Source: Clarias gariepinus
Lineage: Eukaryota
Length of the DNA stretch: 64,000 nt
Reading direction: 5' to 3'
Assembly (NCBI RefSeq): GCF_024256425.1
Contig: NC_071115.1
Location: 12,462,746-12,526,745, forward strand
Shown here one piece after another: positions 1-64,000 of this stretch (within the stretch, counting starts at the first letter, position 1; the number at the start of each line of letters is the position of its first letter). The notes beneath the pieces are model-generated. The model had not been told where the DNA came from, did not search any database, and saw only the letters and a program-made list of their open reading frames with translations. The position numbers and the translations under genes are program-made.

Positions 1-1536
1 TTTTTTGTTATATTATTAACTGTGGTGTAATTTTTTCACTGGTCACTGATTGTGTTCCTGAGTTTGTCAATTTTAGGCCACTTAATGTTTGTGAATTTAA
101 ACTGTGATGAAATTTTCTGGGTTTAAAGACTTCAAAGACTTGGATAGTGCGGTGCTGAGACTCTTAAGCACAGTAAAACATCTGAATAGTAAGTCGAATG
201 CCTGATTCTTGAAAATCAACGGATGCCTTTTTCGCTAATTTGTGGGACACAATTCACAATTTTTATCTTGGAGAACTGCACACACAATCATCTACCAACA
301 CCACTTGCACATTACAGGGGTTTAGCTGTGAGATCAGCAATTCACAGATGAAGCATGCAGTCTAATCATGTCTCCGGTGTACTGAGAAAACTTTCCACTT
401 TGATGTTGTCCAAGCACTAGTGACATTATTGAATAAGTACAATACTGTAGCAGGGGATTATATAGAGAAATAAAAAGTTTTTACTCGAACAGGCCTCGCA
501 GATATGTTAACTAGCAAAATGTTGTATGTAACAGAATATGAGTAAACCATGGTTACTTTTCAGGTTTTTCAATATTTGTTCATCAAACAGTAAATATGAG
601 CTAACCGCAGGTAGGACTGAAAAAACTCAAGATCGCACAAACCGTAGATTTTGTCAACAAAATAGTTTAAGCAAATTGTTAACATTTGTCTCTTTACCAC
701 ATTATATGTATGTAATTGGCAAAATTTTTAAAAATGTTTATTTAAACATTGTTTATAGCTGACATTATGGCTTTATGTCATGGACTTGTAAGCAAAATAA
801 ATGTATGTTGGTTCCCTGTGAACATCAAGTTTCTTTCAGGTTTATCAAGCTACCAACACACCTGCATTAGTTCCTAAGTTTATTTATGAACTTTATTAAG
901 TTTATTAAACTTAATTATGCATTTGAATCATTATGTGTTATGAATCATTTGTTCTGCACACACTGTACATTACAACATGTTCGATAACACACATACTAAC
1001 CGTTGGTATAAAAGGAAAACACTACAAATAGAAATTATATTAGTCATGTCAGACACAATCAGATTTTTGTCTAGTCTATATGTTTACTCGTAAAACATAA
1101 AATGCAAATATAAAACAGTTAGCATCAAATTATGAAGAAGCCTCACCCTCATCTTGTGAGACATCCCTGAAAAACTTGTTTTGTACACGTCTTTAGGCCA
1201 TGTGTTATTCAAATCATGTCTAGTGTAGATATAATATTTTTTATGCACGCCTCATGCACCCAACAGCCCTGGCCGTAATGACTGGTGTGTGGGTATATGA
1301 CTGGTGGGATGTGGTTGTTTGGGCATGACAGCAGTTTTTATGCATTTCTGGGTGGTTCTCATGGTATAAAAACATTAATTAATCTTGGAGAATAGATCAA
1401 CACCAGTGAAAACAGCTATAACGTGAAAGCTAAGCAAAGCACAATGCAGACAATGCAATACCAAAAACATATAAAAAGTGTTCTGATTCTTTAAACCACC
1501 TCAGGTTTCAGCCAATCATAAGCCACATTCACTGCT

Positions 1537-1540
<4 letters not shown>

Positions 1541-1576
<36 letters not shown>
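1541..1576. repeat. (GT)n microsatellite, ~18 units
   Basis: Perfect GT dinucleotide run read directly in the sequence. Confidence 0.95.
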
Positions 1577-1815
1577 CAAACAACAAGGCTCGTAACTTTT
1601 TGGTGAAAAGGCGTGATCAGCACAGGTCAAGCAATCAGCACAACCATCATGCAGCAAAACTCTAAGGTGAAAGGAATAAAGGAAACCACACGAGTCTAAA
1701 TTAATCTAAAAAACAAGAAAACAGTTTGTTTCCAAATGGTTTTGTTTATGGAGAAAATGGGACCTGTTAAAATGTTGAGAAAAAAGTCAAATCTGACCCT
1801 CCGCAAGAAACATGG

Positions 1816-1816
<1 letters not shown>

Positions 1817-1846
<30 letters not shown>

Positions 1847-1847
1847 A
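1817..1847. repeat. (AAAT)n microsatellite
   Basis: aaataaataaat... tandem tetranucleotide run. Confidence 0.9.
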
Positions 1848-3492
1848 ATCAAACCACATTAAACCCTTCTATGGCATTTTAGTGTTGCATCATCATTACG
1901 TTTTCCTATTCTGTGTAAAATGCACAGAGACAGAACAGGGCATCGATGTTCTTGTGCCTCCAAGCAAGCAGCAGAGGTGGAACAAGATCTGGGTAAAAGG
2001 GAGAGCTGCCAACAGGGGGGTGACAACAACTGGGGTGTGAAGTTTTGAGAGTTATGATGTACGAGACCGGCCACAGGGAGTTTAAAAAAATATATATTAC
2101 AGGGAAAAATGGCAATGTAAAAATGTCAAGAGTGTTACAGGGAAAAATGGCAATGTAAATAGCATTTGTGAAGGCAGAGATGTCCGGGGGCTACACAAAA
2201 AATGAATGGTAAAGTATGTTATTGTTTATTATTGTTTTGAAAGCAATGTTATGTGCGTTATTTCTGGTTAATAGGATATACCTCACTAGAGGTGCAGCGA
2301 TTTAAATTTTCTTGGCCAATACTTTGCTACCGGAGAACTCTACAGCTATAGATGGTTAAACTCATGATCTCAGAGTGAATGTTTTTCTACTGTGCCACTC
2401 AGGAAAACGCGAGTGATGGCCCCACAGGCTAAAAAACAGCTGACCAATAAGTGCATTTTTTTTTTTACACATAACACTACACATTAAGCTTTGACATCCT
2501 TACTTGACTTCACTAAATGGGTAAATCCCCACAGCCATGCTCAAAAAAACATCTACACTAACGCTTTCCCAGCAGAGCAGAAGTTATTACAAGAGCAAAG
2601 TGGGGAATAAATCCAGACATGTTTGATGCTCTTTTATGACTTTGCCACTTGGCCTTGTATTTAATTTGACTGATTTTTAAATACAAATTCCACATTTAAA
2701 TACATGTATAACAAGAGAATAGGAAAAACACATTTTTTTTGCCTTAAAAACTGAAATTTTACAAGAAATTTGAGGCATTTTTAATATACAAGCGAGCAAA
2801 CCGAGGCAAAGTTGCGCATACGTCTGGGGGTTCAAAACTTGTTTGCGTCAGTGGAAAGCCAAGCAAAGGCAGTTTTTTTTTCTTTGCATTTTGTGCAATA
2901 CTTGGTAAAGACATAGCACCATGCCAAGAATGTTAGCAAGGACAGTAGCAAGAAGAAAAGGGAGCAACTTTAAAAGTGTACCAACCATCGCACCTGTGTC
3001 CGGATTTACTCCCCACTTTGCCCGCATAATAACCTGTCCTGTTTGTTTCGTTTTTAAGGCCGATGATGCCAAGAGGAATCAAGTGAATCAAGATTAAGTA
3101 AGCTTTAATGTCTATTTATTTCATATTGTACTTCATTTACATGTCTTCTAACTGTTTTTTATATGCAAAAATATGCTTCTAGTGTTGGTAATCTTTTATT
3201 TGTAAAGATTAATAGCGACGGATATTTGTAAAATGGTAAAACTTATAGAATGGCAATACAGATCGAATCGACACAAAGGTATCGTGACCATAACCAGGTG
3301 AGGTAGCGTGATCATAACTATATGAGACATCATGATAATAATAAACAGGGAGGTCCCTAATTGGTCATTCCTGTGTTTACTGTTTACTTCGTTCATGTCT
3401 GTGTAGGAAAGGGTTATAGGTATTTCAAATTGGTAGTAACAAGAAGGATTAAACTTGTTGGTAGTGGTGTTGATTTTTATTTAGTTTTATAC

Positions 3493-3495
<3 letters not shown>

Positions 3496-3529
<34 letters not shown>

Positions 3530-3546
3530 ACAACAATAACAAGAGT
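3496..3546. repeat. (TTA)n followed by (AAC/AAT)n compound microsatellite
   Basis: About 11 ttattatta... units, then aacaacaataacaag. Confidence 0.9.
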
Positions 3547-3823
3547 AATAATCCTCCCAATGTGGCACAGAAGCCCTGTAGAGTATCACAGCTACTTGCT
3601 CTAGTTTACAGTAATAAACATGACTTACAGTAATAAACATGATTCTCCAAGACAAACGGCTCAGCAGTGTTTTATTACTTCCACACTTCCTCATTCACTC
3701 ACTTATTTCCTCCACCTACTCTATACACAGACTGCTTTAGGACATCAACTACCACCTTCGTCCAAAGCACGTGCATTTCTTTTAACTATACCCCTTACAC
3801 CAGGCCACATTTATTCATCTTAC

Positions 3824-4019
3824 CCGGGTTTATTTCTGTAAAGCTGCATCCTGTAACGTTAACCTTTAACATTTCCTTCAGATAGTCGTTCTCTTTGCGG
3901 ACCCGAGCCGTTTCCTCCTCGTACTCCTGCATCATCCTGCTCACGGTGTCGAGAATCTCATTCACCGCCGCCGACAGTCTCTCACTCAGGAACACGTTTA
4001 ACTCGTCCAATTTAGTCAT
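3824..4019 (-). CDS. First coding exon of a ZNF-family gene (gene F). Encodes MTKLDELNVFLSERLSAAVNEILDTVSRMMQEYEEETARVRKENDYLKEMLKVNVTGCSFTEINPG and ends at a G|GTAAGA donor in phase 1. The rest of the gene lies beyond the window start.
   Basis: ATG at 4019-4017. The ORF track shows the same peptide inside 3795..4109. The donor GTAAGA sits at 3823-3822. The nucleotides are near-identical to the exon at 23193-23382 and the peptide is homologous to the exon at 55028-55217. Confidence 0.6.
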
Positions 4020-5214
4020 TTTACTGTTTCCCCCTATAAAAATCACTAATAGTAAACAGTTTTTTAAGTGTAGCTCGTCTACCGCGCACACACTCAACCC
4101 CGCACACACTCTTTATCTTGCTTGTTGTGACGCCGAAGACGTTAAACCGGCTGAATCCCAAAAAAGGTCGCTGTTAGATTTTAAGTGCACTACGCAGGCC
4201 ATAGAATGATGCTGTATGTACTCTTTGTAGTTTACCTACATAGGAGCAGGAAGTCATATGGAGTTCGACCTAGATTGAGCCGAAGTAAAACAACAAAGAG
4301 AACCGCCTCTACCGCCCCCTGCAGGACAGGAGATAGAAGCCGGATTCACTCAATCGTTTCAAGGCGGGAATATTGGACTGTCGTTGCGTCTCGGCGTCGT
4401 GTGTGAAAGCAACAGAGCCGGAATCGGGGTCGATTTAATTAGTGAGAGGGGGAAGACGAGATCTGTGTGAAATGGGAGAACCAACTGTGGTGAAATGGGG
4501 ATCTGACGTTTTATGATCATCAGAGGTTTAAATTACAGTAACTTGATAGTAGCTAACATGCATATATCTTATAGAGATTAGATCAGACACATCTGAAGTA
4601 CAAAGCACAAAATTTACCAAACGCAATGACATTCCCCAAGACAGAACATTTCAGAAACACAGTTAGGGATGACATCCTGGTTGTGATGTGGCATTATAAG
4701 TCAATTCACAATTTTCATTACCTGCTTCCTGTTTCCTTAATTGCTTAATTGGTGCATGACAGTTAAGCCAGTTTAAAACTACTATTTAGAGGTTTTTAAT
4801 GAAGGATTTTCATATGAAGTATTTTTTCTGACATACTGAAAACACAAGGTAACATTACAACGTGACTCATAAAACATGCTGGAAAGCAAAGGGAACTGCT
4901 TGAGCAGCTACTCTTCAACAAGTGACACTAGAAGAGCCATCTTACCTGAACTCCACGTTTACCGTGTCACTTAAAATCAGACAAAGTTCCTTGAAGAATA
5001 ATCCTTACTGTAAATTAAGGCCTGTAATTTTCATAGAATAAATATAAGTTGAAAGGAAGGCCCTGAGCTGCGATGCTGGTCAATCGAGTTTGGGTTGGTC
5101 CAATTTAGAACAAGAGCTAAATCCCTGTCTGTTCTGTGACGGGGCATTAGAATATTAGAATAGAATATGTTGGGTTTTTGTTCTTCAGGGCCACCGTAAA
5201 AATCAGAGATAAGG

Positions 5215-5290
5215 TAAGCTGCTCAAACGGATAAGGCTGTGGGTTACTAATCGTAAGGTTGGGGGTTCAAGCTCCAGCTTCTGCATTATA
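5215..5290. repeat. tRNA-like SINE-head fragment (box A / box B-like). It is not a foldable tRNA.
   Basis: It contains gctcaaacggataaggc and ggttgggggttcaagctcc, which resemble D-loop and T-loop motifs, but no proper acceptor stem is present. Confidence 0.25.
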
Positions 5291-5641
5291 ATTGATTACA
5301 AGAATTCGGCTTTGTCTATTATTGGTTAGCTTGCCAGGGCTCTGAAATAGGACCAGTTTCTGATGCCACTTTACCAATTGCTGCAGTCACTCCCAACACT
5401 AAAAAATGTTTGATATGGTATAGTGGGCATATTTGTTTAGGATTTTAGAGGGCTTTGGATTTGTGGAAAAATGTATTAACTGGGTTTGACTACTGTCTAA
5501 TTGCCCTGAAGCACTAGCTCAGACAAATAGTTATATATCTACGTGATTTAAATCGGGAAGGGGGGCATGGAAGAGATTACCACATGTGTACCAGCCTGTA
5601 GTTGTTCTGTTTGACACTGGAAACTGTGGCAACTGCAATGT

Positions 5642-5725
5642 GTGGCAATGAAAATTTCTAAGTTTTTGTGTCATATTCAATTCAATTCAATTAAATTTTA
5701 TTTATATAGCGCTTTTAACAATGGT
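5642..5725. repeat. Fragment of a common teleost interspersed repeat (ttcaattcaatt...tttatttatatagcgcttttaacaatg...cccaaagcagcttcac).
   Basis: Motif remembered from fish repeat consensi; I cannot name the family from sequence alone. Confidence 0.4.
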
Positions 5726-6328
5726 CATTGTCCCAAAGCAGCTTCACAAAAAAAAAAATTAAAGATTTTTTTTTTTTTTTTAAGAAAAGAAAATATTTGG
5801 AAGTGTGTATGTGTGAGAAAAATGTGTCTAGATAATAATTAAATGAATGAATGATGAATGAAATGTCTCTGATGAGCAAGCCAAGGGTGACGGCGACAGT
5901 GGCAAGGAAAAACTCCCTGAGATGGCAATAGGAAGAAACCTTGAGAGGAACCAGACTCAACAGGGAACCCATCCTCATCTGGGTGATAACAGATAGAAAT
6001 AACATCAAGTGTGTTGTGCAGGTGAAAGTTCAATATATCAGAAGTTGTGTAGATTCAGTTCAGCAGTAGGTGCAGAGGGCAGATGGGGTCAGATCACTGG
6101 AAGCACAGTATACAGGATGTGTAGCTCCAGCCATCATAAAGCAGAATCTAGCTGGAGCAGGTCCTTCTCAAGATGCCTTAGAAACCTTGCAGGGTTGGCC
6201 TTTGTCTACTGAAGCTGGCACAATCTCCAGATGTCTCAGGATGGGTAGAAAAATACAGAAAAGATGGAGAGAATTAGCGTAGTTGCCATTCAGGATAGGT
6301 GTACTGGAGTATGAGGTTATGGGATGAG

Positions 6329-8179
6329 TTACGCGTATGCCAGATTAAAGAGATGCGTCTTGAGTCTACTTTTGAATTGGGAAACCGTGTCTGCTCCCCG
6401 AACAGTGTCTGGAAGGCTATTCCAAAGCTTTGGAGCCAAATATGAAAATGCCCTGCCCCCTTTTGTAGATTTTAAAATTCTGGGAATTACCAGAAGTCCG
6501 GAGTTTTGTGATCTTAAGGGACGTGGTGGATTATAGCGTATCAAAAGACTGGTTAGGTATGAGGGAGCTAAACCATTTAAAGCCTTGTATGTAAGTAGTA
6601 CTATTTTGTAATTAATTCTAAATTGAACAGGTAGCCAGTGCAGGGATGATAATATAGGTGTTATATGATCACATTTTCTGGATCTGGTGAGAACCCTGGC
6701 GGCTGCATTTTGGACTAACTGTAGCTTGTTTATTGAGGATGCAGGACAACCACCTAGTAATGCATTACAATAGTCCAGTCTGGAGGTCATGAATGCATGA
6801 ACTAGCTTTTCTGCATCAGATACGGATAGGATGCTCCTAAGTTTGGCAATATTTCTAAGATGGAAAAAGGCTGTTTTTGTGATATTGGAAATATGATTTT
6901 CAAAAGACAAGTTACTGTCTAATATCACGCCCAGGTCTTTTACTGTTGAGCTAGTAGTAACAGTACATCCTTCTAAACGCAGGCTGAATTGTGAAAGCTG
7001 TTGTGTGCTGGTTTTTGGGCCGATGAGCAATATCTCTGTCTTATCTGAATTTAGTAAAAGAAAGTTATTGGTCATCCAATCTTTTATGTCCTGGACACAC
7101 TCTGTTAATCTAGACAACTTGGGTATTTCATCTGGTTTTGTTGAGATGTATAATTGGGTATCATCAGCATAACAATGGAAACTAATCCCATGCCTTCTAA
7201 TGATGTTTCCCAGGGGAAGCATGTAAATTGAGAACAGGAGAGGTCCTAAAACTGACCCTTGTGGGACCCCATATTTCACTGGCATTACATCAGACGGTAC
7301 TCCATTTAGATCTACAAAATGGTATCGATCAGACAGGTATGATCTAAACCATTTTAATGCCTGCCCCTGAATACCTATATGATTTTGTAGGCGGTCTATG
7401 AGAATATTATGATCTATGGTGTCGAATGCAGCACTTAGATCAAGTAAGACTAGTATTGAGATGCAGCCTTGGTCTGAAGCTAAAAACAAGTCGTTTGCAA
7501 TCTTAACTAGTGCAGTTTCTGTACTATGATGGGGCCTGAAACCTGACTGAAATTCTTCTAGGATGTTGTTTTCCTGCAAGAATGTGCATATTTGAGCTGA
7601 TACTACTTTTTCTAATATTTTTGATATGAACGGAAGGTTTGAAATCGGTCTATAATTTGTTATTTCATTCGCGTCCAAATTAGATTTTTTAAGAAGCGGC
7701 TTAATAACTGCCAGCTTCAAAGGTTTAGGGACGTGACCTAGATATAATGAAGAATTAATAATGTTTAGAAGTGGCTCTCCAACTGTAAGCATCACTTCTT
7801 TTAAAAATCTGGTTGGTATTGGGTCTAACAGGCACGTTGTTGATTTAGCTGAGGTGATAAGTTTATACAGCTCTTCCTGTCCTATACCTGTAAAGCACTG
7901 AAAATCTAAATGTGAAGCTCTAGGCTGAACTAGATCATGAGATGCTATTAGAGGTTGAACCTCTGTTATTTTCTTCCTTATGCTATCGATTTTTTCATTA
8001 AAGAAGTCCATAAAATCTTTACTACTAAAATGTTGTGGAGTACTCTCTGCAGGCATCTTAGGTTTTGTTAGGCAGGCTACTGTACTAAATAAGAACTTGG
8101 GATTGTTTTGGTTTCTTGCTATCAGTTGGCTAAGATGCTCGGTCCTAGCGGTTTTTAGAGCCCGTCTATAGCTGCACAT
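6329..8179 (-). CDS. LINE ORF2 reverse-transcriptase domain, 616 aa, open throughout.
   Basis: Motifs [30 protein letters not shown] and [10 protein letters not shown] are typical of L2/CR1-clade RT. Confidence 0.85.
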
Positions 8180-8660
8180 ACTGTCTTTAAACGCAATTCG
8201 AAAAACTTCTAATTTAGTTTTTCTCCATTTTCGCTCAAGGTTACGGGTTGCTCTCTTTAGGGCGCGAGTATGACTATTGTACCAAGGAGCAAGTGTTTTA
8301 TCTCTGACTTTTTAAAATCTGATGGGAGCAACAGTGTCTAATGTACTGGTAAAAATAGTACCCATGCTGCTGGTCACTTCGTCTAGATCGTCTGCATTTA
8401 GGGGTCTAATAAGTAATTGGGACAGATCCGGTAGATTACTTGTGAATCTGTCTTTAGTAGTCGGATTCATATTTCTAACAAATCGATAACGTGGAAAGAC
8501 ACAGCTAATCTGTTCTACGGGTAGAGTATATATCAGGAGGTGATGATCTGTGATATCATCACTTTGAGTTAAAATCTCTATATTAGTGACATCTATACCA
8601 TGAGATATAATTAAATCTAGTGTATGATTACAGCGGTGAGTTGATCTATTTATATTTTGT

Positions 8661-9164
8661 TTAAATTCCAAAGGAATTTAGTAAGTCCATAAATGCGAGG
8701 GCTAAAGTGTCGTTAGCATCATCTACATGAATGTTAAAGTCACCTACTATCAACACTTTGTCAGAGTTAACAATTAGGTCTGATAGCAGATGTCCAAATT
8801 CTTTTAGAAAATCGGCATATGGCCCTGGGGGTCTGTACACGGTGGCCAGAGTAAAATATAGCGCGGGTTTATTATGTATTTCATTAAGTGCAACATTGAT
8901 GACGAGCACTTCAAATGAGTTAAACCTGGGCCTTATTTTCTGAGTAACAGTGAGTACATCTTTGTAGATAGTGGCGACACCACCACCGCGACCAATTAGA
9001 CGGGGCTCGTGCTTATAAAAATATCCTGACGGAGTAGACTCATTCAGACCAATATATTCATTTGGTTTAAGCCAGGTTTCAGTGAGGCAGAGTGTGTCAA
9101 GGCAATAATCTGATACCATTTCATTAACAATAAGTGCTTTAGGCGTAAGGGTTGAGAAGTCCAA
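8661..9164 (-). CDS. LINE ORF2 APE-type endonuclease domain, C-terminal two thirds. The N-terminus is lost to 5' truncation (an in-frame stop lies immediately upstream).
   Basis: DTLCLTETWL, GRGGGVATIY and the VGDFNIHVD motif. Confidence 0.75.
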   Translation of the reverse strand: MDFSTLTPKALIVNEMVSDYCLDTLCLTETWLKPNEYIGLNESTPSGYFYKHEPRLIGRGGGVATIYKDVLTVTQKIRPRFNSFEVLVINVALNEIHNKPALYFTLATVYRPPGPYADFLKEFGHLLSDLIVNSDKVLIVGDFNIHVDDANDTLALAFMDLLNSFGI

Positions 9165-9277
9165 ACTTTAGAGGTAGACTTCGATTACTTATTTATAATA
9201 AAAATATAATATAAAGGCTGTACCCATAAAGTAATGTTATACAGTATGTGAACAACATTCTTTTGTTTGTTTAAGAC

Positions 9278-9449
9278 AGGGGTCTCCAAATCCAGTTCTG
9301 GAGGGCCAGTGACCAGCACAGTTTTGGTGTAATTCACCAACACCTAAACACACCAATTGAACCTAGTAATTAACAGATTACTTAACAGCTGTGTTTGAGA
9401 AGAAGAATCACCAAATTGTGTTGGATACTGGCCCTCCTGGACTGGATTT
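9278..9449. mobile_element. MITE-like non-autonomous DNA transposon with ~25-bp terminal inverted repeats (ccaaatccagttctggagggccagt / actggccctcctggactggattt).
   Basis: The two ends are reverse complements of each other with 1-2 mismatches; the internal part is short and non-coding. Confidence 0.6.
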
Positions 9450-11863
9450 AAAGAGCTCTGGTTTAAGATAACAGCAATACCCTGTCTTTTTAACATAATA
9501 GACTTATTTTCCAAGTTTCTGTAAAATGGAATTTTGCAAAATCAAAAATCCTTCAACGATTCTGTCCCTCATGCTTTTTCAGGCTGGCTGTTTACAGTAG
9601 CCTAAACAAGGTTTACTATATCTATGCACCATTTTCACCCCAAAAATAGAAGATACGATAAAAGTTAACTTTGACCCGTTATTGCAGAAAGTTCATATTG
9701 ATGTACAGTCTTCACTGGGTCTATCTCTCTGGGTAGAGGTTAATGTTATTAAGATGAATTCTGTTTATAGGATAAATTACCTGCTTCACTGTCCCCACCT
9801 GCAATCTCCCCTAAATATTTCAAGAGGTTCGATGACATATGGGAGGAATTTCCCTGGAATGGATAAAGTGTCTAAGAATGCACTTGAGAAAACTGCAGTA
9901 ACCAGGCGATAGTGGAGGTTTGGGGCTCCCAAATCATCTTTTTTTTATTAGGCATTAAGCTTAAGGCACTTGGCACATTGGTCATTGTCACCACACAGAG
10001 CTCCCTCAAGGTTCAGGATAGAGAGCCCAGTCTCAGCCCCTGCTGTCTGCCCACTAATTTATCTACATATATTAAAACTTACCCGATTATTCCCATCACC
10101 ATCAAACCACATGTAAGAAACTTGCAGAACTGATTAATTTTAAACCTTACTTAAATGCAGTCTTCAGTATTTTGGTAAATCCAAAGTATTTCCAAGCAGT
10201 CTTTTATTTCTAAGAGTGGGAAAAGGTAACCTTATGTTACAGGATTTATATTGTGGAAATGTACTGAAACCGTTTGACTTAATACAACAATATGACGTCT
10301 TAAGACTTCGGTTTTGTAGATATCTCCAAATATGATATGTGACACAAAAGTTCAGTCATGTTCAGAGCCTCCAAGGTCAGAGGAAGAGTTAAGGAAAATT
10401 CTTGATGTCTGTGGTAGAGGACATCAAGAAAGCGTCTAAGTAGTACACAATATTGTGGGAATAAGGTATGGGAAATAATTTAGGCATAAAACTTGATTAG
10501 CAGGTATATGATGAAATTTGTATTAAGAATAAGACTTACACCGTTTTAAATCTTATATCATTACTGGACCCCCAAGTGGACTTTGTTTAAAAGATACTGC
10601 ATTTTGTTGGAAAAAATGATAGGTTGAGGGTAAACTAGTACATTAATTCTAGTCCCAAATTTTTACAGGTCTGATTAAAAAAAAAATTAAAAGTAAAAAT
10701 TTAGCTGTTTATTACAATGTTAAGAGTTTTAGAAAGTACACATTATAAAAGTTTATAAGATCAGTTGATTTTACAATTCTGGGGAATTTTTTTTTTTACA
10801 GTTGTTCTACTGTGAGTATCATTGGGTTCATTTTTTATTCTGTCCCAACCTATACAGTACATGCTTGAAATGAGTTATGGGGGGATTTTTGCTCCTCCAA
10901 AACCTTTGAAGGATTGGACCCAGATAGCAATTATGATCGGTTGATAAATTCTCTGAAACTGGAAAACACCAAATAAGTCTCTATTCAGCGACTGGGTGAC
11001 AGCTGAAGCAAGTTATGGCATTTAAGACCACGATGTACAGGATTGGTGACAGGATAGAAAAATACTATCAGGTACATTTCTTACATAAGCACATAAGTGA
11101 AAAGACAAGGTAAAAACATACTGAAGATGGAGGTGAAGTTTTGCTATTCACAACAATATATTTTGCTTTTTGCTTTATCTATTTTTTTGTAACCCTTTTC
11201 CCCTTTGTTTCTCTTTTCTTTTACTGTATATCTAAAAAAAAGACATATCTAAGACTTATGACAGACCCTTCTGTATTTCTGTGGTAGGTGGGAGGGTTAG
11301 GGGAGCATCTTGGAGGAATAGCTTGTTTTTGTTCTTAAATGGGTGAGACAATGAGAATGTAGAGATGCACTGACAGCACCCCAACGCTCAGTTCACCTGC
11401 CCTTGTTTTAAAAGCAGTGTTTGCTTAGTATTTCTGATGCCTGTCACCCTAAATGTTGATGCTGTTGTGGTAAATGGCATGCCCCCTAGCTGTGTGATGC
11501 TTAAAAGCACTCACTGAATACTTAGCTGAATTTGCGAGCTCTGTGTGAATGATAAAATGCAGGAAGAGTGTAATATTGAGAGGGTCTTATCGATAGCATG
11601 ATATTGCCTGTATAGCATGATTTCTGTGTAAAAAATTATATTCCAGATAAAATTGTGCTTTATTATTTGTGTATTAATTGATGGATATTTATGCATACAA
11701 TGTTATTAAAAAGGTTATAAAATTATATTTTAAAAAGGTAAACATTTAAGTGTTATATTATTACAGTGTTAAGAGCTTTAAATAGTACACTTTATTTAAG
11801 TTCTAGTTTTATGTGTACAAGATTAGTTGAACGTGCAGTACTGCTTCAAGGCAGCATGAGATG

Positions 11864-11950
11864 TGGTACACCCTGGATGGACTGACGCCCCATCCAGGGT
11901 GTACCCGGTGTGTTTCCTGAGATAAGCTCCAGGCCTCCTGCAACCCTGTC
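11864..11950. repeat. Fragment of the same teleost interspersed-repeat family seen at 15894-16205 (ggtacaccctggatgg...ccatccagggtgtac).
   Basis: Shares the caccctggaca/atgg core with the copies at 15990 and 55500. Confidence 0.4.
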
Positions 11951-13840
11951 AGGATAAGTGATATAGAGAATGAGTTACTGAAAGAGTACTGATTCAACCC
12001 TTAGACAAGTCTGTTTGAGAGCCACTAAAGAAAGACAGCTAAGCCTGGATGAGGAACAACAACAGTAACTAAAATATTCTTAGAACTTAATGCGATTATT
12101 TGTGTGTTTCAGAAAGCACTTATGGTGTAAACTGACATTTGCGCCAGATTCCATGCCCCATTACAAACCTCTCACAACTAAACCATGAACCCAACCAAAA
12201 TGGAAACATGCTCCTGTGACTTCTTTTGGTAACACCGGATTGGTTGTTTTTGCTTATTCGATAGGGTTTCCTATTTGGTTTGAACTGCTTTCACCATGCC
12301 AAAACATATCTTTCATTTCAAGTCATCATCTTGTATTTTAACTCCTTAAGAGTTGAGTAGCACACTTGGTTTCCCAATACATATTTATTTTAATCTTGCA
12401 CAATTTTTTTTACACAATCTTTAGGTACATTCATGTACAATAATATGTGAATAATACAAAAATGTAACTGTACTTGGAAGTGTTCATTGTTTCAAAATAT
12501 TAAATTAAGCAAGTTATAAAATCCATAACAAATAATTATGTACCTAATATGAATTATTACAATGTATATATCTATATAAAACTTAATCACATGCTTTAAA
12601 AACAGTGTCTTTGTTTTTTTTTACTTAAAAACACGCTTCTCTCTTCTTTGCGGTCAATTATTCTGGCACTGTGAAAATTCCTTACACTTTCTGTATGTGA
12701 AACAAAAGCATTGAAAAAAATTATGTGAAAGTTATTCAAGGCCTGATAATACATGAATTAATCAGAAACACTTGTACAAAATACCCACTCTATCAAATCA
12801 GCCAATCTTGTGTCAGCTATGCATAAAATCATGCAAATACAGACCAGCAGCTTCGGGAAATATTTACAACAAATCATCAGAATTGCATGATTGTTGGTTA
12901 GTGTTTCTTAGCAACAGGTTCTAACAGGGTTATAACATGGTGCATTATTATGGCATTAATAGATGGGTAAATTATAGAACACGGTCAACAATACTCACAT
13001 AGGCTGTTGCGATTGATTGGTATTTAAGGGCACAAAGTAGGCTAAGAAAGCATTCCCTACACATCTACAGTATCTGCCTCAGCACAGAGCAAGATTCATC
13101 GGACATGGCTATGCTTTGCACTGTCCACGTTTGGTAAGTGTCCTCTGCAGCCTCAGATTCCTATTCTCGGTTGACAGAAGTGGAACCTGACACGATCCTC
13201 TGCTGTTGTAGCACATCTAGCTCAAGGTTTGATGTGTTGTGCAATCTGAGATGCTTTTCTGCTTACCGATATTATATAGAGTTGTTATCTGAGTTACTGT
13301 AAACAGTGCTTCATCAGCTCAAACCATTCTCCACTGAACTCTCTCATCAACCAGGTGTTTCTGCAGTTAGATCAGATCAGGAGACATAAAAAATACTCCA
13401 AACATTCCAATCTGGCACTCAGATATTACATTGTCCCCCATTCTTATGGTTGATATGAACATAACCTGAAGCTTCCGGTGTGCATCTGCCTGATTTGTAA
13501 ATTTGCTGAATTTAAGTCTTTTTAAAAATAATCCCACAAACTCCATGTATTATTCCATATACCCCTTGTTAAGAAGCACTTAAAAATACCAAATTTGTAT
13601 CGATATTCTTTTAGTTTTTAATGGGTAGTCAAGTTGTATTAGCTACATAACATTTGTGCTGTTTCTTTACCTCTGTATGTTGAGTCAAACTCTTTCCTCG
13701 AAATGGTCGAAAGGCTCTGATGTACCTGTCGAACTCTCCGCCACATGCTGCGTGTAAAATGAACAAAATGTTAAATTCTTCCAGCAACTTTATGACGTTG
13801 CACTGAAATAAAATATAAATAAACTGGCTTTTTGTGCAAC

Positions 13841-13938
13841 CTGCTGCTGGAGCTCACACTCTGCTGGATTCTCCCCACTGGAAGACGTTTTTTTTCGTCT
13901 TCTTGCTTGATCCTTGTGAATGCTGAAATGTTGCTCTT
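13841..13938 (-). CDS. Locus A finger-region exon 3 (phase 1 acceptor cctcag|AA, donor CAGCAG|GTTGCA). Paralogous to 27688-27776.
   Basis: Polypyrimidine-AG acceptor at 13939 and GT donor at 13840. The peptide EQHFSIHKDQARRRKK... is collinear with the copy in locus B. Confidence 0.45.
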
Positions 13939-14015
13939 CTGAGGAATACACAAATGCTGTAAAACACTGTAAAAACTATTAAACGAACATATTAGGAATG
14001 GTTCCTCAGACTCAC

Positions 14016-14099
14016 CATGGTGGGTCATTCTGTGGTTTCGATAGCGATATTTCTGAATAAACCCGATATTACACTCGCTACACCAGTAAGGCCTCTCAC
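14016..14099 (-). CDS. Locus A exon encoding one C2H2 finger, (G)ERPYWCSECNIGFIQKYRYRNHRMTHH(G). It is 84 nt with phase 1 at both ends.
   Basis: Acceptor ttttgcttttctag|GT at 14100 and donor CATG|GTGAGT at 14015. Paralog at 27848-27931 has identical length and phase. Confidence 0.65.
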
Positions 14100-14231
14100 C
14101 TAGAAAAGCAAAATTATACTGGCACTAAACAACACCAATTTGTTATAAATTTGTATTATTTTTTATTTTATTATTATGTTTTAAAATTTTAAATAATATT
14201 TTTGTGGAAATATCTAATTGCTCATAAAGAC

Positions 14232-14397
14232 CTGTATGAGTGTACTCATGTCTGCGTAGGTGGTATGGACTGCAGAAGGTGGCGCTGCAGTGCTGACAGA
14301 TGTGCAGTTGTGTGTTGTGAGCTAAACCCTCCTCGTCATCTGAAGGATTTTCGATTACCGTTGACTTTGCATGTAAACAGACACAAATTCTAAATGA
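14232..14397 (-). CDS. Locus A exon encoding ...ICVCLHAKSTVIENPSDDEEGLAHNTQLHICQHCSATFCSPYHLRRHEYTHTG (a C2H2 finger). The donor ACAG|GT is in phase 1. The 5' boundary is uncertain: either an AAG acceptor at 14398 or a TAG acceptor at 14390.
   Basis: Reverse-complement translation is collinear with 28027-28190, including the ICVC(L/F)H(A/T)K peptide. The plus-strand track ORF 14202..14393 is its antisense. Confidence 0.5.
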
Positions 14398-14784
14398 CTT
14401 GTATGCAAAAAGTTACGTTTATTAATATGAGGACTTTATAAAAAACTGCTTGACTGAAACCTAATTTATATAAATCCTGCATATAAATGTAGTTCACATC
14501 ATTTTTCTGTAACAACAAAAAAAAGTATTGAGAGTAAAAAGCGGGGAGATATTACATGGGTTAAAGCAAGCCCTATCTCATGCATGTGACCCCACACTAT
14601 ACAGCATGTAAAAACCAGATGTTCAAAATAAGCACAGAGCACAATATTAGGCTTAAAGGCTTAAAATCTAAAACAACCCACATTTAACAGTTATTAAGAT
14701 CTCTCATCTCAGACAATTTAAGATTTGTAGTAATTGGGGAAAAATATACCCTAGTTAATCTTTTTATTTTTATTTATCAGGATC

Positions 14785-15580
14785 TACAGTTGTGGCCAAA
14801 AGTTTTGAGAATTACACAAATATTAGTTTGCTGCTAAACTGCTTTTAAATCTTTGTTTCAGTTGTTTCTGTGATTTACTGAAATATAATTACAAGCACTT
14901 CATATGTTTCAAAGGCTTTTATCGACAATTACATGACATTTATGCAAAGAGTCAGTATTTGCAGTGTTGGCCCTTCTTTTTCAGGACCTCTGCAATTCGA
15001 CTGGGCTCTTAATCAACTTCTGGGCCAAATCCTGACTGATAGCAACCCATTCTTTCATAATCACTTCTTGGAGTTTGTCAGAATTAGTGGGTTTTTGTTT
15101 GTCCACCCGCCTCTTGAGGATTGACCACAAGTTCTCAATGGGATTAAAATCTGGGGAGTTTCCAGGCCATGGACCCAAAATTTCAACGTTTTGGTCCCCG
15201 AGCCACTTAGTTATCACTTCTGCTTTATAGCACGGTGATTTCAAGCATCACCCTTTTTTAACATGTCAAGTCTGCCATTCTAACCCAATCAGTCTGACAT
15301 AATGATCTCCAGCCTTGTGCTCGTCACCATTCTCACCTGAGTTAACAAGACGATTACTGAAATGATCTCAGCAGGTCCTTTAATGACAGCAATGAAATGC
15401 AGTGGAAAGGTTTTTTGGGGATTAAGTTAATTTTCATGGCAAAGAAGGACTATGCAATTCATCTGATCACTCTTCATAACATTCTGAAGTATATGCAAAT
15501 TGCTGTTATAAAAACTTAAGCAGCAACTTTTCCAATTTCAATATTTATGTAATTCTCAAAACTTTTGGCCATGACTGTAC
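14785..15580 (-). mobile_element. Internally deleted Tc1-like DNA transposon, ~0.8 kb, with ~30-bp TIRs (tacagttgtggccaaaagttttgagaattac).
   Basis: Terminal inverted repeats at 14785 and 15550-15580. Minus-strand ORF 14981..15244 encodes the DDE C-terminal part (PGNSPDFNPIENLW). Confidence 0.8.
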
Positions 15581-15893
15581 ATAACGATTGTGTGGACTTG
15601 ACAAACTCCTATAAACAAAGAAATAACCAGAAGAACAACAACAAAACACAGATTTCAACATGTAGTCATTTCCCCCAAAAAAGTTAACCAAAAACAAACT
15701 TGAAGTAAAAAATATTCTATAGGACTTTTTTTTAGTCTTTTAGTTTATTGATGGCTCTCTTAAGATCCCCCTCAGCATCCTAATGGGGTTGACATCGCCA
15801 TTCTACCCCCCTGATGATTTTCTTCTTCAGCTATTGAGATGTTGATTTGCTTTGTGTTCTTGGGATCATTGTCCTGTTGCATGAGTTCATCTC

Positions 15894-16205
15894 ACATTTA
15901 CATTTAGACATTTGGCAGATGCCCTTATCAAGAATGACTTACAAAAGTTCTTTGAAGTTTCCATCATTGGATAGATCCTTACACTGGTAAGGTTTCCCAG
16001 GAAACCCCCAAGGGCATGAGGCGGGGGTACACCCTGGACAAGGTGCCATTTCATCGCAGGGCACACACACACTCGTTCATACATTAAGGGCAATTTTGGA
16101 AACGCCATGTCTTTGGACTGTGGGAGGAAACACAACAAGGACAGGGAGAACATGCAAACTCTCCATGCACACAGACCCGAGGTGGGAATCAAAACTTGTT
16201 CTAAG
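15894..16205. repeat. Teleost interspersed repeat (SINE/LINE-tail family): acatttacatttagacatttggcagatgccc...ggtacaccctggacaaggtgcc...tttggactgtgggaggaaac...gagaacatgcaaactc...ggtgggaatcaaaac.
   Basis: Same family as the tandem copies at 55443-56059. The consensus is recognised from memory of fish repeats; the family name is not certain. Confidence 0.55.
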
Positions 16206-16610
16206 TTTTGCGGTTTGCTCAAATGCAACTATAACTCATGCTGTCAATTTCTTTATGGAGTAAAGAGCAGTGTTCTAGCCACCCTTCAACAGAAGCTATA
16301 CTTGTTCATGACAGTGATAAAAAGAAAAAATTAACAAACATGCTTACAGAGGCCTGTAGATAGGTTGTAGCACATGTTTTATGTATTTATTTTTCCATTA
16401 AATGGCATGATGTACAGACTACTAAGTGCTCTAGAACACCAAATTTCTATATGCTTTTTTTAATGGTAGTGACACTTGTTGGTGATGAACTAACCTTGCA
16501 CATTTCATTAGTAACACCTAGTTGATTACTTTCTTTTTTCTAATTACTTTCTTGGGAGAAAATAATGACTACATATTGAAATATGTTTTTTTTTAATTGT
16601 CACATGGAGT

Positions 16611-18150
16611 TACAGTGGGGCAAAAAAGTATTTAGTCAGCCACTAATTGTGCAAGTTCCCACACTTAAAAAGATGAGAGGCCTGTAATTTTTATCATAGG
16701 TATACCTCAACTATGAGAGACAAAAAAAGAAAAAAAACCCAGAAAATCACTTTGTAGGACTTTTAAAGAATTTATTCGCAAATTATGGTGGAAAATAAGT
16801 TTTTGATCAATAAAAAAAATTTATCTTTATACTTTTTTTTTATATACCCTTTGTTGGCAGTGACTAAAGTCAAACGTTTTCTGCAAGTCTTCACAAGGTT
16901 TACCTACTGTTGCTAGTATTTTGCCCCATTCCTCCATGCAGATCTCCTCTAGAGCAGTGATGTTCTGGGGCTGTCCCTGGGCAACACTGACTTTCAACTC
17001 CCTCCAAAGATTTTCTATGGGGTTGAGATCTGGAGACCGACTAGGCCACTCCAGGACCTTGAAATGCCTCTTACAAAGCCACTCCTTCGTTGCCCGGGCG
17101 GTGTGTTTGGGATCATTGTCATGCTAAAAGACCCAGCCACGTTTTATCTTCAATGCCCTTGCTGATGGAAGGAGGTTTTCACTCAAAATCTCACGATACA
17201 TGACCCTATTCATCCTTTCCTTTACACGGATCAGTCGTTACTGGTCCCTTTGTGGAAAAACAGCACCAAAGCATGATGTTTGCACCCCCATGCTTCACTA
17301 TGGTGTTCTTTGGATGCAACTCAGCATTCTTTCTCCTCTACACACGAAGTTCTATTTTGGTTTCATCTGACCATATAACATTCTGCCAATCCTGTTCTAG
17401 AATGCTCTCTATTAAACTTCAGACGGGCCTGGACATGTAATGGCTTAAGCAGGGGGACACGTCTGGCACTGCAGGATTTGAGTCCCTGGAGGCGCAGTGT
17501 GTTACTGATGGTAGCCTTTGTTACTTTGGTCCCAGCTCTCTGCAGGTCATTTACTAGGTCTCCCCGTTTGGTTCTGGAATTTTTGCTCACAGTTCTTGTA
17601 TCATTTTGACCCGCGGGGTGAGATCTTGCGTGGAGCCCCAGATCGAGGGAGATTATCAGTGGTCTTGTATGTCTTCCATTTTCTACTAAATGCTCCCACA
17701 GTTGATTTCTTCACACCAAGCTGCTTACCTATTGCAGATTCAGTCTTCCCAGCCTGGTGCAGGTCTACAATTCTGTTTCTGGTGTCCTTTGACAGCTCTT
17801 TGGTCTTGGCCATAGTGGAGTTTCGAGTCTGACTGTTCGAGGTTGTGGACAGGTGTCTTTTATACTGATGAGTTCAAACAGATGCCATTAATACAGGTAA
17901 CGAGTTGAGGACAGAGGAGTCTCTTAAAGAAGTTGTTACAGGCCTGTGAGAGGCAGAAATCTTGCTTGTTTGTAGGTGACCAAATACTTATTTATCACTA
18001 TAATTTGAAAATAACATACAAATATGTGATAAAAATCATACAATGTGATTTTCTGGATTTTTTTTTCTTATTTTGTCTCTCATAGTTGGGGAATACTTTT
18101 GATGAAAATTACAGGCCTCTCTCATCTTTTTAAGTGGGAGAACCTGCATG
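16611..18150 (-). mobile_element. Tc1-like IR-DR transposon with a degenerate (frameshifted) transposase. The outer right TIR is eroded.
   Basis: Left TIR tacagtggggcaaaaaagtatttagtcagccac. Inverted internal repeats at 16655-16725 and 18080-18150. Minus ORFs 17601..17813 ([26 protein letters not shown]) and 17363..17590. Confidence 0.75.
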
Positions 18151-18745
18151 TTGTGGACATATTGTACAACTTTTCCTGCTCTGCATACAGCGCACAAAGT
18201 ACCATGTAAGCAATCAAGGTCACATTCAACAACGCTCGTTCAAGTTCATCTGAGACATGTATGAAGCTTATAGGTTTAGGTTTAGTTCATTTATAAAGCA
18301 CATTTGTAACAGCCGCGAGACTGACCAAAGTGCTGTACCTCCACATCAACACATCATAAAAAGGCTAAAAGTACACGATACACACAAAAACTACATACTA
18401 GGCACAGTAGAGCCTAGTGGGCCAGGGAAAACAGATGGGTTTTTAAAAGGGATTTAATGGTCAAACTAGGAGCCATTCGGATATCAAATGGCAAGTCATT
18501 CCAAAGACGAGGCAGAAGCTTTAGAGTCTCAGCAGAACGTTAAAATGCATTTTTGCATGGAACAGGGGTTGTGGAATTTGACCCTGATTAATTTCATTGT
18601 ACTTGCTTGTAGTGTACAGAGCAGGAAATTTAGAACTACAAAGACCTATACTACTGTATTTACAGTATATTCACCTCAAAGTTAGACTCTGACTATCCCT
18701 TTAATCTCATGAAGGTAAAAGATTACATTTTACTTGATGTCTTAC

Positions 18746-19615
18746 TTGAGTTTCAACATGAGAGCTCCTCCTCCTATTCTCTACCGTGTATCCGTGTTCA
18801 GCGTCAGTTTTCTTGTCTTCACCGCTGCTCGTTTCAGTCTGATTATATAGAGGGGCGCTGCAGGGTGTTATTTTATGCATGTGGTCATTTCGGAGCAAGC
18901 TGGCATCTAGAGTAGGATTACTTTCTGATTCAAGATCAGCAAGTAGATGTTCACCGGCCCAGCCCGAATCTTCACAAGGAGAAGAACCTGTAGACTCTGT
19001 ATTAGTGTAAAGCTGTGCTGGAATGTTACCTGTGTCTGATACATCTGTGCTAACTGATTCAGGACTAGGATTTTTATGTTTGGCTCTACATAACCTATCC
19101 GAGTTAGGCGAACTTACTTGATTAGCTGTTAGTAGTTCTTGACTTAAAGGGGTACCTGTCCGAGAAGGGATGGTACCGGACACGGGTTTAGCTTCATGAC
19201 TACATGGATATTTATGCTTGCATATCTTTACATGGTTAGCGATGCTCTTACTGCTATATAACCCAAGACAATAAATGCACTGCACATAGTCTGTATTAGA
19301 TCCAGCTGTGGTATGCCACTTAGATGACACAGAGGTTCTACTCATACCCACGTCTTTGTGCAAAAGGTTTCCTTTGCTCTGTAGGAGATCCAGCAACTGT
19401 TTCCTTTCCTTTGACTTCTTGTCATAACTAAGAGCCTTGGCCACCTCTGGTTCTTTAGCATGTGTCGATAAAAGATGCTGTTTCATTCGGAGGGATGGTT
19501 TCCTACAATATAAGCAATAATGTTTCTTCCTTAGCTTTAATCTGGATTTTCCTTTCCTGGTTTTTACACTCCAGACATCAGATATAGGTGAACCTGTCTC
19601 CAGATCAGGAATCGG
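18746..19615 (-). CDS. Locus A large exon, 290 aa. Carries paired atypical zinc-binding motifs, CLYCRKPSLRMKQHLLSTH (CX2CX10HX4H) and CIYCLGLYSSKSIANHVKICKH (CX2CX12HX3C), and ends ...RRRSSHVETQ|GTAAGA.
   Basis: Acceptor ccttgcag|CCG at 19616 and donor CAA|GTAAGA at 18745. The ORF track shows the same peptide inside 18707..19621. It is paralogous to 28591-29277 and 33565-35202. Confidence 0.65.
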
Positions 19616-19852
19616 CTGCAAGGGAAAGTTGTACTAGTTACTTAATACAAGCTTTAAGTTTAAACAGTATCAGTATGTTTTAACAGAAACATTAAAACCA
19701 TTCTGTGATATACTGTAGTTCAACTGGAGAATATATGCAACAAGTTCAGCCTCAACTGAAACTGAGAGAAATTATTATATTATAATTCTTAAATACATTC
19801 CATGGGATTGAGGTCTCAGGTTTTATTTTATAAATAAGCTTGGACTACATAC

Positions 19853-20022
19853 ATATTTATCTGGAGGCTCGTAGTCAGGATGAGCAGGATATAGAGGGTC
19901 AGGTTGCTCTATTTTAATGCGAGTGCTTTCTTCCTTCAGCTCTGGATTTTGGCACCAGCTCTCACAACTCTGCGGTTCGCGCTGTAGGTTCGACGTATCA
20001 TCCTGCTTTTCAAAGGACACAC
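19853..20022 (-). CDS. Locus A exon 2, (G)VSFEKQDDTSNLQREPQ...DYEPPDKY. It has a phase-1 acceptor matching the phase-1 donor of exon 1.
   Basis: Acceptor tccctcacag|GT at 20023 and donor TAT|GTATGT at 19852. Lies within track ORF 19823..20020. Confidence 0.55.
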
Positions 20023-20077
20023 CTGTGAGGGATTGAAAAGCCTACATCAGGGGAACTCCACTGTAGACCTGAAGCAC

Positions 20078-20310
20078 GGGAGTCCAGCACAGTTTGTTGA
20101 TTTCCCTGCTGAAACAAAGAAACGATCAACTCCGGTCAAGTTAAAACACCAGATCCAGCTTTTCTGCTTAACATCAAGCTTTGGATAAGGTGGATCATGT
20201 TACTGGGAAACCGAATCTCAGAACCCCAAATTGAACCCACCTATTAAACGTGGTCATTGGCTGGATCAGATTTCTTAGAACAGGGAAATCATCAAACTAT
20301 GCTGGACTCC
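20078..20310. mobile_element. MITE-like element with ~30-bp TIRs (gggagtccagcacagtttgttgatttccctg / cagggaaatcatcaaactatgctggactcc), inside intron 1 of locus A.
   Basis: Near-perfect inverted repeat pair read directly from the sequence. Confidence 0.55.
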
Positions 20311-21423
20311 ATACATACAGGACCAGATACTGTATGCACAGTGCACACCTATATTGATGAGAAAGTACACCAGTCAATAAACAGCTTATAATAATAAATA
20401 TGACTTTAAAAGCATGTAAATTTTTTCCATTATTTAATATTTCCAAATATAAATATTTCTATACACAACAGGTACGGTTATATAATAAGTCAATATCAAA
20501 GGAGTGATTTTGTAATGATTATTAGCACTGTTTTATTGGATCCCAAAGAGCACAAAAAAAGAAAGCTAGTGTGCTAGGGTGTACAATCACTTGTCCCACA
20601 CATCAAGTAGGGCTCTTGATCAGGGTTTGAAGACTGATTAAAGATTCAGCTTGTTATAACAGCTAGTTAGATGAAATAACCCTAACGGTACTGAGGCAAT
20701 TTGGAACGACGATGTTGGAAGATGACAACATTATCAGATGTGTTTTCTTGCTCAAAGTGCTTCTGTGACTGTTTTTAAGCTCTCTTCTCAGTACTTATGG
20801 CAGTCAGATGATTAAGATCAACACATCAAATTAAAAAAGCAATGAATGAAATGAATCAAGACAACAATCAATTACAACTGAGACAGACTAGCAACATGTC
20901 CCCTCTTTGGCTGGCATCCTGTAGGTTGCATTACTGCTACAGTATCTACAGATCGTCCTTTAATTTAAAACCAACTTTCCAGTCTAGTCTTTTCATCCAG
21001 TGTTTTCCAATTCTAAAAGACTTTTTACATTGCCTTTGACTCTAAATAGCTCTTGGAGCTGTGACATCATGTCTAACCTCTCCTGCATAGATTTTCTGCA
21101 ATGAGAACAATAGAGTAATAGAGTGTGTGGCAGCGCTGGGTAAAAGCAGACAAAGAGTGTAAAACCGAGCAAGACAAGGCAAGACCAGGGAGGGAAGCAT
21201 TAGCATTGTAAAAAAAATCTTGAAAAAGCCAAGTGTGTTACCACGTCTGCATGGACAGCAGTTAGAACAAGGAGCAAACGTAAAATTCTGTGTGAAACTG
21301 GGGAAATCTATCACAGAGATCCTTCCAGAGATGTTTGACTTGATTTGGCAAGTTTACTGCAATGCTGCAATTAGTCATTTAAGGTGTTTTGAGTGGGACA
21401 CCTGCTTTAAGAGTGGAAGAACA

Positions 21424-21800
21424 TGGCCTCTGAGTGGCGCAGTGGTTAATTGCTCACCCTATCATCCGGGGATTGCGAGTTCGATTCCTAGGTTATGCTG
21501 TAACGCCTCGCAGCCGGAGGTCTAGAGAGATCTGATTGGTCGAGCTCTCTCAGAGGGAAGCGATGAGAGGTACTTACTGCTCTCACATTACTCACAGCTC
21601 TCTTCAGGGGCATTTGTGAGCTCACGCAACCGGAAGGAGCGGATAGCGCCTAGCGTCCTCCTAGTGTGTTACACCGCCCCCAACAGTGTGTGACCGAGCG
21701 CAGTTCGGAAAAATGCGGTTGGCTGGCGTCTCGTTGTTTGGAGGAGACGTGTGATAGTCTTCGGCCCTCCTGACTGAGTGATAGTAGTAGCCTTGATGTG
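21424..21800 (+). mobile_element. tRNA-derived SINE-like element (box A TGGCGCAGTGG, box B GGTTCGATTCC) followed by a GC-rich body.
   Basis: tggcctctgagtggcgcagtggttaa...gagttcgattcc. The sequence does not fold into a cloverleaf, so it is a SINE head rather than a tRNA gene. Confidence 0.45.
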
Positions 21801-22573
21801 GAAGCCGCCTAGTGACGGGAAAGAATTGACCATGACTAAATTAGGGAGAATAGAAAAAGAGTGGAATAACATCCCTTCGAAGCCAACAAGAGCGAAAAAG
21901 TCGAAACCATTCGCCAGCTTCTGCATTATGATTGACGGAGAACAATTGACTACATTGCTGCCACTGTCTGTGTGTCATACAAAACAATCCAGGCAATCCT
22001 CACATGTGAGGTACAGTAGGAACGAACAGAGAAAGCCACAGGATCTCTGGTACGTGTAAAACTGGATTAAGGTTGCTGTGTCCAATTCTTAGTCTGTTAA
22101 TTAATACTTTCTCTTTTTGTCCCTCCCATCCCCAATCACATCTACTTTGTTGTTTTGCATTAAATGCAAATGTGGTTATTCACTGTCCCTTCTTTAGTTC
22201 ATTATCCATTAATTACTACTTCTGTTGCCATTGTTGTTTTGCATTTCTCCACACTTAATCTTCTCCCACTGATTCTGATCATTTGATATTGACTTCAACA
22301 CATAATCACATATTTCTAAACAAAGTCTGTAACGTAAATCCAGTCACACAGGCTACTACATCAAATCACATTGTTTCATATCACAGCACAACCAAATAGG
22401 GTTGCCAAACATAGGATTTTTACCTTAAGCATAAAAATGATATTACTTGAACTGTTGAGGTTTGCACCATAAAGCATATGTACGCTCAAGGCCACGTCTG
22501 TAAGTAGTATCCTCACAAACGCAATAAAATTAGACTCATTATTTTGTAGCTATTTATCCTTACAATATCCTTA

Positions 22574-22585
22574 TGCGCATGCGCA
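22574..22585. promoter_or_regulatory. Perfect NRF-1-type palindrome TGCGCATGCGCA, located inside intron 1 of locus A.
   Basis: Matches the YGCGCAYGCGCR consensus exactly. Function is unknown. Confidence 0.2.
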
Positions 22586-22829
22586 CAAATGACGCTTTGT
22601 CGCACATTTTCGACGAAAAAATACTAAAAAAATATTCACAAGGCTGCTATTTTGGAGTGCGTTCCAATGGAGCACTCATAACGAGTTTCTACGCAAAATG
22701 CGTAACGCTACGCAGGACTGGTCCAGTCCAGTCTTTTAAATATCTTTATTATAATAAATATAATACTCCGCACTCGAAGCACCAAACGAATAATGTGGGT
22801 GTGTCATACAGTTTGGGTACCTTTGGGGG

Positions 22830-22831
<2 letters not shown>

Positions 22832-22860
<29 letters not shown>
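22832..22860. repeat. (CA)n microsatellite
   Basis: acacacacacacacacacacacacacaca. Confidence 0.95.
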
Positions 22861-22862
<2 letters not shown>

Positions 22863-23192
22863 GGCTGAAGGGCCATCACTTGCAAAACCATAAATATTTG
22901 TATATTAGCTTTCGTTACGTCATAACGCATTAACACGCGCAGTGACAGTTAAATAACGAACGTTAAACAAGCTTTAAAACACTGCGTCTGTAGAGACCCG
23001 TGAACGTGCTATATAGTAACCCTAAGTAGTACACTCTGATAAATATCTCAGGGTCTGTAAACAATTCAGACATTTCAGCATGTATGGGCCTGCTAAGTAT
23101 TAAAATCCTGCCTAATATCAATACGGGCAGTTTACCTCCGCGACCACATTAGGACTGTTTTCTGCATTTCAGTCTAAGATTTTTAATCATAC

Positions 23193-23382
23193 CCGCGTTT
23201 ATTTCTGTAAAACTCCATCCCGTGAGCTTTAACATTTCCTTCAGATAGTCGTTCTCTTTGCGGACCCGAGCCGTTTCCTCCTCGTAGTCCTGCATCATCC
23301 TGCTCACGGTGTCGAGAATCTCATTCACCGCCGCCGACAGTCTCTCACTCAGAAACACGTTTAACTCGTCCAATTTAGTCAT
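23193..23382 (-). CDS. Locus A first coding exon, MTKLDELNVFLSERLSAAVNEILDTVSRMMQDYEEETARVRKENDYLKEMLKLTGWSFTEINAG, ending at a G|GTATGA donor in phase 1.
   Basis: ATG at 23382. About 170 nt are more than 97% identical to 3841-4019. Within track ORF 23149..23400. Confidence 0.65.
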
Positions 23383-24099
23383 TTTACGGGTTTTCTTCAC
23401 GTGAAGCTGGGAGAAACACGTCCATCCGCTCCTCTACTACGCTCTCTTGCAGTGACGTTAATCCACGCTAAAGGCTGAATCCCAAACCGCTCTGTCTTCA
23501 GCTTTACGGCTCACTTCGAAGCGTGCACGAGACATTCATTCATTCCCTTTGTAGTGTCGATATGTAGGAAACACTAAGCTATTTGATAGTTATTCCAGAT
23601 ACTCTGCTGCCACCTACTGGACACGGTGGGTTCAGGCAGCTTTTCTTGAAAGACTTGTGACTGCAGTCGCTGAATAGTTCAGCTTTTGTACCTGACTGAA
23701 CCTCTAATAATGAATATTAACTTAAATGCATCTTCTGTTATATTAAACTTCCAGCCTTCTAACACACAGTAGGACTGTAAAACAATCCCTGCTATCTGTT
23801 ATCACCAAAAAGAAAATAGGTTCCCTGTTGGTTCCTCTCAAGGTTTTTTCCTATTGACATCTCAGGGAGTTTTTCTCGATTTTAATAGATCTTTAGTCAC
23901 AGATAAAGCCTTCACTAGTCCTGTGTTTATGGCACATGTTAGCAATAAAACTTAAACCACTGACATATGAAGTGAATAACATTTATTGTTGCAATACAGG
24001 GGCACCTCTCAAGCGGTGAAATATCTTTGGCAGCAAGTAAACAGGAAGTTTAAAGTGTTGGAAGAAGTGACAAATGGGCAAGGAACTGAGTGATTTTGA

Positions 24100-24900
24100 C
24101 AAGCAAGAAATGTGAGACGGCTAGATCAGAGCATCTCCAAAACAGCAGGTCTTGTGGGATGATCCCGGTGTGCAGTGGTCAGGACCGAACAAAAGTAGTC
24201 CATGGAAAGACAACTGGTGAACCGGTGACAGAGTGATGGATGCACAAGGCTCACTTTATTTGAGCAAATGCTAGGCTCCTTTGCAACAAAATGCACAAAA
24301 GTAGGTGTTGCCTATAATAGAAAAATGTCAGAGCAAACAGTGAATCTTTTGGCTGCTCCCATCGAGGGGTTGCCACAGGGGACCATCTGTTCTGCACCTC
24401 ACTAATCACTGTGTTAAAACACCGGCTGCAATTCTCCCATTTTATTCGGGCTTTGTACCGGCACTGCATCCAGTGGCTGGGGTTTGGGCATTGGGTGGAA
24501 ATTGAACCTGGGCCTTCCACATGTTAGGCAAGAAACCTTCAACTGAGCAATCAATGCCTCAAACATGGATTTGCAGATTGATGCATATAGGGGTGCGTGG
24601 CTGCAAGGTGCGTTGACCTAGGCAAAGTGCTCATGCCAACCACTCCACTTCCCAAAGGACCTTCACTGGGCACATGAGCTTTGGGACCGGACCATTGAGC
24701 AATGGAAGAAAGCATCTTGGCTCGATGAAACGTGCTTACTTTTACATCAAGCGGATGATGATTGTTGCTTAAAGGGGGAACACAAGACACCAGTATGCAC
24801 TATGAGAAGAAGGCAGAAGCAGTGTGATGCTGTGTGTGATGCTTTTCTGGAAACCCATAGGGACCCTGTGACCCTGGCCACATCTGACATTTTATAGCCA
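24100..24900 (+). mobile_element. Tc1/mariner transposase remnant (no intact ORF).
   Basis: Plus-frame translation gives IEQWKKASWLDETCFLLHQADD (the Tc1 WSDESKF region) and the upstream HTH region. Confidence 0.55.
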
Positions 24901-25428
24901 ACTCCATAACTCCAATTAACTCCAAAGAACCAATATAATGTGCAATTTTAATTGTATGAAACATGCACTATTTAGTCAAATTGTGTCAGCTTGTTTATAA
25001 ATGTGCCATTCCTGCCCAAATATCAAGATCTTTCCCCATAGCATTTCTGAACCGATCGACCCCATCTAGTGCAACTCCGTTGCATCTACGGCAGTGGTTT
25101 AAAAACCTGAGGTCCGTTCTTCATACGTCGCTAACTCAGTTAGCTGTATTTGATTGTTGTGGATTTGTCCTGATCTTGGATTGTTTCCTCGGGAGGTTTA
25201 TTTCATGTAAACAGAATTTAGGCTGCGCTCCTGGCAGGTTATGATTGGTTGAAATGGCGAGGTCACATCTGATTGGTTAAAGAGCACAACTGACGTGGAC
25301 TGACTCATGGGGAAAAAAGTATCTTGCATATGCCCCCTTCCATGGATTGCGCCCTCCTCCATAATCGCTATCAAATATTAGATTAGAACATAAACTCATA
25401 GGTTTATTATTATTATCAAATACGATTA

Positions 25429-25462
25429 TGTGTGTGTGTGGGGGGGGGGGGGGGGGGGGGGG
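25429..25462. repeat. (TG)6 followed by an uninterrupted run of 22 guanines
   Basis: tgtgtgtgtgtg then 22 g, read directly. Confidence 0.95.
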
Positions 25463-27687
25463 TAATCCATGGCACGGGGGCATTTTAGCGCATAACACGT
25501 GTTACAAAAAAAATTGAGCTCCATTTTTGAAATTTAGTCAACCAATTAAAGGGGTTGTGATCAGTGTTTCTACTGTCGATGCATATCGCCTTTTAAGCCA
25601 ACGCACGAACGCGCAATAATCCTAGACAACTCAATCCAGATATACTAATCATCAACAACAGGTGTGCTCAAAGAACCAACTTATCCGGATAGTAATTAGC
25701 ACGATGATCTCATCTTAGATGTGTTAATTTATCTTGGATTTGTCAAGCGACATACGAAGAACGGACCCCTGGTCCTTGAGGACACCTTGCCTTGCACATA
25801 ATAAACAATAATAAACTTAAGTGGGTGTACTAGATTAGAGAAAACACTAAAATGTGCAGGAAAGGGGGCCTACAGGGCCAGGGTTTGGAAGCACTAATCA
25901 AGGGTACTTGATGGTTTTGTGAGTCTGCTGGTGCCTCTTGAGGTCCTCCAGATAGGAAGAAGCATCTAGATCACATGGGGCAATGGAGTATACTCTCACT
26001 TGAGCATAAAGAGATGCTGTTTGCAATCTACACTCTTTGTCTTTCTACAATCTATGTATAGACTCTCTATATTAAAAATTTTAGTGGATCAACAAATCAT
26101 GTGCATCTCTAACCCTTAGAGGGCTTCCAGCATGGTCATTTATACACCCTGCTTTCTTCCTCTTACACCTTCTTTCTGTTGTATTTTGTCAGCCTTGCTA
26201 AGGGAACCACTCAAGAAATGATGTGTGCTGACATTCATATCACACACCCTTTCTTATTTGTATCAAATGGTTTCGAGTGATTGACACATGGAACGTCTGA
26301 TTAAAAAAATGAACTGTCTGTATTGAAAAAGTACACAATCTACAAAACCAGATGTAGTATTTTCATTGTTTCCTTGGTTCATATTTACAGTGTACACTGG
26401 TAACATCGGTGATAAAGTTTCATGTATGGTACATGCTGTAAGCAGCTACAGTAATACACAATGTTCTCAAAATCCTGTAAATAGAAATGTGTTGCTTTCT
26501 AACTTATAAGCAACAGGTCAAAAAAAGTACTGATACAGACAAAAGTTTTCAGACATAAAAGCAATGGAGGCAACAACTGTTCAGTAAACACTAGGCCAAC
26601 TAGTAGGCGAAATTAAATAATAAAAAATAATAATAAAAAAAAAAAACCTCTCCCAACTGTCTTCTATTTCTGTTTACTTAATTCTCTGCTGTGGCACTGT
26701 AAACTGTTTATTTAATTATGAATTAATCATAATTAAATGAACAGTTTTTGTTCATTTGTACTTGCAAAATGACATTTCTTATTTCCTGTTTGTCAAATGC
26801 ACAAGAAAAGAACAGGAATGATTCCGGAACTGCAAAACTCAATCACATTCACCCGCTGTCCTGTTAACTTTTGTGACACTTAAAATTATGCACAGCAACA
26901 AGCACCTTGATGAGAAAGTGAAATGAACATTTTCCCGTCAGTGTTTTGTAATGATCAAAATATTAGCTTAAGCAATGTTAAAAAAACGGGAAAATAATAC
27001 GTTTCCATTTATAAAAGAAACTACTTTACACAATACACAATATGTAGTAAGATAACGTTCCTAATCTCATACCATTCTATGCTGCAAATGCTTCTTGAGG
27101 CACCATTTCTGAGATAAAGTGTATGATAGCTCTCTGGAGTTCGGTAAATTAATCAGCGTAGAACTTGCTGAAACTTCCTGTGTCTGAAACAGAAGAAGTT
27201 AGACTGCGTTTTAATGTGATAACAATAAAAATGATCAAAGACATTAGAAACCTGGGGGTGACTGAAAGAATTATATACTGTACCAGTGATCTGAAATGCC
27301 TCATACAGATATGTCCAATTTCTTGATATAACCTTATCTTACAGCTAGCACTATGTACAGTATAACATTATAGCTGCACACTGGATATTGTTTTCTTCTA
27401 AATACCACCTCATTCAGTAAAAAAAGTTTGCACCTATCCAGTACTTTAGGTGTTTTTGTGAACATAAGTAGGTTTAAGAGCCTATACAAGTAAAGTGTGT
27501 GTGTATATTTTTCTTACCCCTTTCTGTCATTACAGGTGTTTCATCAGCGTTGCTGGAAAGCTCAGAAGTAGCCGTAGTGCTGTGGTCCAATTGCTGCATG
27601 CAAAACATTACTTTAAAGTGATAGAAATGGTACATTTTCCCAGCATATTGCAATAATTAATACATTAATGAAATAATTAGGTGAAAC

Positions 27688-27776
27688 CTGTAGATGGAGT
27701 TTGTTCTCCACTGGGTTCTCTTCACGTTTTGTGTGCCTTCTTGATGGATCCTTAAATTCGCTTGACTGTGTCTCTC
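27688..27776 (-). CDS. Locus B finger-region exon 3 (acceptor ttcttcag|GA, donor CTACAG|GTTTCA). Paralog of 13841-13938.
   Basis: Splice sites read directly; the peptide ETQSSEFKDPSRRHTKREENPVENKLHLQ is collinear with locus A. Confidence 0.5.
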
Positions 27777-27847
27777 CTGAAGAACAAAACAAACCCTGTG
27801 AAACCCCGTAAAACTAGTTCATGAACGTATCAGGACCTTGGACTCAC

Positions 27848-27931
27848 CATGGCGCCTCATTCTGTGATTTCGATAGCGATATTTCTGAATGAAGCCTACA
27901 TTACACTCGCTGCACCAGTAAGGCCTTTCAT
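27848..27931 (-). CDS. Locus B C2H2 finger exon, (D)ERPYWCSECNVGFIQKYRYRNHRMRRH(G). It is 84 nt with phase 1 at both ends.
   Basis: Acceptor ttttgtag|AT at 27932 and donor CATG|GTGAGT at 27847. Confidence 0.65.
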
Positions 27932-28026
27932 CTACAAAAGCAAAACAAAACTGGTACTAAGCACACATTATAAATTAACAACGGCATGTTTTAAGGGGAA
28001 TAAATATTTAAATTCCGGTAACTGAC

Positions 28027-28190
28027 CTGTGTGAGTGTATTCATGTCTGCGAAGGTGATAGGGACTGCAAAAGGTAGCACCGCAATGCTGACAAATGTGC
28101 TGGTTTGAGCTCTGTGATACACTCTGTGCTTCATCCGAAGGGTTGTCCTTTATCTTTATTGGCTTTGTATGGAAACAGACACAAATTACA
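28027..28190 (-). CDS. Locus B exon encoding ...PVICVCFHTKPIKIKDNPSDEAQSVSQSSNQHICQHCGATFCSPYHLRRHEYTHTG. The donor ACAG|GTCAGT is in phase 1. The 5' boundary is approximate.
   Basis: Within track ORF 27968..28201. Paralog of 14232-14397. Confidence 0.5.
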
Positions 28191-28590
28191 GGTAAGCTCA
28201 ATGTAGTCCTAACAACCGCCCTTGGTCCTGTTTCTATTTTTATTTTTTATTTTTTCACATCATAAAAAAATCCAGTTGTTTCCCAACCAGTGATATACTA
28301 AGTAGTATACTTTGTCTAGTGTAAGAAAAAAGCCCGGTTTGACTAAACACCCCTTGTAGAAACAAATTTATAATATTGGGTTACAATTAATATTACTGAA
28401 GTAAATTAATACATTTAATGAGACGAGGCTGTGGCATGACACTTAAAATGTGCACACAGGTGCCTTATGAGCTGAAACTCTGTAAAGACTAATTATATAA
28501 CCAGTTGTTACTACTGCTGATTTCTTTCACTGTGAGTACACACTCCACACACTTTTAAGATTTCAAGTAAAAAGTTAAAACATAGTTTAC

Positions 28591-29277
28591 CCGAGCTCGA
28601 ATACGAGAGCTCCTCCTCCTACATGTATTCCCTAGCACATGTTCTTTCCGGCCGCTTTGATCAGCGACAGCCGTCTTGTCCTCGCTCTTGATGGTTTCAC
28701 TCTGATCATTGGCTGAAAAACTGCAGGTAGTGCTTTCGGGCTCATGATCGATTCCGACCAAGCTAGTGTCTGGAGTCAGATCAGTTTGCGATTCAAGATC
28801 AGCAAGCATTTTTTCACCAACCAACCCCATTTCTTCTGTGTCTGAAACATCAGTGCTAACAGATTCAACATTTGTTTTTTCCCATTTGGAAGTACATCTA
28901 TTCGAATGAGCAGATCTTGCTTGATTAGCTGGTAGAAGCTCTTCACTTGAAGGAATACACATATCCACATCTTTGTGCAAAAGGTTTCCCTTGGTCTGAA
29001 GCAGATCCAGCAGCTGTTTCCTTTCCTTCGACTTCTTGTCATAACTAAGAGCCTTGGCCACCTCTGGTTCTTTAGCATGTGCCGATAGAAGATGCCGTTT
29101 CATTTGGAGGGATGATTTCCTACAATATAAGCAGTAATGTCTTTTCTTCAGCTTTAATTTGGATTTTCCTTTCCTGGTTTTTAAACTCTTCCAGACATCA
29201 GCTATTTGTAAACCGCACTTCATCTCAGGAGCTTGGGAAGAAACCGGTGATGAATTTTTTCCTTCGGGTGATGTCTG
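28591..29277 (-). CDS. Locus B large exon, 229 aa. Contains CLYCRKSSLQMKRHLLSAH and AKEPEVAKALSYDKKSKERKQLLDLLQTKGNLLHKD and ends RRRSSRIRAR|GTAAAC.
   Basis: Acceptor ccccatag|CAG at 29278 and donor CGG|GTAAAC at 28590. About 93% nucleotide identity to 19381-19590 over ~200 bp. Confidence 0.6.
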
Positions 29278-29639
29278 CTATGGGGAAATGTATAAGGTTT
29301 AGTTGAAATAGCAGGAAAAGAAGATCTGCAGTCTCCAACAATTTCGGGTACACATGAACAGGTAAGTTTTATTTACATTAATGTCTGCAGAGATTCAGCA
29401 GTTTTTCAGTTAAGACTGAAAAACAGCTATTTATTTTAGTGCTCTAAAATAAAATGCATTTAAAAAAACTTAAATTAAAAGTGGTCATAATTTAGTACTC
29501 TCTCTTTAAATTCTATGTATTTTTGTCATAGCGAGTCTTAGTTTTTAGCAAGAGCTTCATCTCAGACCCTACAGGCATTAATGGGCATGTTAGATGTTAA
29601 AGTGTTTGACAAAACAATTAAAAGAAGACTGAACAAGTA

Positions 29640-29900
29640 CAGTTTGTTTGGACGGGCTGCCAGGAGAAATACTTTTCTGTCTAAAAAAAAAACCTGGAAG
29701 CATGACTGAGGTTCACAAAATTGTATCTGAACACACCAGAAGGCTTCTGGAACAATGTCCTATGGACAGATGAGACCAAAGTGGAGTTCTATGTTTGGGG
29801 AAACCAAACTGTACTTCAGCAGAAACACCTGATACCCACTGTCAAGCATAGGGATAAAAGGGTGATGATATGGGATTGGTTTTGCAGCCATAGATAAAGT
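29640..29900 (+). mobile_element. Tc1 transposase fragment
   Basis: Translation gives [13 protein letters not shown]...PTVKHRDKRVMIWDWFCS, which matches the conserved Tc1 core block. Confidence 0.6.
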
Positions 29901-30289
29901 CATACAGGAAAACCGATAAAGTCATAAAGGAAACAATTACTTCACGTTATCGCTGCTGAAGGTGGATCTACAAACTATTGAATCTTTTTGGCTTAATTTT
30001 TAAATAAATAACGGTATAATAAAAAAAGTTATATGTTATATTGTATACTAAGACCTGCTATGATCAGATAAATTTTATTATGGTTTATACAAAAACACAT
30101 AGAATGAAATGAGAGGTACTGACTTTCGAACATGACCATATCATATATTCATTATAAGTAAAGTGAAACATTTCAACATTATAGCTCATGAAAATCATAA
30201 AATCCCACCTGTCAAAATATTTGAATATTTCATTTCCAGATTTAGTTAATTGCTATTCATACAGTATAAAGTAATAAGTAATCTAGTTC

Positions 30290-31000
30290 AGTACTCGAAC
30301 AGGTAAGAGTGTGGGGGCAGGGGGGATTGGGGGGGTGGTGCACAAGCAAAAGGCATGACTGTGGCCTTAAGAAGATTGTCAAGGATAAGGAGTCAAGCTG
30401 ATTCAAGAACTTTACAAATGGTGCACTGAGACTGGAGTGAATCCGGAGTGACCACACACAGACATCTTCAGGACTACAACTGTTGCACTCCAAGTATCAA
30501 GCCATTTCTGAACCAGAAACAATGTCAGAAGTGTCTTACATAAGCTAAGATGAAAAAGTGGAATGCTGCACATTGGTTTAAAGTCCCCTTTTTTATTTAG
30601 ATGAAGGTAAATTTTGTATTTCATTTGGAATGCAAGGTCCAAAAGTCCAGAGGTGGTGTGGAGAGGCACAGAATCGTAGTTTCAGTCACAGTTGGTATTG
30701 ATTTGGGGTGCCATGCCATCTGCTAATGTCGGGCCTGTCTTTTATTAATTCCACAGTGAATGCAGCTGTCTCTACCAGAAGATTTTAGAGCATGTCATGC
30801 TTTTGTCGCTGACAAGCGTTATGGCAATACCAACTTCCTTTTCCAACAGGACCTGCCCACAGTGCCAAAACTTCCACTAAACTGGTTTGACCATGATATT
30901 ACTGTGCTTGATTGGCCTGTACCACATAAAGCATCTGCATGGTAAAGTCAAAAGGAAGATGAGCAACACCTGACCCAATAAAACAGACAAGCTGAAGGCT
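30290..31000 (+). mobile_element. Tc1/mariner transposase remnant, including the second-D/E region FQQDLPTVPKLPLNWFDHDITVLDWP.
   Basis: Plus-frame ORF 30760..30945 and upstream fragments. Confidence 0.55.
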
Positions 31001-31134
31001 GCTATTAAAGCAATCTGTTCGACAATGCCTTAGCTAAATGAGCCCTAATAAATTAACATAATTCTTTGGACTTTTTGCACTGTAAATTTGTCTTGACCGA
31101 ACTTTGGAAATACTCCAATATTTCCAAAATTTTT

Positions 31135-31575
31135 CTTCCTATGTGCTATTTAAGTGCTATCAGATTTAGACAGTATAATTTCAAAATATTCTTTTCTGAC
31201 TGTGTGAAACTATACAAAAAATGCTCAAAAGAGCGATTCAATCGTCAATGGTCATTCTGGGCTAAACTGGCTTTTTGATTTTCATGAGCCGTTAGCCACA
31301 ACCATCAGAATTAAAACAAAAAAGGCCTTAAATACATGTAATGAATCTCTATAATATAACCCTAGTTTTACATTTTAAATTAAATTACAGAAGACACATT
31401 TTTATTTATTGAGATGCACGGTATGCACATAATTTTGCTTCCAAGGTGCTATTTTTGAGCTATCAGATTTAGACAGTATAATTGCATAACATCAAAATAT
31501 TTTTTTCCTGACTGTATAAAACTATTTTTAAAAAATGCTCAAAATAGCAATTCAAATGGTCATTCGGGGCAAAAT
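31135..31575. repeat. Two ~140-bp direct repeats (31135-31272 and 31438-31575) separated by ~165 bp. They may be the DR-containing 3' end of the adjacent Tc1-like remnant.
   Basis: cttcc(t/a)a(t/g)gtgctattt...gctatcagatttagacagtataatt...aaatgctcaaaa(g/t)agc(g/a)attcaa...gtcattc(t/g)ggg occurs twice. Confidence 0.6.
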
Positions 31576-33564
31576 AAACTTTATGGCCCTTTTTAGAAAT
31601 TAAGACGAGTCTCCTGAACGTGTACAAGCAAAAGAGCGTGAGAAAAATACAGTACCATGAAAAAGTCTCAAGACACCACTCATTTTGACATAGATTAAAA
31701 GTATGTAGATTAAATTAGAGAAATAGGATCAAATTTTATACAGGAACTGGCTACAAAGTGCCTAACGATACAATTTAAAAACTGGTAACAACCTAAGCAG
31801 CAACCTCATTTCTCCTCTCGTTAGTTCAAACTTAGCATTCACCTTCACCCGTATAATTATTACTGGCCAGATCATCTGTCATCATTTGCAACTGTTTGTC
31901 ACTGGTTTATGCCTTAATTTTTTATTTATTTTTTTTAAAGCGTGAATGATTCATAGGTCACTGTGTGGCTTAACAAACAAAACCATTCCTGTTCCTCAAG
32001 ACTACATTAAACAATACATGAAACTCTGGTTCTTTAGTATGAAGAAATCAGGGGTGGCTCCAGACTTCTGCACAGTACTATACATTCCTTTCCTTTTGTT
32101 CTCCTATTTCAGGATTATTCAAGGTTGTTTTTTCTTATTTAAAAAAAAAGAGAGATATTTTTTCCCTATTGTGATAAAATATATGAGCAAATCCCCTCCC
32201 CAGTTTGTTGCACAACTCTGTTCTCTGTGGAACATAGCTCAACTGTAGGGCATTTACATAAGACACTCAGATGGAATATTTAGACATGAATTAAAATAAC
32301 GCGGGTTTAAGGCATGATAAAATGCATCTTCTGAGGGGTATTTCAGCAGAAGCATTGACACATGCACACTTTGGGAGATCTTTGACCTTTGATTGGCCTT
32401 TAATATTATAAACAAATGATGATGCAGCTGCTGCATACCCTTAAAACAAAGTCTACCCCTAAATTGTATCGAATAAATACAGTCTGTAGAGAAAATAACT
32501 GATTCAATCCCAATTAATTCATTATCAGCCTGTAAGGTGTCATTTTAACTGATAATTGAGCTTTAAAGTCAACAACAGTGTGGGTTAAAAGCATGTTAAA
32601 AAAACTAACAGTTAAACAAGGTTGTGTAACAATAAAAGCATATGATCCGGAGAGATCGGTCACTGTGCATCAGTTTTAGTAATGGCAAAGGCTCTACATA
32701 AAAAAGTGCTTTCATTTGACCAGCATGCTTTAATAAGTTATTCTTGGCTTGCAATAGACTAGTGTTTCCCAAATTTTGTTCTTTGAAGCCCTCTGCTTGC
32801 ATTCAAGAAATGTTGCACCCCCTTCCAGCCAACAAACCAACCCACCCCATCCTAGCCAAGCTTATGTACACAAACAACAAAAATCTATATTTTTAAATAG
32901 TTTTCTATGCAGAAATTTAATACATTTAATATTTAAAATGTTTCTTATTTAGCATGTTTAACATAGCCTCAGAGCAGACAAAGGCTTGTGCACGCCCTAT
33001 GATTTTTGGTACCCTTCTGAGGAGGGCATGGATGCCAGGTTGGGAACCATATCAATAGACTACCATGTGTGGCTTCTGCATGCTTGGATTAAAAGCCTGC
33101 ACCAGCCCTTCTTGGATAAGATTTTATACCCCTGTTCAGATTTATGTGTTCTGCAGATTAGGACCTCTGGTGCTCAAACAGGGTAATTGCATTAGATATG
33201 TAATTGATAAAATGCTGATTTCAAAGGTATAAACTGCACATTTTACCAATGCAAATCATAACATTTTTGCTTTGACACGATGACACGATGCATCTTTACA
33301 CCCCTAACTGCCACACTTCACTTCATGTTTTAAGATTCTTTTTGTATCATCATGAACAAAGACCAATTGTGCATTAGAACCCCCTAGCCATTGAAAGTCT
33401 ATGAAAGCTTTTTCCACTCTTACATTATCGAGTACCTTTGGATTACCCCAAAAACCCTGGCACGGTACCACCCATACGAAATCCCTTAAAATAATACAAC
33501 GGAGTACACGATTAAACCTTATTTATTCAAGATACATAATAAACAATGAACACACTAAGTGTAC

Positions 33565-35202
33565 CTGTAAGGGGTCACTTTGTCGTCTTCTCTTTGTGTC
33601 CCTGCTTCGACTCTCCCCTCTCCTCTTTAATGCTGTTTTGTAATTTAAGTCAAGAGGTTTCATTTTGCTGTTTTGACCAGTAGTACATTTACCACCCTCT
33701 TCTGTATCATCTCTGACATGACCTTCACATTCAAACTGCTTTTCTGCTGCACTGGATCTTTCTGCATCGGTTGTAACGAACTCATTTGCAGTTAGATAAC
33801 AGCTTGACTCTATGTCAGGGGCTCTATGTTCACCATTTCCAAAAACTTGACTGAAGACATTTTCTGTTTCTGGATTAGCACTTTCCTGTGCATCACTGGT
33901 CAAAACGTTTGCAACTAGACATTTCGTTGACTCTAAATGAGGATTACTTTTGGCAGTCCCCTCTGATACAAGCTCTGGCATCACTGAGGCAGTCTGCTCT
34001 GGTTCTGAATTAAAGCTAAGACTTTGCTCAAAGTCCACACTTATACTTGTTGATGTGTTAGTCCAGTCTGATTTAAGATTAGTTGATGGTTGTGAATTAC
34101 TGCTGCCAGTATGTATAGGGCTCAATGATTCTTGAGGAGCAACATGTTTTTTTCTGCAATCTAATGTAGAAGAACTCTGGCAATCTTGATTAGTCTTTAG
34201 TTGTAGATTGTGGCTCCCAATGTCTGGACTGCAAGTTTTCAAATTAAAAATCTCCAAATCTTTTTCTACAATGGCTTTTGTTCTAATAAGGGGAAATGTA
34301 AAATTTTGATTTTCAACAAGAACTTCCTGTACTGTGCTGGGGCAAGACTCCTGCCCTGGAGTGTCAGTATACTCTATTGCGCTGTCAAAAGATTCTATAG
34401 TGAGTGGTCCAGAAGATTCAAGATTCATCATTGCCGAGCTGTTCCCAGTGAATAAAATGGACCCTTGATCAGGGATCGGGTTTACCTCAGCACTGAGAGT
34501 GCCTGAAACAGCAGAAAGTGAATATAAATAGTGTGTAGTGTGGTATTGAGCTTTAGGTGAAGGAAGATTCTCAGACTCTGGAATGACTTGTTGGACAGAA
34601 CCGTGGAAGGTATCTTTGACAAGATTCCCAGATTCTGGATTGGAGGTTTTCTGCACTAAACTTTGCCTTGATCTTGGGCTAATGTTGGGAAGATCTGTAC
34701 TGCTCCCAGGTTCAGGCAGAACAGACACTTTTAATTGTTTCTGCTTACATATTAGAGCATGTTTCCAAAACTGCTTTCTTTGATAATATCCCTGGCAAAA
34801 AATACAATGGACGAGGTCGTCGTCTTTTTTGTTCCTAGGAGTGTAATCGTTTTTCAGTTTTTTGTTACTGCAAAGAAGGATCAAACGCCTCTTCCTTTCT
34901 TCTAAAGTATTGCTAAAATGCAAAGCTTCCATAACTTTAGGTTCCTTCGGGTGATCATGCATGAGATGCAGTTCGATTTTTTCACAAGCTTTCCCACAAT
35001 AACAACAGTGCAGAGTTCTTGTACCTTTCTTTGATTTTCTGTCAACAGTCTTTAAGTCTGCTCTGGAACGTCGACTAGTTGCACTGTGTGTGTCTGGGCA
35101 ACATCCTGATAACCTTTCTGTACTGACATTAATCAGTGTCGAGTCGCTTTTTCCTGAGATTTCAGAGTTGTCTGTTGAATCCACACTACCTACTTCTGAT
35201 GT
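33565..35202 (-). CDS. Gene C large exon d, ~546 aa. It is serine/threonine-rich, carries CCYCGKACEKIELHLMHDH and CIFCQGYYQRKQFWKHALICKQ (the same paired-motif architecture as loci A and B), and ends RRRQSDPLQ|GTACAC.
   Basis: Within track ORF 33523..35262. The donor is at 33564. The acceptor is uncertain: either AAG at 35203 or CAG at 35196 with a different phase. Confidence 0.5.
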
Positions 35203-35441
35203 CTTCAGAAAGGGAAGGTTTAAAAGAATACAACAACAACAAAAAAAAAATGTATGGATCAATATTCTTTCTAATTAAATATATACAAGGCTCAAGATAT
35301 ATTACTTAAAAGAGTTATGACAAATTAAGCCCAGGTCACTGTTACAATTGTCATCCTATATGACCACATATTGAACAATGACAACTATTTTAAAATTTTG
35401 CTAGTTTTTGTAGCACTCTTTCCTTTGTCAGAGTCGCATAC

Positions 35442-36794
35442 CTGAACTTGGACAACTGGTTGTTTAAGCTTAATTTCATTATTCTTGACCCTCTTCTTTA
35501 CTGTCTTGTAGGCGTTTGACTTCTGGTGGGTCCCCGCAGACAAAGAGTGCACCTTCACGTGCTGTGTTAAGGAGGCCTCACTGGCAAACGTTAAACCACA
35601 TGCCAAACATGTGAACCACTTCTTCTGCCCTGAGGAACTTGGTTCATCTGTTTGTTGCACAGAAGTAGCTGCCATGTCATCTTGGTTAACCAGGGTCCCA
35701 TCAAGGGCAGTTTGTTCACCGGTCTTTCCTAACATAAACGTTATATCGGAGTCAGAGTCACTAGGTTTATAAGAGGAGCTAGGGACGGATCCGGCATCAC
35801 CCATCCCTTCATGTACTGGTGGAGATATTTTCAAGGTTTGCTTTCTTTTCTTTTCATCTGGGTTAATGGACACATTTGCCCATTCATCATCATCACTAAC
35901 ATCCGAGAGGACCATATATCCCGACTCGGTATGAGATACTTGGCATATGGTACTTGATTCAGTGGGGACAATTTCTGGAACTGTTTTCAGTGCTAGGTCA
36001 GTGGAATGGGGTGGAATATTTTTAGCTTTCACAATATCAAGAAACCTTGAATTCCCTTGAGTAGGAACTTGGCCTCCTGACTGTTGAGATTCTAGATCAG
36101 TTTCCAGATGTTCTGGGTCATGTTGCACCTTGTGCTGCTTTACATCAAACAAAGAACACTCTTTGCTTTCTACGTGACTCTCCTTTTGGCACATTTCAGA
36201 CTTCCTGTGTTTTGGAGAGTCAGAGGACTGCTGGTCCTGTATACTGACAAGCAACTTTTCAGAGCAGTTGTTATTTTCATGATATTTATAAACTGAACCT
36301 ATTTTAACCCCAAGATCTGGAGGATGATCTGTCTCAGCTAATGTGTTTTGGCTGGCACAAGGTTCCGAGTTTTCAAGTAACTTTTGAGGAAGATGACTCT
36401 TCACCTCCCCGCCTGTAGCAGCATAATTCATTTCTAACCCAAGCATCTCAATGTCACTATTTTCCACAACTACTGCTTTACAGTCACCCTTTTCAGATGA
36501 TGCAGAGTGGCTGGACTCAGCTACAACTGGATCTAGAACAATTCTAGGCTGCAAACTGAAATTACTGTCTGATTTTGAATCGGTTCTTGTAACAGTTGTG
36601 CTGTGGATGGTAGCAGCAGCAGATGACTGCAGAGGAAGGAGGCTGAATTTTCTGCCAGTGCAAACTGATTGAGGCGGAACGGTTTCCATAGGCTCTGTAG
36701 TGCTTGCATGGTCTTGCGACACGGCAGAAGTCTGACTCCTAGTCACTTCGTTTTCTCCATCCTTCCCCTTTGCATCATTGCCTTCTACTGCAGG
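35442..36794 (-). CDS. Gene C large exon c, 451 aa. It is low-complexity and acidic, with one C2H2 finger near the C-terminus (FTCLACGLTFASEASLTQHVKVH).
   Basis: Acceptor tttcctccctgcag|CCT at 36795 and donor GTTCAG|GTATGC at 35441. Within track ORF 35385..36851. Confidence 0.6.
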
Positions 36795-37153
36795 CTGCAG
36801 GGAGGAAAGTCGGCAATTAGTAATTCTCAATGAGAGGAGACTATTAGCCACATACCACCTTAGAATAGGACTAAAGTGGTATTTAGTTTATTATGTGTAA
36901 TAAAAAAAAAAAAAAGAAAAAAAAGACAAGGAAAGAACAAAGTGTCATATCAAGGTACATGTGCAGGAAAAAACAGTCCTTTATTGAGAACGTATATTTG
37001 CAAAATGTTTGCGTTATGACCCAAGATCCAAGAGTGACAATTTTATTTTAGCAAGTGTAGTCTTTGTTTCCTTGAAACAAAATTCTAGCATTTCATATGA
37101 TTTAGTTTATGAGGCTTGTTTTTTCAGCTACTCTAACCACAATTTAAATGACT

Positions 37154-37155
<2 letters not shown>

Positions 37156-37189
<34 letters not shown>
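37156..37189. repeat. (GT)n microsatellite
   Basis: gtgtgt... run of about 17 units. Confidence 0.95.
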
Positions 37190-37191
<2 letters not shown>

Positions 37192-37706
37192 CAAAGGCCT
37201 GCTATATTCTGGAACAAATACATTCCAACAAATAAATCCATGAAATCACTGCAATTAATATTTTTTTTTAAACAAACAAAAGCAGATTTTTTTTTTTCCA
37301 CTTCAAGAGCTCAACATTTTTTTGTACTGCAACAAGATCAAGAATAAATGAAAAAGCAAGAGTTTAAAAAGAGAGTCATCTACATCAAACTACTCGATAC
37401 AGCATCGCTGCGTGCAGGCATTCGCACTCTGGGTCCTAATGAGTCCTGTTAGTATTCTGTTACTTTTATAAAAAGAACTGTGGAAATGTATACTTCTAAA
37501 ACTGTAATTAAAATAATTTCCATTAACACTGCAATAAAATGAACAAGCCCATTTGTCTGGGAGTGCACACCTTCGACAAGTTAACAATTTATTTATTTAC
37601 AAAGGAAGGAGAAAAAGGAGAAAAAAAGAAAACAAAGTTTTGAATCAGGTCAGTCTGACATGCAGTCTTGTGTTGTCATCATGGGTTTCAGCATGTATTT
37701 TCCTAC

Positions 37707-37937
37707 CTCCTGTTTGTCTGTATCTGGCACTCTGGGTCTTGTCGGGTCACTGTAAAACTGTTCTTTACGTTGTCGGTAGGAGTACGGCTTCTCGCCTGAG
37801 TGGATCTGCATGTGCACCATTAGCCGCATTGCTCGTGGAAAGACTTTATCGCAAAAGGGACACGGAAACGATGCTTTACCACCCTCTTTTCCTTTCTGAC
37901 CTTTGGAATCCTCCGTAGATGAACCCTGTTGCGTTGT
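37707..37937 (-). CDS. Gene C exon b, TTQQGSSTEDSKGQKGKEGGKASFPCPFCDKVFPRAMRLMVHMQIHSGEKPYSYRQRKEQFYSD... It is a single C2H2 finger exon and a paralog of gene D exon 2.
   Basis: Strong acceptor tttcatccccccttccag|ACA at 37938 and donor CAGGAG|GTAGGA at 37706. Confidence 0.6.
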
Positions 37938-38023
37938 CTGGAAGGGGGGATGAAAGTTATGTTTGAACACACACACAAAAAAATCAAACAAATCATTTAA
38001 TGAATTATGGAAGAACCAAATAC

Positions 38024-38227
38024 CTGCCCATCACTTTTCAATGCATCGTCATTTGCTTTTTGGGGCAAGGCCAGCAGTGCTTTCCTGTGGCCAAGCATGT
38101 GCAAGCTTAACCAGTTTTTTCTAGCATAAACCTTGCCGCAGTCTTTGCAGACACATCGGCCACGAGTTGCACCGTCAGAATCTTTGCTTTTCTCTGCAGC
38201 TGTCTGGACATCAGAAGAGTTATCCAT
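38024..38227 (-). CDS. Gene C first coding exon, MDNSSDVQTAAEKSKDSDGATRGRCVCKDCGKVYARKNWLSLHMLGHRKALLALPQKANDDALKSDGQ (one C2H2 finger), with donor CAG|GTATTT.
   Basis: ATG at 38227-38225 and donor GT at 38023-38022. Within track ORF 37997..38302. Confidence 0.55.
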
Positions 38228-38300
38228 AGTCTTCAGCAGCTTAAAATAGTAGAAAGAAAAATTTTGATTAAATTTGATATTTGGATTAATTATAATTGGC

Positions 38301-38302
<2 letters not shown>

Positions 38303-38382
<80 letters not shown>
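38303..38382. repeat. Compound (TA)26(GA)14 microsatellite, ~75 bp upstream of the gene C ATG exon.
   Basis: Read directly from the sequence. Confidence 0.95.
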
Positions 38383-38386
<4 letters not shown>

Positions 38387-40187
38387 TATTTGGCATTTTT
38401 AGATTTAAAATAACTGTCTGAATTGTCTCAAACTGAATAAAAACTATTAAATGTAGCTAATAAGCATTTAATTGTTGTGTAACTTGTATTGCTGATTGGT
38501 TGAAAATATGTCCTATATATACGACATACTAAAGTGGATATTAAGAATGCACGCTTTTTCCCGCGAAAGGCCGCAATTCGTCTCGCGCAGTGCCACTGAA
38601 TCCCACGAGCACCATTTAGTAATTTAAATAAATGTGTTGTGCTTCCCTGAATATGCAGGGACTTTAATTAAAAGCCAGACAAAGTACAATGAAGAACTAT
38701 GTATAATTAGTTAGCCTAAGCCAACATTGTTTCCAATGCTGAAGCAAACATGAATTTTATTTTGTTTTTACAACAGGTATTTCATAATGAACGTGTATAT
38801 ATGTGCTTCATATTATGTTCATAATAATGAAATGAGATGCCTTTCAAATTCATAATCAAACGTTTGTTATATAGTTTTTGTAATGTCTTAACAGGGAGAA
38901 AACAATAAAAGACATGGCAATGCCTCGGTTTAAATAGTCTTAAAATTAATTAAATTTCCTGATAGTAGGCTATCTGATAGTGTTAACTATGTGAATGTCC
39001 TAATTAATAAATGTCAACATATCTTCATTAAAACATAAAAATGTGTCGACATTAAGCACCATCAGAAAACAAAAAAATCAATATTTTTTAGTAAATATTC
39101 TACACCCCCAGAAATGCAACAACCACAAATAAATAATTTGAGCCGCTTTATTCAAGACATAATTTATTTTGTAATTTTTCAAAATCAAAAAGTATTAGGT
39201 CCAACTACGAAGTTTGATTTAATTGCTACCTTTAAACATTATTTTAAAAAAAAGAAATTAAAGCTATTTTATGTTTTGCTGGTGAAAAAAAATGTATGCA
39301 GAGACCGCTCTGTCTTGTTAATTCATCTAAAAATTTAGATGATAGGTATTTGCCACCAACGCCCCCAGTTTGATAACTTTACACCTATCATGAATGAAAG
39401 GTAAGAAGAGAGTCCTATATTCAACAATTATATTTGACTATATTCGACAAGAATATTAAGAATAAGAACTGTATTTATAATAAGAGAATTAATTCAATAA
39501 TACAATTATATTAAATAATACAAATGTTTTAGTTTAATCCAATAAACACAAAAATAAAAGATTTTATTTAAGAATTTTTTATTTTTTTTAAATAGCTTTA
39601 AATGGTACTTCAGCATGGTAAAACTACCCTCCTTAATTTAACTTAGTTTACAGGTGATATTTAATAATTAATGTTATTATTTTGTGGTGGTAATGTTATG
39701 GTTGATGAGTGTATGTCGTCAAAGTATTTGTGGACATATAATTAGGAGAAAAAAGTAAATTAAGGATGTCTAGAAACACAATGCATAACTATTTATTCGA
39801 CTATTCTACTGCTACCAGGCAAACCCGGTAAAGGTGTTTATTTTTTGTACATTCCTTTATTCGTCCTTTCTCTTTTTGTTTATGTTTCACTGTTTTCTAT
39901 ATATATGTTAAAAAATAATAATAATAAAAAAAAAGTATGGACAACAATGTTCCGGAAGCTTAGACTTTTTAATGACCAGCCTTACAGACCTGGGTGAAAG
40001 ATATGCTTCATTAAGTTTAGTATTTTACGTTAGGCCTTGTTGTTTGCTGGATATAACTAGATATTAAGTAAGGAAAATACACATTTTGTTTCAATACAGT
40101 TTTATTATATATAGAATATAGCAGACAATAGATGGCAAACAGTCAGTCCAAGTCTTTGCAAAAGTAGGAGTAGTTAGCATTTTTTTT

Positions 40188-41006
40188 TTAAAAAAGAGGA
40201 AAACTCAATCTTTTCTTTCTAAGAAGTTCGTTAATTCTATCTCTTATTTGCTTCTTGTTGCGGGCTGTGGGTTGGAATTTCTTAGCAACAGCATTAGAAA
40301 TTGCTTGACGCAGATTGGAAGGCAGTGCGTTTTTTCCCCTGGAACCATCATAGTTCACCGAACCTGCCCATTTCTGGTAAACATTGTGTGGAACCAACCT
40401 TTTAAATAAATCAACAGCAAATCGATCTACCCTTGGTCTGCCATCTGGTCCAGCTGAATTCAGATATAGTTCTTTCTCTTGCTCGATGGACACATGATTT
40501 AAAGTCACATCAGGTATGATCACGCCATGTATGAGAGACCGGCGTACAGGATGATGAGAGCGCGAAGCGTTTCTTGGTGTTTCAGGCAATCTCGAACAGA
40601 AGGATGAAACTGCTGAATGTTCTTGTGAGTTAGGCATTAAATGTTCCAGAACTGGTGAACTGTGAAAGTCGAGTATCGAACCAGTTGCCATCTGTAGGTT
40701 AGCAACATTTTCCGGATCAATCTCTACTTTAACGGCATGGTCGGTCAGAGCTGTTGAGGCGGCTGGTGGAAAGCCAAAATCTTCATCGTCCAAGCGTCCG
40801 ATGGGTGGTGTGGAATGGTCTCCAGCGGGGTCATGGATTAGAGCCTGATCTGCTGTTGGCAGATGTGACGTTATCTTCTCCTTCGAACCTGCTTCCAAGC
40901 CACTAACCAATCTGGCCTCCAAATTCAGACGGCTACGTGTCACAGCCCGTAACTGCTCCTTTGAACTGCTGGCTACAGCGAGGTGCCGACGGGTGATCAT
41001 TGTAGC
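40188..41006 (-). CDS. Terminal coding exon (includes the stop codon) encoding a ~272-aa segment with a C-terminal BEN-like domain (...RFAVDLFKRLVPHNVYQKWAGSVNYDGSRGKNALPSNLRQAISNAVAKKF...).
   Basis: Acceptor ttttatag|GCT at 41007-41010. Track ORF 40188..41000. The BEN assignment is from remembered family features (an aLLxxlF block, tG..g..K.aL(D/P)...v.aI motif); no database search was run. Confidence 0.5.
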   Translation of the reverse strand, partial: ATMITRRHLAVASSSKEQLRAVTRSRLNLEARLVSGLEAGSKEKITSHLPTADQALIHDPAGDHSTPPIGRLDDEDFGFPPAASTALTDHAVKVEIDPENVANLQMATGSILDFHSSPVLEHLMPNSQEHSAVSSFCSRLPETPRNASRSHHPVRRSLIHGVIIPDVTLNHVSIEQEKELYLNSAGPDGRPRVDRFAVDLFKRLVPHNVYQKWAGSVNYDGSRGKNALPSNLRQAISNAVAKKFQPTARNKKQIRDRINELLRKKRLSFPLF

Positions 41007-41098
41007 CTATAAAAGCCAACATAAAAAGCATTTAATACCTTTATTACACCACTGACATGTACAGGTTGTTTAATGGTGTTGCAAGAAAAATACATACC

Positions 41099-41172
41099 GT
41101 TTTCTTTTTTACAAGCCGGGTGTTCACCGTTTTTTTTGTGTTTTGGGACGACTTGATCTCTTTTCCAGAAAG
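41099..41172 (-). CDS. Small lysine-rich exon LSGKEIKSSQNTKKTVNTRLVKKKT
   Basis: Acceptor ttgtacag|CTT and donor AAAACG|GTATGT. Phase 0 at both ends, compatible with the flanking exons. Confidence 0.35.
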
Positions 41173-41288
41173 CTGTACAAACAACATAAGAGTTAGCATA
41201 CAAGTACAACAAAATCTGAATGTCAAAAGTCAGTGGGAAAAACGGTAACTGAATAACTACTGTACAGTATATTAAAAGGCTTTCTTAC

Positions 41289-41369
41289 CCTTTGTTTTTT
41301 GCCCGCACAAACGGCAACATTCTTCGTGGAATAAAACGTCTTTGCCTCCATGTCTGTTGCTACTAATAT
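41289..41369 (-). CDS. Exon (I L V A T D) MEAKTFYSTKNVAVCAGKKQR with donor AGG|GTAAGA. It is either an alternative first exon (ATG at 41351) or an internal phase-0 exon of gene D.
   Basis: Strong donor at 41288-41287. An upstream ctacag acceptor at 41370 is in frame with the ATG. Confidence 0.35.
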
Positions 41370-42388
41370 CTGTAGAAACTGCAAATGCCTACAGTGGTTT
41401 CGTTCGATATGTTTTATAGCTTAGGACCTTCCCTATGAATGTCTGCACCGATCACTACCCATTAAAATGTTGAATTCGAATTAAAATGCCACAAATGTTT
41501 AGCCCATGGGTGAACATGACCAAATGACAGCATAAACACCAGAACACGAGGATTTAGGAATTTAATTATGTCTTCTGATGGTGCTTAATGTCGACACATT
41601 TTTATGTTTTTAACGAAGATATTTTGACAGATTCATGAATCAGGACATCAGATAGCCTACTATCCAGGACTTTTAAGAACATTTAAATCGAGGCATTACC
41701 AAGCCTTTTATTGTTTTATCTCTGTTAAGACATTACAAAAACTATATAACAAACTTTTTATTTTGAATTTTAAAGCTAAATTTTGTGCATCTTATTCTAT
41801 TATTATGAACATAATTTATGTATTAAATTTGAAAAATATAAAATCCAACTATGAAGATGAACCGAGCGGGCCATAAAGCTCTGATTAGACTACCTAAGAA
41901 ATAGGCTCAAAATCCTCAGCCCAAACATCATTTTAATTACATTTTTAAATTAACAAATATTGTAAGCAAACAACAGTAGCACCAGTTTAGAAAAAAAAAA
42001 TATTTAGACAATAAAAAATTATTCTGCATCTATTTTAGGTGTGCCACTGCCACAAGTTATATTGCTCTTTTGACAACCCCGTAAATTTCCATGTACTTTA
42101 AAACTGTAGGTGTATTGTAGGTACATCTGTGTGAATAAACCAAGATGTTTCTTAGCCCCACCTGCATCAAAATGGCGAATTCAGAGAATGTTCCCCCACG
42201 AGAGGTTGTGTGCGGACCATTGAGCTTCTACGGATTCTAAAATTGGCATAGTTACCGGTTTTCAATCCTTGCAATGGAAGAGTCTGAGAATTTCTTTACC
42301 ATAGCCTGTTTTGTATTGTTTTTAATCCCTCTATACACAACCTATGATTTCTTTATGATATTTTACAAATGGAATATTTTTGTGATGT

Positions 42389-43043
42389 TACACTCTAAAA
42401 ACTGCTGGGTTAAATGTTAATGTGCTGGGTTATTTTATTTGACCCAACCAGTGGGTAAATTAACACTCTTGCTGGCTTGACACATTCCATTTGATGTAGT
42501 AAATAGAACCATTTTGTTTTAACTTCACATAATGTAAATACAGTAGATTGCCTTTTAGAAATACCCTAAATGAAATTATTCCGCTGTTTTAACCACTGCA
42601 GACATAGTTAGCCAGCGGTAGTTTTAGACGTTCGTTCAGAAGTGTGGCTGCGTTGGGCGGATCCATGAGCTCAGAGCGCCTGGGGATTGTCTGAAGCTCA
42701 AATCTCCGAAAACATTGTGGTTTGAAACCAGCGAAAATTGCAGCGCTTCGAGATAAAACATAATACACCTGTCCATAAAGGAAAATGAATATTTAGGCCT
42801 ATAAGCAAAATATATTTCCTTTAAATATTACAGATTCAAACAAGGAAAGATGACGTGCTGAGCTTCAGTTCATTGTGATGCAGACAAAAGGTCTAGGGAG
42901 GAAACTGAGATGTTTCTTTTTAGAATTCATAGCAAAAGCAACCCAACAGTGTGATTAAAGTACACGAAATAACCCAGAATTTTGACCCAGCATAAACAAC
43001 CCAACGATGTGTTTACAGAAAACCAGCATTTTTTTAGAGTGTA
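42389..43043. mobile_element. Non-autonomous DNA transposon-like element with TIRs tacactctaaaaa(c)tgctgg... / ...ccagcatttttttagagtgta.
   Basis: The two ends are inverted repeats. Internal gacccaaccagtgggt / gacccagcataaacaacccaac motifs are typical of an abundant zebrafish repeat, recognised from memory. Confidence 0.5.
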
Positions 43044-43111
43044 CTTCTACGACTACTAATAATGATAATGAATGGAGAAAGCGCAGCCAAAGCGTTGTAT
43101 TTAGCGAGTAT

Positions 43112-43118
<7 letters not shown>

Positions 43119-43162
<44 letters not shown>
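43119..43162. repeat. (TA)n microsatellite, the target of the adjacent Tc1 insertion.
   Basis: tatatata... run directly abutting the Tc1 TIR. Confidence 0.9.
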
Positions 43163-44715
<1,553 letters not shown>

Positions 44716-45890
44716 TATATTTGTGTTTGTTGCATTTCTGGGGTTGCAAGTATGTTTCATCGATAAATCTGCTCATATCTGCGCACGCGTTTATCAGCCT
44801 TTTGATCAAAAAGCGTGCACGCGCAACTCACTTTCACTTTGCAAAAGGCAGTATTTATTGTTTAGTTTATATTTAAAGCACATATACACAATAAAACAAT
44901 ATATCTTTTTGCCTAACTTATCAAACACTTTCGATTCTTGTTTGCACTTTGTCTTTTTGCACACACGCGCGGGCACGTTACAATAATAATAATAAAATAT
45001 TATAAATTTACAGCACTACCACTAATAATAATAATAATATTTGCTTGCTGTCAATGGGCGCCAAAGAGAGATTAACACATTTTCGGCTTCAGTAGACACA
45101 CAATACTGCAGATTGAAACACGACTGCCCCCTACACGTAATGTACGTCCTGTTCACAGCACACTGCTGCGGCAGCTCGCGAGATCCCTTTTCTCGAAACA
45201 TGCGTTTTTAACTGCCAGATCTGTAAACTGTAAGGCTGATCGGCAAGAATAAATCCACTGCTCCATATCTGACACATATCCAGACTATGGTTTGCAGATG
45301 AGGCACAAAGATTTTACTTTATGGAGAAATGTCCTCTGGTTTGATGAGAGGAAAATCTAACAGTTTGGTCATAATGACTAGTGTTATATCAAGCAGGCTT
45401 TCAAGCTGAAAAACACCATTCGTGCCAAGAACACCAAGCATGGGGTGGTAGCATCATTGTGGAGGTCTTTTGCTGCAGGAGTGACTGGTGCAAGTCACAA
45501 AATAGATTATATTCATTATGAGGATGGAACATCATGTAGATATACAGTATGTGAAGGAAAATCTCAAGATATCAGCCAGGAAATTTAAGCTCGGCTGCAA
45601 ATGGGTTTTTTATACTTAAGCATGGTTTAAACGTGGTGGCAAAATGGCTTTAGGACAATAAAGTCGAGGTATTGGAGTGTGACCTCAATCCAATAGCAAA
45701 TGTGTTGGCTGAACTGAAAAAGTGTGTGAGGGAAACGAGGCCTACACATCTGACTCAGCTACACCAGTTCTCTCATAAGAAATGCACTACGATTCCAGCA
45801 ACTTACTGTAGACAGCTTGTGGGAGACTACTCAAAATTAAATTATATACACACACAAACAGACACACACACAAAGACGCAAAAAACATAC

Positions 45891-46466
45891 CACTTCATTT
45901 GTAAGCTGGCTTTTTTTCTTCTTTTTGTCATCAAGACCATCCTGCAGCCCCAAATTCTTCTTCTGCTTCTTTTGCTTCTTTTCCACAATATTTGTCTCAA
46001 TGAGGCTCTGTTCTCCTTCTTTGTTGTCATTTTGTCCAAACTCTTTCATCAGCATTAGCTGCCTCCTGTTCTCCTCCACAATCCTCTCTCTTTTATGCAT
46101 CTTCTTGTGGGACTTCAACCAACCGGCCAGCAGATACACCTTGCCACACTCTCTGCATGGAAATCTCTTTCTAGACTTTTTGACTCCTTTTTTTACCGAA
46201 GATTCCTCAGGGACTGGGTTCGGTTCCTCTGGGACTTTGTTGGCAACGGTTTCAGTTTCATTACTGATGGTTTCAGTTTCGTTATCAATAGAGTTATTAG
46301 TGATAATTATTTTGGTTTCTGCGTTTGTTTTTAACTCCATAGTTATGCTTTGAGACGCAGCAGGTTCGTTTTTGGGTTGCTCGTTGACTGTTTCTGAAGT
46401 TTTAGTTTCTTCTAATGGCTGTTCAGCGATTTTGTTTTGCTCATTGCCACCCTCTGATGATGATGG
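45891..46466 (-). CDS. Gene D exon 6, 192 aa, with one C2H2 finger (FPCRECGKVYLLAGWLKSHKKMH) and a K/E-rich tail.
   Basis: Acceptor tgtttag|CCA at 46467 and donor GAAGTG|GTATGT at 45890. Phase 0 at both ends. Track ORF 45837..46340. Confidence 0.65.
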
Positions 46467-47241
46467 CTAAACAAGTTTACAGAAATGGGAAGAGAAATTG
46501 ATTTTAAAATGTTAGTGTACTTTTGTGTAATGGTGGGCGAAAGAACTATTTGGACATTATTGATTTTATTTAATATACTTGTAGTACAGATATCAACTTC
46601 ATATTTACATAACGTCTTTGAGATTGTACTTTTAAACATAAACCAAAAAAGAATGTATTCATAAGCAAAAACTAAGTACACACAAATAAAAAATATATTT
46701 GTGTACACATTATATGACCAAAAGTTTATGGACATCTGACCATCAGACTACTATATGGTTGAAAAAAACTTTGGGCACAAAAATGAATGCATACAATTGT
46801 ACAAATCATCACTGTATACTCTAGCATTTCAACATTCCTTCCTTAAAACTAGGAGGTGACCAACTGGACCAACCCACTGTACACCTTTTGGAATGAAGTG
46901 GAATGCACCCCCTGACCTCCTCACCCGAAATCAGCAACTGACCTCACTAATGTTTTTTGTGGCTGAAGGACCACAAATGTGCAGAGCTACAATTTAAAAA
47001 CCCTGAATGAGTAATGCTTTTTAAAAAAAAAAAATCAGGAACAGAAAATTACATTTATGATGGTCAGGTGTCCACTACCTTTTGTCCATGTTCTGCGTGA
47101 TGTACATGTAAAATGTACTAGAAATCTTAAGCTTTATTTACTCACAACAGGTTGGTACTGTATATAGATTACAGTCCGTAAAAGAGCTGGTCAATATATG
47201 CATATACTGTATGATTTAACAATAAAAACAAACAAACTAAC

Positions 47242-47451
47242 CTTGGTAATGACACGCCGAGTCCTTCTCTTAGTCGAATTGGGCAATATGGCGTCAGAAT
47301 GAATGTCACTTTTTTGTTGGTTAAGTGTATGACTCCGAATATGTGGTGCAAGCCACCCTTCACGAGCAAAAACCTTATCACAGTACGGGCAAGCAAAGAT
47401 TTTCTTTAATACGTGAACTTTGCTGCTTTCAGTGGTTTCCTCTTTCTTCGG
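47242..47451 (-). CDS. Gene D exon 5, 70 aa, a single C2H2 finger (FACPYCDKVFAREGWLAPHIRSH).
   Basis: Acceptor (t)14ctatatag|CCG at 47452 and donor ACCAAG|GTTAGT at 47241. Phase 0 at both ends. Confidence 0.7.
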
Positions 47452-48034
47452 CTATATAGAAAAAAAAAAAAAGAAAAGTCAATAATCAGAAAGCATTCAG
47501 TCTATAGAGAAACTTACCCCAAAAAGCAGATAAGTAATGAACAGCATGTTTCAACCTACATTTGAAGGTGATCTATTATGCAAAATTCACTTTTAAGTCG
47601 TTTTTATATAGAGTGGAATCTTGGGAGTACGAGCATAATTCATTCTCGAAGCGGGCTCGTGTTTCAAAATACTCATAAACCAAATTGAATTTTTCCATAA
47701 GAAATAATGGAAACTCAAATTATTTGTTCCACAGCCCCAAAAAAATAATGCATAAAAATAATTAACACAAAATATGAAATAAAAATAAAACAAATTAACC
47801 TGCACTTTATGTTTAAAAAAAAAGTAAAAATAAATCCTGATTTTCATAAACGCACACACACAATAGAAACACTGTTTTATCGGAAAATAAAAAAAATCTC
47901 TCTAATGACACTCAATTGAGTGACACACTAATAAAATCACAGGTGTAAAGTTAAAATGAAACCAATTAACCTGCACTTTACCTTTGAAAAGAATCACGAC
48001 AGGGCAGTGTTTCTGTGTAGAGCAGAGAGAATAA

Positions 48035-48058
48035 GTGTGTGTGTGTGTGTGTGTGTGT
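48035..48058. repeat. (GT)n microsatellite
   Basis: gtgtgt... run. Confidence 0.9.
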
Positions 48059-48783
48059 CTGTGAAGCAAAAGTAGGAGGGGTCTGTGTGGGTGTGTGTGA
48101 CATGGTGTCCAATGACGCATGCATACACAGATACAAAGAGCAGGCTGATACAGAGAGAAAAAATGGATTTTTAACATCTCTAATGAGACTTGCTTTTGCT
48201 TTACACACACGCTGTATACACGCATTCAGACACAAAATAAAACATGTTTTACGCGCACACACATGGTATAGTAAATAGTACGCATGTGCAATTAAGTAAG
48301 TGACTAAGACTCAGCAGGGGAAACAATTACCCACAATTTCGCAGCGCAAGAGAGAGAAAAACCGTTGGCTTAGTTGTGATCATGTGATGTTCGGCATCAA
48401 AACAAGAAGCGCATGCGTGATAGATGACAAAAAAAGTATAAAAAATATTTGCTCGTCTTGTGGAACACTCGCAAACTGCGTTACTCGCAATCCGAGGTTT
48501 CACTGTATTTCGGTATGTGCAAAACAAAATGTTAAGAATCATTTCCTGCTTTTGCTCCTTTTTTTTGCATTTTTGTATTGATCAAGCTTTACTGATTCAT
48601 TTAGATTTTCACTCTAATGTGACCTTATATGAGGGGAACCAGCCTATTTCAGTTGAAGCATTAACACAAAATAATAACCGTTAGCAGGATGATAATTATA
48701 AAGATATTTAGGAGACATTAAATGAAAGGAACACTGCTTCCAAACATTTTATTAATTTGTTATTTCTTTTGTTTATGCAGTAC

Positions 48784-48987
48784 CTCTTCTGAAACCTGGG
48801 GGTCGTCCTTCAGGTTGTTAGTTTGAAGCTGTTTCTTTTTCTGCCGCTTACGTTCTCGTTCATGTGACTTCAAGTGGAAGGTGAGCCAACAAGAGCGAGC
48901 GAAGATCTTCTTGCACTCAGGGCACTGAAACAATCTTTGACCTATCGCTTTTGCCTTTTCCACCTCAGTTTCGTTGTTCCTTATTAC
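48784..48987 (-). CDS. Gene D exon 4, 68 aa, a single C2H2 finger (FQCPECKKIFARSCWLTFHLKSH).
   Basis: Acceptor ttttctttcag|GTA at 48988 and donor GAAGAG|GTACTG at 48783. Phase 0 at both ends. Track ORF 48760..48963. Confidence 0.7.
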
Positions 48988-51360
48988 CTGAAAGAAAAGG
49001 AAGTTAAAAGTGTGTGTGAGGGGTTACCATGGGTTCCAGTTTATATTCTGTTCTTAAATACAATATATGTATTTACCTCTGATACCTCTGATATCTATTT
49101 ACCTCTGACATGTAAATAGGTTTGATTCTGATAAAATTTATAGTAGATTCACAACAGCACTGCAATTGTCAGAAAGTGCAACTTTACTATAAAAGTACTG
49201 TATATTACATATGTATATAGTATGTACAGTATATTTGTTTACTCATTTCTTCAGAAATACAATTCTTATTCTGCAAAAAACAAACAAACATGGAGATGCC
49301 TTCCACACGTTGGCTTTTCCTTATGTAAACAGTAATAAAAATGTAGTGCTGTCATGATTTGCCAGAAGATGATCCCTAATTAGACGTATAAAATCATTTT
49401 TGACGTATAAAACAGACGTATAAAATCATTTTTGTCATTTATAATAATCAAAACTCAATTTAACTAAGCATGCTCTGAAATATGCTGACTTGTAGTGACT
49501 ACACTATACACTAAGTTGCCTCTAATCTGTGACCGCCTCTGTATATTTTTAAACCCAAAGAGTCTAAATGGCAAAGTGACCTTATACATACAATATTTTG
49601 AGTTACAAACAAATTTACCTCTCAAGATATACATACATAAGGTTTGTAAATTTGTAAAATTTGTATTTACACACTTTTGGTTTTTGCACACTTTATTGTA
49701 GCCTGCATTTATTTTAAACTGCATTAAAAGGACATTTCGGTCATTTAACTTTGATTTCTTTTTGTGCAAATACATTAAACATCACAAACACTAATCTCTC
49801 ATCGAAAAGTATTCTAGGTCAATTCACTTGAGACTAGGCTCAACTGCATTAAGTATCTTGATTATCTTGTGAAGGTTCTAGAATTTGACTGGATGTGATT
49901 TAGAAAAACGCACACACACCTGTGCGTATGCGGCTGGACAACTTACGGTGCAAATCAAATCAGTAATCAAATCTCAGAGTCTCTGAATTACTTCATCAAT
50001 CAGGTCTTTACTGTAGAGGAATTAGATAGACTGAAGAGACAAAAATCTTTTTCTAGGATGTCCCTTTTAATAGTAATGAAAACCTGTGATTAGAGGCAGA
50101 TGATTTGATCATATTATTTATATTATTTAATAAAACATTATTATTTTATCTCTCACCCTTCACATACATTCATGAGCACTTTATTTGGAACACCCATACA
50201 CCAGCTCACTCACGCAATTATCTAAATCACCTAGTTGTGTGGCAGCTGGAATAATGCATAAAATAATGTATAGACTGGCTTAAGATACTGCTCACACCTG
50301 CCATCAGAACGGCTAATTTCCTGTGATTTAGCATCAATTATTGCTTGAAAGTCACACTGTTACGTCCCAGGACGTATTTCTTATGGTTTATGGTCCTGAT
50401 TTATTTATTTATTTATATGAACTATTTATTTACTTCTATCTGAGTATTATTGCTGACCATGTGCATGCATTCTTGCCCAAAATTTTGCATCTTTTAATGG
50501 CTAATTTCAGCATGATAATGCACAATGTTACAAAGTAAAAGTCGTCACAAACTAGTTTCACAAACAACACAATGTTTTTCAGTGAAAAACAGTCACAGAA
50601 TCCCTCACACTCTACTCCAGGAGAGCACCGCCGGGATGTGGCAGAACAGGGAATTTGCAGTATAAAAGTGCAGCTAAAAAACCTGCATGAATTATGTGAT
50701 GCGATCATGTCCACATGGACCAGAAAATTAAAACATATCCACCATTTTGTGGAATCCATACCATGAAGACCTAAGAGCAAAGGGAGTTAACATAGTGTTC
50801 CTAATAAACTGCTTAATGAGGGTATTTACATATAAATTCCTAAGCAGGTGCAAAACTACATCCTTATGAGACACCATATTTATTTATCACATTCATCGAT
50901 TACATTATAAAATTATGATATGCTTGGAAAGGGTTTTACTAGGACGTTTTTTATATTTTAAGTATAACAAGTAACAACACAAATAACAAGGACAAATAAT
51001 ATAAGAAACCAGGAGGACAAGCTGGCACATCATTCTCTCCATAGTCCACACACTTAATCTTTTGAATAGGAACTCTGAAAAGGAAAACAACCTACAGTAA
51101 ATCAACTACGTCACAGAAGTAGAATAAGTAAAAATTATTGTAAAAGTGAGGTGTGGAGATTCTTACCTTTGTACAGATCTCTTGAAGATGGTGCTGGAAA
51201 TTACTTTTCAGATCAGTTATGTGATTCCTCATCATAGTGTTGCTTTTCTCATTCTCTTATTCTTATTTTAACCATTTATTGTGTAAAAGTGATTAAAAAA
51301 ACACCAATGCTTTTCATTTGTAATACCAAAGTTTAAAAGAACTGTCAAATGCCACTAACA

Positions 51361-51396
51361 ATAATAATAATAATAATAATAATAGTAATAATAATA
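51361..51396. repeat. (AAT)n microsatellite
   Basis: aataataataat... run. Confidence 0.9.
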
Positions 51397-51710
51397 TCAT
51401 CCATTGCTTATCAGTTAATGCCTACATAGTAATCACTAGAGATGGGGGAAATTGAGTTATGAATTGCGATTCTTTTGTGTGTAGAATGACGTACCGCCAC
51501 ACTGACTCCAAAACAGATTTTTAAAAAACAATTTTTCCACTTACAATAGAGATAAACCAGTCGATCGGCCAGTCCTTTTCTAAACATCCTTTTCTTCACC
51601 TGCATCACTATTGTGATGTCTTAATTATCAATTATAATTAAATATGACTAATTTTCATTCTTTTTCATTATAATTATTGTTAATTGCCGCTTTGTCCTCC
51701 AAGCCCTTAC

Positions 51711-52097
51711 CTTTGTAAGATGTGATCCGCTGTCTGCTCTGTCAGTGTCATCCTGTACATTTTGTTCATCTTGATTCAAAATTGGCTTTCTGTGGGTCTT
51801 CATATGGACCGCCAGCCGTGATACATTAGTGAAGGCCTTGTTACACTGCAGGCACTGAGCTGTCTTGGGCTTTTCTCTTCCTTGTTTCGCTTTAAGGCCT
51901 ACAGGCTTGGCAGCACTGGTTTCAGAGAGCTTACTGCTGCTGCTGGTGTGTTCACTGGTTTCATCTGATGCCTCGCTTGGCTCTATTTCAGGGCCAGAGG
52001 GGCCAGCCCTTGATGAGATACCGACGTTAACCCATCCAGTACTCTGCTCTGTCTGCTCCGAGCTGTCAGACAGATCCTCTATGAATTCTCGTGATGT
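51711..52097 (-). CDS. Gene D exon 3, 129 aa. An acidic/serine-rich linker followed by one C2H2 finger (AQCLQCNKAFTNVSRLAVHMKTH).
   Basis: Acceptor cattcccatgtag|ACA at 52098 and donor ACAAAG|GTAAGG at 51710. The length is exactly 387 nt and phase is 0 at both ends. It is not seen as one ORF in the track because it is shorter than the cutoff after splitting. Confidence 0.65.
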
Positions 52098-52358
52098 CTA
52101 CATGGGAATGAAACAATTATTATGTGAATGTTGCACGGACTCAAATAGGGTATCTTTCTGAGATCTACCCCAGATTAGTCCTGGTCTGCCAAGACAATCT
52201 ATTGATGTACTAATTGTTTTTTCACAATGGTTTTTGGTTTTTTATAGCCAAATATTAACACAAAAGATTTGCTTCATGTCACATCAACAATGACTTTACT
52301 GCATTTCATCATTCTCTTGTATGCATTGATGTTAACTGAAGCAAAAATATGCACATAC

Positions 52359-52813
52359 CTTAGAAAGGCCACGTAACTTCTTCTTTCGCTTCTTGTCCCC
52401 GTAAAAGCATGTTTTACGCCTTCGGTACGTATAGGGCCTCTCGGCCGAGTGGACACGCATGTGAAACATCAGTCTCTGCTCCCTTCCAAACACCTTACCA
52501 CAGTCCGGGCAGGCAAAGGACCTCCTCTGGCTCCTGTTTCTTGCCATGGTGGACAGAGTAGGGTCAAAGTCTAGAGGAGCCATATAGCTTTGTGCCGAGT
52601 CCCATACAATACCATCAGGAACACTGGCATCTACAGGGGCACTGGTACCAGGATAAACCATTTCCATATCGGTAGTGCATACTGATGCTGTGAGACTTGT
52701 GTCAGGTCCATATAAAGGGCAATCAGAGGCGTCGACTGGCTCTGTTTTGATAATTAGGGATTCTAGTGTTAGTGTCTCTGTCAGACTGGCCTCACCTGGG
52801 ACAGCAGTGGGAT
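52359..52813 (-). CDS. Gene D exon 2, ~151 aa, with one C2H2 finger (FACPDCGKVFGREQRLMFHMRVHSAERPY) followed by a basic tail.
   Basis: Acceptor ttttgttatttctatgccccacag|AT at 52814 (phase 1, matching the exon 1 donor) and donor TCTAAG|GTATGT at 52358. Track ORF 52332..52835. Confidence 0.7.
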
Positions 52814-55027
52814 CTGTGGGGCATAGAAATAACAAAAGATAAAATAAAACACATTTAAGTCACTTCATGCTCAGCTACTTCTCGTAACAAAAAAACTCTA
52901 GAATTCAAGAATGCCCATGTAATATAAGAGTGTACACTAGGGGGCAATGTTTCGTTTAATAAACCAGAACATACTCGAACAAAATGGTCAAAGAGACAAA
53001 GAGCATTCTTTTGAGCCAAAACAGAGGGTTTGGGGTCTCACTGTAAAAATAATTAAAAGAAGCCAAGATGGGTTTAACTTTGGGTTGAAAATGCAGACAA
53101 GAAAAAAGAAACACTTACAAACAGAATTCCCACCTAAAGTGTATTTATGATTGAAGACTTCCCTCCCTCACACTTGTACATATGCCACAATATCAACAAT
53201 ATGCTGCTTCTCCTTTCTTAATAAAAATTGTATGCACCATTCTCTATTTTATGCACCTCTAACAACCATTCATACTTCTATTTATCTATTTATGTTCAAT
53301 TCAAATGCAGAATTTCCCATTATTTTCAAATGAATCTGCACCCATCATTGCATTTATGATGAAGTCCCTTACTAGATCATTCTTCCACTACCAGGGATTA
53401 AAGTGTCAAGATGAGAGAGAGCTGAACTCAAAGACATCTTTGCATTTTGGCAAACAGACTCAGAGTTGCCAGTCTACAGGCAGGAAATGCACGCAAATTC
53501 AAAATGCTTGTACATAATATAGAGACGCACGAACCTAAAACACATTCAGATTTAAATATTTAATATCCAGTAGTCGTGCCCCTGCTGTCTTACATCACTC
53601 AGAAAGAGAGGCCTGAAGAGCTTCACTTTTTAAACACCAAATTACTCTGGTGTTTAAGATATATTGAAAGTAATCCAACAATAAGAAAAATAAAGAATTA
53701 AATTCATCAAATAATTATAAAAATAATTTGTTAGATGCATACCAAAAGTATTGTTTGAGTTTTAATAAGAATATGTATTTATTTATATTTTAATTTAAAG
53801 AATCACAATAAATGTATAGTTTAGTACAGTTTACATATTTCATTTGGGTCTGTTTGCATTTTGTGCAAGATTTAGTGAAAACCACAGAACCATGGGTCCC
53901 TAGAATGTTATACTAGAAGACCGGAAGCAAAAAGAACAGGGAGACACTTACAGCCGGTGCCAAAAGGTGCCCAATCATTCATTAGGGATAAGTGAGATTT
54001 AATGTTTATTTATTTAGGTACTTCATATTTTTCTTCACTTAAATGTTTTTTCTAAATGTTTTGATGGTTTTAATATGTAAAAATATAATGATAGTGTTAA
54101 TAAGTGGTAATATTGGTAATATTTTTGAGTGTCTGGAATGGATTATCTAAATAGGGAAAATGCGTTATGCAATACGAAACGTCACCTTAAGAATTTGCCC
54201 CTGATTAAATTCGTATGCCGAGGTACCGGTGTATATTTTAATGCCTGAATGTTTAAACATAGATTTAAATATTTATTTAGTTAATATATATATAATTACA
54301 ACATGGCAACACCCCATCAAAATATATTTTTACTTTTATATATAATGGCATGTGCATGAATTATTCTTTATAATAGTTCTGGTTTTGTGCAAATGTAACA
54401 ATGTTATGTTAAATATTATTAAGGTATTTATTTTATAGCTTTACAAACCCTATAAAGCATTTTGTGTGTCTGATTTAATGTAAACTATGTGCGGAAATAT
54501 AGGGCTAAAAACTATTATCCTTGATTGGGGAAACTATCATTAAAGACAAGTTAATAAATGTATTATAACTGCACAATTAATAAGACCGTAAGTTTTCTCC
54601 TAACCGCCAAAAAGGTGGGGGGGACCGTATGAACAAAGGAGTCATGTGATTCATGGAAAAGAACCGACTCACATGAACGATTCAAATCCGACACCGTTAT
54701 TTAGAAGCTAAAACGACACAACAACAAGACGATATCACGTCGTTACCATTGGCTTCAGGAACAATGTAATTAAACGTTTTTCGTGACTCTGAGTGGAATA
54801 GTGCAGGTTATAGTGTGCGTTAGATGAGGGCCGGCGCGCATTGTGCAAAAGCCGGACTGTAACCCCTCGTGCAGAAACGAGCTAATAATAGCAGAAAGAG
54901 CTAGCTTAACGCTGGCTAAACATTAAAATAATAATTCTGTAACAATTAGGGAGCGCGCTGGTGGTTTATGTCACAGGCTGAGCTTGTAAAGGGAGACAAA
55001 ACGCCGAGCTGGCCCCCTGCTCACTAC

Positions 55028-55217
55028 CTGGCCAGTCGGTCGGGTTTTCGCCCTCCATCCAGCGGAGCCTCCGTCTGAGCACCTCGTTCTCTTTGCGCGC
55101 TCGCACCGTCTCCTCTTCATACTCCAGCACCGTGCCGCCCACCATCTCCATGATCTGCTCCACCGCCGCCATCAGCCGCTCATTCAGAGCGCGGTGCAAC
55201 AGCTGCAGCTTGGTCAT
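55028..55217 (-). CDS. Gene D first coding exon, MTKLQLLHRALNERLMAAVEQIMEMVGGTVLEYEEETVRARKENEVLRRRLRWMEGENPTDWPG, ending at donor CAG|GTAGTG in phase 1.
   Basis: ATG at 55217. It is homologous in sequence and structure to the exons at 3824-4019 and 23193-23382. Track ORF 54966..55217. Confidence 0.65.
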
Positions 55218-55442
55218 GTTGGGCTCCAGAATTAACCAGAACCTGATTTAAAGCAGGATTTAATAATAACTAGCTAGCTATCGTCGCGTTAGCGCAGCTC
55301 TTCTTCCTACGGCAGTGTAGCGCTCACCTACTGTGTGCAATGTCGGGATCTTTACTGACCCCTAGCGGACGGAGCGCAGTCAACGTGCAGCAAAAATACA
55401 GTACAGTACAGGGTGGCACAAACCTCTCCATAATACAGGAAA

Positions 55443-56059
55443 GCAAACTCACTCACTCGTCGTCGATACTGATTTGTCCTGTTTATCCTACATATCCAAC
55501 CTATACACCCTGGACGAGATGCCAATCCATCGCAGTGCACACACACACACATTCACACACTACATGCAATTTTGGGAACACCACTCAGCCTAACCTGCAT
55601 GTCTTTGGACTGTGGGAGGAAAAATGAGTACCTGGAGAAAACCGAAGAACATGCAAACGCCATGCACACAGACCTGAGGCGGGAATCAAACCTTCAACCC
55701 TGGAGGTGCAAGACGATATTGCTAACCCATAAGCCACTGTGCCGCCATTTAAGCAAACTCTCTCACTCACTCGTCTATTCTGCTTTCTCCTGTATCCTTC
55801 CGGGTCACGGAAGGCCTGTAACTCATCCCTGGAGGCCAATCCATCACAGAGCGCACACACATACACATACGCTCATTTACATACTATGGGCAATTTGGGA
55901 AAAACAATCAGCCTAATCTGCATGTCTTTGGACTGTGAGATGAAACCAGATTACCTGGAAGAAACCCACCAAACATGGGGAGAACATGTAAACTTGTGCA
56001 AAAAATCTAATCCGGACCCTAGAGGTGAAGGCAACAGTGCTAACCACTATGCAGTGTGC
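55443..56059. repeat. Tandem dimer (~310 bp each) of the same teleost SINE/LINE-tail repeat family seen at 15894-16205. It lies 0.2-0.8 kb upstream of the gene D start codon.
   Basis: Both copies contain ...ccatc(g/a)cag(t/a)gcacacaca...tttggactgtg(g/a)ga...gaacatg(c/t)aaac...gtgctaaccca/ct. Confidence 0.6.
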
Positions 56060-58639
56060 AATCTGAAGTACAATTACATCCATAACACCAGATCATCATT
56101 AATCATCATGAAAGGAAGACTTGACCATGTGTGTATTTGCAAATACAGTAAATACCAGTAATCCACACTATCTTGAGATCATTAAAGCTGCTATTATTAT
56201 TATTAATACTACTTTAAACTGGGTGTGTTAGAGCATGGAGAACATTTTGTCCAGAGAATTGGAAACATTTTTAAACCTAAGTCAATTTAAAGGAATATTT
56301 TCCATAATTTGTCTGAAGAGCTCTTGATTATTTGATTTCTGACAGGTTACACAGGCTAAGAAAATCTTATTTAACAATAAAATAATTATGAAACATTTTT
56401 ATCGGAATTTATTTAAATAATAATTCATTAACACCATTTCCCATAACAAAATGAAAAAAGAATTTAACTCAGACCCTGGAAAGTTTTTCTGAAAAAAAAA
56501 GGCATAAAACCCATTCGATATTTTTCCTACAAATATCCTAATACACTTTTTATAACAATTTGTTATTGCTGTAAAAGCAACTTGGCCAGAACTTCTGTAT
56601 TTTTTATCCCTTTCCCATTAAATCAGCCTATTGCAGGTTGCAGTGTATAAATGGAAAAAATGTAGCCTATAGATGCAGTTTCTATTACACAACTGTGTTT
56701 CTAGGCCATTTACAATCATGTAGTAACAAAGACACATTTGGAATGATAATGCCGGGACTAGTTTCTCTTTGTTTAAATATGCAGTTTATTCATTCACTGC
56801 AAATAAAGCAAATTGCATTAAATACTGAGCAAGCCCTGTACCTAAGTGACACTTTCCCTCTGATGGACAGTAAAATGTTTTAAGTTCACTTTTAGGGGAA
56901 CAGTATGAAAGCTTAAGTGTGAAGCATATCAAAGACAATAGCTAAATTCATTCTATGACCAAAAAAAAAAAAAAAAAATTTCCAAGGTACTTTTTTTGGT
57001 GATATTTTACTATTACTGAGCTACAGTAGCAGCACTGTTAGATATTACACACTGAACCTTTAATTACGATGCGATCGAGCAGAAATCCTGCAACCTGTCC
57101 ATTGCTTCGTACTTTATCAAAAGCATTCAAAACAAACCTTAGGAAATAATTTGGTCCCAGACAAACACACGTATTGCATGTATACAGTGTCTGAAGATCT
57201 ACTTTCTGCATTTTTAGTTTATTGACAAATCACAACCCTTTGACATAAAAAAATCTGCCTCAAGAAAGTTTTATTTTTAATTCCTGCTTTCATGAGCATA
57301 TGAACATATTATCGTTTTGTTTTACTGAGCCTCTGAGGGTTTTCCAAATAACTTCATTCCACCAAAAAAAAAGGATCATTTATGCTACTGTAGCTTTGAA
57401 AAGACTGATGTAGCTGTTCTTTCTTTGCAGTTTCGCAGCCTCAGCAGTCCTCATAAACAGTTTTTTACAAGTGACAGAGGCACAAGCACTGCAAACCGAT
57501 TTGAAGGTTTGTGATAAGTAAAACGAGGGGAAACGTTGCATTTTGTTGTATCGGGTGTTAAACAGGATAAAAATCTTGCTTGTCATCAGAGGAAGTGCAC
57601 GGTAAGGTCAGAAAAAAAGAACAAACTTCATGAAGATACAGTTGTGGTTAGGCATTTAGATATACTCATCATAAATGTGATAGCCAAATTGGGCTTTCAG
57701 GCTTTCAACTGGGATTTCATTAAGGCAGAATGTTTGTACAAAGTTTTGGGTTTTTTAATATGAACACAGGGTCATAATTATACATACAAGATCAAAAATA
57801 CAGTATACAGTACATCCTCCCACTTGAATCATTTATTAATTGGTGTAAAAAAAAAAAAAACCTGAAATGTCTTTTACTTTCCCCTGTCAGTGACTATGAT
57901 GCACTACAGCTTGTAGCTTTTCTGTACCAACTTGGAAAGAGTTTGTTTGACAGCATTTATTGAATTTACCCACAGATAATGCAATGGGAGATTCCAATGC
58001 GCGCAGGACAGATCTGAGAAAGAGGAAAGTAGATTTACAGTCTGGAACATCTCTTGGAGATCTCAAGGTCAAGATATGCAGATTCCGAGATCAGGTCAAA
58101 CAACTGTATGTAGCACAAGTTATTGGAAGATTATTCCACAGCTGAGAAAATAGGTTAGAATGGTCAAGAACAACCCAGGAACCACCAAAGCACAGGCATT
58201 ATCTGAATGATTCTGGAACACCAGTGCAGTTACAGACAAGTGAGTTTTACATCATCATGTAAAAGCCTTCTAGAGGGGAGCTCTGACCGGAGGTATAGTA
58301 CTCTGCATAAGTGTTAAACACATGCAAATAAATTCTGTAAAACAAGGATGCTTTCAAAAAAAAAACCTATAAAGCCCAGTAAACAGTAATAGAATAGAAT
58401 TTAGTTAACAAATTTGGTGTAATGCCGCTTTGAGGACTGTTTAGTGTCAGGTACAATTTGTGGAATATTTAAGGAAATTAGCTACCAAGTTTTACTAAGT
58501 ATCCTACAGAACCACCCACAATTCTTAGACTGTTGCACCTGCTTTTTTTTGTTGCATGCAAACCCAGCAGCTTCCATTATGTTTTCATTTTTCTAAAAGG
58601 TAGTATAATGCTTTCTACTTTTCTGGCTCTTTTAATTTT

Positions 58640-59090
58640 GTGGTGGAATACTGATGTTTGAAGTCAAAAATTCAGCCCCAAGAACCTGCCGTTAAGCATG
58701 GTGGTGGTAGCATCATACTTTGGGGATGTTTCACTGCCAGTGGAACTGGTGTATGGATTAATGTAAACGTCTGACTACCTCAAAGTTAAGCAGCATACTC
58801 TCAAATCATCAGCTAGATAGTTGGAACTTGGACAAATATGAGTGTTACACCAAGACAAATAGCCAACACACACATCAAAGCTGTAAAGTAGGCTAACTTT
58901 GAGATTTTTGAGCCTCAGCCCTTATCAAATATTTGAGAATGATGTTTAAAGGTTTCTGTCAGGAAACCATGTATAATTGAGCACTTTCAATTTTGCCACA
59001 AAGAGTGGTTAAATATCCAGCCAGAATTCAGTCAGAAGCTTGTTGATTGCTACCAAAGATGTCTGCTTAAGGAAAGGTAAAACTTGCTAA
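58640..59090 (+). mobile_element. Tc1 transposase C-terminal fragment
   Basis: Translation gives [20 protein letters not shown] and then ...FCHKEWLNIQPEFSQKLVDCYQRCL. Confidence 0.6.
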
Positions 59091-59550
59091 AGCACATTTA
59101 ATCAAATATTTGGTTTGCTCTACATATAATTTTGACCCTGTGTTGATTTTAGAAAATTCAAAAATGAGGTGCATGCACTAAATTCTTTTAATTAAAGAGC
59201 TGTTAATTAAACAAGTCTGTTGTAGAATCATTCTGTTCCAGAAAAAGACACTGATGTGAAACTGATGTTCATAATGAGTGTATGTAAACTTCTGATCACA
59301 AATGTAAATTGATATTTTATCTAAAATTCACAAAAAGCAAAAGCAAAAAAAAAAAAAAAAGATAATTTTTTATTAATTGTAATTAGATAATACATACGGC
59401 AGTCCGACTTTCCTTCATGACTACAGAGTCAAACTGTGAGCTTTTGCTAAATTTAATAGTATTTATAAATCAGGCGGTTTAATACTTCGGAACCTCAGGT
59501 CGATAAGAGACGAGTGTAGTCCACGGTTGATTCCAAAAGCCAACTTGCTA

Positions 59551-60509
59551 ATGACTGTCATTGTTAAAGTGCTGCTTTACCAGGTGAAGCTGAAGAGACC
59601 TGGCCACATTAAAATTCTGGTTGCAGAGGGAGCAGTTGTAGCGTTCGTCGTAATGTTTGCGTTGGTGTTTTTTTAGCGTGTGGCTGTCGTTGAAGCTGCG
59701 CTCACAGTGAGCGCACCGGTATGGCCTCTCTCCTGTGTGAATACGAACATGTCGCAGCAGGTTGCTTCTTTGGGTAAAACTCTTGGAGCACCAGGTGCAT
59801 AAGTAGGGCCTCTCCCCAGTGTGTGTGCGCAGGTGGCGCCGAAGGTCAGCTGACTGGTAAAAGCCCTTGCCGCACCAGTTGCAGCCAAAGGCTCGCTCAT
59901 GAGCCTGCTGGTGCACCCGTAGCTTTTTCAGTTCTGTGAATGACTTTTTGCAAAGTGAACATTTATACAGCATTTCATTGTGCGCCTCGTTGTTTAGAGT
60001 CTCTGTGTTCCTCATCTGGTCTGGCTGAGCTGCGTTGTGAAGCTCTTCTCTCTCGGCCACCTCTGGAATTAAGGCATTATGGCTGCCTGTGCTAGGACTG
60101 AGAACGCTCGGGGATTCAGGGCTGTCCAAAGGGTCTGACTCTGCAGGAAGATCAGTGTCTGGTAATGATACAGGAATTTGCTTCTCTTCTGGTTCAAGCT
60201 TCACCCTGTGGAGTTTTACAACAGGTAACAAAAATTTTTGAAAGGTGTCCTCATTTGTGTTTGTAGAAGTAGGGTTTTCTGTGCACAAGTCCTCACTGAA
60301 GGCTTTCACCTCAGGATCTGGGTCTTTTTTGCAAACTGGTATCAGATCTAGTGTCTGTGGAGTCTTTATCCGGACTGAACCTTCACTTGGCACTTGGTTC
60401 TCATTCACTTCTGAAGGTTCTGTTTGTTCTTCCAGGCCTGAACTCCACTCCTGCTGGCCACATGGAGAGATTTCATCTAAGTCAGAATTAGAGGACACAG
60501 GGACTGGAT
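59551..60509 (-). CDS. Terminal exon of a classical poly-C2H2 ZNF gene (gene G) with five tandem fingers joined by TGERPY linkers. Upstream exons lie beyond the window end.
   Basis: Acceptor (t)10actgtgcag|AT at 60510 (phase 1). Fingers YKCSLCKKSF...H, FGCNWCGKGF...H, YLCTWCSKSF...H, YRCAHCERSF...H and YNCSLCNQNF...H. Stop codon at 59548-59550. Track ORF 59548..60498. Confidence 0.8.
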
Positions 60510-61879
60510 CTGCACAGTAAAAAAAAAATAATAAAGAGTAATGTTATTATAATTGTAAGGAGCAAATAAGCAATAAACCCTGGTATATTAAGTATAGGTT
60601 TGGTTTTGTCCCTTCAGTTTGTAAGCAAGTCATAATTCAGGTTGGTTGGGTTAATTTATTAACAAATTCATTTTGACATACAGTACAATTCACCTGTAGA
60701 ATTTGGGGCACCCTCAATGAAAACAAGCAAAATTTAAGTTTTTTACTTTTGAAATTGAACAACACATAATATGGGATATTTAGACATTCATTCATTCATT
60801 TATTTATTTTCCATACCACTTGTCTTGTAAAGGGTTGCAGGAGGACTGGAACCTAATTCAAGGAGCTCAAGGCGCAAGACTGGAAAAGGTGACAAATCAC
60901 TGAAGGGCACAGACCCACAGACGTTCACACATCCAACTACATACTATTGGGAACTTGGAAACACTAATCACTGCATGTCTTCAAATCTACAAAGCGTAGG
61001 GAACACATGCAAGCTCCATGCAAACAATTATGAGATCCGAAATCCCCAACCCTGGTGGTGCAAGCAGAAGCACCATTAGAGATTCCGGGCTCTTTGGAAG
61101 GTTTATATTGTACTTTGCCTCCAACTTTGATAAGGCCAAAACGTATTCCATAGCATTTTTAAAGGTCCTGTCACTTAGCGGCCATTGGAATTCTCATTAC
61201 ATCATTTTGCGGCACCCCTGGATGCGAGGCAACATTGCTAACCAAAATGCCACCATGATTAAATTCAGATATTATCATTATTGCACTGGTTGTAGCTTTG
61301 TTTAATTTTATATCTCTAACCTTAGAAAACAGCAGAAAGCAGGAATAAAGGTCTACGTGTGATTTAAATGAAGTCTGATTCTTGGTTGATGCTACACCAC
61401 AGCCATCCACAGCCGAGAGTCTAGACAGCAGATAGGTCATGTTTTCTCAGAAGGGTATGTACCTGTACTCTCCCCTCAATTATAGTAACAATAACCAATC
61501 ATGGGGATCTGTGAAGTGATGCAAGTGGAAGTAAGTCACACCACCGCAATGTTACATGAGCAGAAGTTCAAAAGGATGTGGCCAGTTTGTGTTGGGTAGG
61601 TAGTTGTCACTCTAAAGGAGAGGTTGGAAACTGGCTACTACTCGATTCTCAATTAACTGCGCAATTGAATGTTTCTCTGCTGAAGATGAAAATCAGTTCT
61701 TTCAAATCCACGGCTATGGTTCCCTACCAGAAAAAAAGTGAGAGGAGACACCTTTTCCTTGGCAAAGGAGTTAGACTTATCTTGGGATGGTATAAACTGG
61801 TAAAAAAAAAAAAAAGGCAAACTGGAAAACTGATTGGCAAACCGATTGAGTCAGCTACTGCAGTTTCTGTCTAATTATG

Positions 61880-62560
61880 TGGTGGTGAAGCGGGAGCTTA
61901 GGTGGTACACAACCTCTTTTCCACTGCTCTGGTTCCCGTGTCGGTTCCCAATTTTGGAACCAGTGCCGCGCTTTTCCACAGGAAAAAATTGGTGCCGGTG
62001 CCCTAAAATAAGCACCGAACCGGCCCTTAAACTCTGCTGGTCTAGTCGCAAGAACCTGTGACGTCATAAGCGATGGGCGGAGTTATAGGAAGCGTAAAAA
62101 AATGGTGGAGACCCAAAGTCCGTTAATGTGGAGCGCGGACGAAACAAAAGCGATTTTAGAAATTTGGACATCTGCCTAGATTCAGCAGAAATTGGAAAGT
62201 GCTTTAAGAAAAAAAAAAAAGTATATGAGGAAATAAGAGAAGAACTAATAGTCACACGAACAACCGACCAAATAGTGCATAAGCTAGTTGTCTATGTCGA
62301 TCTCTTTCAGCGGTTATAACACGTCGAATAAGCTGCCTATGGATACTGAAAAACATTTTCATAGTTTGGAGAATAACCAGTAAACTGACTTCAGAAACTT
62401 TTCTGTTTAGTGGGCATGGCCTGTGACTTATCATCATGCAGCTCCCGCTGAGCTCCTGTCTAGTGTAAATGCGGGCCGGTTCTCGGCGGTTCCCAGTCCA
62501 GCACCGGCGGAGCACCAGAACCGGCACCTGGCACCAGCACCAGTGTAGTGGAAATAAGGT
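61880..62560. mobile_element. Non-autonomous DNA transposon-like element with ~100-bp imperfect terminal inverted repeats (tttccact...ggtgccggt...gaaccggccc on both ends).
   Basis: The reverse complement of 62440-62550 aligns to 61905-62030 at both termini. Confidence 0.4.
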
Positions 62561-64000
62561 ATAATAAGAGATTTACATTCCTTTCCTTATGAGCCTTGAA
62601 AGAATAAAGTGAAAAGAATTAAGTGAGTACAGGTGGTGGAAATGAGGTTACTCTGCAAAGGGTTGCTGGACTTGCTCTCTGTTAAATGGTGGGGAACTTA
62701 CTGACCCAGGAGAGCATTGAGAATAGCTGCTACTCCACTGAATTGAGAGGACCCAGCTGCGTTTCGGGTGCCCCATGATCAGCTCCTGGTAAAACTGCAC
62801 CAGGCATGAACCACTGGATGAAAACCAAAAAGCGAGACTTACTTTTGTTTACCTGCTGGAGAGATGTTTCTCAGTCAGCTTGGGAGCATCTGTTATTCTA
62901 AAAGAAGCAGCTGTAATCTATTCTCTTAACGTAAAAAAAAAAAAAAAATTGGAATTAGCTATAAAACTAGATGTATAAAGAGTAATACGCTTCTGCTTTT
63001 GCACAGTTACAACTCCATACGACTTGTCCTTAGAGAATAAAACACTTTATTTGACTAAGAGAAAGTGTGTTATAATAAGTGCTATAATACCTAAATCACA
63101 GACCATTCTTTAGATATCCAGTCTATAGGTCTATATGTTTGGGATTATAAACAGACTCAAATATCAGAATGTTTCGAGGAGGAATGCATATTTTAAGCAA
63201 CAAATCTTCCATTAAATAAGCTGTGATTCTATAAATTAGCAGAAAGCCTGCAGTGGTAGAACAAAGTGCTTCGGAAAATCAGTCAGCACTAAACTATTAG
63301 GGGATATGAATGTCAAGAGGAAGCTGAAATGTCTGTTAGAAGTCAATGTTAATTGAATACAATTGGGATAATATCATCTTTCTTTTCCTGGTATGGGTTG
63401 CTGAGTTCGAGATGAGGCTCCTATAAAGACACAGCAGGGACCTTGGTAACGGTTGCCAGGTCAGTCTAACGTCTCCTGTTTATTTCCTAATTTAAAATTA
63501 ATTCCAGATTTTCCAGTGCAAAAACAGCCCATATTATATAACGGTAAACTTACACCGATCAGCCATATCAGTAACCTAGCAACAGGATCATGGGCACCCA
63601 AGTCCCATCTAAGCCCATGGGGACCAAAGGTCAGCCCACACATCCCGAGCCTATGGAAAAGCCAATGCAGCACTAATCACCAAAATTGTCAATGCTGGCC
63701 AAGACAAAAATGTATTAGGATACTCAGTCCATTACAGCCTGCTTTGTATGTTGAATAGCAGACAAAGACCTCGAGATTGTTGACCCGGCCTCCAAACATG
63801 CCAGATCCCAATCCAATCAAGCATCCATGAGGCCTTTTGGACAAACAAGTCCAATCCACAAAGGTCCCATCCCGCAGATTCCGTGATACACCACCAAAGG
63901 TCCCGTGGATATGTTTGTGAATCTTTGGTGGTACATTCTGGAGTCTGCCACTAGGATGTTGGCGTTTACTGAGCGCTTGAACAGACGCTATTTTGTCTCA

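Follow-up and report, generated by a model that had tools for sequence, protein, structure and literature searches.

Three adjacent catfish genes that appear to share a teleost-wide N-terminal helix exon, with signs of exon-restricted gene conversion between two of them

Three short, similar exons in one zinc-finger locus of Clarias gariepinus raise the question of which genes they open, why two of them are nearly identical and what their peptides might do. In the window, by which we mean the whole 64-kb stretch of DNA analysed here, the exons lie on the minus strand at 4019-3824, 23382-23193 and 55217-55028 (copies 1, 2 and 3). Each starts at an ATG and ends at a phase-1 GTA donor (GTAAGA, GTATGA and GTAGTG, respectively), just as an earlier sequence-only reading had described them. 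Their lengths of 196, 190 and 190 nt are all 1 mod 3. Copies 1 and 2 encode the peptide MTKLDELNVFLSERLSAAVNEILDTVSRMMQ(E/D)YEEETARVRKENDYLKEMLK..., and copy 3 encodes MTKLQLLHRALNERLMAAVEQIMEMVGGTVLEYEEETVRARKENEVLRRRLR.... Searches by tblastn with the three peptides and by a family HMM on the six-frame translation found exactly three copies of this module in the 64 kb. All three match the family profile from Met1 at 85-91 bits (E 1e-25 to 1e-27), and the next-best match has E >1. Taken as a whole, the explanation developed below, in which the first exons of three genes encode a family of oligomerising helices and share a history of chimera formation and gene conversion, is one that we regard as probable.

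The three exons appear to be the first coding exons of three adjacent minus-strand genes, here called A, B and C. NCBI gene models of related catfishes (P0015, P0017, P0024 and P0030) open with the module exon and are collinear with the window. The gene B exon (23193-23382) aligns to residues 1-65 of P0015 and P0017, and the gene C exon (55028-55217) is 98% identical to residues 1-63 of the Hemibagrus model P0030. The gene A exon (3824-4019), located by tblastn and HMM, is the sole part of that gene inside the window. Polypyrimidine-CAG acceptors at 20022 (gene B) and 52813 (gene C) leave the reading frame open, and splicing of the window genes is deduced from the orthologous models together with this consistency of splice sites and frame. 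The collinear models and in-frame acceptors bear out the proposal that these are paralogous first exons of zinc-finger genes. That proposal had also placed a Gly codon, split by the donor, at the end of each peptide; the split codon is indeed Gly in gene B (G+GT) and is Asp in gene C (G+AT). In all three copies a single exon runs from the ATG to the phase-1 donor. Genes B and C then run on into C2H2 exons, and the DNA-binding exons that follow the module in gene A are known solely from zf-BED orthologues.

It is scarcely credible that the exons are fragments of repeats or transposable elements, or chance open reading frames. A LINE-like element does lie at 6329-9164 of the window, and coiled-coil domains of zinc-finger proteins can come from transposable elements, as DUF3669 does from L1 ORF1p (bioRxiv 10.1101/2025.03.01.640934). 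Yet the window holds three copies only, each syntenic in other species and each opening an annotated protein. Codon changes between the window and Silurus are mostly silent (10-12 synonymous against 3-5 non-synonymous), and neither DUF3669 nor any transposable-element protein family is among the Pfam matches.

Gene C (55217 to ~27724) is orthologous to zgc:66474; it is a giant gene in which the C2H2 fingers are scattered, and its product has ~1,700-2,200 aa. From the acceptor at 52813, its exons 2 to last span 27724-52813 on the minus strand, carry C2H2 motifs and are collinear with Hemibagrus P0030 (1677 aa). The tblastn blocks lie at 52813-52344, 52097-51708, 48990-48787, 47451-47236, 46460-45888, 38239-38024, 37940-37707, 36797-35361, 29277-28627, 28174-28016, 27944-27834 and 27777-27724. 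A further minus-strand block at 35262-33523 would belong to a long isoform, and its open reading frame is kept in synteny in Tachysurus. The BEN-like open reading frame at 40188-41000 showed no similarity to an Albula protein that joins the helix to a BEN domain.

At the other end of the window, the orthologues of gene A are BED-finger proteins, namely T. ichikawai 'si:dkey-93n13.2' and a Silurus 304-aa zf-BED protein. This assignment is based on the 5′ flank (contig L001 9699-10199 against window 4339-3815) and on gene order.

Between its neighbours, gene B (23382 to ~13820) is a chimera with two C2H2 fingers, in which exons 1-2 are similar to gene A and exons 3-4 match 3′ exons of gene C. 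Exon 2 was located by tblastn at 19853-20022 on the minus strand (3′ limit approximate), with the acceptor ttcaatccctcacag at 20022; the exon 1-2 junction reads ...FTEINA-G-VSFEKQDDTSNLQ... and matches P0024. Exon 3 (18740-19615, minus strand, limits approximate) encodes an unnamed Cys/His module paralogous to gene C 28627-29277. The terminal coding region (13820-14376, minus strand) has approximate limits and possibly an internal intron, and contains the two fingers at 14236-14298 and 14017-14082. The A-type protein P0029 and the B protein P0024 share 60% identity, confined to residues 1-122. A tandem duplication with breakpoints within genes C and A would yield just this combination of A-type exons 1-2 and C-type exons 3-4. 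The three genes thus differ in architecture and do not form one family, and the module itself is pan-teleost (see below), so the label of a lineage-specific zinc-finger gene family given to the locus earlier is not supported.

The first exons of A and B differ at 2 positions in their first 156 coding nucleotides (98.7% identity). After codon 52 come a 6-nt indel and then 6 mismatches in 34 nt, and the earlier figure of more than 97% identity therefore stands for ~160 nt (-5 to +156) but fails for 170 nt and for the exon as a whole. By blastn, 3811-4024 and 23180-23387 align at 92% over 214 columns. Similarity extends only ~5 nt beyond the ATG on the 5′ side and ~13 nt beyond the donor on the 3′ side. 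The conversion tract, on the minus strand, comprises 3864-4024 on the copy A side (-5 to codon 52), where the 5′ flank is unrelated and the 3′ part of the exon follows orthology, and 23227-23387 on the copy B side, with its 2 differences per 156 nt to copy A.

Such near-identity had been put down to very recent duplication or gene conversion, and comparison with two other catfishes separates the two. Paralogues A and B differ within these 156 nt at 2 positions in the window, 2 in Tachysurus and 10 in Silurus, whereas orthologues differ at 15-24, synonymous sites included. Within each of the three species, the core carries species-specific changes common to both paralogues. Outside the core the grouping is by orthology: this applies to the intron, to the 5′ flank and to the final 34-40 nt of the exon. 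Paralogues are thus closer than orthologues inside a bounded tract, and flank identity is highest for orthologous pairs, the pattern by which conversion is recognised. The order C-B-A is conserved in Tachysurus ichikawai and Silurus meridionalis, and since the flanks are conserved there as well, the A/B duplication is old. A very recent duplication with no conversion would explain 98.7% identity across 156 nt, but it would have carried the flanks along, and similarity ends within a few nucleotides of the tract. Nor does it fit the conserved positions of both copies in the two other species, flanks and exon 3′ ends that are closer between orthologues than between paralogues, or the species-specific core changes; we reject it as very improbable. 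Gene conversion limited to ~160 nt is, judged from these alignments, the source of the near-identity, and of the two earlier suggestions it is the one retained.

The order C-B-A was already in place before at least three catfish lineages split. Since gene B arose, exon 1 of gene A and exon 1 of gene B have been homogenised repeatedly over ~160 nt, with the surroundings left to diverge. This resembles the concerted evolution of tandem paralogues through short-tract gene conversion in its within-species likeness, sharp boundaries and orthology-following flanks. It differs from the usual case in that the tract corresponds to the module-coding part of one exon and the C-terminal halves of the two proteins are unrelated. 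The locus is a compact textbook case of chimeric gene birth by tandem duplication joined to concerted evolution confined to one protein module. A Logan contig (L003) looked recombinant, in that its 5′ flank is of A type and its exon and intron are of B type. From the A-specific flank to the first A/B difference is a distance of 37 nt. This exceeds a k of 31, but that k is an assumed value, so an assembly artefact is possible and the contig was left out.

The module reaches far beyond catfishes. Defined here by two profiles (A2 and A3) as a family of 'MTKL/MSKL' N-terminal helices, it matched 900 protein clusters (50% identity representatives) at E<=1e-3 and 181 at E<=1e-10, nearly always at residues 1-60. 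All ~45 matches with a source name are teleosts, from eels and mormyrids to perch-like fishes. They include Siluriformes, Cypriniformes, Characiformes, Gymnotiformes, Gonorynchiformes, Clupeiformes, Anguilliformes, Albuliformes, Osteoglossiformes, Salmoniformes, Esociformes, Osmeriformes and many acanthomorphs. On these database matches the module is pan-teleost, and the sequence-only reading was right to mention similar N-termini on many teleost zinc-finger predictions. A Pfam scan found C2H2 arrays and zf-BED as partners. Other tails occur as well, and one match (P0147) is a BEN-domain protein by its source name. Among the database matches are many orphan first-exon open reading frames, fused gene models and entries wrongly called 'TSC22' or 'MreC'. 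In the proposed scheme, the module would always be a self-contained ATG-to-phase-1-donor exon, N-terminal to DNA-binding proteins that mostly carry C2H2 arrays.

No Pfam family exceeded its threshold for the three window peptides or for 35 family members, and KRAB, SCAN, BTB and DUF3669 were absent from their matches at E<=1. This upholds the view that the peptide is not KRAB, SCAN or BTB. A name for the module was found neither in Pfam-A (2025 copy) nor in full-text open-access papers, and the family is apparently unnamed. To our knowledge, teleosts have no KRAB-ZNFs, and FiNZ is the only named fish-specific partner domain of their zinc-finger proteins. The annotation of fish transcription factors therefore has a gap: a 55-residue helix at the N-terminus of hundreds of teleost proteins, among them zinc-finger, BED and other nuclear ones, has no Pfam model and, as far as we found, no name. 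Defining this module would improve gene models and would provide, in zipper-mediated partner choice, a testable hypothesis of how such proteins act.

The ~55-residue module is predicted to fold as one long amphipathic helix. AlphaFold2, run with 60 sequences, models residues 3-57 as a single helix (mean pLDDT 90.7), and the hydrophobicity of the alignment columns is most strongly periodic at 3.5-3.6 residues. The N-terminal half of the helix presents a broader hydrophobic face (L4, L7, L11, L15, A18/V19, I22, V26 and V30), followed by a conserved acidic patch, E32-Y-(Q/E)-E-E. The C-terminal half is a leucine zipper whose core includes a conserved Asn (...E-N-x-x-L-x-x-x-L...). Core positions 30/33/37/40/44/47/51/54 form a canonical heptad, with N44 present in 30 of 35 sequences.

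The closest relative of the module appears to be the TSC22 leucine zipper, at a similarity below threshold. TSC22 (PF01166) is the commonest Pfam match, found for 19 of the 35 members. Its best score of 24.6 bits (E about 2.3e-5 to 2.8e-5) is below the gathering cut-off of 30, the other 16 members have no match at E<=1, and neither do the three window peptides. Against approximate TSC22 sequences, hhalign gave 81.5% probability over 49 ungapped columns, compared with 5.4% for a bZIP zipper control. A profile search of PDB sequences returned weak coiled-coil matches only (E>=0.03), the TSC22-family structure 1DIP among them at E 0.11. Coiled-coil profiles are prone to spurious similarity. The TSC22/DIP/Bun family (PF01166; 1DIP) shares with the module a ~50-residue helix in which a hydrophobic 'box' precedes a zipper with a core Asn. 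The fish module differs in that it is N-terminal from the initiator Met, has an exon to itself and is joined to DNA-binding regions with zinc fingers. In TSC22 proteins the domain is near the C-terminus, and they are not known to have a DNA-binding domain or to be joined to zinc fingers. True membership of TSC22/DIP/Bun, by capture of an exon from a TSC22D gene, is conceivable but rather doubtful. The ungapped alignment, in which (R/H)-L-M-x-A-V-x-E and E-N-x-x-L line up, speaks for it along with the Pfam and hhalign results. The sub-gathering scores of every member, the 16 members with no match, the poor 1DIP match and the different protein context speak against it.

From the monomer model and the sequence periodicity, we infer that the module is most likely an oligomerisation device. 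It would drive homo- or heterodimers, or higher oligomers, through its TSC22-like zipper, and may also offer a docking surface for a cofactor. Such a role parallels that of SCAN, BTB/POZ, ZAD or DUF3669, which are likewise N-terminal, lineage-restricted, placed before finger arrays and presumed to do the same job. Of these, the coiled coil DUF3669 brings KZFPs together as trimers (bioRxiv 10.1101/2025.03.01.640934). The fish module has no sequence relationship to these domains, as none was among its Pfam matches, and it is predicted to be a single helix, whereas SCAN, BTB and ZAD are globular.

It seems rather unlikely that the module, instead of oligomerising, serves chiefly as an effector domain of transcription, in the manner of a teleost KRAB or FiNZ, and brings in a corepressor (e.g. 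a TIF1-family TRIM). Its N-terminal place, single-exon encoding and association with C2H2 arrays do recall KRAB and FiNZ, both noted for glutamate enrichment (PMC10547256), and the acidic EYEEET patch at an N-terminal position would suit cofactor recruitment equally well. However, Pfam gave no KRAB match at E<=1, the predicted 55-residue helix is uninterrupted, with heptad spacing and a core Asn, and TSC22, the family nearest to it, is a zipper that dimerises. The module could also play both roles. FiNZ and the actinopterygian 'KRAB-like' domain (PMC9101882, PMC11603059) are likewise fish-specific N-terminal sequences of C2H2 genes. FiNZ is reported to be a 28-aa domain unique to cyprinids, with a separate exon that precedes the one for the fingers (Wells et al. 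2023, PMC10547256). By that description it is set apart from the ~55-aa module, which also occurs in eels, mormyrids, salmonids, catfishes and acanthomorphs, beyond the cyprinid range. The few published 'KRAB-like' residues (A25, L27, Q29, L37...) do not fit the module consensus, a comparison made by residue and not by direct alignment.

Beyond the oligomerisation role lies a wider idea that we put forward tentatively, as possible and less than probable. The helix may be an undescribed teleost-wide TSC22-like zipper, a fish counterpart of SCAN, KRAB or DUF3669, and would then be found more often than any other partner at the N-terminus of zinc-finger transcription factors in teleosts. If this were true, hundreds of DNA-binding proteins would be wired into a network of homo- and heterodimers. 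At this locus, conversion restricted to the exon would hold the zippers identical between a gene with BED fingers and one with C2H2 fingers, so that their products stay compatible partners.

A minor observation concerns the far end of the window, where no fourth copy of the module was found within the window upstream of a 5-finger open reading frame (59548-60498). A cyprinid-like locus does have such a copy.

Three minus-strand exons in the window, A (4019-3824, 196 nt), B (23382-23193, 190 nt) and C (55217-55028, 190 nt), each start at an ATG and end in phase 1 at a donor site (GTAAGA, GTATGA and GTAGTG, respectively). The sequence-only reading had placed all three in this way, and the window sequence bears out that anatomy. 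Their peptides, which carry a predicted N-terminal helix module of ~55 residues, share the pattern M-T-K-L-x2-L-x3-L-x-E-R-L-x-A-A-V-x2-I-x3-V-x6-Y-E-E-E-T-x-R-x-R-K-E-N-x2-L-x3-L. Exactly three copies, scoring 85-91 bits, were found by tblastn with the peptides and by an HMM of the wider family over the six-frame translation, and neither search returned a fourth copy in the window better than E=1. The exons had also been taken to mark a lineage-specific ZNF family. This does not hold, as the module is pan-teleost and the three adjacent genes do not belong to a single family. Orthologous gene models identify each exon as the opening exon of a separate gene, and all three neighbours are ordinary annotated loci. 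What makes the locus interesting is the pan-teleost helix module, apparently unnamed, and the gene conversion confined to it.

The best database matches to the window come from the catfishes Tachysurus, Silurus, Hemibagrus and Pangasius. The module peptide opens the NCBI gene B models of Silurus meridionalis (P0015, 516 aa), Tachysurus ichikawai (P0017, 511 aa) and Pangasius djambal (P0024, 543 aa). P0015 and P0017 are collinear with window gene B, and their alignment defines exon 1 (23382-23193), exon 2 (20022 to ~19853), exon 3 (19615 to ~18740) and a terminal region with two C2H2 fingers (14376 to ~13820), all on the minus strand. The exon 1-2 junctions agree with the orthologous proteins both in gene B, where the acceptor ttcaatccctcacag at 20022 yields ...FTEINA-G-VSFEKQDD..., and in gene C, where the acceptor ttctatgccccacag at 52813 yields ...NPTDWP-D-PTAVPGEASL.... 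Gene C runs on the minus strand from 55217 down to 27724 along thirteen collinear blocks of Hemibagrus 'zgc:66474 isoform X3' (P0030, 1677 aa), whose scattered single C2H2 fingers coincide with gene C motifs from a pattern search. An ORF at 33523-35262 falls between two of these blocks and has a counterpart at the equivalent position in Tachysurus (57% identity over 579 aa), which fits the 2,207-aa gene C product annotated there. Gene A is represented inside the window by exon 1 alone. Both the sequence 5′ of this exon and its location downstream of gene B point to T. ichikawai 'si:dkey-93n13.2' as the orthologue; the Silurus gene at this position encodes a 304-aa zf-BED protein, and the Salminus protein P0029 combines a gene-A-type head with a BED finger.

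A gene C intron also holds a 270-aa ATG ORF on the same strand (40188-41000, minus) whose C-terminus weakly resembles a BEN domain (Pfam E 0.07). This ORF may represent an alternative exon, a gene nested in C or a relic, and has no similarity to an Albula protein that carries the helix and a BEN domain. Upstream of gene C lies a separate five-finger C2H2 ORF (59548-60498, minus). At a related locus (L002 5743-6030 and 7148-7972, from GCA_977066305.1), whose own first exon of gene C is matched by carp 'Zgc:66474', a divergent helix exon (MSRLDKLHSNLMKRM...) precedes the equivalent ORF. No such helix exon is detectable at 60499-64000 of the window, and one may be located further upstream, outside the window.

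The distribution of the module was surveyed by an exhaustive profile search over 1.84 billion representatives, which returned 900 proteins at E<=1e-3 and 181 at E<=1e-10, almost all matching at residues 1-60. All of the ~45 source-named matches are teleost. Carriers include the elopomorphs Anguilla, Gymnothorax, Synaphobranchus and Albula, the osteoglossomorph Paramormyrops, the clupeiform Denticeps, otophysans, salmoniforms, esociforms, one osmeriform and many acanthomorphs; no non-teleost carrier was seen among the strongest matches inspected. Downstream of the module, carriers have C2H2 arrays, zf-BED, in one source-named protein a BEN domain, or sequence without a Pfam domain. Many database entries are orphan ORFs of 65-90 aa that start at the ATG and read on past the donor site into intron sequence, which shows that a first exon of its own generally encodes the whole module. 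Several long models hold two to six module copies and probably merge genes that lie next to each other. For some orphan first-exon ORFs or models with the module the source name misleads: 'TSC22 domain family protein 1' (P0218, Dissostichus), 'cell shape-determining protein MreC' (P0215, JGI) and 'trichohyalin-like' (P0116, Osmerus).

AF2 predicts the module, from a 60-sequence alignment, as one uninterrupted helix over residues 3-57 (mean pLDDT 90.7). Column hydrophobicity of the module alignment shows its strongest periodicity at 3.5-3.6 residues. Residues 30-54 form a canonical a/d heptad core (V30, Y33, T37, T40, N44, L47, L51 and V54) in which 30 of 35 sequences have N44, and the N-terminal half has a broader hydrophobic face. 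None of 35 members reaches the threshold of any Pfam family; TSC22 (PF01166) is by far the commonest match (19/35 members), with a top score of 24.6 bits where the cut-off is 30. Alignment by hhalign to hand-entered sequences of TSC22D1-4 and Bunched spans 49 columns without gaps at a probability of 81.5%, against 5.4% for a bZIP zipper control. Matches in the PDB are weak coiled coils, among them the TSC22-family dimer 1DIP. From the predicted helix, its heptads and the sub-threshold TSC22 matches, we propose that the module contains a TSC22-like zipper, through which these DNA-binding proteins would form pairs or oligomers. Structure prediction gives the helix and sequence analysis its periodicity, and oligomerisation is the step we infer from them. 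The module may instead, or in addition, act as an effector that docks a cofactor.

Several known systems invite comparison with this putative zipper. FiNZ, reported as exclusive to cyprinids, is 28 aa long (PMC10547256). For the 'KRAB-like' domain of ray-finned fishes, the text of the papers lists a few residues and no sequence (PMC9101882, PMC11603059); compared by those residues only, it does not fit the module consensus. DUF3669, an L1 ORF1p-derived coiled coil that trimerises KZFPs (bioRxiv 10.1101/2025.03.01.640934), is a functional analogue rather than a sequence relative. Full-text searches of open-access papers by gene name, by consensus string and by TSC22 with teleost C2H2 found nothing on the module, which is without a name as far as Pfam and these literature resources reach.

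Similarity between copies A and B is confined to 3811-4024 and 23180-23387 in a self-comparison of the window. Their reported identity of >97% stands over ~160 nt and fails in the final 34-40 nt before the donor, where there are a 6-nt indel and six mismatches. The exon core, its initial 156 coding nt, shows two differences between A and B in the window, two in Tachysurus and ten in Silurus, whereas orthologues differ between species at 15-24; orthologue differences in this core, such as ACT/ACC, TTG/TTA and GTC-CGC/ATA-ATG, are in many cases synonymous. The 120 nt upstream, the exon end (V-T-G-C-S in A, L-T-G-W-S in B) and the intron are closest between orthologues. Because the gene order C-B-A is kept in Tachysurus (L004) and Silurus (L005), the duplication must be old. 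Of the two causes first offered for the near-identity, recent duplication is rejected by this old order, by flanks that follow orthology and by the homogenised core. Conversion is retained, and the near-identity bears the signature of repeated gene conversion over a tract of ~160 nt. Core codon changes between window and Silurus are mostly synonymous (10-12, against 3-5 non-synonymous), so the module peptide is under purifying selection.

Upstream of the A and B ATGs (~4120-4165 and ~23450-23490, minus) lies a short motif, TTTGGGATTCAGCC ... (A/G)CGTCAC(A/T)(A/G)CAAG, likewise present at both genes in Tachysurus and perhaps a promoter element that has been conserved since the duplication. A Logan contig (L003 330-982, from SRR30889361) joins 108 nt identical to the copy A 5′ flank to a copy-B-like exon and intron (99.5%). 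Since 37 nt separate the A-specific flank from the first A/B difference, flank and exon could not be phased at k=31, which we take to be the assembly setting. The join is probably an assembly artefact; less probably, another individual carries a longer conversion tract. Two long minus-strand ORFs (6329-8179, 616 aa; 8661-9164, 167 aa) lie between genes B and A. By eye they resemble a LINE retrotransposon in its reverse-transcriptase and endonuclease portions, and they make up much of the extra A-to-B distance.

Gene B (13820-23382, minus) is a chimera: its first two exons are of the A type, and exons 3-4 have their paralogues at the 3′ end of C. The A-type protein P0029 and the gene B protein P0024 are 60% identical over residues 1-122, corresponding to exons 1-2, and unrelated thereafter. 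The 3′ exons of B resemble those of C at 19339-19610 versus 28956-29230 (88% nucleotide identity) and at 13885-14389 versus 27724-28187 (70%). A tandem duplication of a segment reaching from inside C to inside A would produce the order C, (A5′+C3′), A. An unnamed Cys/His module, with no Pfam match, occurs three times on the minus strand, in gene B exon 3 (18740-19615) and in two gene C exons (28627-29277 and 33523-35262). It reads ...K-K-H-Y-C-L-Y-C-x-K-x-S-x-R-M-x-Q-H-L-L-S-x-H-x-x-E-P-E-V-A-K-A-L..., followed ~60 aa on by V-Q-C-I-Y-C-L-G-L-Y-x9-H-V-K-x-C-K-H. In the Paramormyrops protein P0106, the helix module is likewise followed by the Cys/His module.

Follow-up and report, generated by a model that had tools for sequence, protein, structure and literature searches.

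The six minus-strand exons between 45891 and 55217 of the stretch that we analyzed (64,000 nucleotides, referred to here as the window) make up the 5' half of a single protein-coding gene on that strand, which has at least 15 exons and runs from approximately 55320 to approximately 27500. Judged by sequence comparison, this gene is the putative orthologue of zebrafish zgc:66474/LOC327500. We consider the explanation as a whole likely, i.e., that the locus holds a single zgc:66474 orthologue with one finger per exon and that its product would be a nuclear multivalent binder.

Exons and extent of the gene

Direct reading of the minus strand, on which all of the exons given here lie, confirmed the six exons described in the initial annotation, with canonical splice sites and chained phases. 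AG acceptors preceded exons 2 to 6 (in order, ...ccccacAG, ...ccatgtAG, ...ctttcAG, ...tatatAG, and ...gtttAG), and GT donors followed exons 1 to 6 (GTAGTG, GTATGT, GTAAGG, GTACTG, GTTAGT, and GTATGT). Exon 1 (55028 to 55320) consists of at least 103 nt of 5' untranslated sequence and 190 nt of coding sequence (55028 to 55217; ATG at 55217; phase 0 to 1). Exon 2 (52359 to 52813; 455 nt; phase 1 to 0) encodes finger 1, CPDCGKVFGREQRLMFHMRVH, at 52449 to 52511, after which come a degenerate half-finger, ERPYTYRRRKTCFYGD, and a KKRKKK basic patch. The next four exons are all 0 to 0: exon 3 (51711 to 52097; 387 nt) carries finger 2 (CLQCNKAFTNVSRLAVHMKTH; 51792 to 51854), exon 4 (48784 to 48987; 204 nt) carries finger 3 (CPECKKIFARSCWLTFHLKSH; 48862 to 48924), which is unchanged in Hemibagrus and Colossoma, exon 5 (47242 to 47451; 210 nt) carries finger 4 (CPYCDKVFAREGWLAPHIRSH; 47329 to 47391), and exon 6 (45891 to 46466; 576 nt) carries finger 5 (CRECGKVYLLAGWLKSHKKMH; 46095 to 46157). 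Joined, the coding parts of exons 1 to 6 make 2022 nt, or 674 codons with 0 stops. The claim that exons 2 to 6 encode a single C2H2 finger each also proved correct: a regular-expression scan found one C-x2-C-x12-H-x3-H finger apiece, and the 674-aa product, which is a member of the C2H2 zinc-finger family, matched zf-C2H2 in Pfam (PF00096; E = 1.7e-19; 69.5 bits against a cutoff of 25.2) in five stretches in these exons. The consensus proposed for the fingers, CGKV(F/Y)AR..WL..H, was loose; the W-L pair is present in exons 4, 5, and 6, whereas exons 2 and 3 have R-L (CPDCGKVFGREQRLMFH and CLQCNKAFTNVSRLAVH). The fingers are spread out in the protein too, with spacers of 46 to 132 residues in the N-terminal chain, a less usual feature that had not been stressed.

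Transcript support came from the spliced contig L001 (Logan, SRR16816962), which aligned in nine blocks whose ends matched exons 1 to 9, with boundaries within 0 to 3 nt of those claimed; exon 1 was aligned from 55320 to 55028. L001 derives from a related species and is only 83 to 93% identical in nucleotides, so we infer the junctions in the window's own species from it. It matched all junctions of the six-exon chain, and annotated orthologues agreed; thus, the lack of transcript support that would have counted against the chain was not encountered.

The chain is not confined to six exons, as had been assumed, and the proposed separate "gene C" did not hold up: what had been called its exons a and b belong to this gene as exons 7 and 8. 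Exon 6 contains no stop and finishes at a GT donor, and L001 splices 45891 straight to 38239 and then continues through exons 7 and 8 into a 1.35-kb exon. Therefore, the two proposed genes are one. Proteins from Colossoma, Hemibagrus, Brachyhypopomus, and Salminus traverse the exons of both parts in unchanged order. A first gene that stops near 45891 and a paralogous second one that starts upstream of 38239 would fit the 7.6-kb gap between exons 6 and 7, the independent 270-aa open reading frame within it (40188 to 41000), a possible internal promoter, and the paralogy of exon 8 with exon 2 (60% identity over 45 aa; E = 4e-19), a relationship that the initial annotation had recognized correctly. 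However, neither an N-terminal exon nor a start codon context was found upstream of 38239, and, given the transcript and the collinear proteins, we regard two genes as very improbable. Chance open frames or a decaying pseudogene are less probable still, to the point of being negligible. More than 2100 codons are open over 13 exons with canonical splice sites throughout, the exon structure is kept in zebrafish and milkfish, and Ka/Ks against L001 was 0.28 overall, with values of 0.03 for the fingers, 0.044 for exon 1, and 0.36 for the spacers. The chain is not a product of chance, because L001 aligns exon by exon, the orthologues are collinear, and Ka/Ks is low.

In the single gene, exon 7 (38024 to 38239; 216 nt) encodes finger 6 (CKDCGKVYARKNWLSLHMLGH; 38087 to 38149) and was defined by the L001 junction, its splice sites, and collinearity with Colossoma and Hemibagrus. 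Exon 8 (37707 to 37937; 231 nt), defined by L001, orthologue tblastn matches, and splice sites, encodes finger 7 (CPFCDKVFPRAMRLMVHMQIH; 37800 to 37862), and, when its donor is read through, the frame continues into a conserved alternative C terminus, EVGKYMLKPMMTTQDCMSD, with a stop at 37650 to 37652, as in the Colossoma X2 isoform P0002. Exon 9 (35442 to 36794; 1353 nt) carries finger 8 (CLACGLTFASEASLTQHVKVH; 35547 to 35609) in mainly low-complexity sequence with a Ka/Ks of 0.72 against L001; it was placed by the L001 alignment (36796 to 36004), tblastn with P0016 and P0064, and reading of the donor. All three exons are 0 to 0, as are the next two. Exon 10 (33565 to 35202; 1638 nt), found with the Astyanax-like protein P0016 and Brachyhypopomus P0068 in tblastn and by its splice sites, encodes a CCHH...CCHC module (HCCYCGKACEKIELHLMHDH...HCIFCQGYYQRKQFWKHALIC) that had no match in Pfam. 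It is probably a cassette exon and is left out of the Hemibagrus X3 isoform. The CCHH module recurs, with part of it deleted, in exon 11 (HYCLYCRKSSLQMKRHLLSAH...; 28591 to 29277; 687 nt), which was placed by splice sites and by tblastn with Hemibagrus P0064, residues 1295 to 1527 of which matched 29277 to 28627.

Fingers 9 (CQHCGATFCSPYHLRRHEYTH; 28031 to 28093) and 10 (CSECNVGFIQKYRYRNHRMRRH; 27849 to 27914) lie in exon 12 (28027 to 28162; 136 nt; phase 0 to 1), whose donor divides the finger-finger linker, and in exon 13 (27848 to 27931; 84 nt, 28 codons; phase 1 to 1; GTGAGT donor). Exon 14 (27688 to 27776; 89 nt; phase 1 to 0; GETQSSEFKDPSRRHTKREENPVENKLHLQ) is of lower confidence; it has canonical splice sites, and the tails of the Hemibagrus and Brachyhypopomus proteins matched it weakly in tblastn (E = 9e-6). 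The probable exon 15 that follows it (27518 to 27593) is likewise of lower confidence. Exons 10 to 15 were placed by protein collinearity and splice consensus, and the 3' limit of the gene is approximate. A motif scan of the full model put all ten C2H2 fingers in separate exons. Exons 2 to 11 are joined in phase 0, and, of the nine inter-finger gaps, eight are 46 to 833 residues long and predicted to be disordered; fingers 9 and 10 alone have a 7-residue linker, which is interrupted by a phase-1 intron.

Orthologues and conserved layout

Proteins of the zgc:66474 type were found in Cypriniformes and Characiformes, and further searches added Siluriformes, Gymnotiformes, and Chanos. The closest named relatives are catfishes; the window most likely comes from a catfish, and the cyprinid origin implied in the initial annotation is off the mark. 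Its N-terminal 63 residues were 89 to 98% identical to those of the named orthologues, such as XP_058267930.1 (Hemibagrus wyckioides), XP_076853071.1 (Brachyhypopomus gauderio), and XP_030649804.1 (Chanos chanos), and the fingers were collinear with theirs; Hemibagrus P0064 was collinear with 59 to 98% identity per exon in tblastn. The fingers corresponded one by one over seven species, and orthologous fingers were near-identical between catfishes, knifefishes, and characins, which are three otophysan orders. In Hemibagrus, the orthologues of this gene and its neighbor, gene B, each lie on a contig of 26,508,201 bp, and the upstream five-finger gene adjoins this gene in Logan contig L005 too.

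Exon-intron structure and phases agreed with assignment to the zgc:66474 group. The comparison with a cyprinid locus that the initial annotation had proposed gave the same one-finger-per-exon layout in zebrafish (L002), with exons of 190, 488, 375, 177, 222, 540, and 225 nt and phases of 0 to 1, 1 to 0, and 0 to 0 as here. In Chanos (L003), 14 exons encode 14 fingers, and two of the exons are 81% identical in nucleotides. Orthologues thus share finger order and identities, exon count logic, intron phases, the C-terminal CCHH modules, and the terminal finger pair, while they differ in the number of finger exons by lineage and in their poorly conserved spacers. Six fingers are present in the mapped 1026-aa zebrafish isoform, 10 in catfish and knifefish, and 14 in milkfish; lineages have come to differ in finger number by gaining or losing exons. 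The zebrafish isoforms P0013 and P0022, which like the other isoforms of relatives are pipeline predictions, omit blocks of finger exons while staying in frame. One zebrafish isoform finishes in a zf-BED exon, whereas none was found in this window. A full-text literature search for "zgc 66474" returned no paper, and the family is so far represented by predictions in public annotations.

Predicted structure and proposed function

In the conserved 63-aa N-terminal region, which exon 1 encodes, AlphaFold2 predicted a helix at residues 3 to 55 (approximately 53 residues; pLDDT, 70 to 91). This domain is common to 249 representative clusters, including many teleost zinc-finger proteins from eels to percomorphs, and has no model in Pfam. 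The AlphaFold2 model of the short isoform, which is of low confidence as a whole (mean pLDDT, 51.7; pTM, 0.24), contained this helix, seven separate beta-beta-alpha fingers (block-mean pLDDT, 62 to 95), and a long charged helix after finger 5 in exon 6; pLDDT was below 50 in 497 of its 841 residues. Of the seven introns, six (at residues 215, 344, 412, 482, 674, and 746) fell inside low-confidence segments and the seventh (63/64) just before one; in the model, introns 1 to 7 thus lie inside or border on spacers predicted to be disordered. The Lys/Arg content of the spacers was 15 to 28%. The Ka/Ks values point to strong purifying selection on the fingers and the N-terminal helix and to fast evolution of the spacers.

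From sequence and predicted structure, we propose that the protein is a nuclear factor of the "beads on a string" type. Every isolated finger, together with the Lys/Arg patch that flanks it, would probably make a weak, independent contact with nucleic acid or chromatin, and several such contacts combined could provide avidity. The N-terminal helix would probably serve self-association or cofactor recruitment, as do other N-terminal effector domains of zinc-finger proteins. The phase-0 symmetry of the finger exons would let them be skipped or duplicated without a frame break, allowing isoform shuffling, and this fits the many isoforms predicted in relatives.

Isolated C2H2 fingers often bind protein or RNA instead of DNA, and the fingers might make no DNA contact at all, serving as protein- or RNA-binding modules of a scaffold. 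Canonical sequence-specific reading of DNA needs tandem fingers with 7-residue linkers, and such a linker occurs here only between fingers 9 and 10; moreover, disorder is predicted for over half of the short isoform, and WIZ, whose six fingers are set far apart, is known chiefly for its partnership with G9a/GLP and cohesin (PMC9063240). However, the fingers retain the standard hydrophobic core, helix position -1 is Arg or Lys in most of them, and their flanks are rich in Lys/Arg, all of which is compatible with nucleic-acid contact. We take a scaffold of this kind as the less likely reading, though one of some weight. We give considerably less credence to membership in a fast-evolving transposon-repressing family whose fingers track changing transposon sequences. 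FiNZ and KRAB-like proteins are proposed fish transposon repressors (PMC10547256, PMC11603059), the gene is placed among other zinc-finger genes, and its N-terminal domain also occurs in many teleost proteins with classical tandem C2H2 arrays; but it appears to be a one-to-one orthologue over Ostariophysi without lineage-specific expansion, its fingers are near-identical between orders with the very low Ka/Ks given above, and the gene departs from the two-exon domain-plus-array design of FiNZ genes (PMC10547256). A Pfam scan of the 674-aa product found no KRAB domain (PF01352) at E ≤ 1.

Multivalent binding by dispersed fingers is the reading that we prefer. As the orthologues were already annotated with the same layout, the conserved one-finger-per-exon arrangement is an ordinary finding and leaves current understanding unchanged. 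The chief value of the analysis is a corrected annotation, with one long gene in place of two and the correct orthologue group and fish lineage. The locus also offers a clean natural case of exon-modular zinc-finger protein evolution, with phase-0 symmetric exons, finger number varying by lineage, and finger identity kept over distant ostariophysan orders, and it brings to notice a widespread teleost zinc-finger-associated N-terminal domain. It is doubtful that zgc:66474-type genes constitute a separate and hitherto undescribed class among vertebrate zinc-finger genes, marked by this teleost-wide helix, phase-0 one-finger cassette exons, and exon duplication or loss (6 to 14 fingers). If they do, alternative splicing could vary the combination of fingers and provide a splicing-programmable binding repertoire.

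Comparison with other zinc-finger families

FiNZ genes of cyprinids and KRAB genes of tetrapods resemble this gene in that C2H2 fingers come after a short conserved N-terminal domain to which the first exon is devoted (PMC10547256). They differ in that their tandem array lies in one exon and that they are highly multiplied and evolve adaptively, whereas this gene is apparently single-copy per genome in the species examined, with dispersed finger exons under purifying selection. The cyprinid-specific FiNZ genes have a 28-aa Glu-rich domain in exon 1 and then one exon with the array (PMC10547256); here, the finger exons are separate, the helix is approximately 53 residues long and found from eels to percomorphs, and the closest relatives are catfishes. 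Actinopterygian "KRAB-like" zinc-finger proteins are defined by an N-terminal KRAB-like domain and interaction with TRIM33 (Carotti et al.; PMC9101882, PMC11603059). Compared by description, their taxonomic spread and the N-terminal position of the domain are compatible with the helix seen here.

TFIIIA is, beside WT1, the second classical one-finger-per-exon gene, and the WT1 fingers read DNA jointly as a tandem array with short linkers. WT1 has four consecutive C2H2 fingers in exons 7 to 10, one per exon, so that introns separate finger units as in this gene (PMC11807054). Thus, the dispersed finger exons, described as atypical in the initial annotation, are so with respect to KRAB- and FiNZ-type genes but not with respect to WT1 or to the Ostariophysi orthologues. 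Unlike in WT1, every exon here brings its own long spacer; only fingers 9 and 10, with their short linker, are arranged in the tandem manner, and the gaps among fingers 1 to 9 are of 46 residues or more.

WIZ shares with this protein C2H2 fingers that are unusually far apart in a largely non-globular chain (PMC9063240). The N-terminal helix domain is not among the described features of WIZ, and no WIZ-named protein was among the 53 matches of the protein homology search. By description, WIZ is the nearest analogue for the possible mode of action of this protein.

Structure and extent of the gene

The six exons of gene D were read on the minus strand of 45700-55400 and spliced (exons 1 to 6: 55028-55217, 52359-52813, 51711-52097, 48784-48987, 47242-47451 and 45891-46466; 190, 455, 387, 204, 210 and 576 nt, respectively). 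Exons 2 to 6 were each preceded by a polypyrimidine-AG acceptor, all six ended at a GT donor, and the phases ran 0 to 1, 1 to 0, and then four times 0 to 0, giving a 674-codon frame without a stop. In a six-frame scan, exons 2 to 6 each had a single C-x2-C-x12-H-x3-H finger, and the Pfam zf-C2H2 family matched the product in five stretches (E = 1.7e-19). Thus, the canonical splice sites, compatible phases and single fingers described in the initial annotation were all borne out. The shared motif proposed for these fingers, CGKV(F/Y)AR..WL..H, fits loosely: exons 4, 5 and 6 have W-L ahead of the first His, whereas exons 2 and 3 have R-L.

Exon 6 contains no stop and closes at a GT donor, so the gene must continue beyond it. 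The spliced product of exons 1 to 6 matched zgc:66474-type proteins from Cypriniformes and Characiformes, among them Danio rerio LOC327500; a Colossoma protein was 58% identical over 99% of the query, and the protein from a 3448-nt Logan contig (L001) was 88% identical. This contig aligned to the minus strand of the window as nine blocks (55320-55028, 52816-52359, 52099-51711, 48985-48784, 47453-47252, 46449-45891, 38240-38024, 37940-37707 and 36796-36004), and its breaks agreed with all six exons. Its alignment in nine blocks shows L001 to be a spliced transcript from a related species, and it supports the junctions of the chain. L001 links exon 6 straight to exons a and b of gene C and then to a large exon, and the Colossoma protein passes through the same exons, so gene C and gene D are parts of one gene. 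A one-base frameshift in an A-run of exon 5 (L001 positions ~1476-1534), probably an assembly artefact, caused two overlapping open reading frames to be called on this contig. Two other Logan contigs (L004 and L005) were genomic DNA of other species with 73-84% identity, neither being a same-species transcript.

The splice sites of exons 7 to 15, all on the minus strand, were read directly in the sequence. Exons 7 (38024-38239, 216 nt), 8 (37707-37937, 231 nt) and 9 (35442-36794, 1353 nt) carry fingers 6, 7 and 8, respectively, exon 10 (33565-35202, 1638 nt) carries a CCHH...CCHC module, and exon 11 (28591-29277, 687 nt) carries a second, partly deleted module; all five run from phase 0 to 0. 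They are followed by exon 12 (28027-28162, 136 nt, 0 to 1) with finger 9, exon 13 (27848-27931, 84 nt, 1 to 1) with finger 10, and exon 14 (27688-27776, 89 nt, 1 to 0) and a probable exon 15 (27518-27593, 76 nt), both without a finger. The model was traced through this probable exon, and the 3' end of the gene was not found. Thirteen exons gave 2122 open codons and ten fingers, one per exon. Exons 9 to 13 were supported by an Astyanax-like transcript protein, by the collinear zgc:66474 isoform X3 of the catfish Hemibagrus wyckioides (59-98% identity per exon), which skips exon 10, and by a protein of the knifefish Brachyhypopomus, which has modules like those of exons 10 and 11.

Reading through the exon 8 donor (37650-37706, minus strand) gave a 19-residue tail, EVGKYMLKPMMTTQDCMSD, and then a stop. 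The Colossoma X2 isoform closes with a matching tail (...EVG.....MMTT.DCMSD), which suggests a conserved alternative 3' terminus through intron retention. The two copies of the Cys/His module on the minus strand in exons 10 and 11 read HxC.YC...H....H and then C..C............H...C; the exon 11 copy is without the CCHC half, a loss common to Hemibagrus, and a Pfam scan of both exons returned no family match.

Conservation of the layout and turnover of finger exons

The one-finger-per-exon layout was found at the orthologous loci of zebrafish and milkfish. The zebrafish 1026-aa isoform has a terminal exon preceded by exons of 190, 488, 375, 177, 222, 540 and 225 nt, with the same phases as in the window (0 to 1, 1 to 0, then 0 to 0) and one finger in each of exons 2 to 7. 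At the milkfish (Chanos) locus, each of the 14 fingers has an exon to itself; 11 of these exons make up the N-terminal chain, and the exact-match spans of 10 of these 11 were multiples of three (363, 225, 219, 252, 222, 216, 240, 234, 189 and 246 nt). Two single-finger exons of this chain (positions 3395-3579 and 5130-5315 of that locus) were 81% identical in nucleotide sequence, indicating a duplication inside the milkfish lineage. The architecture is thus conserved and evolves through exon gain and loss. The layout had been called atypical; the layout itself stands, but its atypicality was overstated, given the precedent of WT1 and its conservation in zebrafish and milkfish. The implied cyprinid setting also needs correction: the nearest named relatives of both the main gene and the neighbouring gene B are from catfishes, so the window is most likely siluriform.

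The finger exons of the window showed no nucleotide self-similarity at E ≤ 1e-6, so their duplications are old. At the protein level they were alike around the finger alone, with the exception of exons 2 and 8 (60% identity over 45 residues, E = 4e-19), which supports the suggested paralogy of exon 2 and gene C exon b. The stretch shared by these two exons takes in a post-finger sequence, ERPYxYRxRKxxFYxD, which follows fingers 1 and 7 (52395-52445 and 37746-37796, minus strand) and is conserved across orthologues. Judged by its residues, it looks like a degenerate half-finger, resembling a further finger's linker and first strand with the cysteines lost.

Exons 2 to 11 are symmetric in phase 0, so in-frame skipping or duplication is possible, and predicted zebrafish isoforms omit blocks of finger exons, as Hemibagrus X3 omits exon 10. 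Predicted isoform X11 joins exons 1 to 3 to a downstream zf-BED exon or gene (35282-37453 of the zebrafish locus), of which there was no equivalent within the window.

Constraint, predicted structure and the N-terminal helix

Selection was measured as Ka/Ks (Nei-Gojobori) between the window and L001. The ratio was 0.28 over all 1080 aligned codons, 0.03 in the fingers, 0.044 in exon 1, 0.36 in non-finger sequence and 0.72 in exon 9. Orthologous fingers were near-identical among catfish, knifefish and characins, and the finger CPECKKIFARSCWLTFHLKSH was the same in three species. Together with the open frames and the transcript support, the Ka/Ks values rule out chance open frames or a pseudogene. 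The gene is conserved, under selection and transcribed, the transcription being seen in a relative.

The gaps between fingers 1 to 9 span 46-833 residues, are polar-rich and contain 10-28% Lys/Arg; only fingers 9 and 10 are separated by the canonical 7 residues. The 841-aa short isoform was modelled with AlphaFold2 from an 18-sequence alignment. In the model, residues 3-55 form a helix (pLDDT 70-91), the seven fingers fold as separate beta-beta-alpha units (block-mean pLDDT 62-95), and 497 residues have pLDDT below 50. Six of seven intron positions (residues 215, 344, 412, 482, 674 and 746) fell inside low-confidence segments, and the seventh (residue 63/64) lay just ahead of one. The encoded protein is long and for the most part disordered; it begins with a helix, and its ten fingers are isolated. 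We infer a nuclear multivalent binder, in which every finger and the basic stretch beside it would contact nucleic acid or chromatin weakly and independently, and the N-terminal helix may serve in self-association or cofactor recruitment.

The 63-aa peptide of exon 1 matched no Pfam family, and the sole match of the N-terminal domain in a PDB sequence search was a meaningless coiled-coil (E = 1.7). A word-indexed homologue search with this peptide returned 9 short fragments only; an exhaustive search returned 249 representative clusters at E ≤ 1e-3. The matches were mostly at the protein's N-terminus, the named proteins came from eels, salmonids and percomorphs, and most of the sampled proteins bear classical tandem C2H2 arrays. 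We considered the FiNZ domain, which is described as Glu-rich, 28 residues long, cyprinid-specific and found in two-exon genes (PMC10547256), and rejected it on length, architecture and taxonomic range. A "KRAB-like" domain has been put forward for ray-finned fishes (PMC9101882, PMC11603059); the Pfam KRAB family had no match in the 674-aa product of exons 1 to 6.

Neighbouring features and known systems

Two further copies of the helix exon (4019-3864 and 23382-23227, minus strand) open two other genes; their identity is 50-52% with main-gene exon 1 and 92% with each other, the latter over 214 nt only. In gene B (23227-23382, 18707-19621, 14236-14298 and 14017-14082, minus strand), the helix exon is followed by a CCHH...CCHC module open reading frame and then by two exons with one finger each, a set paralogous to exons 11 to 13 of the main gene. 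Its best matches were from Silurus, Hemibagrus and Tachysurus, with catfish orthologues named ZNF354A and ZNF281, and a homologue search with its module copy returned unnamed or generic zinc-finger annotations only. Between the two small helix genes lie non-LTR retrotransposon frames (6329-9164, minus strand), one endonuclease-like (8661-9164) and one a 616-aa reverse transcriptase with a YADD motif (6329-8179). A 270-aa ATG-initiated frame (40188-41000, minus strand) lies inside intron 6 (7.6 kb) of the main gene; Pfam gave a faint hint of a BEN domain (E = 0.07), and the frame had no PDB relative and was absent from the L001 transcript. Directly upstream of the main gene, a terminal exon of the classical type encodes five C2H2 fingers in tandem, with TGERPY linkers (59548-60498, minus strand); this order of neighbours is also present in L005.

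Public annotations already predict orthologues of the main gene across Ostariophysi, and no paper in the literature collection searched mentioned zgc:66474. A classical case of one finger per exon is TFIIIA. Genes of the KRAB and FiNZ types keep their fingers within a single exon (PMC10547256, PMC12539977). The nearest proposed functional analogue of the zgc:66474-type protein is WIZ, which has six unusually widely spaced fingers (PMC9063240); no WIZ-named protein was among the 53 matches of the spliced product. WT1 also has one finger per exon, in exons 7 to 10 (PMC11807054); compared with WT1, the fingers of the main gene are, in addition, far apart in the protein.
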